A DNA stretch of 64,000 bases. Origin: Halobacteriovoraceae bacterium (GTDB lineage: Bacteria > Bdellovibrionota > Bacteriovoracia > Bacteriovoracales > Bacteriovoracaceae). The stretch covers positions 352,001 to 416,000 of the forward strand of contig CAVRCF010000005.1 of the NCBI GenBank assembly GCA_963719505.1, given 5' to 3'. The position numbers and the translations under genes were made by a program. Positions within the stretch are counted from its first letter, which is position 1; each line of letters starts with the position of its first letter. The notes under the pieces are model-generated. The model worked only from the letters and a program-made list of their open reading frames with translations. It was not told the DNA's origin and ran no database searches. This document shows positions 1-64,000 of this stretch, piece after piece.

Positions 1-718
1 AAAATCCTTTCTTCCCTTTTTCAGCAATCTTTCTTAAAGTCAGGGCCAAGTCCTTTTGATAAAGAATCTCACCAGCAGCGTAAGGCTTACAATCTTTCTT
101 TAAAAAAATGGCCTTAGATGCTGGGAATTGACAAAGTCGTGAAGCTTCCGCCTCCATGGCCTTGGAAAGAGCGGGATAGACTTTAAAGCCTTTTTCAGCC
201 AAGTCAATTGCCGGTTGCATCACTTTGGCCAATGGAAGCTTTCCATATCTTTTATGAGTTTCTACTATTCCAGCAACAAGCCCGGGAGTCCCTACGGCCA
301 AAGCGCCCGTGATGGACTTATCTCTAATTTGTTTTCCATTTTTGTCCAAAAACATTTTTGAATTTGCCATTCTTGGGGCCATCTCTCTAAAGTCAACGGC
401 TTCAACTTTTTTTGTTTTCGCATGATGAATCATCATAAAACCACCGCCACCAATACCAGTCGAGTGAGGTCTCTCTACTGAGATTGCAAAACTCGCAGCC
501 GTAGCGGCATCAAAGATATTTCCACTCATATCTAAGGCGTACTTTGCAGCTTTTGACGTCGCATTTCCTTGAGAGGAGATCATGTACTTTTTCCCAAAGG
601 CTTCGTACTCAGAACGCTTATGTCCCTTTAATACTTGAGCAGATTTGAGTGATTTAAACTTATTGGTGCAAGAACTTCCAAGAAGTAGTGTGAGACTGAC
701 AAACAGCATTATTTTCAT
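1..718 (-). CDS. ggt: Gamma-glutamyltransferase, lipoprotein; 5' part only, runs off the window start
   Basis: Not in the ORF track. Hand translation from ATG 718 (AAGGA RBS) gives MKIMLFVSLTLLLGSSC (lipobox) and DAATAASFAISVERPHSTGIGGGGF...VDFREMAP, typical GGT N-terminal motifs. Confidence 0.9.
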   Translation of the reverse strand, partial: MKIMLFVSLTLLLGSSCTNKFKSLKSAQVLKGHKRSEYEAFGKKYMISSQGNATSKAAKYALDMSGNIFDAATAASFAISVERPHSTGIGGGGFMMIHHAKTKKVEAVDFREMAPRMANSKMFLDKNGKQIRDKSITGALAVGTPGLVAGIVETHKRYGKLPLAKVMQPAIDLAEKGFKVYPALSKAMEAEASRLCQFPASKAIFLKKDCKPYAAGEILYQKDLALTLRKIAEKGKKGF

Positions 719-843
719 TTTTTATCCTTTAAAAAATTTTATTTATTCTATAGAAAAACTTTCCGCCCTGACAAATATTTCACCCCACTTTATTGAAATT
801 AAAGAAGAAGTATAATAAAGGCTAACAATATAAGGAATTAATT

Positions 844-2139
844 ATGCTTCGCACCCTCTCTTTTCGACTCGCTGTTTCCTCACTCTTTTTTCTGATGGTC
901 TCAGGCTGTGCACACAGACCGGCCCAAAGAAGTTTTGCTTCTAATAGCTCTACCCCATCAGGAATGATAAATGACTTTAGGGCCCACTCTCAAAAGTCAG
1001 AACTCGATAAAATTATAAAAAATGCAAATTACAGAAAAGATAGTTTCCTTCGTCCCAACAATGGCAAAGCTGTAAGGATGTGGATTAAATACTTTACCAC
1101 GAGAGGAAAAGGCAGCTACCAGAGATATCTTCAAAATGGAGAAAAATACAGACCATTGATTGAAAGAATCTTTGCCCAACACAATCTTCCCAGTGAATTG
1201 TACTTTGTGGGGCTTATCGAAAGCGGCTACTACTTAAAAGCAAAAAGTCATGCCGATGCAGTTGGACCGTGGCAATTTATTAAATCCACAGCGAAAAGGT
1301 ATGGCCTTAAAGTTCGCCACGACGTCGACGAGAGAAGAAACATCATAAAGGCCACTCATTCAGCGGCTCTATTTTTTGGTGACCTCTACAATATTTTTGG
1401 CTCTTGGGAGCTTGCTCTTGCGGCTTATAATGCTGGTGAATACGGAGTTATAAGAAGAATTAGAAAAGCAAAAACAAGAGATTTTTACAAGCTTTCTAAA
1501 ATGAAAAAGTTACCTAAGGAGACAAGAAACTATGTTCCAAAGGTTCTTGCAGCGATGCACGTTTATAGAAATTCTAAAAGATATGGCATCAATATCCCAA
1601 GATATAGAAACGATCACTATAAAGATCTTAAGAAAGTCATCGTCAGAAGATCGACATACACAAAAGATTTAGCTAAAAAATATTCAATTAGTCACTCCAC
1701 TTTAAAGACTCTAAATTTTGGTCTAAAAAGAAACGCTACTCCATCGACGACTTACACTTTGTATATTCCCTCAAATAGTCGAGTGACCAACTTCAAACCC
1801 AAAACAGTGCCAAAAAGAAGAAGAGTTATAGCGTCAACAAAAAGTCATAAAGTCTACAGAGTTAAAAGTGGAGACAATCTTACGTGGTTGGCCAAAAAAT
1901 ATAAAACAACAATATCCAATTTGGTTAGGCTAAATGGTCTAAAGAGAAGAACAATTAACATAGGTCAAAGACTTAAAGTTCCTACTCATAGTATAAAAAC
2001 CTATACGGTTAGATCTGGTGATTTCCTCCTAAAGATTGCAAAGCGACACAAGCTTAGTATCTCAAAATTAAAAAAGATTAATGAGATGAAATCGACAAAA
2101 ATTTTTCCAGGACAGACACTGATTGTTTCAGCTAACTAA
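844..2139 (+). CDS. mltD: MltD-like lytic murein transglycosylase, lipoprotein with C-terminal LysM domains
   Basis: Lipobox VSGC; SLT motifs IESG, AVGPWQF, AAYNAGE, ETRNYVPK; two LysM repeats (YRVKSGDNL, YTVRSGDFL). Confidence 0.88.
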   Translation: MLRTLSFRLAVSSLFFLMVSGCAHRPAQRSFASNSSTPSGMINDFRAHSQKSELDKIIKNANYRKDSFLRPNNGKAVRMWIKYFTTRGKGSYQRYLQNGEKYRPLIERIFAQHNLPSELYFVGLIESGYYLKAKSHADAVGPWQFIKSTAKRYGLKVRHDVDERRNIIKATHSAALFFGDLYNIFGSWELALAAYNAGEYGVIRRIRKAKTRDFYKLSKMKKLPKETRNYVPKVLAAMHVYRNSKRYGINIPRYRNDHYKDLKKVIVRRSTYTKDLAKKYSISHSTLKTLNFGLKRNATPSTTYTLYIPSNSRVTNFKPKTVPKRRRVIASTKSHKVYRVKSGDNLTWLAKKYKTTISNLVRLNGLKRRTINIGQRLKVPTHSIKTYTVRSGDFLLKIAKRHKLSISKLKKINEMKSTKIFPGQTLIVSAN

Positions 2140-2157
2140 TATTTAAAAGAGAAAAAA

Positions 2158-3033
2158 ATGACCGACACCCAGGTTGAGACAAAAACCATCTTAATTGTTG
2201 AACCAGATGATGAGATAAGATCTGCACTGATCAGTGAGTTGCGATCTCAAACAACCTTTAAGTTCATCACAGCAAAAGATGGCATTGAAGCGTGTAGTAA
2301 AATTGAAAGACAAAAATTCCATCTCATTCTTACAGAGTACATTCTACCCAAAAGAGATGGACTTGATGTCATATCTGTTGCACGGGAAACAAAAGATAAT
2401 CACTTAACTCCTATTATGCTTTATTCAATAGAAATCGAAAAAGCCAAACTCTATACCAGAGCCGTTAAAAATCTTGAATATATTCAAAAACCCGTGGACC
2501 TCAATTTTATTATATTGAAGTTAAGACAACTAGTCGCTACTGATCCCACTAAAAAGAAATTTAGAATGGATGTCGACTTCATAAATCCTTTTATCGACTC
2601 AGCAGTCGAAACACTTCAAACCATGTGTAAGGCAGAAGATCTCAATCATCAAAAATCTTACCTACTTGAAAAAGAGACCCCCCTTGATATAGATATATCA
2701 GGAGTACTTGATATATCCTGTCCCTACTTCAAAGGGACTATTGCCATCTCATTTTCAAAAGATGTGTACAATAAGTTTGTGTCATCGATATTGGATGATG
2801 AATCAGCTTTAAAAACTAATCTCGATGATGCTGCCTCAGAGATGATAAATATAATCTATGGAAAAACAAAAGCCGATCTCAACAGCAGGGGATATTCTTT
2901 GAATAGGGCCATTCCAAAGGTGATAAAAGGCAAATCTCACAAAATCACAAATTCAAATGCGCCCATTATTATCTTGCCGTTTCAGTCAAACTCCGGTGAT
3001 TTCATGATTCAGATTTCCGTCAAAGCAACTTAA
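2158..3033 (+). CDS. Receiver domain fused to a CheX-like phosphatase domain
   Basis: N-terminal REC fold (ILIVE..LILTEY..P.RDG..KP); C-terminal FINPFI...DISG...SEMINII with the CheX ExxN motif. Confidence 0.8.
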   Translation: MTDTQVETKTILIVEPDDEIRSALISELRSQTTFKFITAKDGIEACSKIERQKFHLILTEYILPKRDGLDVISVARETKDNHLTPIMLYSIEIEKAKLYTRAVKNLEYIQKPVDLNFIILKLRQLVATDPTKKKFRMDVDFINPFIDSAVETLQTMCKAEDLNHQKSYLLEKETPLDIDISGVLDISCPYFKGTIAISFSKDVYNKFVSSILDDESALKTNLDDAASEMINIIYGKTKADLNSRGYSLNRAIPKVIKGKSHKITNSNAPIIILPFQSNSGDFMIQISVKAT

Positions 3034-3041
3034 GAGACTTT

Positions 3042-4265
3042 ATGACAACTTTTTTTCAATTATTTATGATTTTAGCTATTTCTATAAATGTAGCCGCTGA
3101 TGACACTATTAAAATTGATGATCATCTCTTAGATATTCACTCCACACTGAAGTCAAACGAAGACATCAAAATCTCAATCCAAAAGGACTCAGTGGAGTGG
3201 TTTAGAACAAATGACGTCATCATGGAGGCGAAAGTAAGACTTTCAATTTCAAGTCAAAAAAGAAAAGGTCTTACTGTAAAGTACAAAGGAGCTGAGATAA
3301 ACTTGCAAGAAAGCAAGACACAATCCTTTACAACTGTCTTCTATCACCTTTTTGATACCGATAAAGTTCAAGTTTTAGATAGAAATAAAGTTATAGGCGA
3401 AATTTCTATTCGAAAAAACAAAGATATTTTAAGAGACCATATTGTAAGAGACTATTCGTGTCAGCAGTATGATTTTAAAGTCAAAGGAATAGCCAACGAG
3501 TTTTTCACTCTGGGTTGTAAAACTGTAAAGTATGGACAATTAGGACAAGAAAAAAGAATGGTTAAAGTCTTTTGGAAGTCGCCTGCTTATAAGCAAAACT
3601 CCACAGCCCACTTCACCACAAGTGATCCCGTTGTCATTTCCGTTGAAAATCACGAAGGTGAACAAAGCGAGATAGAGATTTCGGGAAATATTCCTAAGCG
3701 TTTTAAAAGATTGAACGTGGCCTACGGACTAGGCCCTTACGCCTTTGAAGCAACATTTGAAGGTGAACGTGCCCAAAGAAATACAACGGCTACAGACACT
3801 CCTATTGCTCCCGCGCTAATGCTCTATTTTAACTATCATGTTAACGACGATGCATCCATTCGCGGCTTTGATGCGGTTGTTTTTAGAGACTCAGTTTTTA
3901 ATAATATGGGAGCTTATTACGCAAATAATATATTTTACCTTGATAATAAACAGTTCTCCCTAACAACACTTCTCGGTGTACAGCATCTGTACTTTCAGTT
4001 TGAGGGAACAAAAAAGATCGTCAACAAGCCCATCTTTCCCCAAGGGCTTGAATTTAACTATAAAAATGCTTTTGGCCATGATGGCTATACCTTGGGAGCG
4101 GGTGCTTTTATTTCTCCATCAGACTCTTACGACTATCAAAACCTTTGGGTAAGATTTGGTAAGAACGTCTTTTGGGAACTCAATTATATTTACTGGGGAG
4201 AAAACGAGTTTAGTGCAAAAACCTGGGGAGTATCCGCCGGATTTCTTTTTGGAAGTTTTCTTTAA
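3042..4265 (+). CDS. Secreted hypothetical protein, possibly with a C-terminal outer-membrane beta-barrel
   Basis: Signal peptide; aromatic-rich alternating beta-strand pattern in the C-terminal half. Confidence 0.55.
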   Translation: MTTFFQLFMILAISINVAADDTIKIDDHLLDIHSTLKSNEDIKISIQKDSVEWFRTNDVIMEAKVRLSISSQKRKGLTVKYKGAEINLQESKTQSFTTVFYHLFDTDKVQVLDRNKVIGEISIRKNKDILRDHIVRDYSCQQYDFKVKGIANEFFTLGCKTVKYGQLGQEKRMVKVFWKSPAYKQNSTAHFTTSDPVVISVENHEGEQSEIEISGNIPKRFKRLNVAYGLGPYAFEATFEGERAQRNTTATDTPIAPALMLYFNYHVNDDASIRGFDAVVFRDSVFNNMGAYYANNIFYLDNKQFSLTTLLGVQHLYFQFEGTKKIVNKPIFPQGLEFNYKNAFGHDGYTLGAGAFISPSDSYDYQNLWVRFGKNVFWELNYIYWGENEFSAKTWGVSAGFLFGSFL

Positions 4266-5530
4266 CTCAAAAGAAAAATAACACCCATACTTACTATTCC
4301 AACGGTGATAAAAAGTATCAAACAATGAAAGAAAATATCTTTCAAAGATGCACCGACAACGCTCAATATTGGTAGGGCCCAAAAAGGTTGAATCATATTG
4401 GTCCACGCATCTCCCCAGGCGATCGCCATTGCCGCTTGGGCTTGGTCAACACCTAGAGTCTTTGCCGCTGATAAAATGATCGGTCCTTGAATGACCCACT
4501 GTCCACCTCCAGAGGGGACAAAGAAGTTTAAAACTCCCGCACTCAAATAAGTATTAACCAGAAAATTGTCTATTGTTGAAATGCTTATAAAGAATTGAGA
4601 AATATCTATCGCTAAACCACTTTTATCCATCACACTCATAAGCCCGGCGTAAAAAGGAAACTGCAAAAGAATTCCAAAGCTACTTGTAACAGATTTTTTA
4701 AATATTTTTTCATAACGATCACAACTTCCAGATAAAACAATCCCAAGAATTAAAAAGATAAAGATCATCATATTTAGATTTAAAGTCCTTCCATCCATAA
4801 AGAACCTCACCGCATAAACTAAAGCCATGGCTCCAATAGCAGTCACAAGAACTCTTGATAGTGGGCCTGGAGATGTCTCATCAGGGCTTCTTTGGTCAGA
4901 TTCAAGTGAAGATATATCCACTGGTGAAAACTTCATCTTGGAAAAAATAAAATTAACAACAACAACGGTCACCACGACGCAAACAAGGATCGCAATATTA
5001 AACGTCGAAAAGATTGTTGTTGATAAAGAGACACCAGTCTCAGTAAGTTTTAGTGGAATGGAGCCTGAAAGACCTCCATGCCATACTAAGAAACCAGAAT
5101 AGGCACTTGAGACCAGTAAATTGAAATTTACATCAGGAGAGTCTTTCGCAATTTTATTAACCACAATAGCTGACAAAACCAGACCGAATCCCCAGTTGAA
5201 ATAACATCCAATAATGGAGACAAAAGTTACACTCAAAACGGCGTAACTTGAGGTGGGTTGTTGAGGGAGAAGAAGATCGAGGAGGCGATTTGTAAAATGA
5301 GTTCTCGCAAGGGCTGACCCACACACCAACACAAGGGCCATCTGTGCCGAAAAGCTTAATAAATTAAAAAATCCATCACCCCAAAAATCAATGGCCTGTG
5401 CCATGGAAATATTCTCAATGGAGACACTTAATCCGAAAACGACAATGATGAGAATGAGAGCAAAAGTAAAGGCTGAGGGAAAAGAGCCTCCCCTAATCAA
5501 CGCAGTGAATCTATTGTTCGATTTAAGCAT
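4262..5530 (-). CDS. atoE: Short-chain fatty acid transporter (AtoE family)
   Basis: Polytopic membrane protein with WGDGFFNLLSF, WHGGLSGSIPL, VPSGGGQW, AWGDAWTNMIQPFWALP; divergent from CoA-transferase genes. Confidence 0.88.
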   Translation of the reverse strand: MLKSNNRFTALIRGGSFPSAFTFALILIIVVFGLSVSIENISMAQAIDFWGDGFFNLLSFSAQMALVLVCGSALARTHFTNRLLDLLLPQQPTSSYAVLSVTFVSIIGCYFNWGFGLVLSAIVVNKIAKDSPDVNFNLLVSSAYSGFLVWHGGLSGSIPLKLTETGVSLSTTIFSTFNIAILVCVVVTVVVVNFIFSKMKFSPVDISSLESDQRSPDETSPGPLSRVLVTAIGAMALVYAVRFFMDGRTLNLNMMIFIFLILGIVLSGSCDRYEKIFKKSVTSSFGILLQFPFYAGLMSVMDKSGLAIDISQFFISISTIDNFLVNTYLSAGVLNFFVPSGGGQWVIQGPIILSAAKTLGVDQAQAAMAIAWGDAWTNMIQPFWALPILSVVGASLKDIFFHCLILFITVGIVSMGVIFLLS

Positions 5531-5588
5531 TTACTCTCCTAATCATAAAAGTTAGCATTACTATAAAAAATTAATTAAGGAGTCTCAA

Positions 5589-6293
5589 GTGAAGGGATTA
5601 AATAAAGTAGTAAATAATTATGATGAAGCTTTAGCAGGCCTTAAAGATAATATGACCTTGATGGTCGGAGGCTTTGGTTTATGCGGCATACCTGAAGGTC
5701 TTATTCAAAAAGTTCAAGATATTGGAGTAACGGGTCTTACCTGTATCTCCAATAATGCTGGAGTTGATGGATTTGGTCTGGGAAAACTCTTAGAGAAAAG
5801 ACAAATCGCTACAATGATCGGCTCTTACGTCGGAGAAAACAAACTCTTTGAGCAGCTTTTTTTAAGTGGTGAAATGAAAGTTATTCTCACGCCTCAAGGA
5901 ACACTGGCAGAAAAAATTAGAGCAGCCGGAGCAGGGATACCAGCCTTCTACACTGCGACAGGTTTTGGGACAGAAATTGCTAAGGGCAAAGAGACAAAAA
6001 ACTATAATGGAAAGAACTATATTTTAGAAGAAGCCTTTCCAAAAGCAGACTTCGCATTAGTTAAAGCCTGGAAAGCAGATCGTTACGGTAATTTAATATT
6101 TAAAAAAACCGCTGCAAATTTTAATCCCATGATCGCGACTGCTGGTAAGATTACAGTCGCTGAAGTTGAAGAAATTGTTGACCCATCGGATTTGGATCCA
6201 AATTTCATTCACACTCCTGGAATTTATGTAGATAGGGTTATCGTTGGAAAATTTGAAAAGCGAATTGAACAAAGAACGGTAAAAGGAAATTAG
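5589..6293 (+). CDS. scoA: 3-oxoacid CoA-transferase subunit A
   Basis: GGFGLCGIPE, SNNAG, SYVGEN, PQGTLAE motifs; GTG start after AAGGAG. Confidence 0.93.
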   Translation: MKGLNKVVNNYDEALAGLKDNMTLMVGGFGLCGIPEGLIQKVQDIGVTGLTCISNNAGVDGFGLGKLLEKRQIATMIGSYVGENKLFEQLFLSGEMKVILTPQGTLAEKIRAAGAGIPAFYTATGFGTEIAKGKETKNYNGKNYILEEAFPKADFALVKAWKADRYGNLIFKKTAANFNPMIATAGKITVAEVEEIVDPSDLDPNFIHTPGIYVDRVIVGKFEKRIEQRTVKGN

Positions 6294-6295
6294 AA

Positions 6296-6955
6296 ATGAG
6301 CTTAACGAAAGAACAAATAGCACAAGTCATAGCCAAAGAACTTCAAGATGGTTTTTATGTCAATCTTGGAATCGGTATACCGACACTAGTAGCAAACTAT
6401 GTTCCAAAGAATATGGAGATCATGCTCCAGTCAGAAAATGGTCTTTTAGGAATGGGTGAATTCCCAACAGAAGAGACACTAGATCCAGACCTTATTAATG
6501 CTGGAAAACAAACCGTGACTGTCATCGAAGGTGGATCATTCTTTAATTCAGCAGAAAGCTTTGCCATGATTAGAGGTGGCCATGTGGATCTTACAGTTCT
6601 AGGTGCATTTGAAGTCGACCAAACAGGTAATATTGCCTCTTATATGATCCCAGGAAAACTTGTAAAGGGTATGGGCGGAGCGATGGATTTAGTTGCAGGC
6701 GCTGAAAATATTATTGTGGCCATGACCCATGCAAATAAACATGGTGAAAGTAAAATTTTAAAAAATTGCTCCCTACCCCTCACTGGCGTTAACTGCGTAA
6801 AGAAAGTCGTAACAGATCTCGCTGTGATGGAGCTTCGCGATGGAGCCTTTCATTTACTAGAAAGAGCACCGGGAGTAAGTGTTGAGGAGATTCAAAGTAA
6901 AACTGAAGCACAACTCATCATTAGCGGTGAGATACCGGAGATTAAGCTGAGCTAA
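6296..6955 (+). CDS. scoB: 3-oxoacid CoA-transferase subunit B
   Basis: VNLGIGIPT, catalytic SENG, KGMGGAMDL. Confidence 0.93.
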   Translation: MSLTKEQIAQVIAKELQDGFYVNLGIGIPTLVANYVPKNMEIMLQSENGLLGMGEFPTEETLDPDLINAGKQTVTVIEGGSFFNSAESFAMIRGGHVDLTVLGAFEVDQTGNIASYMIPGKLVKGMGGAMDLVAGAENIIVAMTHANKHGESKILKNCSLPLTGVNCVKKVVTDLAVMELRDGAFHLLERAPGVSVEEIQSKTEAQLIISGEIPEIKLS

Positions 6956-6958
6956 CTT

Positions 6959-7690
6959 TTAAACTAAGTTAGCTTTGTCTTTTAAGAAAACCATTTTTTT
7001 CGCCGTATAAAGGGCAATTAGGCCGTTAAGAAGGTATGATTCTTTGAAACCAATATACATGAGGTCATACTTTAATTTCTGTTCAGCAGTCGCATCATAG
7101 ACAAGAGCGATTTGTGCTAAACCAGTAATACCTGGCTTAACAAAATGTCTATCAGAGTAGTTTGTTATTTCTTTGTCATAAACATTAGTAAATTCTGGTC
7201 TCTCGGGACGAGGTCCAATAAAAGCCATATCTCCACGAAGGACGTTTAGTAATTGAGGAAGCTCATCAAGGTGAGACTTTCTAAGAAAGGCACCAAGTTT
7301 TGTAATTCTTGGATCACCGCTCCAACTTAAAACGTGACCAGTATTAACTTCAGCGTCCATCACCATCGTTCTAAACTTTAAAATTTTAAATTCTTTCCCA
7401 TCTTTACCAATTCTAACCTGCTTAAAAAGAATATCTCCACGCGAAGAAATCTTTATTGCCATAGCCACGACAATTAAAATGGGAGAGAAAAGAAGAATCA
7501 AAAAAATAGCGAAAGCTTTTTCCCAAAATAAATTTAAATAATTGACCTTATCAATATCAGAATCAATTCTGTAGTGATCGAAGAAGTATTTGAAAACAGG
7601 GTTTTTCCACTGTTGGGTGTTTTGAAAATCACCAACGTCTTTTAGAAGTAAACCATTTAATGAAGGTGTGAAGAAACCAGTCGTTCTCAT
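6959..7690 (-). CDS. Priming undecaprenyl-phosphate sugar-1-phosphate transferase (bacterial sugar transferase family)
   Basis: FKQVRIG..KFRTM, DPRITKLG.FLRK.HLDELPQL.NVL.GDM..IGPRPE, KPGITGLAQ. ATG 7690 has a GGAG RBS; the ORF track starts at 7726. Confidence 0.92.
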   Translation of the reverse strand: MRTTGFFTPSLNGLLLKDVGDFQNTQQWKNPVFKYFFDHYRIDSDIDKVNYLNLFWEKAFAIFLILLFSPILIVVAMAIKISSRGDILFKQVRIGKDGKEFKILKFRTMVMDAEVNTGHVLSWSGDPRITKLGAFLRKSHLDELPQLLNVLRGDMAFIGPRPERPEFTNVYDKEITNYSDRHFVKPGITGLAQIALVYDATAEQKLKYDLMYIGFKESYLLNGLIALYTAKKMVFLKDKANLV

Positions 7691-7804
7691 TTTTATTAAG
7701 CTCCAATGCGTAACAGTATGTGTCATTTATTTACACAAGTTTTACAACATCTATGGAGATGGTTCTACTAGGTTCTCTAAAACCTGTAAATTCTTCATTC
7801 TTTT

Positions 7805-10759
7805 CTAAAAAGAGGCTTCTAGAGCTGATTCTAATTTTTTATTGAGTAAATCTAGGGATTTAGGTGATATTTTCTCTCTGGGATCGAGTTTGTTAAGTTT
7901 TAGTGTTGAGACTGCTTTCAGCAGATCCACGGCACTCTTGCTTTTGGATTTCTCCAAGAAAACGAGTTTACGGTAAGTATAAAGGCCTCTGGTTGCCAGT
8001 TCAAACTTCAAAGCTGTCGCAATTGATCCTGAGCTTTTTGGGTAGATCATAAAAACATCTGTCTCTCGCCCATCGAGTTCAAAATAAGGATAATTTTGAA
8101 CGGCTGCCAAGTGCCAATCTAAATAAGCTTTTAGCCCATTTTTCCTCGCTTTATAAAGCCAAAAACCAAAAGTGTACTCTGGGTTATCCACCGGCTTTAC
8201 TGATCCATTATAAGCCCCCCACTTGCCCTTAAGCTTCTTGGTCTGAGACTTTTCGATTGATGAGTAAAGTCCTAAATCAAAGAATTTATTGAGCTTGTAG
8301 AGAGACTGATCACCTTCTCCAAAACCACTGAGAAGTAACTTTGGAAAATTCTTTTTTAGCCTCAAACCCTGGGTCACATCTTCATCAACTTTATTTGAAT
8401 ACCCTTGGGCTTCGTCAGAGAAACTTTGATAAATTTTAACCCCAAAAGCTTTGCTCAGTTTTTGGTAGACTTCATAATCACTTTGAGATTCAACACTAAA
8501 AGCTCCAAGATAGGTGAAAACTGAGTCCATTTGGTTTTGACTAGCGAAAGCTAAAACCTCAGAAAGCTCTTTTGACTGCTCAATACTAGGCAGCCCACTA
8601 AAGGTGGTAAAACCTCTTTTACTTAATTCCCTAAGGGACTTCATTCGTAATTTCTGAGTAAAGGCCAAAACTTTTGGGTCTTCAAAGTAAACTTTAGGGA
8701 AAGGATCAAGCCCAATAAAGCCCACTGGAAAGTCAGGCTTCTCTAAAGACAGTGGGATATATTTGTAAATAACAGAAGCAGACCAAGTAAAATCGTCTCC
8801 CTTAATAGAAAAACTCGTTCGACTCTTAATCTTATCCACACTATTTTGAGCTTTATTTTTAACAAGAATATACAAGACCTCAAAGGCCGTAAGCTTCTTT
8901 GAAAGAAGTTTCTCTCCAATTATTTTAGGTGCAAGTTGGTAAGACTCATGATTCATGGTCATTGAGGCCAATTGTTTTTTAACTTCATAAACTTCAAAAC
9001 TCTTATCGTCTTCAAAAGAAAAGTTAAAAGTGCGCTCAACACTATTATTACTAATCTTAATCAGTGAAAAATCCTCTTCGCCTTTCACAGAAGAAAGCTC
9101 TATATCTTTGTGGGTTACCTGTGCACTTAAGCCGAGGCTTCTTCCAAGAACTTCCACTTGAACTTCTTTTAGCTTTTTTGTTTCATCCAAAGAGCTTGCA
9201 AGTTTAGAATAATCGAGCTCCTTTGCTGATGAGAGTTGATCTAAAAAAGAATTTGCCTGGTCACCTTTATTAATTGGGAAAAGAACCAAAGAATTCAGAC
9301 TAATAGCTGTCTTATCACCACTAAATTTTAATATTATCTTTTTGTCAGTTACCCTAACTTTTGTTTTATAAAATTTAAAGATTGATGACATAAAAAGTTC
9401 ATAAGGATTTTGAGAGTCTTGGAAAGAGACAAATTCAAAGCGAAAATAGTCCTCTAAAAATCTCTCAAAGCTGTCTCTTTGCTCCTTTATAAAAGGCTGT
9501 GAGTTTATCGAGACCTCTCTTTTCTTCCAAAAAGGAATATCCCAATAACCCAATTTTTCTATATTTACCCAAACATGATAAAAGTCATTGGGAAGGTCAA
9601 TGCGAAAGGAGCCAGAAGTAATATCAATTGTAGATTGATCTAACCGCGAGCTGTACTGGGAATCGTCAACACTTGAATATTCAGGGGCCACAAAACCAAA
9701 GCCATCTTTTCTATTGTATAAACTGTGGGTCGTTATCGTTTGATAGTTCGAAATATCTCTATCTCTCAGCTTTGCAAAATTAAAAACCTTAACAAATGGA
9801 GGTGCTTTGGGATAGATCTGAGGCAAAAGTGTAAAATCTGTAAAAACGAACTCCTTACTCGTTTTCTCCCCTTGTCCATCTGGATCAACAACGACGAACA
9901 TTTTCTTCAAACTTTTTAAATTAACACTTTTATAATTCTTACTAGATCCCCTCTCTCCTTGGTAACGTCGAAGTTCAAACTCTAGCCAATTCTTGCCAGG
10001 CTTTACCAGTACTTTAAAATTTGCTTGAGTCCAGTAACCTTTTGTTTCAGTGTCTTGAATCGTAAAGTAAAGCAGATAGTTTGAGTCTGTCGGGTTTGAA
10101 AGATTAAAGCCAATTCTATCGTATTTAGTAAAATTATAGTCCTCTAAAAGTGAGGCGTTAAAATTAATATATTGTCCTATCTTTGCTCGATATACTGAAT
10201 CAAAGATTAACTCCTTCTTTTTGGCCATCACAACTTTTGGAGCTTTCTTATTTTTTAAAGTTGAAACCTTTGTTTTTGAAAAACTAAAAGGCAAATGTTT
10301 TGAGGTCTCCTTTAATAAAACATTATCCACCCAAAGAGTTCCCGGAGAATTGAGCCTGAACCATAGCTTTAAAGACTTTTTAACCTTGAAGGTTTGAGTC
10401 ATTTTCGACCAATCAAAAGAGCCTGTCTCATTTTGAAATATATCTTTAATCCCACTGCCATTATCGTAGAAAGCTCTAAAAGAATAATATTTTCCTTTTT
10501 GAATCTTTGACCCCTTGAGCATAGCACTCAGTTGATAGAGGCCAGGCTTTAGATCATCGAAATAAAAATAGAGAGTTTGTTCTTCACCAAAATCTGTCAT
10601 CATTTTAACAGAGCCCTTCTCAGACGCTCCATTTGAATCCATTTCAAAGGATCCAGAACCCCATGACGCAGCTCCCCCTAAACCTTTATTAAACTTAAAT
10701 TCCTTGCCTATTGAATCAATGGATAAAAGAACAGATAATAAAAGAATGAAAAACGCCAT
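7805..10759 (-). CDS. Large secreted multidomain protein, probably carbohydrate-binding/glycoside hydrolase-like
   Basis: Signal peptide; CBM-like jelly-roll segments (GTLWVDNVLL); galactose-binding-like segment (YNRKDGFGF..FRIDLPN..Y.V.V); C-terminus resembling GH123/DUF4091-type (GFWLY..G..AYLDW..YP..G....LKFE...G...YR.L). Recognised from memory only. Confidence 0.5.
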   Translation of the reverse strand: MAFFILLLSVLLSIDSIGKEFKFNKGLGGAASWGSGSFEMDSNGASEKGSVKMMTDFGEEQTLYFYFDDLKPGLYQLSAMLKGSKIQKGKYYSFRAFYDNGSGIKDIFQNETGSFDWSKMTQTFKVKKSLKLWFRLNSPGTLWVDNVLLKETSKHLPFSFSKTKVSTLKNKKAPKVVMAKKKELIFDSVYRAKIGQYINFNASLLEDYNFTKYDRIGFNLSNPTDSNYLLYFTIQDTETKGYWTQANFKVLVKPGKNWLEFELRRYQGERGSSKNYKSVNLKSLKKMFVVVDPDGQGEKTSKEFVFTDFTLLPQIYPKAPPFVKVFNFAKLRDRDISNYQTITTHSLYNRKDGFGFVAPEYSSVDDSQYSSRLDQSTIDITSGSFRIDLPNDFYHVWVNIEKLGYWDIPFWKKREVSINSQPFIKEQRDSFERFLEDYFRFEFVSFQDSQNPYELFMSSIFKFYKTKVRVTDKKIILKFSGDKTAISLNSLVLFPINKGDQANSFLDQLSSAKELDYSKLASSLDETKKLKEVQVEVLGRSLGLSAQVTHKDIELSSVKGEEDFSLIKISNNSVERTFNFSFEDDKSFEVYEVKKQLASMTMNHESYQLAPKIIGEKLLSKKLTAFEVLYILVKNKAQNSVDKIKSRTSFSIKGDDFTWSASVIYKYIPLSLEKPDFPVGFIGLDPFPKVYFEDPKVLAFTQKLRMKSLRELSKRGFTTFSGLPSIEQSKELSEVLAFASQNQMDSVFTYLGAFSVESQSDYEVYQKLSKAFGVKIYQSFSDEAQGYSNKVDEDVTQGLRLKKNFPKLLLSGFGEGDQSLYKLNKFFDLGLYSSIEKSQTKKLKGKWGAYNGSVKPVDNPEYTFGFWLYKARKNGLKAYLDWHLAAVQNYPYFELDGRETDVFMIYPKSSGSIATALKFELATRGLYTYRKLVFLEKSKSKSAVDLLKAVSTLKLNKLDPREKISPKSLDLLNKKLESALEASF

Positions 10760-10786
10760 AACAAGTCTCTTTAAAAAGTAATATTG

Positions 10787-11812
10787 ATGTATTTTACACT
10801 CAAAAACTCAACTTTAAAAATTTTAAAGCTCTTTGGCCTCTTCCAGCTCTTTCGCATCAAGAACATAGATAAAATTCCTATCCTTTGCTATCACGGAGTC
10901 TCAATAAATGATGAACATGAGTTTATGCCATCAAATTATATGAGATTTGAGACGTTTAAAAGTAGAATTCTTTTTTTGAAGAGAATGGGCTACAGGATCA
11001 TCAGTCTGCAAGAATCTTTAGAGATGGTTAGAAACAAAAACATTGAAAAAAACTGTATCGTGATCACCATCGATGATGGTTTTACACCAATATTTGACGA
11101 ACTAGTCCCCTTTCTCATAGATCAAAATCTGCCCGCCACAATTTATGTCACATCTTATAAATCTAAATATGAAGTCCCTATTTTTCGCCTTGTTGCTCAA
11201 TACCTTTTTTGGAAATCTGAAAAAAATATTGAATTAGAAAAAATTGATATCGAAAAAGCTGATGGAACTAAGCTTGAGCTCAAAAAAATGCGCACTGAAG
11301 AAGAGCTTTGGGAATTTATAACACTTTGTGAACAGACATGTAAAAGAAAGGAGAGGTTTAGGATTCTTCATTCACTAGCTTCGGAATTCAATTTGGAACT
11401 AACGCCCTCTATTATCAAAGCACACTCAATTGCAAATAAAGAAACTCTCACTAAATTTGGCCAACATAAGAATATCAATCTGCAGCTTCATACACACTCC
11501 CACAAAACGAAGTTAACAGCTCTAGGATTTAAAAAAGATATTATTAAAAATATTGAGTATCTCGAGCAAACCGTATCACATCCACTCGTTCATTTTTGCT
11601 ACCCAAGTGGGCACTGGGAAGAGGAGATGATTCCGATCTTAAAAGAGTTAAACATCCAAAGTGCAACGACCTGTGACCTAGGGCTCATGGATAAACAAAC
11701 TGATCCCTATAAGATTCCAAGAATTATCGATTCTGAGTCAATCAGTGAAATTGTCTTTTACGCCGAAATCGTAGGCCTCTCGTCATGGCTTAGAAATCTC
11801 CTCAATAAATGA
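10787..11812 (+). CDS. Polysaccharide deacetylase (CE4/NodB; IcaB/PgaB-like)
   Basis: ILCYHG, motif 1 TIDDG, metal-binding HTHSH, FCYPSG, IPRI. TTG at 10784 is an alternative start. Confidence 0.88.
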   Translation: MYFTLKNSTLKILKLFGLFQLFRIKNIDKIPILCYHGVSINDEHEFMPSNYMRFETFKSRILFLKRMGYRIISLQESLEMVRNKNIEKNCIVITIDDGFTPIFDELVPFLIDQNLPATIYVTSYKSKYEVPIFRLVAQYLFWKSEKNIELEKIDIEKADGTKLELKKMRTEEELWEFITLCEQTCKRKERFRILHSLASEFNLELTPSIIKAHSIANKETLTKFGQHKNINLQLHTHSHKTKLTALGFKKDIIKNIEYLEQTVSHPLVHFCYPSGHWEEEMIPILKELNIQSATTCDLGLMDKQTDPYKIPRIIDSESISEIVFYAEIVGLSSWLRNLLNK

Positions 11813-14800
11813 ATCTTGCACTTTTGCACTCTCAACAAAGGTAGCATGAGGGACATCAAAGGTGACTATTTTAATGTCTCCTTTGATAACTCCACCCCAA
11901 CCAAGTAAGGAATCCGAATAAAATCCCTTCTGAGTAAGAGGGGCCCTGAAAAGAACCATATCACCGTCGTAAGAAGATACGACGTGCTCCTTCATACACT
12001 TAAAATTATTTTTTTCTATTTTATAATATCTTAAATGATGAGGAATTATTCTTCCTGTCTTTTCATACTTTGCTATTTCTTTCTCTTTAAAAAAGGAGCT
12101 AATTCTATAGAAGAGTGAGTCCTTTAACCGTTCAAAACGTTTTTTTAATGTGATATAAGGTTTGAATTGAAGATTAGGTCCTGAAGTATCAAACATTATG
12201 AGCTTGCCCACCTCAACATCAATCTTTTTTAATTCGATTGCCACTTCTAAAGCTAATAATCCTCCCATAGAGCCGCCAGCGAGGAATACTTTCTTACTAT
12301 CGACGGTATTAACAATTTCTTTTGCATAATGCACGGCCATCTCTTTAATCGACTGATGGAGCTCACTGATTCCGTCCACACCACTGGCCTGAAGACCATA
12401 AACAGCTTTATTCGCCGCGACCTTTAAGCCCAGGTCTCGATAATTTAAAACATTTCCACCGACTCCATGAAACATAAATAAAGGGATACCATCATTACCA
12501 TCTCTTATCTTCACAACACAAGTCGATGCCCTTGAGTCGCCTAAATTTTTATCTGAAGTTGATGAAATCTTTTTTGCTTTTAATTTGAGATCAATGAGTT
12601 CAGAGATTAAAAAGATTGTTGGATAGTCAAAAAGCATACTCAATTCAAGTTGGATGTCGAACTTATTTTCGATTTTAGAAAATAAAGTGACTGATAAAAT
12701 TGAATGTCCGCCAATATCAAAAAAGTTATCTTGTATTCCAAAATCATTTTTTGCCAAAACCGACACCCACAAATCTTTTACCGCTCTTTCGGTCTCAGTC
12801 TTGGGCTCCACCCTCTCAAGCTTTGTAGAGGGTTTTTGGCCACCTGACAAAAGACTTAAAGGACTTGGAAGATTCTTTTTATCTATTTTGTCATTTAGAG
12901 TTTTAGGAAAAGAATCAAGCTTAATAAAGTTTGATGGAATCATATAAACGGGTAGACTCACACTGAGAAACTTTCTAAGTTCTAGATGATTAAAATCACC
13001 AATAATATAAGCCACTAGTCGAACATCACCTGGAATATCCTCTCGAGTGATTACAACACAAGAGGTGACACCTGGACTTTTAGCAATTTGAGCCTCAATC
13101 TCTCCAAGCTCAATTCGATAGCCTCTTACCTTCACTTGACCGTCGTTTCTTCCTAGACATTCAAGATCACCATTATAATTCCACCTGGCAAGATCTCCAG
13201 TATTATAAACCCTTGTCTTAAGTCTCTCGTTAAAAGAGAATACTTTTTGGGTTAAATCATCTCTTTTTCTATAGCCTTTAGCTAAGCCTTCACCGGCAAT
13301 AAAGAGTTCACCAGTTGCTCCTATTGGAACACTCTGACCTCGCTCATCTAGTATATATACCTGGGTATTGTCTATAGGTTTACCGATGAGCATTTTCTTG
13401 TCATCTTTCTTTATCTTTTTACATGTCGACCAGACAGTCGTCTCAGTTGGACCATACATATTCCAGACATCTTGTGTTTGCTCTAAAAGAGTTTCGGCTA
13501 AATCCAAAGGAAAGGGCTCTCCCCCACAAAGAACTTTAAATCCTTCTTTTGCTTGCCAACCTGAGGCTAAAAGAAGTCTCCAAGTAGAAGGAGTGGCCTG
13601 CATCGCCGTAATTTCTTTATCGGATATAATTGTCTTTAAGGAATCTCCGTTAATGGTTTGTGCTTTGCTAGCGATAAAAACAGAACCTCCCACCAAAAGA
13701 GGAGCGTATAATTCAAGTACCGCAATATCAAAACTTAAAGTCGTCACGGCCAATAGACTTGTTGAACTCTTTAATCCAGGAGTTTTCACCATTGATTGAA
13801 GGAAGTTTGAAACACTCCTGTGAGTGAGTTCAACTCCTTTTGGAAGGCCTGTTGAACCTGAGGTATAAATGACATACATCAGGGCATCTAAATCGACTTT
13901 CGGAAACTCACATCTGTTAAGAGATTCATTCTCAGTTAACTCACTAAGGTCAACAACAGTGAGGCTTTTTGAGAACCTCTCTTTATATTTGCTACTAGCA
14001 ATAATAATATTTAAATCAGATGTCTCAACCATATAGTCAATACGATCCTTTGGAAAGGATGGCTCCAGAGGAATATAACCGGCACCCGCTTTCATAATAC
14101 CTAAAAGCGCGATCAGCATTTGACTCTCTCTATCAACACAAAGACCAACGAGATCCCCTGGCTTAACCCCCCTATTGATTAAGGATGAAGCATAACGATC
14201 GGATAGATTTAAAACCTCTGAGTAAGTAAAACTTTTCTTTTCACAATAGATTGCTGTATTATCTGGAAATTGAAGACAGCTTTTTTCAAATAATTCACTA
14301 ACAGTAAGTGATTCATTTTCGCACACGGTAGCATTCCAGCTGTTTTCTAACATAAATTTTTGATCATCAGTTACAACATCAATTACTCCTAGAGGGCTAT
14401 CCAATAAATTGAGAATTGATTTAACCAGTAGCTCGAAACTCTCCTTGATTCTCGTAATAGTGATCTCACTAAAAAGATCAACTCTATAAACAAAAGCCCC
14501 TTCTATTTTATCTTGGCTGGCTTTAACCCAAAGATCTAAATCAGTATGGGTAGTATTTGTTTTTCTTTTGACATGGGAAATTGGATTTGAATCAAAGGTA
14601 GAACTTCGATTTGAAACTTCCTGAAAGGTAAAGAAAGACTGAAAGACAGGGGATCTAGATGTATCTTGACCAATTCCTAAAAGTTTAACAACGTCTTCAA
14701 AGATCACCTGCTCATTATCAAAACCTTGAAAACAGGCGCTTGCCACATTTTTAATAAAATTTTGTAGCTCCATCTCTTTTGAAAGCTCAGTGCGAATAGC

Positions 14801-17362
14801 TATAGAGTTGACAAAATAACCGACGGTGTTTTCAAATTTTTCACTATGTCTATTTCTAACGGGTAAGCCTACGACTAAATCATCTTGGCGGGCATATTTA
14901 GACAGAACAATTTTAAAAAGAGATAAAAGGGTATTAAATGTTGAAACTCCAAGCCTCTCACTAACGGTGTTTAGGTTTTTTACGTCCTGAGCTGAAAACT
15001 CAATAAAAACTGAACTGGCAAGATTTGAAGCTTTACGAGGTCTTGGAAAATCAATCGGAAGATCTAGTATTGGAAGCTTTCCCGATAGTTTTTCATGCCA
15101 ATAGTTTAAACTCTTTGCATAGCTTCTAGACTCTAAAAGGTTATTTGAATAATCAATATAGTCTGAGTATGTGAATTTGTCTAAGCTTGTTTTAAAAGAG
15201 GTTCCATCTAAAAGGCTTCGATAGTTACTATCTAGCTCGTTAATAAGGAGATCAAAGCACCAACCATCCCAGACTAAGTGATGAGGCATAAAGAACAATA
15301 TAGTTTCATTGAATTCATTAATAAAAATCTTTGTCTTAAAAAGATAACTCTCCAAGAGATCTAATTTTTGAGTAAACTGTAGTTCAATATATGATTGAAT
15401 ATCTTTGTTTGATAATTTCTCAACAGATATATCTTTATCAAAGGGATATGGTCCTCTAAATTCATAGTCTCCCCCGCCATTAATAAAAAGCTTTGATAAA
15501 AGAAGAGGATGACAATTTAAAAATTGATGAACAGAGAGTTTAAGCTTCTCATGATCAATACCTTCCCCAAGGTTGAGACCAGTTGGCAAATTATTAACGG
15601 CCACACTACTTTTTAAAGAAAGAAATAGAGAGCGAAGTTGACTTTTACTAAGGGAATGAGAAGATTTTTTTGTGTGAACGACCTCTATCTGTTTCACACC
15701 TGATTCACCTTTCTGTCCATTTAATAATGTTTCTAGCTCTAAAATAGTTGGGTACCTAAAAATATCATTTAAGCCTATCTGGTATCCTGCCTCTTTGAGA
15801 CGAGAAACCATCTTTATCGCCAAAAGAGAGTGTCCACCAAGGGCGAAAAAGTTCATATCCTTTGGTATATTATCAATCAGAAGAACTTCGGACCAAAGTT
15901 TTGCAACATCAAAATCTTCAGTTTTCTCAATATTTAAAGTCTCTTTCTTTGGAACAGAAATATTTTTCTCTTTAGCTCTATCGGGAGTCTTCGGAGTCTT
16001 TAGTGTCATTGGCTCTATAGCTGGAAGATCTAGTACTATAGAAGATAATGGTGTAGACGGATTTTTTAGAATAATGGAGACAAGGCCCTCAAATGATCTC
16101 ATCCATTTATGAATCGTCTCCTGCGAAAAAAGGTTTGTATTAAACTGCATCTCAAAAATGAGATCATCTCCGAAAGTAACAATATTTAAAAACAGTTCAA
16201 AGTTCTCTGCCATTCTTGGAACGGTTCTAAAATGCCCCTGAAGACCATCAAAAGCCAAGCCTTGATTCTTTTTTTGAATATCCAGATTAAAGATATTATT
16301 AATAAGGGGTACCTGACCAGCAACTCTTGGAACATCTATAACCTGAAGAAGCTCTCCAAAAGTAACCTGCTGAAAGTCGAGACCATCCAGAAGAGTTTTT
16401 TTGACTTGATTGAGTAAATCGATAAAATTTAGCTTCTTGTCAAAGACTATTCTCATAGGAATAAGATTTACGTAGTGACCAACAAGATTATGATGACCAG
16501 AGACTGACTGCTCTGCAGCCGGAATACCAATAATCAAATCATCAGCTTTAGAAATTTTGTGAAGCAAAGTCCCGTACACTGCAAGAAGAGAACTATAGAA
16601 ACTAAAGCCATTTTTTTGAGCAAGTCGCCTAAGGTCTGCGGAGAACTCCGTTGAAAAATCAAAATCAAAACGCTTGGATTCAAACGTTCTCATATTTGGT
16701 CTTGAGTACTCAGTTGGAATAGAAAATTGATGATTAAAACCATCAAGTTTTTCAATCCAATACTTTTTTATTGAATCAAAGTCTCTTATTTGCATGTAGT
16801 TATAAAATTGGATTGGAGAAGTCTCTAACTGAACAACACCTGTCTTTCTTTGAGAATAAAGTCGACTAAGATCCTGAATAACGACTTCTAAAGACCAACC
16901 ATCACAAATAATATGGTGAACAGTAAAAAATAGAATCGATTTATCCTGTCCTTTTAATAAGGAGGACCTTACAAGAGGACCGGCTGTTAAATCAAAAGAA
17001 TTTGTCACCTCTTTATGAGCAAATTCATCAACGCTATAGAGATCTAGATTAAAAATATTAAGAGATGGAGTTAACCCATCGATAAAGAGCATTTTTTCAC
17101 CATCTTTTGAGATGATACAATTTAAAATAGTATAGCGCAGGAAGAGATCCCTAAAAGCTAATTTTAATGCCCTTATATCTAAGACACCCTCAAGCTCAAC
17201 TTTAACCGTAAGATTGTAAGCCGTATCTGCTGTTTCGGTGAAATTGATTGTCGACCACATCTCTTTTTGTGCGGCTGTTGTATCAACAGACTTTAATACT
17301 CTTTTCAACTTGGAAGCCGCAACAAGATTCTTTAGGAATATATCTTTATCTTTTGTGCTCAA
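11783..17362 (-). CDS. NRPS, domain order C-T-C-A(Gly)-T-TE
   Basis: C1 HHIICDG; T1 FFALGGHSL; C2 HHLVWDG; A core motifs YTSGSTGLPKG, YGPTE, YNTGD, GYRIELGEIE; T2 FFDIGGHSI; TE GGSMGG. TTG start 1 nt after the PKS stop, with an AAGGA RBS. Confidence 0.93.
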   Translation of the reverse strand: MSTKDKDIFLKNLVAASKLKRVLKSVDTTAAQKEMWSTINFTETADTAYNLTVKVELEGVLDIRALKLAFRDLFLRYTILNCIISKDGEKMLFIDGLTPSLNIFNLDLYSVDEFAHKEVTNSFDLTAGPLVRSSLLKGQDKSILFFTVHHIICDGWSLEVVIQDLSRLYSQRKTGVVQLETSPIQFYNYMQIRDFDSIKKYWIEKLDGFNHQFSIPTEYSRPNMRTFESKRFDFDFSTEFSADLRRLAQKNGFSFYSSLLAVYGTLLHKISKADDLIIGIPAAEQSVSGHHNLVGHYVNLIPMRIVFDKKLNFIDLLNQVKKTLLDGLDFQQVTFGELLQVIDVPRVAGQVPLINNIFNLDIQKKNQGLAFDGLQGHFRTVPRMAENFELFLNIVTFGDDLIFEMQFNTNLFSQETIHKWMRSFEGLVSIILKNPSTPLSSIVLDLPAIEPMTLKTPKTPDRAKEKNISVPKKETLNIEKTEDFDVAKLWSEVLLIDNIPKDMNFFALGGHSLLAIKMVSRLKEAGYQIGLNDIFRYPTILELETLLNGQKGESGVKQIEVVHTKKSSHSLSKSQLRSLFLSLKSSVAVNNLPTGLNLGEGIDHEKLKLSVHQFLNCHPLLLSKLFINGGGDYEFRGPYPFDKDISVEKLSNKDIQSYIELQFTQKLDLLESYLFKTKIFINEFNETILFFMPHHLVWDGWCFDLLINELDSNYRSLLDGTSFKTSLDKFTYSDYIDYSNNLLESRSYAKSLNYWHEKLSGKLPILDLPIDFPRPRKASNLASSVFIEFSAQDVKNLNTVSERLGVSTFNTLLSLFKIVLSKYARQDDLVVGLPVRNRHSEKFENTVGYFVNSIAIRTELSKEMELQNFIKNVASACFQGFDNEQVIFEDVVKLLGIGQDTSRSPVFQSFFTFQEVSNRSSTFDSNPISHVKRKTNTTHTDLDLWVKASQDKIEGAFVYRVDLFSEITITRIKESFELLVKSILNLLDSPLGVIDVVTDDQKFMLENSWNATVCENESLTVSELFEKSCLQFPDNTAIYCEKKSFTYSEVLNLSDRYASSLINRGVKPGDLVGLCVDRESQMLIALLGIMKAGAGYIPLEPSFPKDRIDYMVETSDLNIIIASSKYKERFSKSLTVVDLSELTENESLNRCEFPKVDLDALMYVIYTSGSTGLPKGVELTHRSVSNFLQSMVKTPGLKSSTSLLAVTTLSFDIAVLELYAPLLVGGSVFIASKAQTINGDSLKTIISDKEITAMQATPSTWRLLLASGWQAKEGFKVLCGGEPFPLDLAETLLEQTQDVWNMYGPTETTVWSTCKKIKKDDKKMLIGKPIDNTQVYILDERGQSVPIGATGELFIAGEGLAKGYRKRDDLTQKVFSFNERLKTRVYNTGDLARWNYNGDLECLGRNDGQVKVRGYRIELGEIEAQIAKSPGVTSCVVITREDIPGDVRLVAYIIGDFNHLELRKFLSVSLPVYMIPSNFIKLDSFPKTLNDKIDKKNLPSPLSLLSGGQKPSTKLERVEPKTETERAVKDLWVSVLAKNDFGIQDNFFDIGGHSILSVTLFSKIENKFDIQLELSMLFDYPTIFLISELIDLKLKAKKISSTSDKNLGDSRASTCVVKIRDGNDGIPLFMFHGVGGNVLNYRDLGLKVAANKAVYGLQASGVDGISELHQSIKEMAVHYAKEIVNTVDSKKVFLAGGSMGGLLALEVAIELKKIDVEVGKLIMFDTSGPNLQFKPYITLKKRFERLKDSLFYRISSFFKEKEIAKYEKTGRIIPHHLRYYKIEKNNFKCMKEHVVSSYDGDMVLFRAPLTQKGFYSDSLLGWGGVIKGDIKIVTFDVPHATFVESAKVQDSFIEEISKP

Positions 17363-17363
17363 A

Positions 17364-20300
17364 TCAGTTTCCTTTATCTACTTTCTCAAAATTTCCATTT
17401 TTATTTTTTACAAACCACGCTATATCCCCCTTATCGTCTTGCATGAGAAGTGCTCCCTCCACCGGAGGCTCACCAGAGGACTTTGACTCTAAGGTAGGAA
17501 TAAGTCCTTTTGATTGAAGAAGTAAAAGCTGTTCTTGAACCGTATCCATAACGATCCTTAAGTCTTCTTTTGTGTGTGCAATATTAATATACCAAGGAAA
17601 GCCGTCGTAGACATGAATACCACGTTCTTTAAGCGCCACGAAAAGAAGATCAGAAAAAGGAACATCGACTAGCCACTTGGGCTTCATGAGAGCACCAAAA
17701 TTATCTATAGTAAGAGGAATATTTGAAAGCTTACAAAAAAGATTTAACTTTGCAGCAAACTCATCAGCACTTCCATTAATCCTATCGAGGAGCTCTTTCC
17801 CTCCCTCTTTAATGACTTCTAATGCGCCTTTAGCTGCAGCTAGAGCTAAAGGATGCCGGACGAAGGTTCCCGCAAAATAAGTGACACCAACTGTTGGACC
17901 TGAATCATCTCCATACTGCCAATGTCCACCATCAAGGGCGTCCATGTATTTTGCAGAACCTGCGACTACACCTATAGGCATTCCACCACCGACGACTTTT
18001 CCATAGGCAGCCAAGTCAGCTTTTATTCCAAAGTACTCCTGAGCTCCACCTGTAGCGATTCTAAAGCCCGTTATAACTTCATCAAAAATAAAACAAACAT
18101 CATTGGCACTCGTTATATCTCTAAGCTTTTGAAGAAACTCTTTTGGATGATAGTCACTTCTTCTACTTTGAACAGGCTCAACCATAATTGCCGCGACCTC
18201 ATGAATATGTTTTTTAACGTATTCAAAAGACTCTTCAGTACCATAATCAAGGACAATCATATTCTTGACTGACTCACTATTAATTCCTGGAGCAGCGGGA
18301 ACAGGTCTTCCTCCTCCTACTCCTCTGACGATAACCTCATCGTTAATTCCATGGTAAGAACCATTAAAACTTATAATTTTATCTTTACCACTAATCGTTC
18401 TCGCAATTCTCATACAACCTAGAACGGCTTCTGATCCGGTATTACAAAACCCTGCTCTTTCAAGACCTGTTAGCTCACAAACAAGTCTACTAACATCTTC
18501 CGTTAGTGGATGCTGAGGCCCAATCTCTACCCCATTGTCGATCTGCTCTTTTACATATTTAGTAATATGGGGATGCCCATTTCCAAAAAAGTTTGAACCA
18601 AATCCACACGTAATATCAATATACTCATTACCGTCTATATCCCACAGGTGATTCGCTTTAGACTTTTTCACAACGATAGGATAAGTGACCTCTTTTGTAA
18701 GAGGTTTAAAACCTGAAACAACTCTAGGATCAGCATGCATTTTTCTATTTCTTTGAGTGAATTCTTTAGAAGAAGATGTCTTTTTTAGGTATTTTGAAAA
18801 AAGATCATCAATAAAATCTTTTTGTTCGCTTGTCAGTGTATTTTTATTCTTCGTCGTAATTCTCGCAATAGCACCATAAGCCGTATCAGCGTTATCGACT
18901 CCTACCTTTTTTGACTTTGGACTCTCGTTTACTGAAGTGCTTGGAGCTGGAGGAGTCTTTGCTCTTTCTTCACTTTGAGGTTTCACTGGCCCAATTAAGG
19001 TTGCCTGAGCACTCCCCCCTAAAAGAAGTAATTGATTATTCATAATCTCAAGTTGCTTATTAATCAGCCCTTGAACACTTCCAGAAATTTCTGTATTTAC
19101 CATACTTATCGATTGCATTGCTTCCGGTTGTGTTAATGTTTGACTACCTTGCTCATAACTTAAAACGGGAGGACTAGGTTCATTTTTAAAGTAAGTGCTA
19201 TCAACTCTAGAGACGAGGGCCTGTGTTAAAACATCAAGAGAAGAGACGTCATCCGCAAGTTGCCTAAAAGAAATCTCAACATTGAATTCCTTTTTCAAAT
19301 TTAATGCAATTTGCGTTAAGAAAAGTGAATCCATTCCCATTTCCATGAAAGTCATCTCGCTATCAAAGTCGGTTAAAATCAATCCAGATGCCTCATCAAA
19401 GATTTGAACGATCTTCTCTTTGATTTGTTTGTCCTTTGCCATTTTCATTCCTTCAGTATTTTGTTTCAATATTTCGTTATGATTATTAGGTAATTGAGTA
19501 GTCTGAGAAGTAGGTTCTCTCCATTCAAGCCAATAGGACTTCTTATCGAATGGATAAGTAGGAGTTTGCGGAAATCTCTTTTTTTGATCCATGAAAAAGA
19601 GCTTTTTTGATTCTTCTTTACCGTGGCACCAAAGATAGCCCAACGCCTTGTGAAGAGAAAACTGCTCATTTTCCAAATCATCTTTCAATGAATTTATAGC
19701 AGCAAACTTCTTGAGCCCTAAATTTACTGCTGTCTTTCTGGCCAAAGTTGTAAGAGTCGCTCTTGGACCAACTTCCAAAAAGATAGCATCTTTAAAATTT
19801 TCAATAATAGACTCAATAGTTGGAGCAAATTTTACTGGAGCTTTCATATGTTCAACCCAGTATTCAGGGTCAGTAAATCTTTTGGACTCTATACTTGTTG
19901 TCACAGTAGAGACGAAGGTCATTTTCGGTTCATGAAATGTAACAGAGCGAGCTACTTCTCTAAATGAATTAAATATAGGCAGCATCATATCTGAATGAAA
20001 AGCATGAGAGGTATGGAGTAATTTATTTTTAATATTTGATTCCGTTAGCTTTTCACTTAGCTTCTCTATACTAGCAGATGGTCCCGAGACTACTGTTAGT
20101 TTCGGAGCATTGATAGCCGCTAATTGAATATCGGTTGGGAGAAGATCTTTATAGGAGTCAAAATCAGCTCCCACAGAGAGCATTGCCCCTCTTTCTAAAC
20201 TCTCCATAAGACTGGATCTCGTTGAAATAAGCTTTAATCCATCTTCTAAAGAAAAGACTCCACTAATCACAGCCGCAACAAACTCCCCCACACTGTGACC

Positions 20301-22379
20301 AATTAAAACGTCAGGAACAACCCCTAAACTATCTAGAAATTTGGTTAGAGAGTATTCAATAACAAAAAGTGCTGGTTGAGTGTAATAAGTATTTTTTAAA
20401 GCATCAAAAGCTTCTTCTTCACTCATATTGTCAACGAAAATAATCTCTCGAAGGTCTCTTTTGAGATAGGTTTTTAAAATGTCACAACATTGATTGAAGT
20501 GTTCGGCAAAGATCGCATTGCTCATAAGATCTTTACCCATCCTAAGGTATTGACTACCTTGACCTGGATACATAAAAACAATTTTTTTACTTCCTAAAGT
20601 TCCATTAACAGCTTCAAATCGATCGTTATGATAAACGAGTGCCCGATTGTATTTGTATTTAAATCTATTAAAGGAAATCTCTGAACTGATAGCTCCCCAA
20701 TCGTTTGGTGACTTTGACTTTAAAAACTCTTTGATATTTGTTTCATAGATATTGAGTGCATCTTTAGATTTGGCTGAAAAATGAATAAAAAGGTGTTCAT
20801 GCCTTTTCTTATCCTGGTCTTTTGTCTCGTCATTATAGTTTTCGATAATGACATGCGCATTGGTTCCGCCGACACCAAAAGATGAAATACCAATATTAAA
20901 AATCTCTTTTTCTATCTCTACTGTTTTTTCATTTATTGCAAAGCTTGTCTTTTCTAATCCTAAATGAGGATTTAAAGTTTCAAAGTTTGCCATTTTTGGG
21001 ATTTTACGATGAAGATTAATACAGATGGACTTGATGAGACCAACCACACCAGCTGCCGAATTCATATGAGCAGTATTTGACTTTACAGATCCAAGATAAA
21101 CTTCTTGATGCGCTTTTAATTTTTTTCCATAGGAGCTATTAAGTCCTTTAACCTCGATGGGATCACCAACAGGAGTTGCTGTCCCATGGGCTTCAATATA
21201 AACAAGATTATCAAGCTCAATATTTGCATCTTTAATAGCGCGATCGATCGCTATACTTTGCCCTTTTGCACTAGGGGCCATAAAACTCATTTTGTCTGAG
21301 CCATCATTATTTGTTCCAACACCTTTTATAACAGATAGAACTGTATCTCCGTCAGCTAACGCTTTTGAGAGATCCTTGAGGACAACAATTCCTGCACCAT
21401 CAGTAAAAAGGGTTCCCGTAGACTGATGGTCAAAAGGAGAGCACTTTCCATCTTTTGTTTGAATTCCATCTGGTTGATAGAGGTGTCCTTTATTGGGGGT
21501 TCCAGAGATGGCCAATCCCCCAGCTAGTGCGGCGTCACACTCTCCTCTTCTAATGGAATGAACGGCTTCAATAACAGTTATAAGTGAAGTTGAACAAGCG
21601 GTTTGAATGGTAAGAGCAGGGCCTTTGAGATTTAGTTTATAAGCCACTCGAGCAGCAAGATAGTCCTTTTCAAGCCCAAGCATTGTGTTGAACTCTCCTA
21701 GCCGATTCACTTCTTGTGGGTATTGAGAAACTAAACTTGCATATGTATTGTTTGCGGCTCCTAAAAAAATACCAACTTTATCACTCTTGTTGACCAAACC
21801 AGACAACTCCATTGCCTCATGAGATAGCTCTAGCGCTTTTCTATGTTGAGGATCCATAAGTTTGGCCTCAGCAGGAGTTATATTAAAGAGTGAACAGTCG
21901 AAGGTATCGAAATCTGGACATAGGCCACTGGCAAAAACATAGTCGGGATTGTCTTTTAAATCATTATGAACACTTGGATGTGTCTGATCTTTTTGAAATT
22001 TTTCAACAAGGTTTTTTTGCTCGCAAATATTTTCCCATAACTCTAGAACATCGTGAGATTTTGGAAAACGACCAGTCATCGCGATAATCGCAATGTCTTT
22101 AGATTGGTTGCCAGATTCGTCATTATTCGCATCTTTAATATCATCACTAGTTTCAGTATCAAAAAGAAAATGACTAAGAGAATGAATGGTTCTATTTTCC
22201 AGAAGATCCACGATCGTGAGATCTGGAAAGTCATTTTTTAAACCTGATAAAATCTTTATTGCCAAAAGTGAATTTCCACCCAAGTCAAAAAAATCATCAT
22301 CATTTGAAAAATCATCGAAATGCAAAACTGAAACCCAAAGGGACTTCAACCTACTTGTAAATATCGACTTATCTGTCAT
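17364..22379 (-). CDS. Type I PKS, domain order T-KS-AT-ACP-class III aminotransferase
   Basis: N-terminal carrier FFDLGGNSLL; KS TACSTS/EAHGT/SNTAH; AT GHSVG + HAFH; ACP MGMDSL; PLP aminotransferase NTGSEA, FDEVITGFR, YGKVVGGG. Confidence 0.93.
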   Translation of the reverse strand: MTDKSIFTSRLKSLWVSVLHFDDFSNDDDFFDLGGNSLLAIKILSGLKNDFPDLTIVDLLENRTIHSLSHFLFDTETSDDIKDANNDESGNQSKDIAIIAMTGRFPKSHDVLELWENICEQKNLVEKFQKDQTHPSVHNDLKDNPDYVFASGLCPDFDTFDCSLFNITPAEAKLMDPQHRKALELSHEAMELSGLVNKSDKVGIFLGAANNTYASLVSQYPQEVNRLGEFNTMLGLEKDYLAARVAYKLNLKGPALTIQTACSTSLITVIEAVHSIRRGECDAALAGGLAISGTPNKGHLYQPDGIQTKDGKCSPFDHQSTGTLFTDGAGIVVLKDLSKALADGDTVLSVIKGVGTNNDGSDKMSFMAPSAKGQSIAIDRAIKDANIELDNLVYIEAHGTATPVGDPIEVKGLNSSYGKKLKAHQEVYLGSVKSNTAHMNSAAGVVGLIKSICINLHRKIPKMANFETLNPHLGLEKTSFAINEKTVEIEKEIFNIGISSFGVGGTNAHVIIENYNDETKDQDKKRHEHLFIHFSAKSKDALNIYETNIKEFLKSKSPNDWGAISSEISFNRFKYKYNRALVYHNDRFEAVNGTLGSKKIVFMYPGQGSQYLRMGKDLMSNAIFAEHFNQCCDILKTYLKRDLREIIFVDNMSEEEAFDALKNTYYTQPALFVIEYSLTKFLDSLGVVPDVLIGHSVGEFVAAVISGVFSLEDGLKLISTRSSLMESLERGAMLSVGADFDSYKDLLPTDIQLAAINAPKLTVVSGPSASIEKLSEKLTESNIKNKLLHTSHAFHSDMMLPIFNSFREVARSVTFHEPKMTFVSTVTTSIESKRFTDPEYWVEHMKAPVKFAPTIESIIENFKDAIFLEVGPRATLTTLARKTAVNLGLKKFAAINSLKDDLENEQFSLHKALGYLWCHGKEESKKLFFMDQKKRFPQTPTYPFDKKSYWLEWREPTSQTTQLPNNHNEILKQNTEGMKMAKDKQIKEKIVQIFDEASGLILTDFDSEMTFMEMGMDSLFLTQIALNLKKEFNVEISFRQLADDVSSLDVLTQALVSRVDSTYFKNEPSPPVLSYEQGSQTLTQPEAMQSISMVNTEISGSVQGLINKQLEIMNNQLLLLGGSAQATLIGPVKPQSEERAKTPPAPSTSVNESPKSKKVGVDNADTAYGAIARITTKNKNTLTSEQKDFIDDLFSKYLKKTSSSKEFTQRNRKMHADPRVVSGFKPLTKEVTYPIVVKKSKANHLWDIDGNEYIDITCGFGSNFFGNGHPHITKYVKEQIDNGVEIGPQHPLTEDVSRLVCELTGLERAGFCNTGSEAVLGCMRIARTISGKDKIISFNGSYHGINDEVIVRGVGGGRPVPAAPGINSESVKNMIVLDYGTEESFEYVKKHIHEVAAIMVEPVQSRRSDYHPKEFLQKLRDITSANDVCFIFDEVITGFRIATGGAQEYFGIKADLAAYGKVVGGGMPIGVVAGSAKYMDALDGGHWQYGDDSGPTVGVTYFAGTFVRHPLALAAAKGALEVIKEGGKELLDRINGSADEFAAKLNLFCKLSNIPLTIDNFGALMKPKWLVDVPFSDLLFVALKERGIHVYDGFPWYINIAHTKEDLRIVMDTVQEQLLLLQSKGLIPTLESKSSGEPPVEGALLMQDDKGDIAWFVKNKNGNFEKVDKGN

Positions 22380-22408
22380 ATAAAACCTTAATAAATATCT
22401 TTTAATAC

Positions 22409-22435
22409 TTATCGGCTTTACTCGGGTAATCTTTA
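22409..22435 (-). promoter_or_regulatory. Sigma28 (FliA)-type promoter upstream of the PKS-NRPS genes
   Basis: Minus strand reads TAAA-gattacccgagtaaa (15 nt)-GCCGATAA, an exact match to the enteric FliA consensus, ~30 nt before the PKS ATG. Confidence 0.8.
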
Positions 22436-22438
22436 CGT

Positions 22439-23104
22439 TTATTTTCTTAAAATTAGCGCCGTAACTACTTGATTTTTAATTACTTTATAATGGCCAGTAT
22501 AGAGAGAATTGAAGCCTTTGAGTTCGTCCAATTCACTATGCAGTTCAACGTCAAACGAATCTTTTCGAATGGATCGTACGCTGGCGTGTTCAAAACCAAA
22601 AAATTTATCACACAGAGGATTAATAAGTTTGTACAAAGATTCTTTGGCAGAAAAGATAATTGTAGCGATCAGATCATCCGATTGACCATCAAACAGTTTT
22701 AGATCTGCATCTGTTGCAAGCTGCCTAGAGAGAGAATCAAATTTCTCTTTGGTCATTATAAGCTCACAGTCTATTCCAATGGAGGTCACTAAATCGGAGG
22801 GCGCAACACAGGCGATGGCCAAAGTCCTAGAGTGAGTTATGCTACCAACAACACCTTTAGGCCACAGTGGTTTTCTATCCTGACCAAATCCAACCAAGCC
22901 CTCAAGGCCCAAGGACTCCATCGCTTTTTTTGCGCAAGCTCTTGCAGCGACAAATTCACTTTGCCTGCCTTTAACAGCTTTTTTTAAAAGAGGATCGAGA
23001 AGATGAACATTTTCTTTGAAAATTGTATCTTCTAAAGGCAGCTCAATCCCAATTGAGACTGGACTATTGTCATCTTCACTGAAGAGGGACAAGACTTTAA
23101 ACAT
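22439..23104 (-). CDS. 4'-phosphopantetheinyl transferase (EntD/Sfp-type)
   Basis: RQSEFVAAR, PLWPKGVVGSITHS, IGIDCE, FSAKESLYK. Confidence 0.92.
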   Translation of the reverse strand: MFKVLSLFSEDDNSPVSIGIELPLEDTIFKENVHLLDPLLKKAVKGRQSEFVAARACAKKAMESLGLEGLVGFGQDRKPLWPKGVVGSITHSRTLAIACVAPSDLVTSIGIDCELIMTKEKFDSLSRQLATDADLKLFDGQSDDLIATIIFSAKESLYKLINPLCDKFFGFEHASVRSIRKDSFDVELHSELDELKGFNSLYTGHYKVIKNQVVTALILRK

Positions 23105-24097
23105 TTAGAGAAGTAAAATGATGGCGATAGAGCTCAGAACACCAAGAACCTGTGCCGTTCTTTGAAGAACAGTATCCCATACAGTCCTATGATCAGCGTA
23201 AAGCATGATGACATCATCTTTCTCTATCGCTGGAATTTCATCCATCTGGGTTATATCAAAACGAATTTTTTTAAGTCCCGAAGTTGTTGATCTAACAATA
23301 TAACATTCATCATATTTTATGTTTGATATTACTCCACCAGATTTATCTATATAGTAAAAAAGATCTTTATCTCTTTTAAATGCGACTTTTCCTGGTGCAC
23401 CGACACCTGACAGAACCGCAACCATGGGAACAATTTCATTATAAGCATCATCATTAATCAGATTGACAAAAATCGTATCAGCACCGGTCCATGCAAATGA
23501 CTTACTATATTCAATATTTTCATAAAACTGATTAAGACTAACAGTATAGGATTCTTTTTGTTGCTTTATGGATGCAGATAGAAAATCTTTATTCAAATCC
23601 CCTTTTAAGCCTCCGGCCTTATCTATGACTTTATCAATACTCTCTTCTCGAGTCACAAGGTAGCGACCTGGTTTATTCACAAATCCCCTAACTTCTACAT
23701 AGTAATCTTTTCTGATGAGACCTAGTCTTACTTGATTAGCCCCCTCTTGAAAAAATTGTTTATAGGCATTTTTAACGCGCTTTCTTAATTGAACAATATT
23801 GAGTCCACTGGTATTTATACGGACATTATAAGGTAAACGAAGAATTCCATCAAAGCTCACTCTATAATTCCCCTTCAATTTTTCATCGGAAGGATGGGAT
23901 AGGGAAAGTAAAAATCCAGGAGCGACATCGTACCTCATCGATCTAAACTGAGGGATATCTCCAACTTTTTTATAATTGAGGTCATTTTCGCTTCCATCAC
24001 CTACTTTTAAATCATTTTGTCTTTTGTAGTCTATATCTGAGCTACTTGCACAAGAGTATAAAACCAATATCATCAACGCTGAAAAGATTACTTTCAT
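23105..24097 (-). CDS. wza: Polysaccharide export lipoprotein (Wza/OPX; Poly_export + SLBB)
   Basis: Lipobox LYSC; DGILRLPY; SLBB V.G.V.KPG.Y...IDKAGG (twice); C-terminal amphipathic/hydrophobic helix. Confidence 0.8.
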   Translation of the reverse strand: MKVIFSALMILVLYSCASSSDIDYKRQNDLKVGDGSENDLNYKKVGDIPQFRSMRYDVAPGFLLSLSHPSDEKLKGNYRVSFDGILRLPYNVRINTSGLNIVQLRKRVKNAYKQFFQEGANQVRLGLIRKDYYVEVRGFVNKPGRYLVTREESIDKVIDKAGGLKGDLNKDFLSASIKQQKESYTVSLNQFYENIEYSKSFAWTGADTIFVNLINDDAYNEIVPMVAVLSGVGAPGKVAFKRDKDLFYYIDKSGGVISNIKYDECYIVRSTTSGLKKIRFDITQMDEIPAIEKDDVIMLYADHRTVWDTVLQRTAQVLGVLSSIAIILLL

Positions 24098-24129
24098 TAT
24101 TTTCCTCTAAATCATTAATATATAAACCC

Positions 24130-24157
24130 ATTCTATCGTGTTATAGTAAAATATCAA
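24130..24157 (-). promoter_or_regulatory. Possible sigma70-type promoter for wza-PPTase
   Basis: Minus strand TTGATA-16 nt-TAGAAT in the divergent intergenic region. The region is AT-rich, so a chance match is possible. Confidence 0.35.
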
Positions 24158-24180
24158 AGAATTTAAAGTGGGAAGATTTA

Positions 24181-25272
24181 GTGAAAGTTGTTCATATTTG
24201 TCAGTTTTTAGGAGTAGGAGGTCTTGAAAAAGTTCTTTTCCTTTTAATCAAAGAACAACTAAAAGCAGGTCACCATGTTGAACTCATTGTTTATGATTAT
24301 GAACAATCATGGGTTGAAAAGTTCAAGACTCTCGGTATCACCGTTCACCATTCCAAAATTAAAACCCAAGGCTATGATAAAAGCCTTCTTAAGTATTTCT
24401 CTGAGCTTATTATTGATGTTGATATAATTCATACTCATGATTTAAACCCTGCTCTTTATATCGGTCCTCTCAAAATTCTCTCGAAGCTTAAGTTTCAAAT
24501 GTTTCCAAAGTTTATTCACACCACTCATGGTATGGAGCATATAGAGCTTGAACCAAAAACGAGACTCTACCAGAAGTTTTTAAGCCTAGTAGTAGATTCA
24601 ATCGTTGCAGTCTCCCCAGCTTTTAAAAACTATTATGAAACCAAAACCTTCGCTAGCTCTAAAAAAGTTTTTAATATAGATAACGGATCTGATATCGATA
24701 AAGATTTTCCAGTTTATGAAAAAAGCCAATATAAAGAAAAGATTTGTGCTCTTTATGGCCTTGACCAAAAAGTCGACTTTTGGATTGTCTTAGCAAGAGT
24801 CTTTCCTCTTAAAAACCAAAAGCTTGTCACCGATATCATGACGAATTTTCCAAATAAGGCTCTGCTTATCTGTGGACCGTGCCCGGATGATAAATACCTT
24901 GATCAAATAAAAGAGACCATGCCAAAAAATGTCATTCTTACTGGCGCGATTGAAGATGTCGAAACATATCTCAGGGCAAGCTCTCTTTTTATCTCAGCTT
25001 CACATCACGAAGGAATTCCCATTTCAGTTTTAGAGGCGGCATCTAATGGTATCCCCTGTGCTCTTTCAAATATTGACGGTCATAAAACTTTATACAAAGA
25101 CGATAACTTCTATCTCTTTGATCCAAAAGATTCAAATAGTCTTATCAATTGTCTCAATTCAATAAACAAAACTGAAAGTATAAACAAAGCTCGTAAGCTC
25201 CATAAAAATGTTTTTGAGCTCTATAGCTCTCACCGTATGTTTAAGGATTATGAGGAAGTGTATAAAAAATGA
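24181..25272 (+). CDS. Glycosyltransferase family 4
   Basis: GGLEKV, DIIHTH, S.HEGIP.SVLEA (ExxxxxxxE). GTG 24181 is the more likely start; the track start 24046 overlaps wza. Confidence 0.88.
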   Translation: MKVVHICQFLGVGGLEKVLFLLIKEQLKAGHHVELIVYDYEQSWVEKFKTLGITVHHSKIKTQGYDKSLLKYFSELIIDVDIIHTHDLNPALYIGPLKILSKLKFQMFPKFIHTTHGMEHIELEPKTRLYQKFLSLVVDSIVAVSPAFKNYYETKTFASSKKVFNIDNGSDIDKDFPVYEKSQYKEKICALYGLDQKVDFWIVLARVFPLKNQKLVTDIMTNFPNKALLICGPCPDDKYLDQIKETMPKNVILTGAIEDVETYLRASSLFISASHHEGIPISVLEAASNGIPCALSNIDGHKTLYKDDNFYLFDPKDSNSLINCLNSINKTESINKARKLHKNVFELYSSHRMFKDYEEVYKK

Positions 25273-26690
25273 ATTTAATTAGTAAATTGAAAGAAGGACA
25301 TTGGCCAATTTTTCTATTGAGCTCCATGAGTTCGATGGCCAACCTTTTCTTACCCATTATCCTTGTCCGGCTCATCAGTCCGGAGCAAATGGGTATCTAT
25401 AAAATATTTTTCTTATATCTTTCGATGATTCCTTTTCTTTTTCTCGTTGGTGGTCCAGTAAACTCAGTCTATTACTGGGTTGGAAAAGATGAATCTCAAA
25501 GAATGCCCTTTATTCAGTCATGCTTTCAGCTATCAATAATTCTTTCAATTCCTATTTTGTTGATTGGCCTTTCATTTGGAAGTTTTATCTCCGATTATTT
25601 AAAAATGTCCCACGAGGCTTTTATTTATATGACCATTGCCAGTTTTTTCTGGGTTCCCTCAGGTCACTTCGGAGAGACGTCCATCGCTTTTGGAAAAACT
25701 GCACGTGGCAGTATTTTTGGAACCTCATTTGAAATGTTTAAGGTGATATCTTTCATAGGTATCGCAATTTTCTTTAAAGACTTGGTTTTAATTTTTAAAG
25801 CCTACACAATTATTCTTTTTATAAAGTTCTGCTTTAATGTCGCTTGGAGTATAAAGCATGGCTATATAGGATTTAGTCTTGATTGGAAAAGGATAAAAGC
25901 GGTCTTTATGTATTGTCTTCCCATCTCCTTAGCTGGGCTCTTAGGCTTTTTTGTCGATAAAGTTGACCTTCTTATTCTTTCTGGATTTTTAGACCCTGAT
26001 GAATTTGCCTTTTACTCAATGGGCTGCTTGGTTATTCCTCCTTTAATCATGTTGGATATGTCCGTTCACAAAGTCCTTGTGCCCAAAATTTCTAGTCTTT
26101 ATTTACAAGGAAAAAAGTTTGATGCATTAGAAGTCTACAAAAAAGCAGTCAGTGATATTTCGTTTATCATGGTTCCTGCAATTTTTGGACTCTTCTTTTT
26201 TGCCGATCCTATTGTTGAACTTCTCTATACAAGTAAGTACGCTGCATCAGCAATTTATTTAAAGATTTTTGCCATAAGCTATCTCATCTATACAATACCC
26301 CACGATGCGATCCCAAGGGCAACTGGTAGAACAGGTTGGATACTAAAGATTTATCTCATAACAACCCCCATCTCTTTGGTTTTAGTCTTTGTAATGGCCA
26401 AGTATTTCGGTGCAATTGCAGCACTATCTATCGCAGTGGCCTTAAAGTTTCTACCAAAGATTGCTGGCTTGCAGTTTTCATGCTCAATTATGGACTGGCG
26501 CTTTAGAGATCTTTTTCCCTATAAGCGACTATCAATTTACTTTGGCCTATCTTCGCTTTTGACAATTGCATGTCTCCTTGTAAAGTCTATGTTTCCAACG
26601 CCTCTGATCTGGTTTTTTGTTTGTTCTCCACTTTTTGCCGCGATATACCTAGGAACACTGTATTACAATGTAAAGGGCAAAAATGAATAA
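25269..26690 (+). CDS. wzx: Oligosaccharide flippase (Wzx/MOP family)
   Basis: About 12-14 TM segments; LVRLISPEQMGIY, VDKVDLLILS, AFYSMG, ADPIVELLYTSKY. Confidence 0.85.
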   Translation: MNLISKLKEGHWPIFLLSSMSSMANLFLPIILVRLISPEQMGIYKIFFLYLSMIPFLFLVGGPVNSVYYWVGKDESQRMPFIQSCFQLSIILSIPILLIGLSFGSFISDYLKMSHEAFIYMTIASFFWVPSGHFGETSIAFGKTARGSIFGTSFEMFKVISFIGIAIFFKDLVLIFKAYTIILFIKFCFNVAWSIKHGYIGFSLDWKRIKAVFMYCLPISLAGLLGFFVDKVDLLILSGFLDPDEFAFYSMGCLVIPPLIMLDMSVHKVLVPKISSLYLQGKKFDALEVYKKAVSDISFIMVPAIFGLFFFADPIVELLYTSKYAASAIYLKIFAISYLIYTIPHDAIPRATGRTGWILKIYLITTPISLVLVFVMAKYFGAIAALSIAVALKFLPKIAGLQFSCSIMDWRFRDLFPYKRLSIYFGLSSLLTIACLLVKSMFPTPLIWFFVCSPLFAAIYLGTLYYNVKGKNE

Positions 26691-27729
26691 GGTTATTCAC
26701 CTTTTTTTTCCTGGTCCATTTGGAGGAGCTGAAAAAGTCATCCTTAAAGGACTTGAAGACTTGAAAGAAAAAGTCTCATTGTCGCTTTGGATAATAAAGG
26801 AGACTCGCTGTCCAGAACATGCAGACTATTTTGAAAAAGAATGCTTAAGGATGGGTATTGATAATGAAATGTTTGAGTGCCAAAGTATCTTTGATTTTGG
26901 TCTTTTAAAGAGATTAAAATCACAGGTTCCAAAGAACGCCATTATTCATGCTCATGGAATGAAAGCAAGTTTTTATGCAGCCTTTCTTCCAGGTCAGTTG
27001 GTTATTACTCACCATGGCCATACTTCACACACTTTAAAAGTAAAAGTCTACGAGTTTATACAAGAACTTATCATGCGAAAAGCAGACAGAGTTATCTCTG
27101 TCTCACACCCTATGCATGAAGAGCTTGATAGGAAAAATATTAAATCTTCCCTTATAGAAAACATGCTTTCAATGGAGCCTGCGATTAGTACTTATCAGGA
27201 AACCCAAGAGACGCATTTTGTTTTTATTGGCAGACTATCTCCTGAAAAAGGAGCGAATATCCTCGTTACAGCTTTAAAGAATATGCCTATGGTTAAGCTT
27301 AGTATTGTGGGAGATGGCGTTGAGAAGGAGCAACTCGAAAAACGAGTCATAGATGAGGAAATTAAAAATATTGAGTTTTTAGGTTTTCAATCTGATGTCT
27401 CACCTTATCTAAAAGATGCTCATGCGCTTATTATGCCTTCACTGCGAGAAGGACTTCCCATGACACTTTTGGAGGCTATCTGTGGAGGACTCCCTGTTAT
27501 TGGTAGTGATGTAGGAGGGTTAAAAGGACTCGTAAAACAAAATGGTATTCTTGTTCCACCAGGAGATCCAGTGGCCCTTAATAAGGCCATACAAATTTTT
27601 GTGGCAAAAAGAGATGGTTTTACACAGAATGCCCAAGCTCTAAGCGAGATTTTTATTAACAGATTCTCAGTGAAAAATTGGAGCTATAAGACAGTTGAAA
27701 TTTACAAAAGGCTCTCTAGCCAAAGCTGA
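26683..27729 (+). CDS. Glycosyltransferase family 4
   Basis: GGAEK, IHAHG, FIGRLSPEKG, PSLREGLPMTLLEA. Confidence 0.9.
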   Translation: MNKVIHLFFPGPFGGAEKVILKGLEDLKEKVSLSLWIIKETRCPEHADYFEKECLRMGIDNEMFECQSIFDFGLLKRLKSQVPKNAIIHAHGMKASFYAAFLPGQLVITHHGHTSHTLKVKVYEFIQELIMRKADRVISVSHPMHEELDRKNIKSSLIENMLSMEPAISTYQETQETHFVFIGRLSPEKGANILVTALKNMPMVKLSIVGDGVEKEQLEKRVIDEEIKNIEFLGFQSDVSPYLKDAHALIMPSLREGLPMTLLEAICGGLPVIGSDVGGLKGLVKQNGILVPPGDPVALNKAIQIFVAKRDGFTQNAQALSEIFINRFSVKNWSYKTVEIYKRLSSQS

Positions 27730-28919
27730 AAGTCGGCACCAACTTTCTTATCACCAAAGCTTTTGGAAAGTTTGTGATTAGTATCTAAAGCAGTAAGTTT
27801 AAATGGCTCATCAACTTTTAACTGGCTTAAAGTCTCTATCCATTCCTCAGTTGTTTCACAGTGTATATAATCTTCTTCATCTAGTCCTGCACCTTGGACT
27901 CCCATCTTTGTAGAAATAATTTTTCTCCCAAAGGCATAGGACTCTAAAACTTTTATTCTGGTTCCAGATCCAAAAGTAATAGGGGCAACTGTATAGTGAC
28001 ATCCTCTGTAGGCATCTTTTAAATCAGCAATAAAACCGTGAATAACAACGCCCTTTAGATTTTGATATTTTAAAAGCCATTCTTTTTTTCCTGAACCCAC
28101 GATATTGAGAACGATATCATCTCGATTTTTTATAACGGTAGGCCAAACATCTTCTAGTATCCACTTTAAGCCCTCTCGATTAGGTGCCCAGTCAAGTCTT
28201 CCCAAAAAGAGAATGTGTAGCTTACTACTTTCATTCGTTTCAAGAACTTGATCAAAATCAAGACCCAAAGGAGTGAGGTGAGAATTCTCTACATTGACCA
28301 TTCCATTAATTGTTGCTTGATCCTCCTCGGAAATGGGAGCCACTCCAAATGAGTGTTGTAAAACAAATTTTTCAAATTTTTCCACAAGATAAAACTGGTA
28401 CTTAAAAATAAGTTTTTTAATAATATTTTTTTCTTCCTCAGCTGACCTTCGCCACAAGTCACCTTCAATATTATGGGCCCGATAGATCACCTTAGCATCA
28501 CCGGTCTGAAAGCCCTCTCTATTTCTAGACAAACAGGCAGCTAAATGAAGCCCATCTAAGAGAATAAAATCATACTTTTCGATATCGAGCTTACGATCAA
28601 CAAACTCTTTATTACTTGAAGTATCAAATGATGAGAAAGTAAGTGGTGTAAAAGGTTTTGAGATAAGTTTAAAGAAAAAATACAGCAGTTTAGAAGGACC
28701 AAAACTTGCCACGGAGCGCTTTTTGACAAAGATTTTTCTAATTTTCCACTGCTTATGCATTACCCTGGGATCAATAATTTCATCGCTATTTGGAAAACAC
28801 ATAACATCCACTGTGACACCTGGACCAGCAACATTAGTAAGAAGTCTCTCTGTTGCCACGCGAGCACCGTCAATAGCCGGAAGAGTCCACTTGGGAATAA
28901 TCCAAAGGACTTTTATCAT
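27702..28919 (-). CDS. Glycosyltransferase family 4 (HNxE subtype)
   Basis: AHNIE, FLGRLDWAPNREG, PITFGSGTRIKVLES. Confidence 0.85.
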   Translation of the reverse strand: MIKVLWIIPKWTLPAIDGARVATERLLTNVAGPGVTVDVMCFPNSDEIIDPRVMHKQWKIRKIFVKKRSVASFGPSKLLYFFFKLISKPFTPLTFSSFDTSSNKEFVDRKLDIEKYDFILLDGLHLAACLSRNREGFQTGDAKVIYRAHNIEGDLWRRSAEEEKNIIKKLIFKYQFYLVEKFEKFVLQHSFGVAPISEEDQATINGMVNVENSHLTPLGLDFDQVLETNESSKLHILFLGRLDWAPNREGLKWILEDVWPTVIKNRDDIVLNIVGSGKKEWLLKYQNLKGVVIHGFIADLKDAYRGCHYTVAPITFGSGTRIKVLESYAFGRKIISTKMGVQGAGLDEEDYIHCETTEEWIETLSQLKVDEPFKLTALDTNHKLSKSFGDKKVGADFQLWLESLL

Positions 28920-29743
28920 TCCTTTTCCATTTCAATAAGAATTGCACCGCCAAACTTTTGTAAAGAAGGAAATTTCTTAAATAAGAAATGATCAAATTTT
29001 TCTAAAAACGAAACTCTTGGATCACTTCCCTTTCTGAAAAAACGATCAAAGCGCGCAAAAAGAAAAAAGGAGCTAATTGACGTTTTTGGGAAAACTTTTT
29101 TTATCGTTTCAAGATCCTCTGTTGTCAATTTTTTTTCATCATCTGTTATATGCAGTTCAAATGACATTTCTTTTGGAAAGAAAAATTGAACCAACTTAGT
29201 ATTGCGAATATCATCAAGTCCTTTTATCGATAAGGGCTCTCGAAAGATAGCACGCCCGCCTGGCTTGAGAAGCTTTTTGCATTCTAATAAGGACTTTTCA
29301 ATATCGATATGATGAAGAATATCAACACCGACAATAAGATCAAACAACTGTGGATTAAGTCCCGTATTTTCAGTCGTTCCTTCAATAAAGTGGATATCAA
29401 GATTATATTTCTCGCTTAAATTTTTCGCCGTCTTTACATTATTGGGAGAAATATCAACTCCCGTCACATTGTATCCAATTTTCCGAAACAATAATGAGTT
29501 AAGTCCAGGCCCAGAGCCAAAGTCTAGAAGCTTATCCTCTTTTTTGTAAAGATCAATGGCCCGCTTATACAGCTGCCAGTAACTATTCCAAGGTCTAGTT
29601 TCTTTTTGCTCAAGAACTGAGACGACCGGAGAAAAATCAACTTCTACATTTTGATTATATGTCTCAACATACCGATCGTAGTATTCTTTTTCTCTTTGTT
29701 GTCTTTTTGATAAACTCAAAACCTCTACCTCTGTGTTTCCCAT
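28916..29743 (-). CDS. Class I SAM-dependent methyltransferase
   Basis: LLDFGSGPG, GVDIS, FDLIV...LHH, LKPGG. Confidence 0.88.
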   Translation of the reverse strand: MGNTEVEVLSLSKRQQREKEYYDRYVETYNQNVEVDFSPVVSVLEQKETRPWNSYWQLYKRAIDLYKKEDKLLDFGSGPGLNSLLFRKIGYNVTGVDISPNNVKTAKNLSEKYNLDIHFIEGTTENTGLNPQLFDLIVGVDILHHIDIEKSLLECKKLLKPGGRAIFREPLSIKGLDDIRNTKLVQFFFPKEMSFELHITDDEKKLTTEDLETIKKVFPKTSISSFFLFARFDRFFRKGSDPRVSFLEKFDHFLFKKFPSLQKFGGAILIEMEKE

Positions 29744-30855
29744 GTGGACTCCAAATTTGAAGTCACAGTTTTATACAATGCTTTTAATGCTGCTAGGTTA
29801 ATTATAAAAAAATATAGTGGAATTCCAAGTACTTTTGGCCTAAATGAAAAAGAATTCAAGATAAAGGCAACTAAAACACTCGTGTAAAAAATGATTTGCA
29901 AATTAAGTATCGTCCATGCGAGAGGAGATGGATGATTAATCACGTCAGCGATTGAAAATAGTAAAAGTAAAATAGCAAAAACTGGTGCCAGCCACCGCAG
30001 CACTTTATGAGAAATGAGTTGAAAGCTTGCAACGGGATACTTCAATGGATTTAGAACACTTTTTGCATGAAGAAGACCTGTCATTCCACCTCGGATGACT
30101 CTCACTCTCATAGACCATTCAGTTTGTGGCTTTTTCGTCGTTTCTTCAAAACATATTGCCTGGGGTTCAGAGACCACTCTAAATCCTTTTTGAATGAAAA
30201 AGAGAGGCCCTGTGAAGTCCTCAATAATATTGGAAGGAAGTGGATGATAAGCATTTGTCCGAAAAGCGGTAATACAGCCAATGGATCCCGTCAGTGACCC
30301 TAGATTTGTCTGAGATGTTTTGATAATGCTCTCTAATTTCCAAAAAAGTTTTTGCCCTATTCCCATCTGGGTGCCTTGATCGTCTTTATACTTCAAATGA
30401 CCCGTTACCATTCCAACCTTTTGATCTGCAAAGCTTCGAACGAGCATCTTGACGGAGTCTTTGTCATATTCAGTCGTGGCATCGGAGAAGACGGTAATAT
30501 CACTTTTTATATTCTTCATTGCAATGTTTCGGGCTTCAGTTTTACCAACTCTCCCCTCAACTCTGACAAGTTGCACATTGGGAAATTGAGTCTTGACGAT
30601 ATTGTCGGTTTGATCTGAGGAAGCATCAGACACCACAATGATATCAAATTTGTCTGAGGGATAATCTATCTCTAATGTATTAATTAATTTATCACCAATT
30701 GATCCCTCCTCATTATAGGCCGCAATCATAAAAGTAACGGAAGGAGTTATATCTTCTTTTATGATTCTCTTTTTTAGAATAGAGCCCAAAATAATAACCA
30801 ATAGTGGATAAAAGAGATAAGGAAAGAGAATTAAAAAAATTAACCAAAGCGTCAT
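29725..30855 (-). CDS. Glycosyltransferase family 2, membrane-associated (PgaC/IcaA-like)
   Basis: AAYNEE, SDASSD, FSDA, IEDF, RVRVIRG; N- and C-terminal TM helices. Confidence 0.88.
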   Translation of the reverse strand: MTLWLIFLILFPYLFYPLLVIILGSILKKRIIKEDITPSVTFMIAAYNEEGSIGDKLINTLEIDYPSDKFDIIVVSDASSDQTDNIVKTQFPNVQLVRVEGRVGKTEARNIAMKNIKSDITVFSDATTEYDKDSVKMLVRSFADQKVGMVTGHLKYKDDQGTQMGIGQKLFWKLESIIKTSQTNLGSLTGSIGCITAFRTNAYHPLPSNIIEDFTGPLFFIQKGFRVVSEPQAICFEETTKKPQTEWSMRVRVIRGGMTGLLHAKSVLNPLKYPVASFQLISHKVLRWLAPVFAILLLLFSIADVINHPSPLAWTILNLQIIFYTSVLVAFILNSFSFRPKVLGIPLYFFIINLAALKALYKTVTSNLESTWETQR

Positions 30856-32300
30856 ACCGTTATTCCAAATTCTAACTTTTTATCTATTCTAGTTCCTTTT
30901 AATTTACTATGGGTAATGACTAAAGCCAAAATAATATAAGGAAATAAAAGATAGGTATGGGACAAAAATGTAATCGCTACTCCATATCCTAAAATAGCTA
31001 AAAAATAGTCTGGATGATCCTTTCGCATCAGCCAAGCTCTATACAAAGCGTAAGTCCAAAGTCCCATAAAAAGAGCCAAGGCCATAAAGCCCCCTTCTGC
31101 TAATGCTAAAACCCATGAAGAGTGGGCCGTCATATTTTTTCCCTCTGATCCGGTATCCCCATCAATAGCATAGCTTGAAAAATTACCAGTAAAGCCCCAA
31201 TATCCCACACCAAAGATTGGATTCCTAACGGCCATATTGGCGCCGGCTTTCCAAAAGATAATTCGATTACTAGTAGAGCCCTCAAGATCACCAGAAGATC
31301 TTTTCATTAAAGAAATGACTCCAACTCCCCCAACTACTGCAAGGATGAGAACAAGGACAAGATATTTAATTTTGGTTATTTTTAAAACAAGCCATCCACC
31401 TATAATAGCTGCGATTGCCAAGACGGCTCCTCGCGATTGAGATTCCCAAACAAGATAGGTTAGAGAAAAAAAAGTGATCGCAGCGAAAATCCAACTAAAG
31501 GGACGAATCTTAGATTTTAAAATAAAGAAAACAACCAATGGAATAACGAGGACAAAGATCGCCGCAATATCATTAGAATTTGAAAGAATACCGATACTTT
31601 GAAGCCTCTCACCTACTTCTTCTAGACCTGTTTTAGGAGTCATGAAAGATTGATAAAAAGAAATAAAACCCTTCTCAAGTATTGAAAGAATAAGAGCTAT
31701 CTTTACTAAAACTGCATCTCTTTCAGTTTCTAGTGAGTTTTGAATGAGAACAAAAACAATGACAGCTTTAGAGAATATTTCTATAAACTTTGAAACTGCT
31801 AGTCCTTGGTGATTTGAAAAAAAAGCCGATAAGAAAAGCCAAAAAGCAAACCCAAGAATAAAGAAAGTTCCCGTGTTGAATTTAAAATAAAATCTCTTAT
31901 TGATAACTTTACTGACAACAATACTTATCATGGCCAAATAAGAAACATCTCTTGGCATCGACGCCATCAATTGATTATCATAAGTTTCCCATGGTCTCGA
32001 AAGAAGAAGATAGACCAAAAAACCAATGGCATATTTAGGATTAATAACAGAGAGGATGATGAGAACACTGAACTCAATTGAAAAGAAAAAACCTTCCTCC
32101 CCCCAAGTCCCTAAAAAATTGATAAAAAGGCCACCTGCGAGAACGGGAAAAAGAAGCAAGAGAAATTTCTTGGAGTTGTTTGACCAATTCTCTTTTATAC
32201 CAGGACCATCTATGACGACAAAAAATGTTGTAAAAGAAAGAAGCAGCAAGCCCAGAAAGACTTGATGCGTATTAATAATAAGAAGATCAAAGTTTTCCAT
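30852..32300 (-). CDS. O-antigen ligase/Wzy-family membrane protein (probable polymerase or ligase)
   Basis: Multi-TM; SNSNDIAA, SQSRGA, NRIIFWK, NPIFGVG, TAHSSW (Wzy_C His). Confidence 0.8.
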   Translation of the reverse strand: MENFDLLIINTHQVFLGLLLLSFTTFFVVIDGPGIKENWSNNSKKFLLLLFPVLAGGLFINFLGTWGEEGFFFSIEFSVLIILSVINPKYAIGFLVYLLLSRPWETYDNQLMASMPRDVSYLAMISIVVSKVINKRFYFKFNTGTFFILGFAFWLFLSAFFSNHQGLAVSKFIEIFSKAVIVFVLIQNSLETERDAVLVKIALILSILEKGFISFYQSFMTPKTGLEEVGERLQSIGILSNSNDIAAIFVLVIPLVVFFILKSKIRPFSWIFAAITFFSLTYLVWESQSRGAVLAIAAIIGGWLVLKITKIKYLVLVLILAVVGGVGVISLMKRSSGDLEGSTSNRIIFWKAGANMAVRNPIFGVGYWGFTGNFSSYAIDGDTGSEGKNMTAHSSWVLALAEGGFMALALFMGLWTYALYRAWLMRKDHPDYFLAILGYGVAITFLSHTYLLFPYIILALVITHSKLKGTRIDKKLEFGITV

Positions 32301-32302
32301 CT

Positions 32303-33460
32303 TTAAGTTAAGCTATTTTCTTCTAAACTTTTGTCTATAGATTTTTGACTATAACCTTTTGCAAGCTTTGGTAAGGATCCTAGATCCACAGCCCCAAATT
32401 TCTCAGCACATAAAGAGACGGCTTGTGATTGAGTTGGGATCATGATCTCTTTATAAAAAACATAAATAAAAGCAAATACTAAACCTAGAAGAAAGCCAAC
32501 ACTTGCAAAAAGTCTTTTCTTTGGCCAAATAGGTGCCGTAGGAAGATTGGGCTTTTGTATGATTCCAATATAAGAATCAAGAGATCTTTTTTCAATATCC
32601 AGAGCAATATTAAAGTCATGATATTTTGTATAAAAAGTTGAAGAAATTTTAGCTGAAACTTCTTTATTTGAATTAAGTGATATTGATGCATCAACCGCAT
32701 CATTACTAAAGCCTTCATCTTCAAATTCTTTAAGCCATGATTTAATCGTATACCTTTTTTCTTTCAGAGCTAGAATTTTTGGATGATTGTCTTTATATTG
32801 CTTTTTTAAAGCAGCTATAGAAGTGTTTAGCTTATTTAATTCAGCATTGAGAACTTCAGGGTTCTTTGAGACAAGGGCACTATCGGCACCTTTTCTATTG
32901 GCCGTCTGAGTTGCGTTAAAAGAAGTAAGTCTTCTAACCATTATTCCCTTTACCATCTCAATAGTATTTATTCTCGATTGAATAAAGTGACCTTTTACAA
33001 GGTCTAATGTTTTAGAGGCAATCTCTTTTGCGATAAAAGGATCACTGTGGATAAAACTGACCTTATAGCTTTGACCACCAGTTGAATAGTATTTGAATCT
33101 ATCTCTTAAGAACTGTCGCTCTTTCGCTTTTACACTTTCGTCTTCAGAACCAGAATAGAGATTATAATCTTTTCCAATTTGATCGATGAAATCATCTGAG
33201 ATGGCCTCTTTAACCATTGAATCGATTGTAAATCTCATTTCGGGGACATTAAAAACCGAAGGAATAATGCCAGAAATAAGTGGATTTTGAAAATACTTAG
33301 AGTAAACATTTATTTCAAAATCTGCTTGATACTTCTTTTTCATCATTTGAGTAAGACTAATACTAAAGGCCAAACACAGAACGACGATAATACTCATTCT
33401 CCAGAAGTACTTGACAACTATATTTACAAGATCTCTTATAAAGACTTTATCATTGCTCAT
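32303..33460 (-). CDS. Polysaccharide co-polymerase (Wzz/GumC/Wzc N-terminal type)
   Basis: Two TMs flanking a coiled coil with YKDNHPKI; Pro-rich PNLPTAPIWPKK before TM2. Confidence 0.8.
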   Translation of the reverse strand: MSNDKVFIRDLVNIVVKYFWRMSIIVVLCLAFSISLTQMMKKKYQADFEINVYSKYFQNPLISGIIPSVFNVPEMRFTIDSMVKEAISDDFIDQIGKDYNLYSGSEDESVKAKERQFLRDRFKYYSTGGQSYKVSFIHSDPFIAKEIASKTLDLVKGHFIQSRINTIEMVKGIMVRRLTSFNATQTANRKGADSALVSKNPEVLNAELNKLNTSIAALKKQYKDNHPKILALKEKRYTIKSWLKEFEDEGFSNDAVDASISLNSNKEVSAKISSTFYTKYHDFNIALDIEKRSLDSYIGIIQKPNLPTAPIWPKKRLFASVGFLLGLVFAFIYVFYKEIMIPTQSQAVSLCAEKFGAVDLGSLPKLAKGYSQKSIDKSLEENSLT

Positions 33461-33990
33461 TATCTTGCCTCATTATATAGAACACCAACGACTGGTATAT
33501 CGAGATCACCATAGTAATCTCCGATTACTTCTTCTTTTAAATCTGCAGATTTTTTTGATTTTATCAATATAGCCCCATCAATTTTAATTGCAGGTAAAAC
33601 GCCAGGGTTACAAGAATCCTGATCAGTATTTATAAAGATAACATCATAGAAATCTCTACTATCATCTAATCCGATCGAATTATGATTTTTATTTGCCGAT
33701 ATATAGTCGACACCTTTGAAAGAGGATTTCGTGATACTGGAATCCTTTAAATCCACTCCTAAAAGTTTATCAAGGTTATCAAAACTGTCGGTACAATCTA
33801 TAATCAATACTCTTTTCTTGTAAAGAGAGTTGAGAATGGGAGAAACGCTTGAGATGAAAGTAGACTTACCCTCGCCTTTAAAATCAGAGATAACGACCAA
33901 ACTCTTAACCTCTCTGGAGGCCAACAAGTAATTAAGATTGGTAGCAATCTTTTCTAATTTAATCATTTGCTCATTCGAATCTTTAAACAT
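33460..33990 (-). CDS. Short, degenerate CpsD/CapB-like BY-kinase domain
   Basis: Walker A GEGKST, RVLIID, GVLYN terminus; altered Walker B and no Tyr tail. Confidence 0.7.
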   Translation of the reverse strand: MFKDSNEQMIKLEKIATNLNYLLASREVKSLVVISDFKGEGKSTFISSVSPILNSLYKKRVLIIDCTDSFDNLDKLLGVDLKDSSITKSSFKGVDYISANKNHNSIGLDDSRDFYDVIFINTDQDSCNPGVLPAIKIDGAILIKSKKSADLKEEVIGDYYGDLDIPVVGVLYNEAR

Positions 33991-34021
33991 TCTTCGCCTC
34001 AGTGTTAGTTTTAAAGTCTAC

Positions 34022-34038
34022 TGTCTAAATTTTAGACA
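34022..34038. promoter_or_regulatory. Perfect palindrome TGTCTAAA-T-TTTAGACA, candidate transcription-factor site
   Basis: Inverted repeat seen directly, in the leader of the kinase-wzz-wzy-GT operon. Confidence 0.6.
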
Positions 34039-34098
34039 ATATTGAAAACGCTATTTAGCTGAAATTACTAAAAAGTATAAACGCTATATACTATATAT

Positions 34099-34114
34099 AG
34101 CGAATAAGATGCCA
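34099..34114 (-). promoter_or_regulatory. Sigma54 (-24/-12)-type promoter for the 33990-27702 operon
   Basis: Minus strand TGGCAT-CTTAT-TCGCT (GG-N10-GC), ~110 nt upstream of ATG 33990. Confidence 0.6.
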
Positions 34115-34142
34115 AAAAAAAGCCCCCACAGTGTGGAGGCTT
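34114..34142 (-). terminator. Rho-independent terminator of the TolC-like operon
   Basis: Minus strand GCCTCCAC-ACT-GTGGGGGC stem followed by T8, just after the stop at 34168. Confidence 0.85.
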
Positions 34143-34167
34143 AAATATCTTTATAAAAATGTCATAA

Positions 34168-35424
34168 CTACTTTGTAAAACTTGCCTCTACAGCTGTTGG
34201 GCGCTTGATTGAGTAAGAATACCCACTCCATACCATCTGCCCATCTACTTCTCTCAAGGAAACAATAAGCTTCATTGTCGAGTTATGAGTCAGTGAAAGA
34301 ACTCCATTTTCAGGAAAGAACTTTCCTTTATAGTCTTTTTTAACAGATCCGCTCTCGTTTCTGAGAGTTGCCGAGTAAACACCTGGAAGAAAGCTTTTTA
34401 CTGTAAGAGTCACGTTCATAGAGCCAACAGTTCCTTTGAAAGTTCCGATAGCATCATTCTCTGTTAGAACGATTGGAGTCTCTCCAGCAAAAACTGATCT
34501 CGTAGAAAAAGTCTGATTACCAGAGAAGCTAATTGTTGAATCCGTTGTCGTCAACTGACCTGAAATAGCACCTGTTTCTCTATCAAGTTCAAATGAGAAC
34601 TCTTTAGATGTTTGAGAGCTTGAGATTGATTTACTTGAAAGAATATTTCCAGCAAGAGCCACATCATCAAAAGAAAAAGAAGCTCTTCTGAATTGGGAAT
34701 TGTAAAAAATGACAACTAAGTTTTGGTCAGCAGATGAATCTAGCACTGCAATCTTATCAAAAGGAAGGATCCCTTGAGTTACACCAGTGATCATAGAGCT
34801 AACATTGTAAACACCCTCGTGAGCTGGATCAAGTGCCGTAAGTTTGATAGTAATTTTACTAACAAGACTTCCAGCTGCTCTTGGAATCCATGATTCGTCA
34901 CCAAGCATTACAGAGTGTGCTTTTGCATTTTGCGAAAACTTAACAAGGGCATTTAAATCATCGATTGACTCAATAGACTCAACTTTTTTAGACCAAAATT
35001 CTATAATTTCGAATCTTTTTTGTGCCGATGTGATTTGAGTAAAATAAGAAGAAAGTGCAGCTGCATTAATGTCCGAGTATTTTGCAAGACCCATAATCAT
35101 AGCGTTTGTAAGATTGTTTGACTCTCTTACAACCCAGTCAGCATCGTTTTGAGCTACTGATAAAGCCTTTGTCTCTTTAGATGCGACTAAGAGATTTTCT
35201 AGAATTTCTAGCTTATCAGACTCTCCATAAGTCGATAGCATCTTGTTAACGTAGTTATAACGACGGTCTTCATTGAAGCTTTTTAATGCCTCGATCGTTG
35301 CGGATACGTCACAAACTGGAACTCCACATTCATTTACACCATCATCTAGAGGGCCAGCTAAAGCTGCTCCACTTAACATAAATGTTGCTACTGCAAAAAC
35401 ATTTAATACTTTTTTCGTTAACAT
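34168..35424 (-). CDS. Secreted hypothetical protein (helical repeats, then beta-rich C-terminus)
   Basis: Signal peptide ending ALA; CGVPVC; repeated D..W..R helical unit; co-transcribed with two TolC-like genes. Confidence 0.6.
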   Translation of the reverse strand: MLTKKVLNVFAVATFMLSGAALAGPLDDGVNECGVPVCDVSATIEALKSFNEDRRYNYVNKMLSTYGESDKLEILENLLVASKETKALSVAQNDADWVVRESNNLTNAMIMGLAKYSDINAAALSSYFTQITSAQKRFEIIEFWSKKVESIESIDDLNALVKFSQNAKAHSVMLGDESWIPRAAGSLVSKITIKLTALDPAHEGVYNVSSMITGVTQGILPFDKIAVLDSSADQNLVVIFYNSQFRRASFSFDDVALAGNILSSKSISSSQTSKEFSFELDRETGAISGQLTTTDSTISFSGNQTFSTRSVFAGETPIVLTENDAIGTFKGTVGSMNVTLTVKSFLPGVYSATLRNESGSVKKDYKGKFFPENGVLSLTHNSTMKLIVSLREVDGQMVWSGYSYSIKRPTAVEASFTK

Positions 35425-35439
35425 TATATTCTCCTTAAA

Positions 35440-36924
35440 TTATTTAATATCGATTTCTTTAGTAATTACTTCACCATTTGTCATCGTTACGATAGCCGTT
35501 CCTACAACTTGGGTGTTATTTAATCTTGTTCTCAATGATAATCTATAATTATTATTTGAGTTGGAAATAGTTTGTTCTTTGAAAATATTTCTATCAAAGA
35601 TATATTTTACACTCTCAATATCTACCAGCTCATTTGAAGCCATCACTTCAAGTGTAATATTTCTTTTGTTTCTGTCGATTTTAAGCTCAGCAGAAGTGTC
35701 TTTATAGACTTGACTCTCAACTGTTCCTAGAACCAATCTTTCAAGATCATCCTTCTTAATAAGCGCATCGTAGTGAGTTCTCACTAACGCTCTAAGGTCT
35801 CCTAAAAGGAGTCTTCCAGAGCCAATAACTTTAGATAAGGTATTTTGGCCAACATCAAACTGCTCAATATCACCAGTAACGATATTTCTTGTTGTTTGGT
35901 AAAGCGCATAGTCTTCTTTAAAGATTCCAATAAAATTCTCAAGACTTGAATAGCTGGTCTTAACTGAGTTTCTTACGTTTGTTTCAGTCAGTTCTCTTCT
36001 TAGCTTAGACTCCGTTATTTGAGAGCTTGAAAACCTCACTCTTGATCCATAACCAAAACCAATTCCAGAGAATGAAAGAATTGACCACTGAACTGATCTT
36101 CTATTTGAAAAAGAGGCTCTAACAACCCAGTCTGCTGCCTTAATTTCATTTGATCTATTTACAGCGACATTCTCCATTTGCTCAAAATCCATTCCAATAT
36201 TTGAGTAATCTAAAAAATCCCCAACTGGCTGAAGTGTAATTGGCAAACTGTCGAAATCTCTACCAATTAAAGTATTAAGAGATTTTCTAGCCGTTATAAA
36301 GAAAGATTTATATTTTAGGTAAGCATCCTTAATCGTTAAGTAACTAAGTTCTGCATTATTAATATCCGCCTGAGTGGCAAGTCCAAACTCTACTTCTTCT
36401 CTTTTTGCTTCCAAATTAGACTTTAAAAGTTCTAATTCAATTTTTGCAAGCTTAAGCAGGGCTTCTTGTTTTAAGAAGCTATAATAAATAAGAGCTGATT
36501 GGTTTTTGATATTGGCTTTAACAACTTCAACTATGTAGGCCTGAGATGTTCTTAAATGCTTTTGTCTTTGTACAGCAAAGATCTTCGACGGAAGAGATGT
36601 AATAAGCTCTGCGAGGATTAAGTAACTAAAAGCTGATGTAAAGTACATCGCCGTCACGGTACCTACTCCATAAGGAAAATAAGCAGCACGAGCTTGTGAA
36701 ATTTGTTTTTGCGCCTGAAACAACCTTTCATAGGCAATTGCAACATCAACATTTTCATTGATAACAAGTTTTTTAAACTGTTCAAGATCAATTGCATTCT
36801 CTCTATATTCAAAGACAGATTCAGCGTCTTGAACAAGATGACTTACATTATAACGGGCAGCAAACGCTGACTGAGTCGTTATGAGTAGTGCAAGTAATAA
36901 TGATTTTAAAAATACAAACTTCAT
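35440..36924 (-). CDS. Atypical TolC/OEP-like protein with C-terminal extension
   Basis: Signal peptide; VINENVDVAIAYE..QARAAYFP, FGLATQAD, AVNRSNEIKAA helical OEP repeats. Confidence 0.65.
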   Translation of the reverse strand: MKFVFLKSLLLALLITTQSAFAARYNVSHLVQDAESVFEYRENAIDLEQFKKLVINENVDVAIAYERLFQAQKQISQARAAYFPYGVGTVTAMYFTSAFSYLILAELITSLPSKIFAVQRQKHLRTSQAYIVEVVKANIKNQSALIYYSFLKQEALLKLAKIELELLKSNLEAKREEVEFGLATQADINNAELSYLTIKDAYLKYKSFFITARKSLNTLIGRDFDSLPITLQPVGDFLDYSNIGMDFEQMENVAVNRSNEIKAADWVVRASFSNRRSVQWSILSFSGIGFGYGSRVRFSSSQITESKLRRELTETNVRNSVKTSYSSLENFIGIFKEDYALYQTTRNIVTGDIEQFDVGQNTLSKVIGSGRLLLGDLRALVRTHYDALIKKDDLERLVLGTVESQVYKDTSAELKIDRNKRNITLEVMASNELVDIESVKYIFDRNIFKEQTISNSNNNYRLSLRTRLNNTQVVGTAIVTMTNGEVITKEIDIK

Positions 36925-36942
36925 ATTATTCCTTACTTACTT

Positions 36943-38367
36943 TTATTGACCGATAACAACAGTTTTTAGAATTTCAATACCATTGATGAGCATAATTCTT
37001 ACGTTCATCGTTTTCTCAACATCGTGTCTCTCTTTATAGACAAAAGAGAAGTTAGAATCTCTATTTTTGATAAGGTAAGGCGCATCACCTTCAATCGTGT
37101 ATTCAATAGCATAAATTTGAGATTTTAAATGTTTTTCAACATTAAAAGCTATTGCTTTTTTGTCGTATCTTCTTCTAGAAGTTAATAATTTATAGCTAAA
37201 TGTTCCTGCTTCAACAGCTTCAACATCCACAGCGTCCAAAGTCGTCTCAATTGAGATAAGCCTTTGGATTGAAGCGATGATGATTCTTTTTTCAGCATAG
37301 AGATTCTCTAATTTGATCTCTTCAGATAAAAGCGCTGTTTGTCTGTTTACAAGCTCACCGTCTGTCACAACACCAGATTGATTGAGACGCTCGTTGAATA
37401 AAGACTCTTCGGCCATGATAGCGCCAATTCTCATCTGGTTATCTATTCTTTGATTAATAATATCTAGATCCATATAAGCCGTAGATATTTGATTTCTAAT
37501 TTGATTTTCAGTCTGCTCCATACGAAGCTTGATAACTCTCGCCTTAGATTTTTCAATCGCCAAAGCAGAAGGATAGCCAAAACCAATTCCATCAAAGCTT
37601 ATAAATGACCATCTTGCAGCTTTTGTCATATCGAGAGCCGCTTTATAAAGATAAAAATTTGTCATATTTTCTGAAGCGTTATTAATAGCAATCGTTTGAG
37701 CTTCTTCAACTGTCGCCGGAATATTTTCAGCAATGACAGGAAGTCTCTCAAGGGTTAACTCTTCACTAGGGTCACGATTAAGGGCAATCATGATGGATTC
37801 TTTAAGTTTTAAGTTAAAAGATTCAATAAGGAGGATATCTTGCTGAATTCTTGCCACTCTTCTTACTGCTGTTTGGTATTCACCTTCATCGCCTTCACCT
37901 AATATAATAAGTTCACCTAGCGAATCTCTATAAGATTTTTCAATCCTATGTTGGCTCTCTAAAATAGCAATTGTAGTTTGGTTCTTTTTTATTTGGATAT
38001 AGTTCTTTGTCAGACCATCTAAAATATTAAGTCTAATTGTTACCGTATTATATTTTTCAGCTACAGCAAGATCTTTACTGGCTTGATATCTATACCAGTT
38101 TGAAGGAGTCGGAACCACACCCTGAAGAATACCGTAAGTTGTATTGAAGAAGAATAAATTAAAGCTTAACCGAGGAAGAAAGTCTCCTAGAGCAACGCCT
38201 ATATTTTTTTGTGCCTGATAATACTTTTCATATTGAATTTTAACTTCAATATTCTCTGACAAAACTTCTTGCTTAATTTGTTCTAAATTAAGAGTCTCAG
38301 CAAAAACGCTAAGAGAAGATGTAGCTAGAGCAAGTGTTAGACCGGCTTTTACTATTAAATGCTTCAT
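36943..38367 (-). CDS. Atypical TolC/OEP-like protein with C-terminal extension
   Basis: Signal peptide from ATG 38367 (GGGAG RBS); LNLEQIKQEVLSEN..ALGDFLPRL; paralogous to the downstream gene. Confidence 0.68.
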   Translation of the reverse strand: MKHLIVKAGLTLALATSSLSVFAETLNLEQIKQEVLSENIEVKIQYEKYYQAQKNIGVALGDFLPRLSFNLFFFNTTYGILQGVVPTPSNWYRYQASKDLAVAEKYNTVTIRLNILDGLTKNYIQIKKNQTTIAILESQHRIEKSYRDSLGELIILGEGDEGEYQTAVRRVARIQQDILLIESFNLKLKESIMIALNRDPSEELTLERLPVIAENIPATVEEAQTIAINNASENMTNFYLYKAALDMTKAARWSFISFDGIGFGYPSALAIEKSKARVIKLRMEQTENQIRNQISTAYMDLDIINQRIDNQMRIGAIMAEESLFNERLNQSGVVTDGELVNRQTALLSEEIKLENLYAEKRIIIASIQRLISIETTLDAVDVEAVEAGTFSYKLLTSRRRYDKKAIAFNVEKHLKSQIYAIEYTIEGDAPYLIKNRDSNFSFVYKERHDVEKTMNVRIMLINGIEILKTVVIGQ

Positions 38368-38543
38368 AGGGCTCCCATTATTCATAATGTGTAACTTTCG
38401 TTCGTTAAATTTGTGATTACCGATATAATGCGTCAGGTATGTATAATAAGATACCCTTAACACCTGATCCGGAAAAAATTACACCCCTGGATGCGGGGTG
38501 CGTTATCTTTTAGCTTCTTTTATAATGGACCGAAAGGTTCATT

Positions 38544-40943
38544 ATGAAAAACTTAATTTTGTTGATACTCCTCATCGTTATTACTAGTGCCTGCGAGCAA
38601 GTCACAGAAGAAACTTCAATAGGTGCAAACCCTAGTCAAGATCAAGCTAATGATCAGAACCAGGATCCAAATACTGACCCAGACCCAGAACCTGACCCTG
38701 ACCCTGACCCCGTACCAGAAACAAGTCTTTATAAGGCCATGGGTGTTGGTGGTGGTGGGGCCATGAGTGGCTTTGCCATCAATCCCTATTCCAAATTAAG
38801 ACTTATCGGTACCGATATGGGGACTCTTTTTAGAAGCGTGGACGATGGATTGTCTTGGCAGCCAATAAACCACAACGAAGCCGTATTTAATTCACATCTG
38901 CCCCATGCGGTAAGCCCAGGATTTAGCTCCGATGGAAACACAGTTTTTCATGCCTCTAGAGGTCTAAATCCAAAAAGAAGTAAGGATAAAGCCCAGACAT
39001 TTGAGAGCATTAATATCCCATTGGGAGATGAGAGAATCATATACTGGCAAAATGATAGTTTTAATGAAAATAGAATTCTGTGTGCAACAACAAATTCTCT
39101 TTATATCTCAAATGACAAAGGCGACTCTTGGATTAAAGCCCCTTCAGTTCAAGGTGAATCTGTAGGGACTTTTATGAGTCACCTACAAACAGACACTCAT
39201 ATCTATCATGGAACTAAAGATGGAATATGGAAATCAATCGATAATGGCCAAACCTTTTCTAAAGTTTATACACCGAGTGGGTTTTCTCTTCGTTCGTTAA
39301 CCGGAGGCGAAGATCTGTCAGGCACAACCATAGCATTTTTAGACGATGACGGGGCAAGTGCTTGTTCATGGGCAGAGCCCTACAGGGATGCCTGGGGTGA
39401 TCAGTCTATAGAAGATACTTATTCAAACTGCGGGTATGTCTGGATTGGCGATTCGCAAATGAACTTCTCAAAGAACTCGCAGGAAGCTGGAAACCATTTA
39501 AAAATGGCCGAAAATGATAGTGACACCATCTACGTGACCGGCGGAAAAGAGTGGATCAAACAATATGGAACCCAAGTCCGGGTCACTCACGACAAGGGAG
39601 TCAACTGGACGTTGAGGCTTAATCAATACGACTGGGATACAGGAGGGGCTTATCTTCCTTGGCCTTCAAACCTACTTGAGTATTCCGCCGTCGCCCTTGA
39701 TATTGGTTGGTATGATGATGGTTATGAGAGCTTTGAAATTAATAAAAGAGACTCAAATCAAGTGGGTGGCTCTGGCTTCTTTTTTCTTCATACCAGCTAC
39801 GATGCAGCAGCAACTTGGAAGGCCCCTTTTACCCAATATAAAGATGTCGGTGCAAAAACTGCTGGCAAAAAATGGCAAACCCGTGGCATTGAAGTTATCT
39901 CAATTTATAGAATGAAAACCCATCCTTCTAATAATAACCTCATCTATGCAGCGACAGCTGACATAGGGGGAATGATATCTGAAGATAAGGGAGAGAGTTT
40001 TAGAATCGCGAAGGTTCAGTATAATTCTAATTACGATTATGCATTTGATAGTCACGATGACCAAGTTGTATATGCTGCATCAGGAAACTCTCACGACTGG
40101 CCCGAAGGCTGGCATGCCGATCCCATCAAGAGTGCTGGAGGAATCTACCGCTCTAATGACAGAGGATCGAATTGGACACGTCTTACCCCAACAGGTGATA
40201 TGAACAGACAGTTTCTTTCAGTGGGATACGATACCATTAATAATTTTATTTACGGAGGCTCTCATCAGACAGGAATAGTGAGAAGTACCGACAACGGATC
40301 CACTTGGGCCTATTTTAATAACGGTTTACCTGCAGGTGATAAGATTATTCCCCAAATTGAAGTAGATCCTTCAAATGGAAACGTTTATGCCCTTGTCACG
40401 GGAAATGGAAACTTTTCAAATCAAGCATCAACAGGAATTTATTTTTTAGATGTGGCCAATAATGCAAATTCTTGGTCTCTTCTTCGTGGAACTGTAAACT
40501 ACCCACCACAAGCTGATCCAGGCTACAAGGTTTGGTACTACCCCACTTCTTTCGCTGTAGACTTTAAAAGTGGTGGTCAAAACCTTTGGTTAGTCGACTA
40601 TGAAAATAATAGAAATTGGCTAATGACGGGGATATGGAAATCCACAGACAGAGGAGTGAGCTGGGATAGAGTTAAGCAGATGACTCATCCAACGACTGTG
40701 ATTGTTGATCCAACGGATTCAGATAAAGTGTATGTTGCCGGTCAGCACACACTTGATGGTTCTTGGGGCAACGGAGGTCATTACAGAACTGAAGATGGTG
40801 GAGTGACTTGGATTAAAAACGAAACCGTCACGCTCCAACAAAATGGAAGAAGTGTTATGTTGGATCCAACCGATCCTTCTAAAATATATCTTGGTTTTTT
40901 TGGCGGCGGTATCTTGTATGGACCTATTGATCCTGAAAACTAA
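38544..40943 (+). CDS. Lipoprotein with Asp-box (BNR) beta-propellers, GH74/xyloglucanase-like
   Basis: Lipobox ITSAC; PD linker; many S.D.G..W boxes; GVGGGG..GTDMG and ATADIGG resemble the two GH74 catalytic-Asp motifs. Confidence 0.7.
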   Translation: MKNLILLILLIVITSACEQVTEETSIGANPSQDQANDQNQDPNTDPDPEPDPDPDPVPETSLYKAMGVGGGGAMSGFAINPYSKLRLIGTDMGTLFRSVDDGLSWQPINHNEAVFNSHLPHAVSPGFSSDGNTVFHASRGLNPKRSKDKAQTFESINIPLGDERIIYWQNDSFNENRILCATTNSLYISNDKGDSWIKAPSVQGESVGTFMSHLQTDTHIYHGTKDGIWKSIDNGQTFSKVYTPSGFSLRSLTGGEDLSGTTIAFLDDDGASACSWAEPYRDAWGDQSIEDTYSNCGYVWIGDSQMNFSKNSQEAGNHLKMAENDSDTIYVTGGKEWIKQYGTQVRVTHDKGVNWTLRLNQYDWDTGGAYLPWPSNLLEYSAVALDIGWYDDGYESFEINKRDSNQVGGSGFFFLHTSYDAAATWKAPFTQYKDVGAKTAGKKWQTRGIEVISIYRMKTHPSNNNLIYAATADIGGMISEDKGESFRIAKVQYNSNYDYAFDSHDDQVVYAASGNSHDWPEGWHADPIKSAGGIYRSNDRGSNWTRLTPTGDMNRQFLSVGYDTINNFIYGGSHQTGIVRSTDNGSTWAYFNNGLPAGDKIIPQIEVDPSNGNVYALVTGNGNFSNQASTGIYFLDVANNANSWSLLRGTVNYPPQADPGYKVWYYPTSFAVDFKSGGQNLWLVDYENNRNWLMTGIWKSTDRGVSWDRVKQMTHPTTVIVDPTDSDKVYVAGQHTLDGSWGNGGHYRTEDGGVTWIKNETVTLQQNGRSVMLDPTDPSKIYLGFFGGGILYGPIDPEN
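38676..38711 (+). repeat. Six imperfect GACCCN hexamers encoding a DP/EP linker
   Basis: gaccca gaccca gaacct gaccct gaccct gacccc. Confidence 0.85.
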
Positions 40944-41978
40944 TTAGAGAGAAATGGGGTCGTAAATTTCTAAAAGGGCGGCCCATGATCCACTAAAATT
41001 CGCCTTATCTCTCAAGAATAAGAAGTCTGGTTTTTGTTCACCAATCCACTGACCACCGACGACTTCACCATCTCTATCAATCTCTAGAAAATAGTCATAA
41101 TTATAATAAAGGTATTCTGCTAAATCAGTGCCAATAACGGGTTCAAATTTTGGCTGAATGGCAGCCTCATAGACGACTTCAGTTTGCACTCTTATCAATT
41201 TTACAGCTTTTCTATCCGAGTCGTCATTCGCGGGTTCTTCTCCAACAATATAGGAATTGAAACTTGTTGCCACGTGATTCCAAACTTCATGACCATGATC
41301 AATATCGGCAATAAATGGTTTTCTTTCTAGACCAATTTTATTGGCCAACACAAGATGAAAAGTCGCAGGATTTATTCCCTGACATTTTCTATGTCTGGGA
41401 TTTGAGCTACTGCAACGAATTCCAGTTTGAACGGCTCTCGATCTGGCAATATTGGCGTAGTAATAAGAAATTAAAGCTTTGAGATCAGAAGAGTAGAAAT
41501 CGAGCTCGATGCCATCTCTGTTTAAAAGCATCTTTCTTTTTGGTTCTCCGTGATTCATCTGAGCCGCAGCGACTCCATGACAAAGACCATGCCAGTAATT
41601 TTCATTCGGGGAGTATCTTGATCTGATATACTTTACTAAATTGTAGTTATAGTCCCCTTGATAGATTGAGAATTTTTCTGCGGGTGACATCGCATCAATA
41701 AGGTGCTGAGGTGTCTTTTTCAATTCTTCTAAAGATCGATAGGCATAGCTGAAAGCTTCGGGATCTGAAGCCGACCATCTTGATGAAATACTTCCAAGAC
41801 TACTGGCCCAGTGACTTCCTGGCCAACCAAGAGTCTTATCTTCAATCTCTCCAGAAAGCGGAAGTGAAACAAAAAGCTTTGAATATTGATTAAGAATCTT
41901 CGAGGGTGAATCTCCACGGGATATCCCTGCAGAAAACGCGCAATTTGAAGCCAAAATAAGGAAGAATAAGATTTTCAT
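40944..41978 (-). CDS. Secreted transglutaminase-elicitor (GP42)-like protein
   Basis: Signal peptide from ATG 41978 (GAGG RBS); WPGSHW, SPAEKF, WHGLCHG, EP, DLKAL, GIRC, INPATFHLVLAN, EVWNH. Confidence 0.7.
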   Translation of the reverse strand: MKILFFLILASNCAFSAGISRGDSPSKILNQYSKLFVSLPLSGEIEDKTLGWPGSHWASSLGSISSRWSASDPEAFSYAYRSLEELKKTPQHLIDAMSPAEKFSIYQGDYNYNLVKYIRSRYSPNENYWHGLCHGVAAAQMNHGEPKRKMLLNRDGIELDFYSSDLKALISYYYANIARSRAVQTGIRCSSSNPRHRKCQGINPATFHLVLANKIGLERKPFIADIDHGHEVWNHVATSFNSYIVGEEPANDDSDRKAVKLIRVQTEVVYEAAIQPKFEPVIGTDLAEYLYYNYDYFLEIDRDGEVVGGQWIGEQKPDFLFLRDKANFSGSWAALLEIYDPISL

Positions 41979-42066
41979 AGCCTCTTTAATCATAAGAGAG
42001 GGCAAATTTAAAGAACAGTTTTGAATCACTGTATAAATTACGCCTATTTTGGTGTATTCTTAATCT

Positions 42067-42600
42067 ATGAAAAAAATTGCCATCAACCTATTCATCGTTA
42101 TCAATCTCATGATGATGGCCCGTGCTCAATTTGATTCCAAGTCTCCCCTTGTTAATTTTATTTATACACCTGTGACTTTTGTTCAAAATTATTTAAGCAT
42201 GTGGCGAGGCTGGGAGATGTTTGCCCCTAATCCACTCAGAACAAATCAATATATCGATGCTAAAATTACTTTTAAAGATGGGGAAAGTCTTATTTGGAAT
42301 TTTCCCAGACCAAGTCAACACTCTCTTTTAGACAGATATATGTGGGGTGAAAGATATAGGAAATATACATCCGATGCTCTTCGGTTGGATTCTAAAAGAT
42401 TTTTATGGAAAGATGCCAGTATTTTTGTGATGAAGAAAGTAAAAGAAAAATACCCTCAAAAACGGCCAATCGAAGTTACGTTGAGAAGACGTTGGATGGA
42501 TATCCCAAACTGGAATAAGGAGTTTATTCCCCACAGAGAAATCCCAAAGAAGGAATATAACGCCTACGAGTACTATACGTTAAAGGTTAAAACGTTATGA
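42067..42600 (+). CDS. SdpA/DUF5819-like membrane-anchored partner of an HTTM protein
   Basis: N-terminal hydrophobic helix; GWEMFAPNP motif; overlaps the HTTM gene start (ATGA). Confidence 0.55.
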   Translation: MKKIAINLFIVINLMMMARAQFDSKSPLVNFIYTPVTFVQNYLSMWRGWEMFAPNPLRTNQYIDAKITFKDGESLIWNFPRPSQHSLLDRYMWGERYRKYTSDALRLDSKRFLWKDASIFVMKKVKEKYPQKRPIEVTLRRRWMDIPNWNKEFIPHREIPKKEYNAYEYYTLKVKTL

Positions 42601-43508
42601 GTATAAAAGATCTCAAGCACATATGGAATAAATTCTTCTTTGAAGAAAAACCAGCAGAGGGAATCGCTATTTTTAGGATTCTTTTGGGAATACTCACGCT
42701 CTTTACATTTTTTCAAGACGTCTTAAGACTTGAAGATTTTTGGGGACCGCAAGCCATCCAAAGCGTAGAGACGGGATTGAAGAATTATTACTTTCCCACT
42801 CTTAATATTTTTCAATACTTTAAAATGAGCTATACTCTTCTTTACTCCCTGATAGCCTTACAATTTATTTCGCTTCTCTTCTTTACCCTCGGATTAAAAA
42901 CGAGGTTTTTTTCTGTCTTAAGTTTCGTTTTACTGGTTTCGTTCCAACAGCGAAATATCAACATGCTAAGTTCTGCCGACCTACTCCTTAGAATTATGTT
43001 TCTCATTATGCTCTTTGCTCCTAGTGCAAATGTGTTAAGCATTGACTCCCTCTTGGCCAGAAAAAAGGGGAAGTCTCTACCAAAGGATGTCGCACCTTGG
43101 GCCCATCGGCTTATACAAATTCAAATCGCGGTGGTCTATATCTCAACGATACTAGCAAAGGCCAAAGGTGAAACTTGGCTCGATGGATCAGCAGTCTACT
43201 ACTCAACAAGGCTGGTTGATCTGACTAGGTTTCCAGTTCCCTTTCTTCTCGATTGGAAATGGTTCCTCATGATAAGCACTTGGCTCACTTTAATAATTGA
43301 ATTTTCACTTGGGACTTTGATTTTCATCAAAGAATTTAAGAAGCCTCTCATTGCGATTGGGATTCTTTTTCATCTAGGAATTGAGTACATGATGACAATT
43401 CCTACTTTTGAAATATTGATGATCATTGGACTTTTGGCGATGTTTGAATTTAAAGACTATAGAACTTTTATAAACTCTATAGAACACAAATATAAAAAAG
43501 AGTCTTAA
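42597..43508 (+). CDS. HTTM-domain membrane protein (vitamin K-dependent gamma-carboxylase/SdpB-like)
   Basis: IFRILLG, LGLKTR, RN....ADLL, LSIDS, QIQIAVVY...AK..G..W.DG, FHLGI. Confidence 0.8.
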   Translation: MSIKDLKHIWNKFFFEEKPAEGIAIFRILLGILTLFTFFQDVLRLEDFWGPQAIQSVETGLKNYYFPTLNIFQYFKMSYTLLYSLIALQFISLLFFTLGLKTRFFSVLSFVLLVSFQQRNINMLSSADLLLRIMFLIMLFAPSANVLSIDSLLARKKGKSLPKDVAPWAHRLIQIQIAVVYISTILAKAKGETWLDGSAVYYSTRLVDLTRFPVPFLLDWKWFLMISTWLTLIIEFSLGTLIFIKEFKKPLIAIGILFHLGIEYMMTIPTFEILMIIGLLAMFEFKDYRTFINSIEHKYKKES

Positions 43509-44572
43509 TTTTTATCGCTCTTTGTGCTTATGAGGTTTGCGATGTCCTCTCCCGCTGTAAAAGCAAAGGTAAAAGCATTTTTGTATAAACCCCAGACCGC
43601 ATAAACGTTCTCATTTACTTGCCCCCAAAATGGTCTTCTCGCTCGTCCCTTATGGCGAATACCTGTCAAAAGATCTGCTTTTTCAAAAGATGGAAGGGTG
43701 AGGCTCTCCCCCATATAATTTTTAAACCTCTCATACATCTCAATCATAGCAGCGGTGTCATCAGAGAAATCAAGTCCCGTTGATCTTGAACTCGAACCAA
43801 TTAAGACATCTCCAGCGGTAGGTCTTACAAGAAGATGGATATCATCAATTCTAAAGCAGTAGTCTTTTTCCAGGTTGATTTGACTGGCATCAAAAAGTGA
43901 CAAGGCAAATGAGAGGTAGGTTCCAGCAACGGGCTTGGCCTTAGCAAGCAAGAGCTTCTTATCCTCAGTCATAGAGTCCATAAAACTCTTTGTCATATAA
44001 CTAGTGCAAAGAATGAGTTCGTCAAATTCTATTCTTTCACTTGATTTAAGCAAAACGGACTTCCCCTCTATTTTTTCAACGAAACCTTCTACTTGTTTAA
44101 AATTTAGCTTTTGATCAAACCATTTAAAAAAGAGTTCAGGAAAAACAAAGTAAGCCTCATTATCGACGCTAAAAAACTTTTGATCTAACTCACGAGAGAA
44201 ATAATCAAAAAGAGACTTCTGTGTATAAACTGAGTATCTACGCTTCCACTTGTCTAGCTTGCTGGTATTAATGGGAGTCGTATGTGTCTCAATGGACTTT
44301 GTAACACCTTCAGGTTGGTGCCGTTGAAAAAATTTCTCGAAGTCTTTGTAACTTTTTAGTATGAGATCTCCCAGATCACTCACCCCTTTTTCAGTGCCTC
44401 TTAAACAATTTGTTGATGTTGTTCTCGTCGAGCAGCGAGGGGCCTTGATGTCATCTGCAATTAAAGTAATATTATTGAATCCCTGGTTATTCAAAGAATA
44501 AACAACGCACTTAGCCGCAATTCCATTACCTACGACAATAATATTTTTTGTATTTTTCACCTTATTCACCAC
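43505..44572 (-). CDS. FAD-dependent oxidoreductase (DAO/glycine oxidase-like)
   Basis: IIVVGNGIAA Rossmann motif; TGIR...RRPFWG, GLYKNAF. Confidence 0.7.
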   Translation of the reverse strand: MVNKVKNTKNIIVVGNGIAAKCVVYSLNNQGFNNITLIADDIKAPRCSTRTTSTNCLRGTEKGVSDLGDLILKSYKDFEKFFQRHQPEGVTKSIETHTTPINTSKLDKWKRRYSVYTQKSLFDYFSRELDQKFFSVDNEAYFVFPELFFKWFDQKLNFKQVEGFVEKIEGKSVLLKSSERIEFDELILCTSYMTKSFMDSMTEDKKLLLAKAKPVAGTYLSFALSLFDASQINLEKDYCFRIDDIHLLVRPTAGDVLIGSSSRSTGLDFSDDTAAMIEMYERFKNYMGESLTLPSFEKADLLTGIRHKGRARRPFWGQVNENVYAVWGLYKNAFTFAFTAGEDIANLISTKSDKN

Positions 44573-44677
44573 TCAAACGACGTCTTGGGTATTTATTTTC
44601 ATTTTAAAATAGCACAATCCTTGTCAATTAACAGAGGTTTCTCTATCGTTTTGTTCTAGATTTTTTAAGGAGAAAAA

Positions 44678-46978
44678 ATGCAGTTAGACAACAACGCCAT
44701 CGCTTATGCGGTTGGTAAAACATCCATCCCCCTCAATAAAGTAATTTCAACCTGCAATCTATTATTTGTAGAAACGTGTACGATTCCCTTTATTTCAAGG
44801 TATCGAAAAGAGGCAACTGGAAATTTGGATGAAGTTCAAATCAGAGACATTCAGCTCTTCTACGAAGAGTATATAGAACTAGAAAAAAGAAGAGATTTTA
44901 TTCTTGAAGCCATTAAAAAGCAGGAAAAACTTACTCCGGATTTAGAAAAAAAGATAAAGGCTGCCGATACTCTAAACCTTTTAGAAGACATCTATGCACC
45001 TTATAAAACCAAAAGAAAAACCAAAGGTGTCATTGCCAAAGAAAAGGGCTTAGAGCCTCTGGCGAACTGGCTACTGGAATCAAAGAAATCCTTTGAATCA
45101 GAAATGGAACAACTTGAGAAGACCTACGTTAAAGGCTCTGAAGGTAAAGTTGAAGATATGAAAGAGGCCATTAATGGCGCTTGTGATATTTTGATTGAAA
45201 ATTTTTACCAAAATGTTGAATCCAAAGAAGCCATTAGAAATATCTACTGGAAAACAGGTGTTATCAAAACGGAAAAAAGAAAAGAGGCGGATAGTATTGA
45301 AGACTCTCATAAATTCAAAGACTTTTTTGAATTTGATGAAAAGATCGATCAAATTAAAGATCCTAAAAATACCCATCGCTATCTCGCTATGAGAAGAGGG
45401 ATGACGTTAAAAGTTTTAAAAGTTTCCACAAGTATTGAAGAGCAATTGGCCTACGATATAGTCGAGGCCAATGAATTTCCAAATGGAGAGAACCTTGGGA
45501 ATTATGAACTCCTCCAAAGCTTAGCTAAAAAAGCTTATGACAATAGTATTTCGACCAGTATGGATCTAGAAGTTAAAACAGACTTAAAGAAGATTGCTGA
45601 TGAAGCGGCGATCAACGTTTTTGGTGTAAACTTAAAAAATCTTCTGCTTCAACCTTATTTAGGTTCGAAGGCAGTTCTTGGCATTGACCCAGGAATTAGA
45701 ACAGGTTGTAAAATTGTTGTTATCGACCATACAGGAAAGTTTGTTGGAGATCATGTTATCTACCCATTTGCCCCTAAATTTGATGAAGCTGGTAGTAAAG
45801 TAATCCTTGAAAAATTAATAGAGGCTTTTAATATTGAATACGTTGCCATTGGAAATGGGACTAACGGAAGAGAGACGTTAGAGTTTGTCGAAACCAAAGT
45901 CAAACAAGTGAAAGACGGAGACGTTAAAGCGACTATGGTGAACGAGTCGGGAGCATCAATATATTCAGCTTCCGATATTGCAAGAAAAGAGTTTCCAGAT
46001 AAGGATGTCACAGTCAGAGGATCAATCTCAATCGCAAGAAGGTTTCAAGATCCATTAGCTGAACTCGTTAAAATTGATCCCAAAAGTATCGGTGTTGGTC
46101 AGTACCAACACGATGTCAATCAAATAAGACTTAAGAAGTCTCTCGAGGGTGTGGTTGAGAACTGTGTAAACTTTGTTGGAGTTGACCTCAATACAGCTTC
46201 AGCACCTCTGCTTTCTTATATTTCAGGAATTGGTCCAACGGTTGCAGGAAATGTTGTTAAGCATAGAGAAAAGGTTGGACGCTTTAAAAGTAGAGAAGAG
46301 CTTCTTGAAGTCGCTCGCTTCTCCCCTAAAGTTTACGAGCAATCAGCTGGATTCTTAAGAATCTATGGCGGCGCAAACCCACTGGATGGAACATTTATTC
46401 ACCCTGAGAGGTATGCCATTTTAGAAAAATGGTGTAAAGACCATGGCCATTTACTAGCGGAGCTTACGACTGACAAAGAGCTTATAGCTAAGCTTGGTTC
46501 GGATAATAATTTAAAAAAAGAAATTGGAGAATTAACTTTCAACGATATTGTCTCTTCGTTAAGAGCACCAAAACAAGATCCAAGATCTGAATTTAAATCT
46601 GTCGAATTTAGAAAAGATATCCGATCGATGAAAGATCTCACTCCAGGAGAGTGGTACACAGGAGTGGTAAATAATATTACAAACTTTGGAGCCTTTGTAG
46701 ATATCGGTGTCAAAGAAAGTGGACTTCTACACATCTCTCAAATCTCTGATGAGTTTGTTGAAAATGCACTGGATAAACTCAAAGTCGGTGAACAACTAAA
46801 AGTAAAAGTGACTGAGATCGACATGGCCCGAAAAAGAATCTCTCTTAGTTGTAAAAGCGATGCTTCAGTTGAGTATAGTAAAGGATCTAACTCCGGTGCA
46901 AGAACTCCAAAGCCTAAAAAAGAAGAGAAAATAAAAAATAATGCCTTTTCTGGTTTGGCGGGTCTGAGACTGAAATAA
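44678..46978 (+). CDS. tex: Tex RNA-binding transcription accessory protein
   Basis: TIPFISRYRKE, LGIDPGIRTGCK, SIGVGQYQHDV, HhH repeats, C-terminal S1 domain. Confidence 0.95.
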   Translation: MQLDNNAIAYAVGKTSIPLNKVISTCNLLFVETCTIPFISRYRKEATGNLDEVQIRDIQLFYEEYIELEKRRDFILEAIKKQEKLTPDLEKKIKAADTLNLLEDIYAPYKTKRKTKGVIAKEKGLEPLANWLLESKKSFESEMEQLEKTYVKGSEGKVEDMKEAINGACDILIENFYQNVESKEAIRNIYWKTGVIKTEKRKEADSIEDSHKFKDFFEFDEKIDQIKDPKNTHRYLAMRRGMTLKVLKVSTSIEEQLAYDIVEANEFPNGENLGNYELLQSLAKKAYDNSISTSMDLEVKTDLKKIADEAAINVFGVNLKNLLLQPYLGSKAVLGIDPGIRTGCKIVVIDHTGKFVGDHVIYPFAPKFDEAGSKVILEKLIEAFNIEYVAIGNGTNGRETLEFVETKVKQVKDGDVKATMVNESGASIYSASDIARKEFPDKDVTVRGSISIARRFQDPLAELVKIDPKSIGVGQYQHDVNQIRLKKSLEGVVENCVNFVGVDLNTASAPLLSYISGIGPTVAGNVVKHREKVGRFKSREELLEVARFSPKVYEQSAGFLRIYGGANPLDGTFIHPERYAILEKWCKDHGHLLAELTTDKELIAKLGSDNNLKKEIGELTFNDIVSSLRAPKQDPRSEFKSVEFRKDIRSMKDLTPGEWYTGVVNNITNFGAFVDIGVKESGLLHISQISDEFVENALDKLKVGEQLKVKVTEIDMARKRISLSCKSDASVEYSKGSNSGARTPKPKKEEKIKNNAFSGLAGLRLK

Positions 46979-46988
46979 TTTTTCCCAT

Positions 46989-47012
46989 AAGCCACCATAT
47001 TGGTGGCTTTTC
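46989..47012 (+). terminator. Probable intrinsic terminator after tex
   Basis: AAGCCACCA-TAT-TGGTGGCTT followed by TTCT. Confidence 0.7.
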
Positions 47013-47019
47013 TGGTTTA

Positions 47020-47028
47020 TGCTATAAT
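47020..47028 (+). promoter_or_regulatory. Extended -10 promoter TGnTATAAT for the recombinase gene
   Basis: TGCTATAAT ends 5 nt before ATG 47034. Confidence 0.6.
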
Positions 47029-47033
47029 AAGTC

Positions 47034-48029
47034 ATGACTAAAAAGAATGAAATCTCTTTAAACTATGATGCCAAGTTAGCTGAAAAGTTTAAAGAGGCAT
47101 CAAAAAGAAAAGTTACCATATCAGATTTTATGACTGATTTTATCGGTCAATTTATATCGGAACAAACCCAAAAAGCCTACCTTACCGATTTAAAATATTT
47201 TTTCGATTTTATGAAATCTGGAAACGTGTCAATCACCCATCCAAAACAAATTGAAGGTCACCATTTCCAATTTTACAGAGATAAGCTGATTGAAGATGAT
47301 TATAGTTCTGCCACTATTAATAGAAAACTTGTGGCCATAAGATCGTTTATCAAATGGGCCATGGCCTCAAAACTAATTGAATATAATCCTCTAGATGTCG
47401 TCAAACTACCTAAAGTCCAAACCCAGGCACCAACTTTAGCCTTTGAAGACTATGAAGTCGTTCAAATGATTAACTCTCCGGATAAACTCACAAAGAAAGG
47501 GGCCATGAATAGATTGGCCATGATCCTTCTCTTTTCTCTAGGTCTTAGACGAAGTGAGCTTACCCAAATCAAAATAAAAGATCTCTATCAAGATAGAGGA
47601 CATAATGTTTTGAAAATTCGAGGAAAAGGTGACAAAGATCGACATCTTCCTATTGCTGGACCAATAGCCATAGAGATACAGACATATATTGACTTGCTCA
47701 GCTCTCAGGGAATTTTGCTTGAGCCAGAAGACTATCTTCTCCAAAGCAGTAAAATTGGCAAAAATAACAAACCAATGGATGGGTCTACCGTTTATAGGAT
47801 GATAGCAAAATATGCTAAAGAGTGTGGAATATCGAAGAATGTCAGTCCACATTCATGTCGAGCAACAGCGATCTCTCACTTACTCGACACTCAAAAAACA
47901 CCTATCAGAGATGTTGCTATCTTCGCGGGTCATAGCAAAATAACAACGACAGAGAGATATGATAAAAGACGTGAAAGTTTAGATAACTCAGCGGCTTATG
48001 ACGTGGACTATACAAAAAAGAAAGCTTAA
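47034..48029 (+). CDS. Tyrosine recombinase/integrase (Xer-like)
   Basis: SAM-like N-domain; GLRRSEL, GKG, HSCR, AGH...TTERY catalytic residues intact. Confidence 0.9.
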   Translation: MTKKNEISLNYDAKLAEKFKEASKRKVTISDFMTDFIGQFISEQTQKAYLTDLKYFFDFMKSGNVSITHPKQIEGHHFQFYRDKLIEDDYSSATINRKLVAIRSFIKWAMASKLIEYNPLDVVKLPKVQTQAPTLAFEDYEVVQMINSPDKLTKKGAMNRLAMILLFSLGLRRSELTQIKIKDLYQDRGHNVLKIRGKGDKDRHLPIAGPIAIEIQTYIDLLSSQGILLEPEDYLLQSSKIGKNNKPMDGSTVYRMIAKYAKECGISKNVSPHSCRATAISHLLDTQKTPIRDVAIFAGHSKITTTERYDKRRESLDNSAAYDVDYTKKKA

Positions 48030-48889
48030 GCGGCTTGAACTTTTGACTTTATCGTTTCGACAAAACTTCCAAGTTCCTTTCCATGATCACTACCAACCAT
48101 GTCTTTATAACGGCAGAAGAGAAAGAATTTACCCGTTTCATTGGAGTCATATTTTAAAGACTTTAAAAGATGAGTAGAGTTAACCCTAAAACTCTCCGTT
48201 AAATTTTTGCTATAAAAAAGATCACTTTTTTCTGGATCAAAGTCAGAAGTCTCATCAAAATAGTTTTTTAGATTTTTTAATGTCATTTGAATTTTAAAAA
48301 ACTGCTCATCATCAATAACTTCGAGAAGTTTAAAATCATCTGAAGAAAAGAGGACACCGTGATCTGTTAACTGCTCAACAGCAATATCTAAGCTATGTTC
48401 TTGAAACTCTCCAAAGCTCAGCTTTGCGCTTCCTTTTGTAAAGACCCTAAAAGCCCTTTGAGCGAGATTATTTTGTAATAAATTTTTATAGATAAACGAT
48501 TCAATAGTCTTTGAGTGGATACAATCGACAATTGTTAATTCTTTAAAAGGACCAGTTGGTGAGACGAAAGATATCTCTTGGCAGTTAAAAAGCTGGTCTT
48601 CAAACTGACCATTTCTAAAGTGCAGACAAAGAGTGTGGTAGAGATCAAAAGCTGACAATTTTAAAATCGAATCCTCTAATTTAAGCCATAATGGAACACT
48701 TTTTAAATTATCTAATTGTTGACTAAGTTGATCAAATTGCGATTTCATTTGACCATTTTTAACACCTTCCCGAACTTTATTAGTCAAGTACGGGTCATTT
48801 GACCAGTGTATCCATATTGGAAATTTGCTATTGGGTGTTAATGTCTTTGAGAAAGTAAAATTTTCGAAAAATTGTGCAAGATTAGTCAT
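48026..48889 (-). CDS. Hypothetical protein, possibly with a degenerate PilZ-like C-terminal region
   Basis: 287-aa ORF with RBS; QRAFR...EQLTDHG loosely resembles PilZ motifs. Confidence 0.4.
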   Translation of the reverse strand: MTNLAQFFENFTFSKTLTPNSKFPIWIHWSNDPYLTNKVREGVKNGQMKSQFDQLSQQLDNLKSVPLWLKLEDSILKLSAFDLYHTLCLHFRNGQFEDQLFNCQEISFVSPTGPFKELTIVDCIHSKTIESFIYKNLLQNNLAQRAFRVFTKGSAKLSFGEFQEHSLDIAVEQLTDHGVLFSSDDFKLLEVIDDEQFFKIQMTLKNLKNYFDETSDFDPEKSDLFYSKNLTESFRVNSTHLLKSLKYDSNETGKFFLFCRYKDMVGSDHGKELGSFVETIKSKVQAA

Positions 48890-48917
48890 TCTTTTCCTTT
48901 TAAAAAGAGATGCTATC

Positions 48918-48944
48918 TTAACGGAATATTGTGCCGAAGCTTAA
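48918..48944 (-). promoter_or_regulatory. Possible sigma28-type promoter
   Basis: Minus strand TTAA-15 nt-TCCGTTAA, ~30 nt upstream of ATG 48889. Confidence 0.4.
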
Positions 48945-48964
48945 GAGAAAAAGTGAAGAAACTT

Positions 48965-50116
48965 TTAAGAAGCTTGCCTGAGTAATTTGATAAAACTTCC
49001 AGTGTCTTTTTTAAAACTAGAAAAAGAGAAATAAGAAAATAAAACTGAAATAGAATAAGGAATAATAAAGGCCAAAAAAACCTTTAAACCGCTGATTTTG
49101 ACCGGTATACGCCTTTCTACGAAGAAGTCTGGCATTAGATTTAAATCATTACTATTGAGAAGCTTTAAGACGAGAAGTCCACAAGCCACGCCCAAAGAAC
49201 AAAAAATAATACTCACAAGGTGGGTAAACAGATAAGACATTTTATAAATCTCTTTTTGAGACTTGCCCATAACCCAATAACAAATTAGGTCAGTTTTAAT
49301 TTTATCGAAGAAAATCATAAATCCGCTGGTTATACAGATGGCGACCAAAAGGGACATTCCAATAAATAAAAAAAGCATAACATTTGTTTCTAAATTGAGG
49401 GCCCATACAAGAGACTTATTTTGTTGTTCCCAAGTCGTTACCCTCTTGTCATCACTAAGGATTTCTTGCGCCAAGGAGAGATCTTCAGCTGTGTAGAAAA
49501 CAAGTTTATTCACTAGTCTTTTGCGAATTAAGTTTTGAACTAAACTCAGTCTCGTCCAAGCGTGAAGCGCATCAATCTCTGCCAAATCGCTAACGTAAAA
49601 ATCAGTAATGATATCACTTACAGATCTTGGAATTGGATTTATAAGATAGTCGATATGAGCGGGTGAGATGAAAGTTAACTTAGAATCAAAGTACGAGTTC
49701 AAACTTGTCGCAAGGTCACTACCAATAACAACGCCACTCAAATCCTTTTTATACAAAAAGCGAGGCGTGAAGTGTTCAAAATCAACTCCGTGTAAAATAA
49801 CGGGATTGACACGGCTACCGTGGTTCACCATCAGCTCTATCTCGTACTCTCTGGAAAAAGAGACTCCCCGATCAATTAGCTTCTTTTCTAATTCTAAGTT
49901 TTTTGAAGCAGACTTCTCGAGTGCTAGATCAACATAACCGGTGCCAATCGTTTTCTTAGAGCGCTCAATCAAGCCGTTTTGCAGTCCCCCCATAACCCCT
50001 TGTAAAATAACCAAGGAGAATGTTGAAATAAACAAACCAACAACCGCAATGAAAAGAAGCTTCTGGCGAGTTTTAGCTGAAAAGATATAGCGAAAAAAAT
50101 AGAAATAAAAATGCAC
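48965..50116 (-). CDS. LolC/E-like (FtsX/MacB family) ABC permease
   Basis: FRYIFS, TM1 followed by GVMGG, periplasmic domain, TTWEQQN..L..AL..E, three C-terminal TMs. Confidence 0.8.
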   Translation of the reverse strand: MHFYFYFFRYIFSAKTRQKLLFIAVVGLFISTFSLVILQGVMGGLQNGLIERSKKTIGTGYVDLALEKSASKNLELEKKLIDRGVSFSREYEIELMVNHGSRVNPVILHGVDFEHFTPRFLYKKDLSGVVIGSDLATSLNSYFDSKLTFISPAHIDYLINPIPRSVSDIITDFYVSDLAEIDALHAWTRLSLVQNLIRKRLVNKLVFYTAEDLSLAQEILSDDKRVTTWEQQNKSLVWALNLETNVMLFLFIGMSLLVAICITSGFMIFFDKIKTDLICYWVMGKSQKEIYKMSYLFTHLVSIIFCSLGVACGLLVLKLLNSNDLNLMPDFFVERRIPVKISGLKVFLAFIIPYSISVLFSYFSFSSFKKDTGSFIKLLRQAS

Positions 50117-52233
50117 TATTTCGCTTCGTAGAATTTAGTTTTAGTCTCTACCAAGTTTTTTAAATAAGGACTTAGACTATATCTATCTTTATCAACACTT
50201 ATGGCAAAATTATTTATAGCTGTCACAATTCGATCTAGTCCCTCAGCATCTGCATATCTTAGCAGTCCCCCTCTAAAAGGTGGAAAACCAATTCCAAAGA
50301 TAAGACCAAGATCAACGGTACCGGGACCATCAACAATTTTTTCATCCAAAATATTTGCCGCTTCATTGATCATAGGTAAAAAGACTCTCATTTGAATAGT
50401 CGTCTCATCCATTGTTATCTTTTTGCTTGGTAGAAGGGAGTCCATTTCAGAATTAACTTCTAGCTGCTTGCCTTTATCGTCGTAGGTATAAAAGCCTTTT
50501 CCATTCTTCTTTCCAAGAAGTCCTTTCTCAGTCGCTTTATGAGAGAGATCACAAGCCTTAGCTCTGGCCCCTAAACCTTCTTCCATGATCTCACCAACAT
50601 GAGAACAAACGTCTAAACCCACTTCATCCATCAAACGACAAGCTCCCATTGGCATTCCAAAATTTAAAACTGCCCGGTCAATATCTTTGATAGAGACTCC
50701 TTCTTGAAGAAGGTAAGCAGATTCATTTAAAAAGGGAGCGAGTATCCTATTAACCAAAAATCCTGGACAGTCATTGACTACAACAGGCGTTTTTTTTGTT
50801 TTTAAAACCCAGTTATAAAGAGCTTTTACAGTCTCCTCAGATACATTTTTGTGTCTGACAATCTCTACCAGTGGCATCTTATGGACGGGATTAAAAAAGT
50901 GTAGTCCAGCAAATCGAGAAGAGTCGCTCAAAGCCGATGCCATCTCTTCAACTGAAAGAGAAGAAGTATTGGAAGTGAGAATACAATCTTTCGAGACTTC
51001 CTTTTCTACTTCTTGGAAGACCGATTTTTTGACTTTCATATTTTCAACAACAGCCTCGACAACAAGGTCAATTTTTTTAAACCCTGTGTAATCAAGCTGC
51101 GCACTTATAGAGCGTTGAGCCCTATTGAACTCATCTTGTGACATTCTTTTTCTTTTGACAGCCTTAGTGAAGACCTCACTTGACTGTTTCAGCCCAAGTT
51201 CCAGACCTTCAACAGAGATATCTTTCATAATGGGGTTTTGATCATTTTTAGCAAATAGCCACGCTATTCCTCCCCCCATTGTTCCAGCACCTACAACAGC
51301 TCCTCTTTTAATTTTCTTAGCTGTCGATGCACCTTCAAGTTTTTTAGACTCGTCATGAAGAAAGAAAACATGCTGGAGGTTTTTGGCCTGTGATGTTTGA
51401 GTTAACTCAGCAAAGGCTTTTGCCTCTCTTGAGAGATAACTGCTTCTTTTCTTCCCAGCACTTGCCTCTAAATGATCAAGAATTTTCAAAGGTGCTGGAT
51501 AAAAACCTTTTGTGCTCTCAAGTACTTTCTCTCTGGCTTTTTGAAAGATAACTTTTCTAGCAATAAAGTTGTCTGCAGCTTTTTCAGTAATCGTCTCTGC
51601 AAATGTTTTATGTTTTTCAAATTTTTTAAATAAATTTTCATGAGCAAGTTCCATCAGCCTCTCTTTTGGCATAACAGCTTCAACCAAACCTATTTTCTTA
51701 GCTTTTCTAGATCTTACTTGCTTACCCGTTAAAATCATATCGAGAGAGTTTGGCAATCCCACTTTTCGAGGTAGACGATAAGTTCCGCCAAATCCTGGTA
51801 AAACACCTAACATAACCTCAGGAAGACCGATCGCTGTTTTCGGATTATCACTGGCGATAATTTTATCACAAGCTAAAATCATCTCACAACCACCACCTAG
51901 GCAGATACCATCAACCAGCGCCATCGTTGGGACTTTGAGATCTTCTAGTTTATTAAAAACTTCTTGGCCTCTTTCACATCCATCAATGGCCTGTGCTTCA
52001 GAGTTTAACCCTTGGATGACTGACACATCCATACCAGCGAGAAAGCAGTTTTCTTTATGACTAAAAAGAATAAGGCCTTTAGCTTCTTTATCGGCTGCAA
52101 CTTCGTCGAAAGCTTTTGAAAGCTCTAAAAGAGTATCAGCATAAAGGACAGTCATTGATTTATCTTCGTATTTTCCGAAACCTAATTCGTAAATGCCATT
52201 ATTTTTTTCGAGTGTAATTTTGTTATAACTCAT
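50116..52233 (-). CDS. fadJ: Fatty-acid oxidation complex alpha subunit (enoyl-CoA hydratase/3-hydroxyacyl-CoA dehydrogenase)
   Basis: CLGGGCE, GLPEVMLG, GAGTMGGG, EAVVE, SNTSSL, HFFNP, GFLVNR. ATG 52233 has a GGAG RBS. Confidence 0.9.
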   Translation of the reverse strand: MSYNKITLEKNNGIYELGFGKYEDKSMTVLYADTLLELSKAFDEVAADKEAKGLILFSHKENCFLAGMDVSVIQGLNSEAQAIDGCERGQEVFNKLEDLKVPTMALVDGICLGGGCEMILACDKIIASDNPKTAIGLPEVMLGVLPGFGGTYRLPRKVGLPNSLDMILTGKQVRSRKAKKIGLVEAVMPKERLMELAHENLFKKFEKHKTFAETITEKAADNFIARKVIFQKAREKVLESTKGFYPAPLKILDHLEASAGKKRSSYLSREAKAFAELTQTSQAKNLQHVFFLHDESKKLEGASTAKKIKRGAVVGAGTMGGGIAWLFAKNDQNPIMKDISVEGLELGLKQSSEVFTKAVKRKRMSQDEFNRAQRSISAQLDYTGFKKIDLVVEAVVENMKVKKSVFQEVEKEVSKDCILTSNTSSLSVEEMASALSDSSRFAGLHFFNPVHKMPLVEIVRHKNVSEETVKALYNWVLKTKKTPVVVNDCPGFLVNRILAPFLNESAYLLQEGVSIKDIDRAVLNFGMPMGACRLMDEVGLDVCSHVGEIMEEGLGARAKACDLSHKATEKGLLGKKNGKGFYTYDDKGKQLEVNSEMDSLLPSKKITMDETTIQMRVFLPMINEAANILDEKIVDGPGTVDLGLIFGIGFPPFRGGLLRYADAEGLDRIVTAINNFAISVDKDRYSLSPYLKNLVETKTKFYEAK

Positions 52234-52257
52234 TATATTTTTCTCCAATTATTTTTC

Positions 52258-53547
52258 TTAAAGATGTAGGTTCTCAACGATAACTGCTCCGCCTTGACCA
52301 CCGCCGATACAAAGTGAAGCTATTCCAAACTTCTTCTTTCTCTTTTTAAGCTCATGAGCCAAAGTAACGACTAACCGAGATCCCGTTGATCCTACCGGAT
52401 GCCCTAAAGCAATCGCCCCGCCATTGACGTTAAGCTTATGGGGATCAATCTCACCTATTGGTTCATCCATACCCCATTTGCGACTTAACTGTTCATCTTT
52501 TGCCAGCTTCATACAACTAAGAACCTGAGCAGCAAAAGCTTCATTAATCTCAATAAGATCCATATCTTCAAGTTTCATTCCAGTTCTTTTCAATACCCCA
52601 TGCATAGCAAGCACTGGACCAAGTCCCATTCTCTCTGGTTCTAAACCGTGAAAATGAAAATCAACCATCTTTGCCATAGGTTTTAAATTGTATTTTTCTA
52701 CAGCTTCTTCTGAGGCCATCAGCCACATACTTCCACCATCTGTGATCGGACAGGCGTTACCAACAGTCACAGTACCAGTACCTTTTTCAAAATAAGGTTT
52801 TAGTTTTCCTAATTTCTCAATAGTTGAACCCTCGCGAGGACCGACATCATCCATGATAAGTTTTTCTAGGTTTTTACCAGCCGTTAGAGGGACAATTTCA
52901 TCTTTAAATTTTCCCTCTTTTATAGCTTTGATCGTTTTAGCATGAGACTCATTGGCAAAAGCATCTTGGTCAAGTCTTGATATATGAAGTTCTCTGGCAA
53001 GTTTCTCTGCTGTTGCCCCCATGTTAAGACCACAAAAAGGATCCGTTAGACCTTGTTCGATCGCAATAACAGGAGCGAGATGAGGAAAACGAAATGTTGA
53101 AATAACCTTTAACTTATCCGTTGGACTTTTAGCCTTCATCATTTGAATAAAAAATTCCGTCATATCTTCGTTATACATCAGTGGCATTTGAGACATATTC
53201 TCAACGCCACCGGCGAAAATAATATCACTTCTTCCACTGGCAATTTTTATAAACGCTTGAGAGAGAGCTTCCATTCCACTGGCACAATTTCTATGAACCG
53301 AATAACCACTTGTCTTTTTATCTAGACCTGCTTCTAGAGCGATAACTCGTCCAATGTTTGGATATTTAGCTGGTGTTCCCGTGTTTCCAATAATAACTTC
53401 ATCAACAGCATCGTTTGGAATTTCTGTCTCATCAATAAGATGCTTAATCAGATAATGGCCAAGGTAAGGGGCATCGACATCTTTAATATCAGAACCTGAT
53501 TTTACTTGAGGTGTCCTGACTCCAGAACAAAGATAAACGGGTTTCAT
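52258..53547 (-). CDS. fadI: Acetyl-CoA C-acyltransferase (thiolase), beta-oxidation beta subunit
   Basis: RNCASG, NEAFAAQ, GHPVGSTG, LCIGGGQG. ATG 53547 has a GGAG RBS. Confidence 0.88.
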   Translation of the reverse strand: MKPVYLCSGVRTPQVKSGSDIKDVDAPYLGHYLIKHLIDETEIPNDAVDEVIIGNTGTPAKYPNIGRVIALEAGLDKKTSGYSVHRNCASGMEALSQAFIKIASGRSDIIFAGGVENMSQMPLMYNEDMTEFFIQMMKAKSPTDKLKVISTFRFPHLAPVIAIEQGLTDPFCGLNMGATAEKLARELHISRLDQDAFANESHAKTIKAIKEGKFKDEIVPLTAGKNLEKLIMDDVGPREGSTIEKLGKLKPYFEKGTGTVTVGNACPITDGGSMWLMASEEAVEKYNLKPMAKMVDFHFHGLEPERMGLGPVLAMHGVLKRTGMKLEDMDLIEINEAFAAQVLSCMKLAKDEQLSRKWGMDEPIGEIDPHKLNVNGGAIALGHPVGSTGSRLVVTLAHELKKRKKKFGIASLCIGGGQGGAVIVENLHL

Positions 53548-53907
53548 AGCTTCTCCATGCAATTAAATATTTTGTAAAATAGAAATTATAACAGCCTAAT
53601 TCTACGTTAAATCTAATAAAAAAACGAATTATTTAAGCTAAAGCTTTTATATGCAAACTTAAAAACTCAACTATAAAAGTAACCAATTTGAATCAAAGGA
53701 ATAAAACCATAAAGAGACGCCAACAAATTTTATGGATAAGAAAATACTCAAAATCGTTCTAGATATTATGAACAGTACCTCAGGAATTCTTTCATAAAAT
53801 CAGAGGCTTAATCAAGATGTGAAATTATCTACACAATCGAAGCACTATCAGTGCAATACATAAAAGAGGTTTGTTCTTAATATGTTGTAATGACAAAGGA
53901 GTCTTCA

Positions 53908-54384
53908 ATGGAAAAAAGCTTAGAGAAGGATTTTAATTTTGATTTTTATTTAAAGTATGTTTTGGCAATAGGCCTACTTTTTATCGGTATAAGTAAGTTT
54001 GTTCCCTTTATGCCTGTTGTAGAGTTACCACCTGAAGCCGCAAACCTCTATCAAGCTCTAGATCAAGCTGGTTACATACTTCCACTTGTTGGATTTATAG
54101 AGATTTTGGCCGGAGCGCTACTCATAAGAAAAAATACAACACCACTTGGGTTACTGATTCTATTACCATTTTCAGTTAATCTTGTGTTGTTTCATTTATT
54201 TTTAGCACCAACTCAAATACTACCAGCACTTTTTGTTTTTGTTTTAAATGCTGTTTTAATTTATAGAGATAGAGCAATCTTTTCACCGATTATTCACTCT
54301 ATTACAGACGGCGAAGATGAGGTAAAAGAGTCTATTTCAAAAATGAGTTGGGTCACAAAGTCTCTTGACAAGAATAGAAGTTAA
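53908..54384 (+). CDS. DoxX-family membrane protein
   Basis: Four TMs; GISKF, EILAGALL, NLVLFHLFL; AAGGAG RBS before ATG 53908. Confidence 0.75.
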   Translation: MEKSLEKDFNFDFYLKYVLAIGLLFIGISKFVPFMPVVELPPEAANLYQALDQAGYILPLVGFIEILAGALLIRKNTTPLGLLILLPFSVNLVLFHLFLAPTQILPALFVFVLNAVLIYRDRAIFSPIIHSITDGEDEVKESISKMSWVTKSLDKNRS

Positions 54385-54420
54385 AAGTCTTTCAAAGTAA
54401 ATATGAAATATTAGAAAAAG

Positions 54421-54450
54421 AAAAACCCTCCGGGCATGGAGGGTTTTTTT
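54421..54450. terminator. Bidirectional intrinsic terminator
   Basis: AAAAACCCTCC-GGGCAT-GGAGGGTTTTTTT between convergent genes. Confidence 0.88.
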
Positions 54451-54486
54451 ATTCACGAGGATGGCTTTTATCGTTTTTGGACTTTT

Positions 54487-55593
54487 TTAAAAAAGAACTA
54501 AAACACCAGCTGTTACACTTATTGTATGCGCGTCGTTGATTTCATCAGTAAGCTCTCTTAGTCTTGTTTGATCAAATCCTTCAACATTATTTTCTTGATT
54601 ACCAAAACTTGATCCAAGTGCCTTTGAGTATTGTAACTCTAAGTTAAGACCAATACTTTTCGTAAAAAGAATTTCCGAACCAGCAAGTATTCTTGCACTG
54701 ATTGAGTTTGCTGTAACTTCTTCGTCACCAAATTGGTTATTAAAACCTTGGTAGTCAATATTAGCTCCTCTGTTATCTGAATAAACAGAGTTTGTTCTAT
54801 TGTAAGCCATACCAGCACCGATATAAGGTCTAAATCTCTCAGTCTTAGTGATAAAGAACTTCGAGTAAAGGTCAAAGTTGATGTTTGTATATTCAACTTC
54901 CCTACCACCAGTAAAGGCTTGGTTATATCTTCTTTGGAAATCAGGAGTATATCCCTGGTATCCATTTGCAAAGTCAGTTGTTTGAAGAGTTGAGTAGTTG
55001 AAACCAAGACCGACTGAGATTCTTTCAGATACATCTGACTCTACTCTCATACCGATGTTGATACTTCCTTCAAGATCTTCATTCTCACTTTGAACACTTG
55101 TAATCCCAGCATATGGAAGAAGCTTAATAACATCTCCCATCTTTGTTGGAGTTTGAACTTCGTGAACAACTTGAGGTGCCGCTTGACCTGTCGATACAGA
55201 GTCTTGCTTTCTCTTTACATATTCGTCACAGTCTTTTCCTGGATTTTCTTCCATTAGACATTCAATCTTCTTATTATATTTAGCAATTGTTTGCTGAGAC
55301 TCTTTTCTTTCTTCGATCATCTCTTCAGTGACCTCCGCAAGTTTCTCAGTAGATCTTCCAAGTTTGTTGTAAGTCTTTGACTTCTCCTTGTTGATCTTGA
55401 TTGCACTTTTTTGATTTCTTAATTCACCTCTTACTTTTTCAAGTTCGTGATCTGTCGCATTTGGCTCAGTCACATATCCGTTGATGTCGATAGGATCTGA
55501 GTTTAATACAGCGTCATTTGCGATTGCCCCTACAAATGATGATGAGATCACTGACAAGCTTAAAAATAACTTGATCATAGATTTCGTTTTCAT
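54487..55593 (-). CDS. Outer-membrane beta-barrel protein (OmpW/OMP_b-brl-like) with N-terminal coiled coil
   Basis: Signal peptide; ~70-aa coiled coil with a Cys pair; RPYIGAG strand; C-terminal Phe. Confidence 0.75.
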   Translation of the reverse strand: MKTKSMIKLFLSLSVISSSFVGAIANDAVLNSDPIDINGYVTEPNATDHELEKVRGELRNQKSAIKINKEKSKTYNKLGRSTEKLAEVTEEMIEERKESQQTIAKYNKKIECLMEENPGKDCDEYVKRKQDSVSTGQAAPQVVHEVQTPTKMGDVIKLLPYAGITSVQSENEDLEGSINIGMRVESDVSERISVGLGFNYSTLQTTDFANGYQGYTPDFQRRYNQAFTGGREVEYTNINFDLYSKFFITKTERFRPYIGAGMAYNRTNSVYSDNRGANIDYQGFNNQFGDEEVTANSISARILAGSEILFTKSIGLNLELQYSKALGSSFGNQENNVEGFDQTRLRELTDEINDAHTISVTAGVLVLF

Positions 55594-55736
55594 GTTAATT
55601 CTCCTCGTTTGGCTTTATGCCATAAATATTCTTTACAAATGAATGGTAACAAGGAATTGTGACGCACTACAGCAAAAGCTCGATAGCATGTAATTATTAC
55701 ACTAATCGACTCAACTACCAATGTAAAAACAATAAC

Positions 55737-55961
55737 TTAGCGTCTAAGGATAAATCTTTTATATTGAAATTGCCCATTTCCACTGTTTCCGAAGGTCGTT
55801 GAAAGGGCTCCGAGGTACTCATTAATCACTGAATCTGGGTTTGATACGAGATAGGCTTCGATATTTTTAAAGAGTGTCGTTGAGATAATAGCAATAACTG
55901 ATAGAAGAAGAATATATTCTACTGAAGTCTGGCCTTTATCTTTTAGAATCTTCTTAACCAT
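55737..55961 (-). CDS. Flp/Tad-type pilin-like protein (class III signal peptide)
   Basis: KDKG|QTSVEYILLL prepilin motif with E+5/Y+6, then a hydrophobic helix. Confidence 0.7.
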   Translation of the reverse strand: MVKKILKDKGQTSVEYILLLSVIAIISTTLFKNIEAYLVSNPDSVINEYLGALSTTFGNSGNGQFQYKRFILRR

Positions 55962-55972
55962 GACTTATTTTA

Positions 55973-57307
55973 TCACAGTTGTGCAATCTCCCAAAGGTAG
56001 GAATAGAGTCCCATAATTTGAACTCGAGAGTGAGAAAAGTTATGGGCATTTTCGACCTTTTCACCTGTTTTGACACAATAGAGGGAACTATTACTCGTTG
56101 ATCTTAAGTAGGCTTTTTTGTTGTTTGGAAGAATCTGATACCAAAAGCTGTCTCCTTGTCCAAATTCAACTTGACCTAAGAATTCTTCCTCATCTAGTCC
56201 AGGAAGAAAGAATGTCAAAGAATTGAAGACAGAGACTGCTGCCTTTTTATAATAAAAGCTTGGTTTTGTTCCCAATTCACTAGCAAAGGAGTACCTGGCC
56301 GTCATGATTCCCGTTGAGGAAATATCCATCTCGAAATGAGGAAAATCGGTACCAAGGCTATCAATTGAGGAGGAAATTATTCTCTTATTTGTATAAAAGT
56401 TTAAGATATCATGTGACAAAGGAGCCCTTAAACTGATGGAGTCATATTCTATTGGTTCAAACCTTTCAGCCAAAAACATATCTTCCCGAAGCTTAGTGAA
56501 AACATATAACTGCTTTGCTTTGATGATGCCATCCATACTTGCGAGTTCAACATATTCTAGCTTGTTTTTATAAATCTCAATGGAGCTAATACTGGTTTTG
56601 GAGATGCTTCCCCCCAAGCTTTTAAATTCAAAATTTAAGTCGTTCATTAAAGTATCGACATCAAGGCTATATCTTGGGGAAAGAATTGAGGTTAACAGAT
56701 AACGAGATCCATCTTCGTCCTTTAGGTTTGAAAAAAAACTTTGAAAAAGGACTTGAAGGACGTAGTGAAGTTGCTCAGAGACAATGGAGTGACTATCTAA
56801 AAAGGAGAGAAACTGATCATAAATGATCTTTAATGATGACTGATTAATAGAAAAGTCTTTATTAATTCCAATGAGCTCAAGTCTGGCCGTAATATCGTCG
56901 AGAAAAATTGAGCAGTCTTTGTTGAACTGTTCTTCACCAAACTTCTCCAAGGTCTCAACCAAGTCAATGGGAAAGCACTGGGGAAGCTTTCTCGAGAGCT
57001 CTCTAATATTTGCGAAAGGGCTTTGACCAAATTCAATAAGCACCTCATCCAACTTTAATAGAGTATTTGTTGGGATAAGGTAATTATTAATCTCTTTTAG
57101 AGATTGGACATTATATTTTTGACCAATATTGTAGAGAGATCGCTTCTCGACCTCTCCCAAATTTTTATGCCAAAGTCCACCTAAAGAGCAATTCGGATCA
57201 TCGATAACAAGGACCGACTCCTTAGAGGCTTTAATCTTTAATATACCAAAGATGAGAGACAGATAGTTCTTGCCCAAAAGAATAGATTCAAATTTAGAAT
57301 TTAGCAT
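55973..57307 (-). CDS. Hypothetical protein, possibly a degenerate FAD-oxidoreductase fold
   Basis: ATG overlaps the upstream stop (TAATG). The N-terminus ILLGKNYLSL...VLVID mimics a Rossmann beta-alpha-beta without GxGxxG. Confidence 0.45.
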   Translation of the reverse strand: MLNSKFESILLGKNYLSLIFGILKIKASKESVLVIDDPNCSLGGLWHKNLGEVEKRSLYNIGQKYNVQSLKEINNYLIPTNTLLKLDEVLIEFGQSPFANIRELSRKLPQCFPIDLVETLEKFGEEQFNKDCSIFLDDITARLELIGINKDFSINQSSLKIIYDQFLSFLDSHSIVSEQLHYVLQVLFQSFFSNLKDEDGSRYLLTSILSPRYSLDVDTLMNDLNFEFKSLGGSISKTSISSIEIYKNKLEYVELASMDGIIKAKQLYVFTKLREDMFLAERFEPIEYDSISLRAPLSHDILNFYTNKRIISSSIDSLGTDFPHFEMDISSTGIMTARYSFASELGTKPSFYYKKAAVSVFNSLTFFLPGLDEEEFLGQVEFGQGDSFWYQILPNNKKAYLRSTSNSSLYCVKTGEKVENAHNFSHSRVQIMGLYSYLWEIAQL

Positions 57308-58539
57308 TAACCCAGTACCCATTTTATATAGCTTATATATTCAGAATCAATTGTAGATTTAAATTTATTCACTTTCTCGCAGTCTTCCCCAACAGCATTC
57401 AGACTATTATAAAAAGACTCTTTGTTTATAATTTTAATCCTATTTTTATCAATTGATAAAATCATATCATATTCAGTTGATTTTGAAACGCTTGGGCCAC
57501 AAAGAACAAATGAGCCAGATAAGAATGGCTCTAAAAGAGAGTGAACTGTACTTCGGAACCCACCTGCTATGTAGGAGAAGTCAAAAGACTGATAAAGCTC
57601 ACAAAGGATGCCCTTATAATCAATTATCGTGACGTTCTGGAGGCTTTTATCCTTTGAAAAAATACTGATCTCAGTTGCGAAAATATTTTCCAAAGTCCTA
57701 TAACACTCATCGATACTTTTTGAATCGAGAAGATGAGGAACGACACAGACTTGAAATTGATCGAAGAAATCTGGTGGGGGGTTTTGTAAAAATTGAGCTT
57801 CATCGGCCCAAAAGCTTCCCAGAATAATTTTCTTTCTTTTGTCTTGATTCAAGTTTTCTACTACTTTCTTTAAAACATCATTTTTCTCTACCTGATTAAT
57901 CCGAGAGAAAATCTGAAAGGGTCGAAAGTCGAAGGACTTAATATTGTCATGCTCAATACCTAAAGTTCTCACATTTCTTTTTTCGGTATCTGTTGCCATA
58001 AGGATCTTATCAAAAGAAGAATAAACCCATTTAAAATATATTTTTTTCAGTTTGCTTGGATTCGCTATGAATTTTTTTAGGGAACCGGATATAAGAATAA
58101 ATTCTTTGTTTTTTGCACAATCGATAATTTCAGGAAAAAAGTCATATCGAGTTAAGACAAAGCGCTTAGCACTCACCCAATTTTTAACAAAGCTTCTGCC
58201 AAAAGGCGTGAAGCTTACAATGGGAAGACATAGAACTCTTATCTGGTCAGGGTAAGCACGTTGTAACTTCTCCACTGCACCATAGACACTGTCAGAACTA
58301 AAGAGAAGCTCTATCTTATCCCCTCTTTGTAAAGAGTACTGAATAAGGGGTTTAACCAGCTCGAGTTCACCTTCGGATGAAAACTCAAAAGCTGTGTCAA
58401 AGTTTCCTTTTGCCAGAGGTCCTAATTTTTGATTTATCGCCCTTTCAAAAACAAATCTCTTTCTGATTTTTTTATTAAACAGGCAAAGAAAACAAATGAG
58501 AGGATAGAGGGCCAGTCTCAACAGGTAATAAAAAGTCAT
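57307..58539 (-). CDS. waaA: Kdo transferase (WaaA/KdtA)-like, divergent
   Basis: SSEGE (cf. SVGE), RYDFFP, LGSFW, GILCELY, GGF..VHSLLEP; adjacent to a GT9 gene. Confidence 0.7.
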   Translation of the reverse strand: MTFYYLLRLALYPLICFLCLFNKKIRKRFVFERAINQKLGPLAKGNFDTAFEFSSEGELELVKPLIQYSLQRGDKIELLFSSDSVYGAVEKLQRAYPDQIRVLCLPIVSFTPFGRSFVKNWVSAKRFVLTRYDFFPEIIDCAKNKEFILISGSLKKFIANPSKLKKIYFKWVYSSFDKILMATDTEKRNVRTLGIEHDNIKSFDFRPFQIFSRINQVEKNDVLKKVVENLNQDKRKKIILGSFWADEAQFLQNPPPDFFDQFQVCVVPHLLDSKSIDECYRTLENIFATEISIFSKDKSLQNVTIIDYKGILCELYQSFDFSYIAGGFRSTVHSLLEPFLSGSFVLCGPSVSKSTEYDMILSIDKNRIKIINKESFYNSLNAVGEDCEKVNKFKSTIDSEYISYIKWVLG

Positions 58540-59525
58540 AGGATCATCTCCAACACTTTTTCAAATACCTGCTCAGGTGTAATCTCTTCCATGCAGTATT
58601 GTCTTTTTCTAAAACATTTTTTTGAGCCCGTACCTGAACAGGGACGACACCATAATTGTTTCGACATAGAAGCTGATTTTTTCATAAAGGGGCCAAACCC
58701 TAGGTCCTCATGAGTTGGGCCAAAGATAGCAAGACTTGGCACATTATAGGCTTCCGCGATATGTCCCATCCCTGTGTCGTTGCCGATGACAATTTTAGAG
58801 TTCTCAATTAACGAGGCACTCTCCTTCAGTGAGGTTTTACCTTTCATATTGAGAAAACGTGTCTCATAAGTTGAAAGCTCGTTAAGCTCATCGACATAAT
58901 CATCACTGGGTCCGGCCACAACCACGACCCTATATTGACTTAATTGCTCACTATTAAGAATGAGGACGATGAGGGATTTAAAATACCTAAGAGGCCATCT
59001 TTTTGGTGCAAAAGAAGCAATCGGCGCAATGATAATATCCTGCACTTTGCTTTCACTTTTAGAAAAACTTCCTATTGAAGTCACAGCGGTTTTTCTAAAA
59101 AGTGACTTGAGATCAAGCTGTAAACGCTTATGATGGGAAGGCGTATTTTTAAGAAAATTTATTTTTGTTTTGATAAAGAAAAACCTCTCGATTCTTCTTT
59201 TATCGAGATTAAAACAAGGAATTGACCAGTTCATTAATTTAAAAATAAATGAACGAGTGGTTCCGTGAAGATCAATAATAAAATCAATCTTTTTTGTGCT
59301 CCCAATCTCTTGTCCCAATTTTTTGAGAGCCGCAAAGTCATTTTTCTGTTTTTCAAAGCCAATAACACGATCGATAGATTCCTGCCCCTCTAGAAGTGTC
59401 GCAAAAGGCTTGAGCGTGATAAAAGTGATAAAACAATTTGGATAGTTCATTTTTAAACTATTAGCGAAAGCTGTTTGAATAACGACATCACCAAGGCTTG
59501 AGAAACGAGTAAGAACAATATGCAC
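58536..59525 (-). CDS. Glycosyltransferase family 9 (LPS heptosyltransferase-like)
   Basis: RFSSLGDVV, IDLH, KRWP, GNDTGMGHIA, FGPT, CRPC. Confidence 0.88.
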   Translation of the reverse strand: MHIVLTRFSSLGDVVIQTAFANSLKMNYPNCFITFITLKPFATLLEGQESIDRVIGFEKQKNDFAALKKLGQEIGSTKKIDFIIDLHGTTRSFIFKLMNWSIPCFNLDKRRIERFFFIKTKINFLKNTPSHHKRLQLDLKSLFRKTAVTSIGSFSKSESKVQDIIIAPIASFAPKRWPLRYFKSLIVLILNSEQLSQYRVVVVAGPSDDYVDELNELSTYETRFLNMKGKTSLKESASLIENSKIVIGNDTGMGHIAEAYNVPSLAIFGPTHEDLGFGPFMKKSASMSKQLWCRPCSGTGSKKCFRKRQYCMEEITPEQVFEKVLEMIL

Positions 59526-60499
59526 TAGAGATCAAGCCTTGCAAATTCTTCACTGAAGTAGCTCAAAATAATATCGGCTCCCGCTCTTTTAAAACCAGTT
59601 AACATCTCGACCATAATACTTTCACCATCAATCCAGCCTCTTTCAGCTGCTGCCTTAACCATTGCATACTCTCCACTCACGTTGTAAGCGGCAACGGGTA
59701 AGGTGGTGTTCATTTTAAGTTTTTGAATAACGTCGAGGTAGCATAGCCCTGGCTTAACCATAACAATGTCAGCCCCTTCACTCTCATCTAAAAATAATTC
59801 TCTAAGAGCTTCAGTCGAGTTTGCATAGTCCATTTGGTAGGTCTTTTTATCTCCAGCTTTTGGAGCTGAATCCAAAGCATCTCTAAAAGGTCCATAAAAA
59901 CTTGATGCGTATTTAGCTGTATAGGCCATTATTTGAGTATTATAAAATCCCTCGCCCTCAATTAACTCTCGAATAAAACCTATACGACCATCCATCATGT
60001 CACTTGGTCCAAGAATATCACTTCCGGCTTGGGCTTGTGCCATGGCCATTTTTCCCAAGACTTCAAGTGTCTCATCGTTAAGAATCTCACCTTTATCGCT
60101 GACCAGTCCATCGTGGCCATCGATTGAATAAGGATCAAGAGCGATATCTGTCATGACTAAAATATCAGGACACGCATTCTTTACTTCCTTAATGGCCCTT
60201 TGATTAAGGCCGTCAGGATTATAAGACTCTTTGGCAGATTTGCACTTCAAGTTTTCATCCACCGCAGGAAAAAGCGAGACACATTTTATTCCCAGGGCTT
60301 CTAGTTCCTTAACTTTTTTCACAAGCTGATCTAAGGAGTATCTAAATTGGCCTGGCATCGAGGAAATCTCTATTCTTTGATCTTTACCTTCAATAAAAAA
60401 TAAAGGAGCGATAAGATCATCGACAGAAACTCTATTTTCCGCAATCAATCTTCTGGTGGCAGCGTTTTTTCTATTTCGTCTAGGTCTAGATATCTGCAT
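59525..60499 (-). CDS. hemB: Porphobilinogen synthase (ALA dehydratase)
   Basis: RPRRNR, DIALDPYSIDGHDG (Asp-rich, non-Zn type), SDMMDGRI, YGPFRDA, MVKPG, YNVSGEY. Confidence 0.96.
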   Translation of the reverse strand: MQISRPRRNRKNAATRRLIAENRVSVDDLIAPLFFIEGKDQRIEISSMPGQFRYSLDQLVKKVKELEALGIKCVSLFPAVDENLKCKSAKESYNPDGLNQRAIKEVKNACPDILVMTDIALDPYSIDGHDGLVSDKGEILNDETLEVLGKMAMAQAQAGSDILGPSDMMDGRIGFIRELIEGEGFYNTQIMAYTAKYASSFYGPFRDALDSAPKAGDKKTYQMDYANSTEALRELFLDESEGADIVMVKPGLCYLDVIQKLKMNTTLPVAAYNVSGEYAMVKAAAERGWIDGESIMVEMLTGFKRAGADIILSYFSEEFARLDL

Positions 60500-60932
60500 C
60501 TTCCACTCCTTTAGAAATCAGCGACTGAAATAATGAAGCATATGTTTGGATCTGTTTAACCATTGAGCGCAGCCCGTTGGTTCTGTTCAAAGATAAATGA
60601 TCAGTGATGCCAATGTTCGTTAGAAACTTTGGCGGATGAGAGAGAATTTCATTTGGCGTTGAATCGGAGTAAGCCTCAAGAAGAATTCCTATAATTCCTT
60701 TGACCAATATAGCGTCACTGTCGGCCTGAAAAACCGCTCTACCTTTAACCAAGTTTGGCTTTAACCACACTTTTGACTGGCAGCCTTTCACTTCATATTT
60801 TGATACTTGATTTTTTTCATCTATTGCTGGCAGGTTCTTTCCCACCTTAATAAGTTCTCTATATTTATCTTCCCAATCAGAGTGAGCATTAAACTTTGCC
60901 TCAATCTGACTGATTCTCTCTTCTATAGACAT
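60486..60932 (-). CDS. sufE: SufE-family sulfur acceptor
   Basis: WEDKY, VKGCQSKVW, ADSDA..VKG, LS.NR.NG. ATG 60932 has a GAGG RBS. Confidence 0.9.
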   Translation of the reverse strand: MSIEERISQIEAKFNAHSDWEDKYRELIKVGKNLPAIDEKNQVSKYEVKGCQSKVWLKPNLVKGRAVFQADSDAILVKGIIGILLEAYSDSTPNEILSHPPKFLTNIGITDHLSLNRTNGLRSMVKQIQTYASLFQSLISKGVEDADI

Positions 60933-60999
60933 AGTCACCTCTTAGTTATTCTAAATAGTTACCATACTAGGCAAGAAATTCATACCTAATAGATCATCT

Positions 61000-61027
61000 T
61001 AAAGCTAAAGCGTTATTTTGCCGAAAA
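61000..61027 (+). promoter_or_regulatory. Possible sigma28-type promoter for the GYF-domain gene
   Basis: TAAAG-15 nt-GCCGAAAA, ~31 nt before ATG 61059. Confidence 0.5.
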
Positions 61028-61058
61028 CTTAATTAAGGTAAAACGACACGGAGACGTT

Positions 61059-62246
61059 ATGAGTAAGAAAAACCCACTTTTGAACATTGAACCACTGAGC
61101 CCAGAGTTTATTGCTGAGCATAAAGTTGAGTTATTCGATACTTGGATGATTAAGGACGACAAAGGAAACTCTTTTGGACCTTTTCAAACAGACACTCTTC
61201 GAGAAACAGCTGCTGTTGATCAGGACTTCTTTGAATCCGTGACAGCTTTTAACTACGCTACGGAAAAAGAGAAACCTTTTTATCAAAATACAAAATTTCA
61301 AAGAAGAAAACCCAAGCTAGTCTCACTCCAAGGAGTTGAGAGCACAGATGAGTTCTATCTTCTTATAAAAGGCGTTAAAAAAGGTCCCTATAGTTTAGCT
61401 GAAGTTAAAGAGATGGCCCAAAAAAGAGAAATTGCCCTCAATATCATGGCTTCTATGGATAAAGGTCAATCGTGGATAAAACTATTTGAGCACCATGAGT
61501 TTGATAGAAGACTTTTAAAAAACAAAGAAGAACTTCCCTTTTCGCCAAATGAAAGTGAACTCTCAAAAGTTCCTCAAAATAAAGTGAATAAATCCAACGA
61601 AGCTGATGAAGCTCTTGTAGGACTGGCTTTTATAGGCCGAGGAAACGATAGAGGTCAAAAAATTAAGCCCATATCGAGCACTTCGACAAACGAAGCCCCA
61701 ACAAGCACTCAACATTCAGTTTCTTTTACCTTCTCTAAAAGAGCAAAAATTGGATCGGCGATTGCTGCAATGCTGGTCATGGTTATGGTTGGCTTTAATA
61801 CTATGAATTCAACATTTGATAAAACACCTGAAACATATTCAAAAGCCCAAGCTCCAAAGGTCAATAACAGCGTTGTCACGAAAGTAGAGAAAGTGCAGCC
61901 CGTTCAAAGAAAACCTGCCCAGGCCATTCAAGCAAAAAAATACCAACCAATTAAGAAGAAACGAATCTATAAACCCACTCGTAATACTTCTCCACCAAGA
62001 CCAGTGGAAGTTTACAGAGAAGTTCATACTGACGATGAGCGTTACGACACAGTCGATCTAGATGATCCAAGACAAAAAGAAGACCTAACGAGAAGCCTCG
62101 CTGGAGACTTTGGAAATGATCAACTTTCTGAAGAGGAACTTGAGTTTATTGAAAGAGCAGAAAATGGTGAATTAAGCGAAAAAGAGATGGATAGCTATAA
62201 AACTTATCTCGATCAAAAAAGAGGCGAATTCGACGAATTTGATTAA
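61059..62246 (+). CDS. Single-pass membrane protein with tandem GYF_2 (DUF4339)-like domains
   Basis: WMI....FGPF and FYL...KKGPYSL.E......W motifs; one TM; low-complexity and acidic C-terminus. Confidence 0.6.
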   Translation: MSKKNPLLNIEPLSPEFIAEHKVELFDTWMIKDDKGNSFGPFQTDTLRETAAVDQDFFESVTAFNYATEKEKPFYQNTKFQRRKPKLVSLQGVESTDEFYLLIKGVKKGPYSLAEVKEMAQKREIALNIMASMDKGQSWIKLFEHHEFDRRLLKNKEELPFSPNESELSKVPQNKVNKSNEADEALVGLAFIGRGNDRGQKIKPISSTSTNEAPTSTQHSVSFTFSKRAKIGSAIAAMLVMVMVGFNTMNSTFDKTPETYSKAQAPKVNNSVVTKVEKVQPVQRKPAQAIQAKKYQPIKKKRIYKPTRNTSPPRPVEVYREVHTDDERYDTVDLDDPRQKEDLTRSLAGDFGNDQLSEEELEFIERAENGELSEKEMDSYKTYLDQKRGEFDEFD

Positions 62247-62281
62247 TTTCCAAAGCATTTTCATCGTGATACCTTTTCACG

Positions 62282-62968
62282 ATGAAAACCATGATCGACC
62301 AAGAACTACTCAAGAATTTTCAAAGTGAAAATTACAACAACTCATTTTTATTGAGTTTTGAAGGGATTGAAGGTTCTGGAAAGTCGACTCAAATCAAAAA
62401 ATTAACGTCAATTATTCAAAACTCCAACTACGAAGTCTCTTACTTTAGAGAACCCGGTGGAACCAAATTTGGTGAAAAACTTAGAACTGCGATCCTTGAG
62501 AGCGACTCTCCTATTAATCCACTGGCAGAAGCAAATCTCTTTGCGGCCTCAAGGGCCCAGCTGTTGGACCAAGTAGTCTTGCCTTTGCTCTCCAAACCAA
62601 ACCAAGTCGTCATTCTTGACCGCTTTATAGACAGCTCCTTGGCTTACCAAGGTCAAGCTCGTGGCCTAGGAGCAGATTGTATATTGGACCTCCACAAAAG
62701 AGCTCCCTTAAACACAACTCCTCATTGTACATTTTATTTAAAAATTGATTCAAAAACTTCCCTAGAGCGTCAAAGTTTAAGAGGAGAAGATAAAGACTAT
62801 TTTGAACGAGAGAATATTGATTTCTATAACAAACTTATCAAAGGATACGATCAAGCAGCGCAATTGTTTCCTCAAAGAATTGAAGTCATCGACGGATCAT
62901 TAGATGAAGAGTCTGTCTCATCTCAAATATTGATCGCATTAAAGAATAGAACAGGCCTTATTTTATGA
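62282..62968 (+). CDS. tmk: Thymidylate kinase
   Basis: FEGIEGSGKST, REPGG, DRFIDSSLAYQG. Confidence 0.95.
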   Translation: MKTMIDQELLKNFQSENYNNSFLLSFEGIEGSGKSTQIKKLTSIIQNSNYEVSYFREPGGTKFGEKLRTAILESDSPINPLAEANLFAASRAQLLDQVVLPLLSKPNQVVILDRFIDSSLAYQGQARGLGADCILDLHKRAPLNTTPHCTFYLKIDSKTSLERQSLRGEDKDYFERENIDFYNKLIKGYDQAAQLFPQRIEVIDGSLDEESVSSQILIALKNRTGLIL

Positions 62969-63711
62969 CCCCTTCAAAAGTCATTGAACATAAATTAAAA
63001 ATTGATACGCTTGGACACTTTTATCATATTACTCCCAGTAAAAGTTCCAGGGATACAGAGTTTTTAAAAAACTGGATTCTCAATATTCTATCAAAGGCGA
63101 TGAGTGATGAGAAAAAGAGCTTTGATACAAGTTCGATTCTTAATCATGAAGACCTTTTAATCATAAAATCCCAAGAGCAAAAGCCTTATAAACTTTCTGA
63201 CTTCAATGACTTTTTTAGTTTTCTCACCTATAAAGCTTCAAGGTTTAGTAGAAAAATTATTATTATAGAAGATGCAGATAAACTTGGGACTGGTGTTTCT
63301 AACAAATTGCTAAAATCCTTAGAAGAGCCTCCGGTAAAATGCACGATATTTTTACTCAACGAGCAAAAAGTCTCATTATTGGATACCGTTAGATCTCGGG
63401 CCATCAATATACGAGTGCCTAACTTAGATATCCAGACTCATTCAACAATGACTCTTGACTACGTAAACAAAATCAAAGAAGGCCTGGGCTTTGACGAGTT
63501 TGTTGCTGATTTCAAAGGCAATAAAGACTTAGAAAATGAACTATTCACAAGTCTTATGAGTTTTTCGGCCCAGAATATAAATAATGCGAAACTGCTAGAA
63601 AAAATTGATGCGGCAACTCAACAAACTTTTCAAGACCATGAATTTAATAATGCACCACTTAACAGACTCCACAAGATTTATTTTGTCTTGAAAGAATACA
63701 TTGACGGTTAA
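62965..63711 (+). CDS. holB: DNA polymerase III delta-prime-like, short and divergent
   Basis: IIIIEDAD..N.LLKSLEEPP..LL.TVRSR; follows tmk. Confidence 0.75.
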   Translation: MTPSKVIEHKLKIDTLGHFYHITPSKSSRDTEFLKNWILNILSKAMSDEKKSFDTSSILNHEDLLIIKSQEQKPYKLSDFNDFFSFLTYKASRFSRKIIIIEDADKLGTGVSNKLLKSLEEPPVKCTIFLLNEQKVSLLDTVRSRAINIRVPNLDIQTHSTMTLDYVNKIKEGLGFDEFVADFKGNKDLENELFTSLMSFSAQNINNAKLLEKIDAATQQTFQDHEFNNAPLNRLHKIYFVLKEYIDG

Positions 63712-63755
63712 CTAAAATAGTCTGAAAATAGTAACCTATCGAATTTAGGGAATTA

Positions 63756-64000
63756 ATGGAATCAAATATAGAAGAAAATACAGATTACACATCTGACAAT
63801 GATGAAACAACAGAAAGCAATAATCGCTATACGGAAGGGCAACTGCTCAAGTTTATTCGCGTGCGCTTTCCTGGACATGCGAAAAGCTATCCTTTTTTAA
63901 TTGGAAAAAGAAAGCTGATGTATGGTCAAAAAGTTATGGCCATGAGTGACCGCGGAATGGCCGTGGGATATATCAACTCATTTCCCTACGATGTTCCTTT
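63756..64000 (+). CDS. PSP1/YaaT (RicT)-family protein, 5' part only
   Basis: Hand translation MESNIEE...IRVRFPGHAKSYPF...GQKVMAMSDRGMAVGY; classic tmk-holB-yaaT synteny. Confidence 0.7.
   Translation, partial: MESNIEENTDYTSDNDETTESNNRYTEGQLLKFIRVRFPGHAKSYPFLIGKRKLMYGQKVMAMSDRGMAVGYINSFPYDVP

Follow-up and report, generated by a model that had tools for sequence, protein, structure and literature searches.

Gene content of the locus

The window, the whole stretch of 64,000 nucleotides that was analysed, comes from a Bacteriovoracaceae-like, predatory bacterium. ORF calls with Pfam and NCBIfam matches place glycan genes, an NRPS, a PKS and a PPTase together between positions 6959 and 33990. 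These genes and the three that follow them are listed below with the evidence for each.

6959..7726, minus strand: PGT, a small polyprenyl-phosphate glycosyl-1-phosphate (priming) transferase (Bac_transf 1.9e-56; TIGR03025 2.9e-73, under cut-off)
7805..10759, minus strand: p984, a 984-aa secreted GH123-like protein with CBM-like N-terminal domains (AF2/Foldseek)
10784..11812, plus strand: CE4 polysaccharide deacetylase (Polysacc_deac_1 1.8e-13)
11783..17362, minus strand: NRPS, C-T-C-A(Gly-type)-T-TE (Pfam and motifs read)
17364..22379, minus strand: PKS, T(PCP-type)-KS-AT(malonyl-type)-ACP-aminotransferase, without loading A domain (Pfam and motifs)
22439..23104, minus strand: Sfp/EntD-type PPTase, a phosphopantetheinyl transferase (4PPT_N 4.1e-21, ACPS 8.6e-11)
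23105..24097, minus strand: Wza/OPX-like outer-membrane polysaccharide export lipoprotein (weak: EpsE 2e-8; Poly_export and SLBB about 4e-4, 3.7e-4)
24046..25272, plus strand: GT4 glycosyltransferase a (Glycos_transf_1 4e-19, Glyco_transf_4 6.9e-16)
25269..26690, plus strand: Wzx-type flippase (Polysacc_synt_3 3.6e-20)
26683..27729, plus strand: GT4 glycosyltransferase b (Glycos_transf_1 9.5e-31)
27702..28919, minus strand: GT4 glycosyltransferase c (Glyco_trans_1_4 1.4e-20)
28916..29743, minus strand: class I SAM methyltransferase (Methyltransf_11 7.8e-20)
29725..30855, minus strand: GT2 glycosyltransferase (Glycos_transf_2 1.5e-19; PgaC/IcaA-like 2.6e-25, under cut-off)
30852..32300, minus strand: Wzy_C-family membrane protein, polymerase or ligase (Wzy_C 7.6e-17; TIGR03097 4.8e-16, under cut-off)
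32303..33460, minus strand: PCP, polysaccharide co-polymerase (weak: TIGR03007 2e-14, under cut-off; GNVR 5.2e-5; Wzz 4.4e-3)
33460..33990, minus strand: 176-aa P-loop protein, BY-kinase-like (GEGKST Walker A read; CbiA 0.03 only)
34168..35424, minus strand: p418, a 418-aa conserved secreted protein at the locus edge (AF2 pLDDT 87.4)
35440..36924, minus strand: first TolC-family outer-membrane protein (OEP 2.6e-9; TIGR01844 1.8e-14, under cut-off)
36943..38463, minus strand: second TolC-family outer-membrane protein (OEP 5.7e-8)

Every gene named in the preliminary description lies where it had been placed, and the central observation is confirmed: the assembly line sits within the glycan gene cluster, with the PGT, p984 and CE4 genes on one side and the wza, GT, wzx, Wzy_C and co-polymerase genes on the other. 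The co-oriented run from wza through PPTase and PKS to NRPS is equally real, its successive gaps being 0, 59 and 1 bp by ORF coordinates. The CE4 gene is convergent with the NRPS gene and overlaps its 3' end by 30 bp. The Wza-like protein has a visible lipobox (LYSC), and its orthologues, at 37-58% identity, adjoin the PPTase or PKS gene in 22 of the 33 orthologue loci examined. Syntenic loci also contain PGT orthologues (45-64% identity), and only some have the methyltransferase, a variable member. The 176-aa P-loop protein is without the C-terminal tyrosine cluster.

No Pfam match to p984 exceeded the threshold; GH123 matches fell below it in p984 and two orthologues. The AF2 model of p984 has a pLDDT of 79.6. 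Among the Foldseek matches listed for it, all down to rank 22 (19 rows) are GH123 beta-N-acetylhexosaminidases, with E-values of 1e-17 to 2e-12 and TM-scores by target of 0.52-0.61. The ESM Atlas score to GH123-like clusters is 0.95, and a D782-E783 pair is invariant in 18 orthologues. The protein is predicted to be a GH123-like glycan hydrolase of the beta-N-acetylhexosaminidase type. In the CE4 protein, IDDG and HTHSH motifs are visible. The presence of the CE4 gene in the locus varies among genomes, and tblastn gave no match to it beside the NRPS gene in most loci of genus g20; as the obvious source of acceptor amines, its absence there speaks against decoration of a polymer.

The assembly line and its predicted unit

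In the NRPS, Pfam identified two Condensation stretches, one AMP-binding, two PP-binding and one Thioesterase domain, and the order C-T-C-A-T-TE was read off the sequence. The motifs HHIICDG, HHLVWDG, GGSMGG and two carrier motifs of the form GGHS are intact. Both C-domain matches in the assembly (3.69 Mb, 83.5% complete) fall in this one ORF, making it the sole NRPS found. The A-domain pocket 10-mer, DILQLGMVWK, was read with GrsA numbering and published codes rather than with a predictor. It is identical or near-identical in 33 of 34 downstream A domains read from family loci, the exception being DILQIGAVWK in G112. The best single-domain PDB matches are a DhbF fragment (5u89, 412 bits) and AB3403 (4zxh, 358 bits). 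A review ties both to glycine: the A domain in 5U89 is that of the glycine module, and the crystal structure of AB3403 was obtained with glycine. From its pocket and these matches the A domain looks glycine-type, in keeping with the glycyl part proposed earlier.

The Pfam order in the PKS is PP-binding, KS, AT, PP-binding and Aminotran_3, and the motifs TACSTS, HGT, GHSVGE, HAFH, GMDSL and YGK are present. The closest solved relative of its aminotransferase is that of MycA (6kfm, E 5e-113, 381 bits, versus 190 bits for the best HemL), which supports the assignment of a MycA-type module and agrees with the McyE/MycA type named before. In most relatives the PKS begins with a proline-like A domain, which the genus of the window has lost. 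The loading A domain of the orthologues scores 386 bits to TIGR01733, above the cut-off of 317, and its best single-domain PDB match is TycB.

In MycA and ItuA (the mycosubtilin and iturin synthetases; also the McyE type), KS-(AT)-ACP-aminotransferase likewise leads directly into a C domain. This shared logic would fit a polysaccharide whose lipid anchor is an iturin-like beta-amino lipopeptide; the preliminary description had named the lipid anchor as an alternative site of attachment. MycA, however, receives its primer from a fatty-acyl ligase and yields a cyclic lipopeptide, whereas the line described here has an amino-acid primer (with an A domain in the orthologues and none in this genus), adds only glycines thereafter and is set in a glycan locus. 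The line has neither a fatty-acyl-AMP ligase nor a starter C domain, the orthologues load through an amino-acid A domain rather than a fatty-acyl ligase, and the GGNS motif of the N-terminal carrier is of the PCP type. We therefore regard a lipid anchor as highly improbable. The predicted unit is small, as had been claimed, and amine-rich rather than lipid.

The window PKS starts at its carrier domain, 59 bp past the PPTase gene. The assembly yielded no other NRPS-type A domain, the best others being acyl-CoA-ligase-like stretches of 22-24% identity, and another genome of the genus (G002) has no PPTase in the locus. Such features could mark a decaying remnant, in which the loading domain is gone, no product is made and only the glycan locus functions. 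Both giant ORFs are nevertheless intact, with every catalytic motif present. The form without the A domain is kept in another species at 57% and 48% identity; the same-genus PKS orthologue (57% identity) is without PF00501 and retains the T0 carrier serine motif. The closest database relatives (56-80% identity) form a clade that also lacks PF00501 and keeps the carrier serine, and the same form occurs in another genus (G136). To judge by these sequences the shortened PKS is a stable form, and decay is very unlikely. Since the genome is 83.5% complete, a separate loading enzyme may exist elsewhere in it.

Distribution in the family and beyond

The family survey covered 237 species genomes. The ACP-aminotransferase part of the PKS was matched in 47 of them (E<=1e-90). 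Six of these carry a different PKS (36-43% identity), with no NRPS neighbour in any of the five examined (all but G106), which leaves 41 genomes with a PKS orthologue. The p984 gene, found in 44 of the 237, accompanies the PKS orthologue in 40 of the 41. The co-polymerase has an orthologue in 39 of the 41 and, at an identity of at least 41%, in 42 of the 237; 192 genomes carry neither the PKS orthologue nor p984. The presence of PKS and p984 varies jointly inside genera, as in g20 (12 and 14 of 29 genomes, respectively). The assembly line and the glycan locus travel together through about 40 related species. Co-inheritance of neighbouring genes may mimic functional coupling.

A glycan GT or wza gene is adjacent in 24 of the 33 orthologue loci examined, and three more lie on contigs too short to judge. 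Linkage is broken only in g10 (three genomes), in G069 and partly in G013. In G012 and G125 a complete PGT-to-OEP locus lies 80-93 kb from the PKS-NRPS-PPTase genes on the same contig, and the assembly-line block is absent from it precisely between CE4 and wza; in that one genus, then, the pairing outlasts linkage. In G069 the PPTase gene remains inside the glycan locus with the PKS and NRPS genes on another contig, and it remains there also in G034. Three genomes (G071, G072 and G034) have p984, co-polymerase and Wzy with no NRPS or PKS match, which fits an optional decoration. The reverse is seen in G155 (97% complete), where PKS/NRPS, CE4 and p984 are present with no Wzy or PCP orthologue, and this counts against decoration. 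The proposed co-occurrence is largely borne out in the family for the line with p984 and the co-polymerase, in unlinked genomes too; CE4 is an inconstant partner.

The broader group of PKS-aminotransferase/C-A-T-TE proteins is very large (6516 of the 8000 scored proteins at E<=1e-80) and often occurs alone. Many distant loci are three-gene cassettes amid unrelated genes. A PGT or GT2 homologue lies within 10 kb in only 22 of 67 loci from other taxa; the 45 without one are a further observation against decoration. A Pfam scan of 14 such loci found no glycan gene in six. Homologues without glycan genes are frequent at a distance, which partly tells against the earlier interpretation. The pairing of line and glycan genes does recur there. 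The genes of Mucilaginibacter run PKS, C-A-T-TE, PPTase, response regulator, PGT, OEP-like ORF and PCP-like gene, and those of Lysobacter PGT, one unassigned opposite-strand ORF, PKS, NRPS, hydrolase and Wzx.

The genes for p418 and the two TolC-family proteins (34168-38463, minus strand) lie directly beside the end of the locus and are syntenic with it in other genera. The AF2 model of p418 is helical in its N-terminal domain and beta-rich in the C-terminal domains, and fold and sequence searches gave no convincing match. The earlier statement that the locus holds no dedicated exporter is correct inside the coordinates then given, and the adjoining TolC-family genes, which could serve a small molecule, qualify it. 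The line might accordingly make a free soluble small peptide, a diamino-acyl-oligoglycine or a cyclised form, released by the TE through hydrolysis or lactamisation, its placement reflecting co-regulation or co-inheritance. The frequent stand-alone homologues in other taxa, the TolC-family neighbours and the lack of a visible joining enzyme favor such a product. On the other hand, Wzx is the only inner-membrane exporter in or beside the locus, the glycan marker p984 is retained even in unlinked cases, wza abuts the PPTase gene, and the PPTase gene stays in the glycan locus after the PKS and NRPS genes have moved away. A free peptide appears unlikely on balance.

A putative side group on the surface polymer

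The reading we prefer, held tentatively and at a little below an even chance, is a Wzx/Wzy-type heteropolysaccharide locus with a dedicated NRPS-PKS line whose product decorates the polymer with pendant cationic groups. The evidence suggests an amine-rich, glycine-tailed side group, and we infer its attachment. The PPTase would prime four carrier domains. The starter would be held on the N-terminal carrier: in most relatives a proline-like amino acid from the fused A domain and in this genus, because the loading domain is lost, probably a glycine that the sole A domain supplies in trans. KS-AT-ACP would add one malonate, and the aminotransferase would convert the beta-keto group to an amine, giving a 3,4-diamino acyl unit. 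The C-T and C-A-T modules would append two glycines, both supplied by the one A domain, and the TE would off-load the resulting acyl-diglycine, which is short and amine-rich. At the cytoplasmic face it would most likely be passed to the repeat unit carried on undecaprenyl diphosphate, onto either a hydroxyl or an amine freed by de-N-acetylation. Wzx would flip the decorated unit, the Wzy_C protein would polymerise it, and the co-polymerase and Wza-like protein would export a polymer bearing pendant cationic side groups. The locus has no visible dedicated transferase for coupling the peptide to the glycan, so the TE must be assumed to play this part. The overall interpretation of the preliminary description is partly supported, and our searches, like that description, found no described product.

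Several known systems resemble parts of this scheme. AlmEFG modifies Vibrio cholerae lipid A with glycine or diglycine, and DltABCD D-alanylates teichoic acids. In both, an adenylating enzyme works with a carrier protein to bring a small amino acid to a glycolipid or glycopolymer of the cell surface, which gains positive charge. The A and carrier proteins there are stand-alone and act together with a membrane acyltransferase of their own (AlmG, DltB/D). The locus contains none of these proteins; its multimodular PKS/NRPS instead ends in a TE. The mycobacterial Pks13 thioesterase transfers a mycolyl chain to trehalose, an earlier case of a megasynthase TE handing its product to the hydroxyl of a sugar. 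It is among 13 PDB sequences matching the locus TE (E 1.2e-7), but the similarity is weak, its substrate is a lipid and its acceptor is a free disaccharide. In Nod factor synthesis, de-N-acetylation by a CE4 enzyme (NodB) precedes N-acylation by NodA with a carrier-bound acyl chain from a dedicated KS and ACP (NodE/NodF). The combination of CE4 and a carrier-bound acyl group is shared; however, no NodA homologue was seen in the locus, CE4 is inconstant in these loci, and the pathway here is Wzx/Wzy-dependent.

A genetic parallel is found in Collimonas arenae Cal35, where, according to Akum et al. (2020, PMC8313283), the small diffusible antifungal carenaemin requires both a PKS/NRPS cluster and, unlinked to it, a cluster for Wzy-dependent repeat units; the authors proposed that the peptide is attached to a lipid-linked sugar prior to flipping. 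By analogy, the peptide described here could be coupled in the cytoplasm to an oligosaccharide on its lipid carrier, be flipped by Wzx and end up as a small glycopeptide that diffuses away, with the secreted GH123-like hydrolase possibly releasing the units. The glycan machinery would then provide glycosylation and export rather than a decorated polymer. We consider this outcome doubtful, more so than a free peptide. The Collimonas model is itself hypothetical, and its architecture differs, with unlinked loci, a KR-type line and a Gln-Ser-Leu core. In the loci described here, moreover, Wzy_C, the co-polymerase and the Wza-like exporter are conserved with the line, which argues for a polymer.

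Gene content and extent of the locus

The assembly (3.69 Mb in five contigs, ~37% G+C) carries an NRPS and a PKS among the genes of a glycan locus. Its HemB shares 71%, 67% and 64% identity with proteins of an uncultured Bacteriovoracaceae, Bacteriovorax stolpii and a Bacteriovoracaceae, which makes the organism a Bdellovibrio-like predator of this family. ORF calling, together with Pfam and NCBIfam scans, recovered all of the genes named in the preliminary description.

Genes of the locus, with their best domain matches
6959-7726: priming phosphoglycosyl transferase (PGT); Bac_transf, 1.9e-56 (Pfam)
7805-10759: p984, a 984-aa secreted protein
10784-11812: CE4 deacetylase
11783-17362: NRPS, 1859 aa
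17364-22379: PKS
22439-23104: Sfp-type PPTase
23105-24097: Wza-like lipoprotein; EpsE 2e-8, Poly_export and SLBB 4e-4 (sub-threshold)
Plus strand: GT4, Wzx (Polysacc_synt_3, 3.6e-20, Pfam), GT4
Minus strand, ending at 33990: GT4, methyltransferase, GT2, Wzy_C protein, co-polymerase (PCP), 176-aa P-loop protein

The core of a Wzx/Wzy-dependent pathway is present, with a priming phosphoglycosyl transferase, a Wzx flippase and a Wzy-family protein. The latter matches Wzy_C (7.6e-17, Pfam) and may be a polymerase or a ligase. The putative co-polymerase gives sub-threshold matches to TIGR03007 (2e-14) and GNVR (5e-5), and the P-loop protein, a candidate BY-kinase that has no tyrosine cluster, gives one to CbiA (0.03). 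The wza, PPTase, PKS and NRPS genes share one orientation, with gaps of 0, 59 and 1 bp, and the NRPS is the sole one of the assembly. An XrtA/PEP-CTERM exopolysaccharide system was considered and rejected: the assembly, which is 83.5% complete, has no PF09721 exosortase match, and the NCBIfam matches to stp1, stp2, PEP_O_lig_1 and ChnLen are all far below the cut-offs.

The glycan-active protein of the preliminary description is p984, and the label is supported. In Pfam, p984 has no match above threshold (GH123_cat reaches only 0.014); with two of its orthologues it shares sub-threshold GH123 matches. The ESM Atlas places it in GH123-like clusters (0.95). With an AF2 model from 18 orthologues (pLDDT 79.6), all Foldseek rows listed to rank 22 are GH123 (19 rows; E 1e-17 to 2e-12), with TM scores by target of 0.52-0.61. 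GH123 is recognized by an adjacent Asp-Glu catalytic pair, and D782-E783 of p984, invariant in the 18 orthologues, is its putative counterpart. These comparisons point to p984 as a GH123-like hydrolase. The polymer probably contains beta-linked HexNAc.

The locus probably extends to 38463. Next to it, with no change of orientation, come genes for a conserved 418-aa secreted protein (p418) and for two TolC-family proteins, and other genera show the same synteny. The p418 gene and the tandem TolC-family genes (34168-38463, minus strand) form the locus edge, an arrangement kept in several genera, and no inner-membrane pump adjoins the tandem pair. The p418 model (pLDDT 87.4) has a helical domain followed by beta-rich domains. 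It has no Pfam match, nothing above 0.80 in the ESM Atlas and nothing under E 0.009 in a PDB profile search; its Foldseek matches, at TM about 0.2, are uninformative. Beyond the edge lies a BNR/sortilin-Vps10-like protein of 799 aa (38544-40943, plus strand), whose place next to the locus is conserved in G002, G022, G186, G213 and G136. At 40944-43508, a transglutaminase-elicitor-like protein is grouped with a 177-aa ORF and an HTTM-domain protein, a trio unusual for a bacterium. A tyrosine recombinase/integrase-family gene (47034-48029, plus strand) lies 9 kb from the locus end. With no tRNA in the window and no GC shift over the locus, nothing indicates a recent island. Promoter and terminator scans of the window were at chance (58 against 49.8±6.0 expected, and 19 against 12.2±4.1) and are thus uninformative on operons.

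The PKS-NRPS line and its predicted product

The translated PKS has the domain order T(GGNS)-KS(TACSTS, HGT, NTAH)-AT(GHSVGE, HAFH)-ACP(GMDSL)-AMT, in which AMT is an aminotransferase. The KS (Cys-His-His), AT and ACP serine motifs are intact (TACSTS, EAHGT, NTAH, GHSVGE, HAFH, GMDSL); the PKS and NRPS catalytic motifs are read here in their usual functional sense. Pfam finds KS, AT and PP-binding domains in the PKS and no KR, DH or ER. The in-line AMT (Aminotran_3, 8.2e-53, Pfam) has the MycA aminotransferase as its closest solved relative (6kfm/6kfu; E 5e-113, 381 bits), with the best HemL at 190 bits. The module is like the beta-aminating modules of MycA and ItuA in its active KS, AT and ACP, its lack of reductive domains and its class III PLP aminotransferase. 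It differs in its loading. MycA and ItuA are loaded by a fatty-acyl-AMP ligase and contribute to a lipopeptide, whereas the PKS of the window has no loading domain and its orthologues have an amino-acid A domain.

Most of the orthologous PKSs are ~2200 aa long and carry this NRPS-type A domain ahead of the first carrier. It passes TIGR01733 (386 bits against a cut-off of 317) and has TycB as its best single-domain PDB match (373 bits). Its pocket is mostly DVQxxxHVVK, which we take to be proline-like. Because the N-terminal domain of the orthologues is an amino-acid A domain, fatty-acyl (FAAL) loading is rejected. On the same ground we reject the lipid-anchor reading, the anchor of the polysaccharide having been one of the two destinations first proposed for the beta-amino-acyl-glycyl unit, and regard it as extremely improbable.

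The loading A domain is absent in the genus of the window, in G136 (where uvrB precedes the PKS) and in the nearest relatives in the databases (56-80% identity). The window's own assembly yielded no NRPS-type A domain besides that of the NRPS. One reading is that the line is decaying in this genus. The A-less PKSs keep the carrier serine, and we consider decay very unlikely. In three close A-less relatives (P0004, P0005 and P0008), the first carrier is preceded by ~170 unassigned residues, perhaps left over from the loading domain that was lost. In another family of the phylum, the locus L025/L026 (G048:C12) encodes a fused NRPS-PKS of 3603 aa with a loading A domain of pocket DFWNIGGIFK, adjoined by a PPTase, a p418-like gene and GT4a- and GT4b-like genes.

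The translated NRPS reads C(HHIICDG)-T-C(HHLVWDG)-A-T-TE(GGSMGG). With the ten positions placed by GrsA-PheA numbering, the pocket of its A domain is DILQLGMVWK, presumably a glycine code. This 10-mer or DILQLGMIWK is found in 33 of the 34 downstream A domains of the family loci, the exception being DILQIGAVWK in G112. The A domain has its best single-domain PDB matches in the DhbF fragment 5U89 (412 bits) and in AB3403 (358 bits). The review PMC10510592 links both to glycine: the 5U89 construct comprises the A and PCP domains of the first module of DhbF, the two modules of DhbF are for glycine and threonine, and 4ZXI contains AMP and glycine. The domain order, the MycA-type AMT, the presumed glycine-type pocket and the amino-acid loading domain of the orthologues together predict a unit made of a starter, one malonate, a beta-amination and two glycines, which would be small and amine-rich and not a lipid.

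Co-occurrence of the line with glycan genes

A search with the ACP-AMT part of the PKS (E<=1e-90) in 237 species genomes of the family found matches in 47 genomes and 15 of the 69 genera. Six of the 47 have a different PKS (36-43% identity); the five examined, all but G106, have no NRPS beside it. This leaves 41 genomes with an orthologue. The glycan-locus marker p984 is present in 44 of the 237 genomes. Forty genomes have both the PKS orthologue and p984, four have p984 only, 192 have neither, and in the sole PKS-only genome (G103) the contig ends there. A co-polymerase orthologue (at least 41% identity) is present in 42 genomes. Within the family, the proposed co-occurrence of line and glycan locus largely holds, with p984 in 40/41 and the co-polymerase in 39/41 of the genomes that have the PKS orthologue.

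Thirty-three orthologue loci were examined by tblastn with the proteins of the window. The PKS is adjoined by wza or GT4 genes in 24 of them, three contigs are too short to tell, and six loci have neither gene on the PKS side (G012, G125, G127, G069, G155 and G136). For G012 and G125, 80-93 kb of the same contig separate the PKS-NRPS-PPTase block from the entire glycan locus (PGT through the OEP genes), in which the block is missing exactly between CE4 and wza; the PKS of G012 has metal-efflux and housekeeping genes as neighbours. In G069, the PPTase lies between wza and p984, and the PKS and NRPS are on another contig beside a phosphonate cluster. In at least two lineages, the pairing thus persists although line and glycan locus are no longer linked. 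The cluster of G069 (L152/L153, G069:C182) includes PEP mutase, TPP decarboxylase-like, aminotransferase, cytidylyltransferase-like, CDP-alcohol transferase and TauD-like genes, which points to synthesis of a phosphonate head group or a phosphonoglycan.

Other results point in the opposite direction. G071 (99% complete), G072 and G034 have p984, the co-polymerase and Wzy, with no NRPS (E<=1e-20) or PKS-AMT match. G155 (97% complete) has the PKS and NRPS, CE4 and p984, with housekeeping genes upstream and no Wzy (E<=1e-10) or co-polymerase orthologue. Three loci without the line and only one line without Wzy and co-polymerase make a one-sided pattern that fits an optional tailoring module. Most loci of one genus, g20, have no tblastn match to CE4 beside the NRPS.

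Related loci were not recovered with the PKS protein alone as query, whereas a profile built on the AMT region gave at least 80 loci over the species genomes. By record title, 13 of those listed are from this family and 67 from Bacteroidota, Lysobacterales, cyanobacteria and others. Co-occurrence does not hold as a rule among these 67 matches listed: within 10 kb, only 12 have a PGT homologue and 10 a GT2 homologue. Of 14 listed loci scanned with Pfam, L200, L262 and L203 carry clear glycan genes, L210 has a Wzy_C gene, L229 and L246 each have a phosphoglucomutase/phosphomannomutase gene, and six show no glycan gene. The second locus from Nostoc (L252) is laid out differently, and Pfam finds no glycan genes in it. 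Pfam recognizes nothing in L239, which has high GC and unreliable ORF calls, and tblastn finds a PGT there. A free soluble peptide, which needs no glycan partner, is the reading that such loci bring to mind; alongside the pairing within the family, we consider it unlikely.

Where the pairing is present outside the family, it is intimate. The Mucilaginibacter locus L197 has the order PKS, C-A-T-TE, PPTase, response regulator, PGT, OEP-like ORF and PCP-like gene. In Lysobacter (L240), the order is PGT, one unassigned opposite-strand ORF, PKS, NRPS, hydrolase and Wzx. An OEP-family ORF of ~230 aa lies between PGT and the PCP-like gene in L197 (18227-18907) and in Niabella (L262:17169-17885), occupying the place where Wza is expected.

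A candidate route of glycan decoration

In the reading that we consider most likely, although with somewhat less than an even chance, the lipid-linked repeat unit would receive a diamino-acyl-diglycine from the TE and be flipped afterwards, giving a polymer with cationic side groups. As an undescribed decoration route, in which the NRPS-PKS would build a cationic 3,4-diamino-acyl-oligoglycine that the TE puts on the lipid-linked repeat unit ahead of Wzx, the proposal is a tentative one. An exported glycopeptide, by analogy with the carenaemin model put forward for Collimonas by Akum et al. (PMC8313283), is decidedly unlikely. Among the ORFs of 4262-40943, there is no Dlt/AlmEFG set (stand-alone A enzyme, small carrier, DltB/MBOAT or AlmG). 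Those systems combine a stand-alone A enzyme and carrier with a membrane acyltransferase, whereas the A and T domains here lie within the 1859-aa NRPS.

Literature searches turned up neither an account of this locus nor a product of any line that joins an amino-acid-primed KS-AT-ACP-AMT to C-A(Gly)-T-TE. On such domains, PMC3870968 only lists the phyla in which they occur, and PMC12819058 concerns an unrelated fatty-acid-primed lipopeptide. Database names of the PKS relatives are all generic; one orthologue, P0029, is assigned by NCBI to a cultured Bacteriovorax strain. The ingredients are known ones, namely amination of the MycA type, aminoacylation of surface polymers as by NRPS-type enzymes, and export by Wzx/Wzy; the link between them is putative and testable. 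If the unit is attached, we know of no earlier case of a full PKS/NRPS line tailoring a Wzx/Wzy polysaccharide, the Dlt- and Alm-like sets being minimal.

Decoration by this route would equip the polymer with side chains that resemble peptides and bear positive charge. For a predator, such chains might help it to adhere to prey with negatively charged envelopes or to withstand cationic agents. Little is known of the envelopes of Bdellovibrio-like predators, to which a cationic surface polymer would be added. As Sphingobacteriales, Chitinophagales and Lysobacterales show the same pairing, the system would be widespread and span phyla. Part of a very large orphan enzyme family, whose thousands of amino-acid-primed KS-AT-ACP-aminotransferase members lack a named product, would also gain a function. 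For genome mining, some 'NRPS-PKS hybrid' clusters would be glycan-tailoring modules and not antibiotic clusters. Natural variants, with or without the line, linked or unlinked, and differing in glycine modules from one to three, allow the question to be tested through comparative chemistry. The NRPSs of G090 (L147/L148, an ORF of 2950 aa) and G085 (L146) have a second glycine-type A domain, so that the number of glycine modules varies between species.

Follow-up and report, generated by a model that had tools for sequence, protein, structure and literature searches.

A predicted sigma-28 (FliA-type) promoter in front of a PKS-NRPS gene pair in a putative predator of the Bacteriovoracaceae

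The window analysed here, meaning the whole stretch of 64,000 nucleotides, holds a pair of large synthetase genes on its minus strand. The first, a PKS gene (17364..22379), encodes a protein of 1671 aa with the domain order ACP-KS-AT-ACP-class III aminotransferase, and the second, an NRPS gene (11783..17362), encodes a protein of 1859 aa with the order C-PCP-C-A-PCP-TE. The NRPS gene starts 2 nt past the PKS stop, hence the two are probably carried on one transcript. Upstream of this pair, also on the minus strand, lie a 4'-phosphopantetheinyl transferase (PPTase) gene of the Sfp/EntD type (22439..23104; 4PPT_N and ACPS domains) and a gene of 330 aa (23105..24097), and the four genes follow each other in the order 330-aa gene, PPTase, PKS, NRPS, with gaps of 0, 59 and 1 nt. 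The product of the 330-aa gene shows a weak likeness to polysaccharide export proteins (Wza/EpsE). An earlier note on this DNA had called the gene wza, a name which goes too far, as all of its export-protein matches are weak and fall under the curated cut-offs (EpsE scores 33.9 bits where 262 are required, and Poly_export 21 where 28 are required).

A polysaccharide locus of the Wzx/Wzy type (window positions 6959-38463) surrounds the PKS-NRPS pair. It includes an initiating sugar-phosphate transferase, several GT2 and GT4 glycosyltransferases, a Wzx-like flippase, a Wzy-like polymerase and a chain-length-determinant-like protein, and also a polysaccharide deacetylase and two TolC-like proteins. 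Downstream of the NRPS gene, a 984-aa ORF (7805-10759, minus strand) matched nothing in Pfam or NCBIfam at the cut-offs applied. The named records closest to the PKS N-terminus were Bacteriovorax, Bacteriovoracaceae and Halobacteriovoraceae genome bins (45-49% identity), and the host is likely a member of the Bacteriovoracaceae, a putative predator of the Bacteriovorax/Halobacteriovorax family. Relatives of the ACP-KS N-terminus with 36-44% identity were also observed in distant phyla, among them Verrucomicrobiota, Bacteroidota, Gammaproteobacteria and Acidobacteriota.

Hybrid assembly lines of the mycosubtilin/iturin type rely on a PKS module with a terminal aminotransferase to form a beta-amino acyl unit, and the order found here, ACP-KS-AT-ACP-aminotransferase followed by the C and A domains of the NRPS, fits the same logic. 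The present line differs however, in that it has a single adenylation domain (the only one in the window), lacks the N-terminal A domain of most of its relatives and stands in a Wzx/Wzy setting. In most relatives the PKS carries ~490-625 additional N-terminal residues (loci L026-L028 and L070-L095), which are absent from the genome of the window (G000) and from a genome of the same genus (G002). In one relative, G012, the extra N-terminus is a domain of the adenylation type which shares 33% identity with the A domain of the window NRPS. A close stand-alone copy of this domain was not found in G000, where the next-best tblastn matches showed 20-24% identity. An assignment of the extra N-terminal part as a fatty-acyl-AMP ligase was dropped, as the comparison supports an adenylation-type domain only.

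The 59-bp gap between the PPTase and PKS ORFs (22380..22438) is for the most part taken up by a predicted sigma-28-type promoter (22409..22435, minus strand), made up of a -35 element TAAA (22435-22432), a 15-nt spacer and a -10 element GCCGATAA (22416-22409). The minus strand from 22435 to 22409 reads TAAAGATTACCCGAGTAAAGCCGATAA. In E. coli and Salmonella, flagellar promoters of class 3 have the consensus TAAA-N15-GCCGATAA (references 24-26 of PMC3627812), which the PKS site matches letter for letter, spacing included, and the same type of motif is also present before flagellin genes in this genome. This is the single match to TAAA-N15-GCCGATAA in the 64-kb window (0.01 expected; one of 100 dinucleotide shuffles matched), and the octamer GCCGATAA alone occurs three times against 1.08 expected. 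A G follows directly after the octamer at 22408, and the extended -10 element typical of the genome is CCGATAAG. The octamer ends 29-30 nt 5' of the PKS start codon (ATG, 22379), and a likely Shine-Dalgarno sequence, AAGG (22386..22389, minus strand), is located 6 nt 5' of the same ATG. At sigma-28 promoters transcription starts a few nucleotides downstream of the -10 element, and this was used to place the predicted transcription start at 22400..22404 (minus strand), ~5-9 nt past the -10 element. All sequence properties of a sigma-28 promoter are present at the PKS site, and the description in the earlier note, of an exact consensus TAAA-N15-GCCGATAA in the 59-bp gap between PPTase and PKS, is correct in every detail.

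The genome of the window (3.69 Mb, 5 contigs, 36.8% G+C) contains two copies of the exact 12-base consensus, against ~0.8 expected by a rough estimate from base composition, and the exact 12-base string alone carries no genome-wide significance. Such an expectation is what would be seen if the PKS site were a chance or decayed match without promoter activity, with a regulon that may be silent through a broken fliA, an explanation we regard as very unlikely. Both exact copies are intergenic, have a start codon 19-30 nt downstream and belong to an enriched motif family, hence the PKS site appears non-random. Its intergenic position, its right orientation and spacing and the genome-specific G after its octamer argue against a chance match in the same way.

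The enrichment of the motif family was clear with simple patterns, using a crude set of 3512 ORFs as gene calls, which left 10.5% of the genome intergenic. TAAA-N15-NCCGATAN had 35 matches in the genome, 24 of them intergenic, and intergenic matches peaked at spacings of 15 (24/35) and 16 (14/23), with 0-8 at each of the remaining spacings between 10 and 21. The strict pattern TAAR-N16-CCGATAAG occurred 19 times, against 1-6 times at spacings of 12-15 and 17-20. Starting from 23 seed sites, all from this genome, an iterated weight matrix converged on yT-TAA(A/G)-N15-rCCGATAAG and detected 137 sites of at least 15 bits across the genome, of which 108 were intergenic. When the intergenic segments alone were scanned, 100 sites reached at least 15 bits, compared with 1-4 in five shuffles of those segments. 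Furthermore, 128 of the 154 intergenic sites of at least 13 bits sit no more than 100 nt upstream of a same-strand ORF start. The PKS site scores 19.2 bits and ranks 41 overall and 35th of the intergenic sites, a rank which is slightly circular because the PKS site is among the training sites of the matrix. For any gene of G000, the base rate of an upstream site is 10.4% at 8 bits or more, 6.3% at 10 bits or more and 3.0% at 15 bits or more.

Among the best 40 target genes other than the PKS, 27 had no Pfam match (E 1e-4 or better), and the other 13 include M23 peptidase, amidase, Ser/Thr kinase, fn3, TPR and MgtE proteins. The candidate sigma-28 regulon of this genome would comprise roughly 100-150 promoters, mostly of non-flagellar and largely uncharacterised genes. 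The enteric FliA regulon is small and holds flagellar and chemotaxis genes only, whereas the regulon here is large, with the megasynthase operon as a predicted member. With more than 100 such promoters in the genome, the PKS site looks like an ordinary member of a large hunting-phase set of the kind described in Bdellovibrio. The earlier note had considered a flagellar-type promoter unusual for a secondary-metabolite cluster; this holds for such clusters generally, but not in this genome, where over 100 intergenic sites exist and their targets are mostly non-flagellar.

The distance between octamer and start codon was bimodal among 101 sites of at least 15 bits, with 31/101 at 5-9 nt and 49/101 at 15-39 nt, both figures resting on start codons from crude longest-ORF calls. 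The PKS site falls in the 15-39 nt class. In the 5-9 nt class the start codon would lie at the predicted transcription start, which suggests leaderless mRNAs.

Five of the eight Flagellin_N loci have a site within 300 nt upstream (17.5, 14.2, 13.8, 11.6 and 9.4 bits), the best of which is TAAAGTAATACCTGAGTAAGTCGATAT, with a spacer that is also similar to that of the PKS site. The top-scoring pair of sites is flanked by divergent genes for a CheY-like receiver and an Hpt/HATPase kinase. A site of 14.5 bits was detected 96 nt 5' of fliA itself, and the anti-sigma factor FlgM was also found (53 bits).

A single FliA-family gene is present in the genome, on contig C3 (303484-304274; locus L011, 1426-2216), where two stretches match the profile, at 113 and 117 bits, and jointly span positions 1-224. 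This gene is broken into three ORFs in the assembly and, relative to FliA of the same-genus genome G002, which is intact at 261 aa, shows at least three frame changes and an in-frame TAA; intact FliA was found in four relatives. The frame-broken fliA is a point in favour of the silent regulon raised above, and were the break real, and not an assembly error, the promoter would be left without its sigma factor in this strain. However, the fliA pieces are 74% identical to G002 FliA over 175 aa, a flhG-like gene just upstream (L011, 588-1074) likewise lies in several ORFs, one flagellin gene is also split, and genome completeness is estimated at 83.5% (marker genes) despite there being only 5 contigs. 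Taken together, these breaks fit better with assembly indel errors than with a recent pseudogene.

Matches to the first 500 aa of the PKS were found in 42 of 201 family genomes (E 1e-60 or better; G000 counted). The matrix, derived from G000 only, was then run over 300 nt 5' of the first synthetase gene at 27 orthologous loci. This count excludes loci truncated at the edge of a contig (G221, G159, G191), those with the match near a contig start (G182, G197, G003) and the eight weakest matches, with E above 1e-100 (G024, G120, G011, G073, G007, G076, G155, G174). Related genomes are non-independent samples, and conservation is given as plain counts. An upstream site of at least 10 bits was present in 10 of the 27 loci, and one of at least 15 bits in five, across genera g1, g10, g20, g56 and g4. 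The five strongest were G012 (20.0 bits), G099 (20.0), G199 (18.5), G002 (17.4) and G200 (16.2), and those between 10 and 13 bits were G105 (12.7), G157 (12.7), G211 (11.1), G202 (11.0) and G128 (10.0). The other 17 loci had no site of at least 10 bits, including all loci of g7, g71, g11, g81, g72 and g80 and some of g20 and g56.

The closest comparison is with G002, whose PKS ortholog has 57% protein identity. The motif is kept there as TAAA-N15-TCCGATAA / TAAA-N15-TCCGATAAGG, 21 nt 5' of the ATG, in a 134-bp gap which is elsewhere unalignable to the gap in the window. This gap follows directly after the 330-aa gene, with the PPTase gene absent between, and a gap 5' of the first synthetase gene is retained in relatives, at 119-220 bp. 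The strict motif had 16, 21, 6, 4 and 9 matches in the genomes of five relatives, against 0-2 for a reversed control pattern, and was less common in the tested g20 and g7 genomes, hence some of the ortholog misses may reflect motif drift. The predicted promoter is conserved in the cluster branch nearest the window, and not across the family. Conservation in orthologous loci had been put forward in the earlier note as a check on the promoter, and the outcome is divided: the same-genus ortholog and, overall, 10/27 loci in five genera carry the motif, whereas 17/27 loci, with six genera entirely without a site, do not. The loci without a site are compatible with a chance match, but the persistence of the motif in the same-genus ortholog, despite a diverged gap, and its presence in four more genera speak against it.

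In B. bacteriovorus, the motile attack phase has FliA as its master regulator, and a motif TTAAG-N16-CCGATA, attributed to FliA, occurs in 92 of 140 mapped attack-phase promoters (PMC3627812). A further study reports that, in E. coli, such promoters of Bdellovibrio were activated in a FliA-dependent manner and that fliA is essential in Bdellovibrio, and for TAD pilus genes in other predators of the group it infers FliA control from promoter sequences (PMC5430801). A global role of FliA in attack-phase regulation is established in Bdellovibrio and already proposed for related predators. The motif of the present genome is the same as that described for B. bacteriovorus HD100 (Karunker et al. 2013; Avidan et al. 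2017), with yT-TAA(A/G)-N15-rCCGATAAG here and TTAAG-N16-CCGATA there. Regulon size is also similar, with 92/140 mapped promoters there and 108 intergenic sites of at least 15 bits here, and in both organisms the regulon extends past flagellar genes to uncharacterised genes and cell-wall hydrolases. The two differ however, in that HD100 has mapped promoters, whereas the present genome, from another family (Bacteriovoracaceae), is known from sequence alone. The main-text passages of PMC3627812 and PMC5430801 make no mention of a PKS/NRPS target of FliA. Among the open-access papers listed, judged largely by title and abstract, we found no report of a FliA-driven PKS/NRPS in these predators, and a literature search linking Halobacteriovorax with sigma28 likewise found none.

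We consider it probable that the PKS site is a working sigma-28 (FliA-type) promoter, and that the PKS-NRPS operon thereby belongs to the motile-phase regulon of this putative predator of the Bacteriovoracaceae. FliA-bearing RNA polymerase would bind TAAA and GCCGATAA(G), and transcription would begin near window position 22402 (minus strand), giving a leader of ~23 nt with AAGG as ribosome-binding site and a transcript which spans the PKS gene and the abutting NRPS gene. With a promoter of the hunting-phase type, synthesis of the PKS-NRPS product would most likely coincide with FliA activity, in cells which are maturing or swimming freely. The genomes directly show the motif with its family of sites, the association with flagellin genes and a conservation which is partial; the FliA dependence, start position and expression timing of the PKS promoter we infer, and motile-phase expression of the PKS-NRPS genes would be an extrapolation from Bdellovibrio. 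The earlier note had likewise proposed a flagellar-type promoter, a proposal supported by the sequence properties of the site, the motif at flagellin genes, the match to the Bdellovibrio FliA motif and the conservation in the same-genus ortholog and four other genera.

The timing of expression depends on how far Bdellovibrio can stand for this family. FliA might recognise the motif here while its regulon is not bound to the hunting phase, in which case the promoter would say little on timing. The phase-specific data are from Bdellovibrio only (PMC3627812), the search for literature on Halobacteriovorax with sigma28 came back empty, and MCPsignal (PF00015) was not found in any frame of G000 (83.5% complete), hence motility control may differ. 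The parallel in regulon size and gene content with Bdellovibrio (27 of the best 40 targets without Pfam match) speaks against such an uncoupling, as does the apparent FliA regulation, from promoter sequence, of TAD pilus genes in other predators of the group (PMC5430801), and we give it only a very slim chance. Despite having no MCPsignal match, G000 does possess flagellins, FlgM and the CheY-like/CheA-like gene pair.

The relation of the PKS promoter to the genes upstream is less simple. A terminator-like element was sought between the PPTase stop and the promoter (22439-22379) and not found, hence read-through from the upstream genes is possible. The earlier note had the PKS-NRPS genes controlled separately from wza-PPTase, which is unsupported as stated, with no terminator-like site in between. 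A sigma-70-like site, TTGATA-16-TAGAAT (10/12; 24130..24157, minus strand), was detected by consensus scan 5' of the 330-aa gene and is a candidate promoter for the pair of 330-aa and PPTase genes, in a region where the sigma-70 scan was at chance level (10 sites against 9.3 expected). Upstream of the 330-aa gene, no sigma-28-type site of at least 10 bits was found on the minus strand, hence the upstream pair and the PKS unit appear to differ in their sigma-28 input.

These features allow for a genuine but secondary internal promoter, where the PKS-NRPS genes would be mainly co-transcribed with the Wza-like and PPTase genes from 24130-24157. The cluster would then have no separate control, and sigma-28 would merely boost expression in motile cells. 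The tight spacing of four same-strand genes, the missing terminator-like site and the 10/12 sigma-70-like site are all in keeping with this arrangement, and co-expression would be sensible in that the carrier domains of both PKS and NRPS need the PPTase. The chance-level result of the sigma-70 scan weakens it however, as do the difference in sigma-28 input between the two units and the gap before the first synthetase gene, which relatives retain and which keeps the motif in G002 even though the PPTase gene is absent there. A predicted RNA hairpin over the Shine-Dalgarno sequence and start codon, described below, would also disfavour translation of read-through transcripts. A secondary internal promoter is a credible but unlikely alternative to a promoter which acts as the main start of the PKS-NRPS transcript.

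The hairpin is predicted in the read-through transcript (22377..22424, minus strand; -13.8 kcal/mol, z -4.35), and none of 200 shuffles was equally stable. It pairs the GCC of the -10 region with the GG of the Shine-Dalgarno sequence and also takes in the start codon. Transcription from the sigma-28 promoter is predicted to start inside or beside the hairpin loop, hence a FliA-started transcript would lack the 5' arm of the hairpin. An analogous hairpin is predicted in G002, where UUCCGAU is paired with AUUGGAA (z -2.65), and such a leader hairpin was not seen in the g10 and g20 loci (z +0.7 to -1.6). The folding predictions suggest that, in this genus, only FliA-initiated transcripts are well translated, an idea which applies at the level of the genus only.

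If both elements were to act together, the PKS-NRPS genes of marine Bacteriovoracaceae could serve a hunting-phase function which is doubly gated, by the FliA promoter and by the leader hairpin. The hairpin would mask the ribosome-binding site and start codon in read-through RNA, whereas FliA-started RNA would escape, and translation would be set by the promoter used, with no need for a terminator. The product, for example a lipopeptide or a lipid-linked surface compound, would then be restricted to swimming cells. We put this double gating forward tentatively, as a rather doubtful extension of the probable FliA-type promoter.

Were the PKS-NRPS operon indeed under FliA-type control, this would offer a first way into the regulation of a natural-product pathway among obligate bacterial predators. 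Swimming, prey-seeking cells would make the product, and not cells growing within prey, which would tell the chemist when to harvest and hint at a function on the cell surface or during contact with prey. The role of FliA as a global attack-phase regulator would also be extended, by sequence evidence, to the Bacteriovorax/Halobacteriovorax family, and the ~100-150 candidate promoters of this genome could guide work on the unknown genes downstream of them.

Two further intergenic sigma-28-type sites were detected in the window, both on the plus strand. One (38508-38538, 13.7 bits) is located 6 nt 5' of an ORF (38544..40943) which encodes a 799-aa BNR/sortilin-repeat protein, and the other (60999-61029, 17.0 bits) is located 30 nt 5' of ORF 61059..62246.
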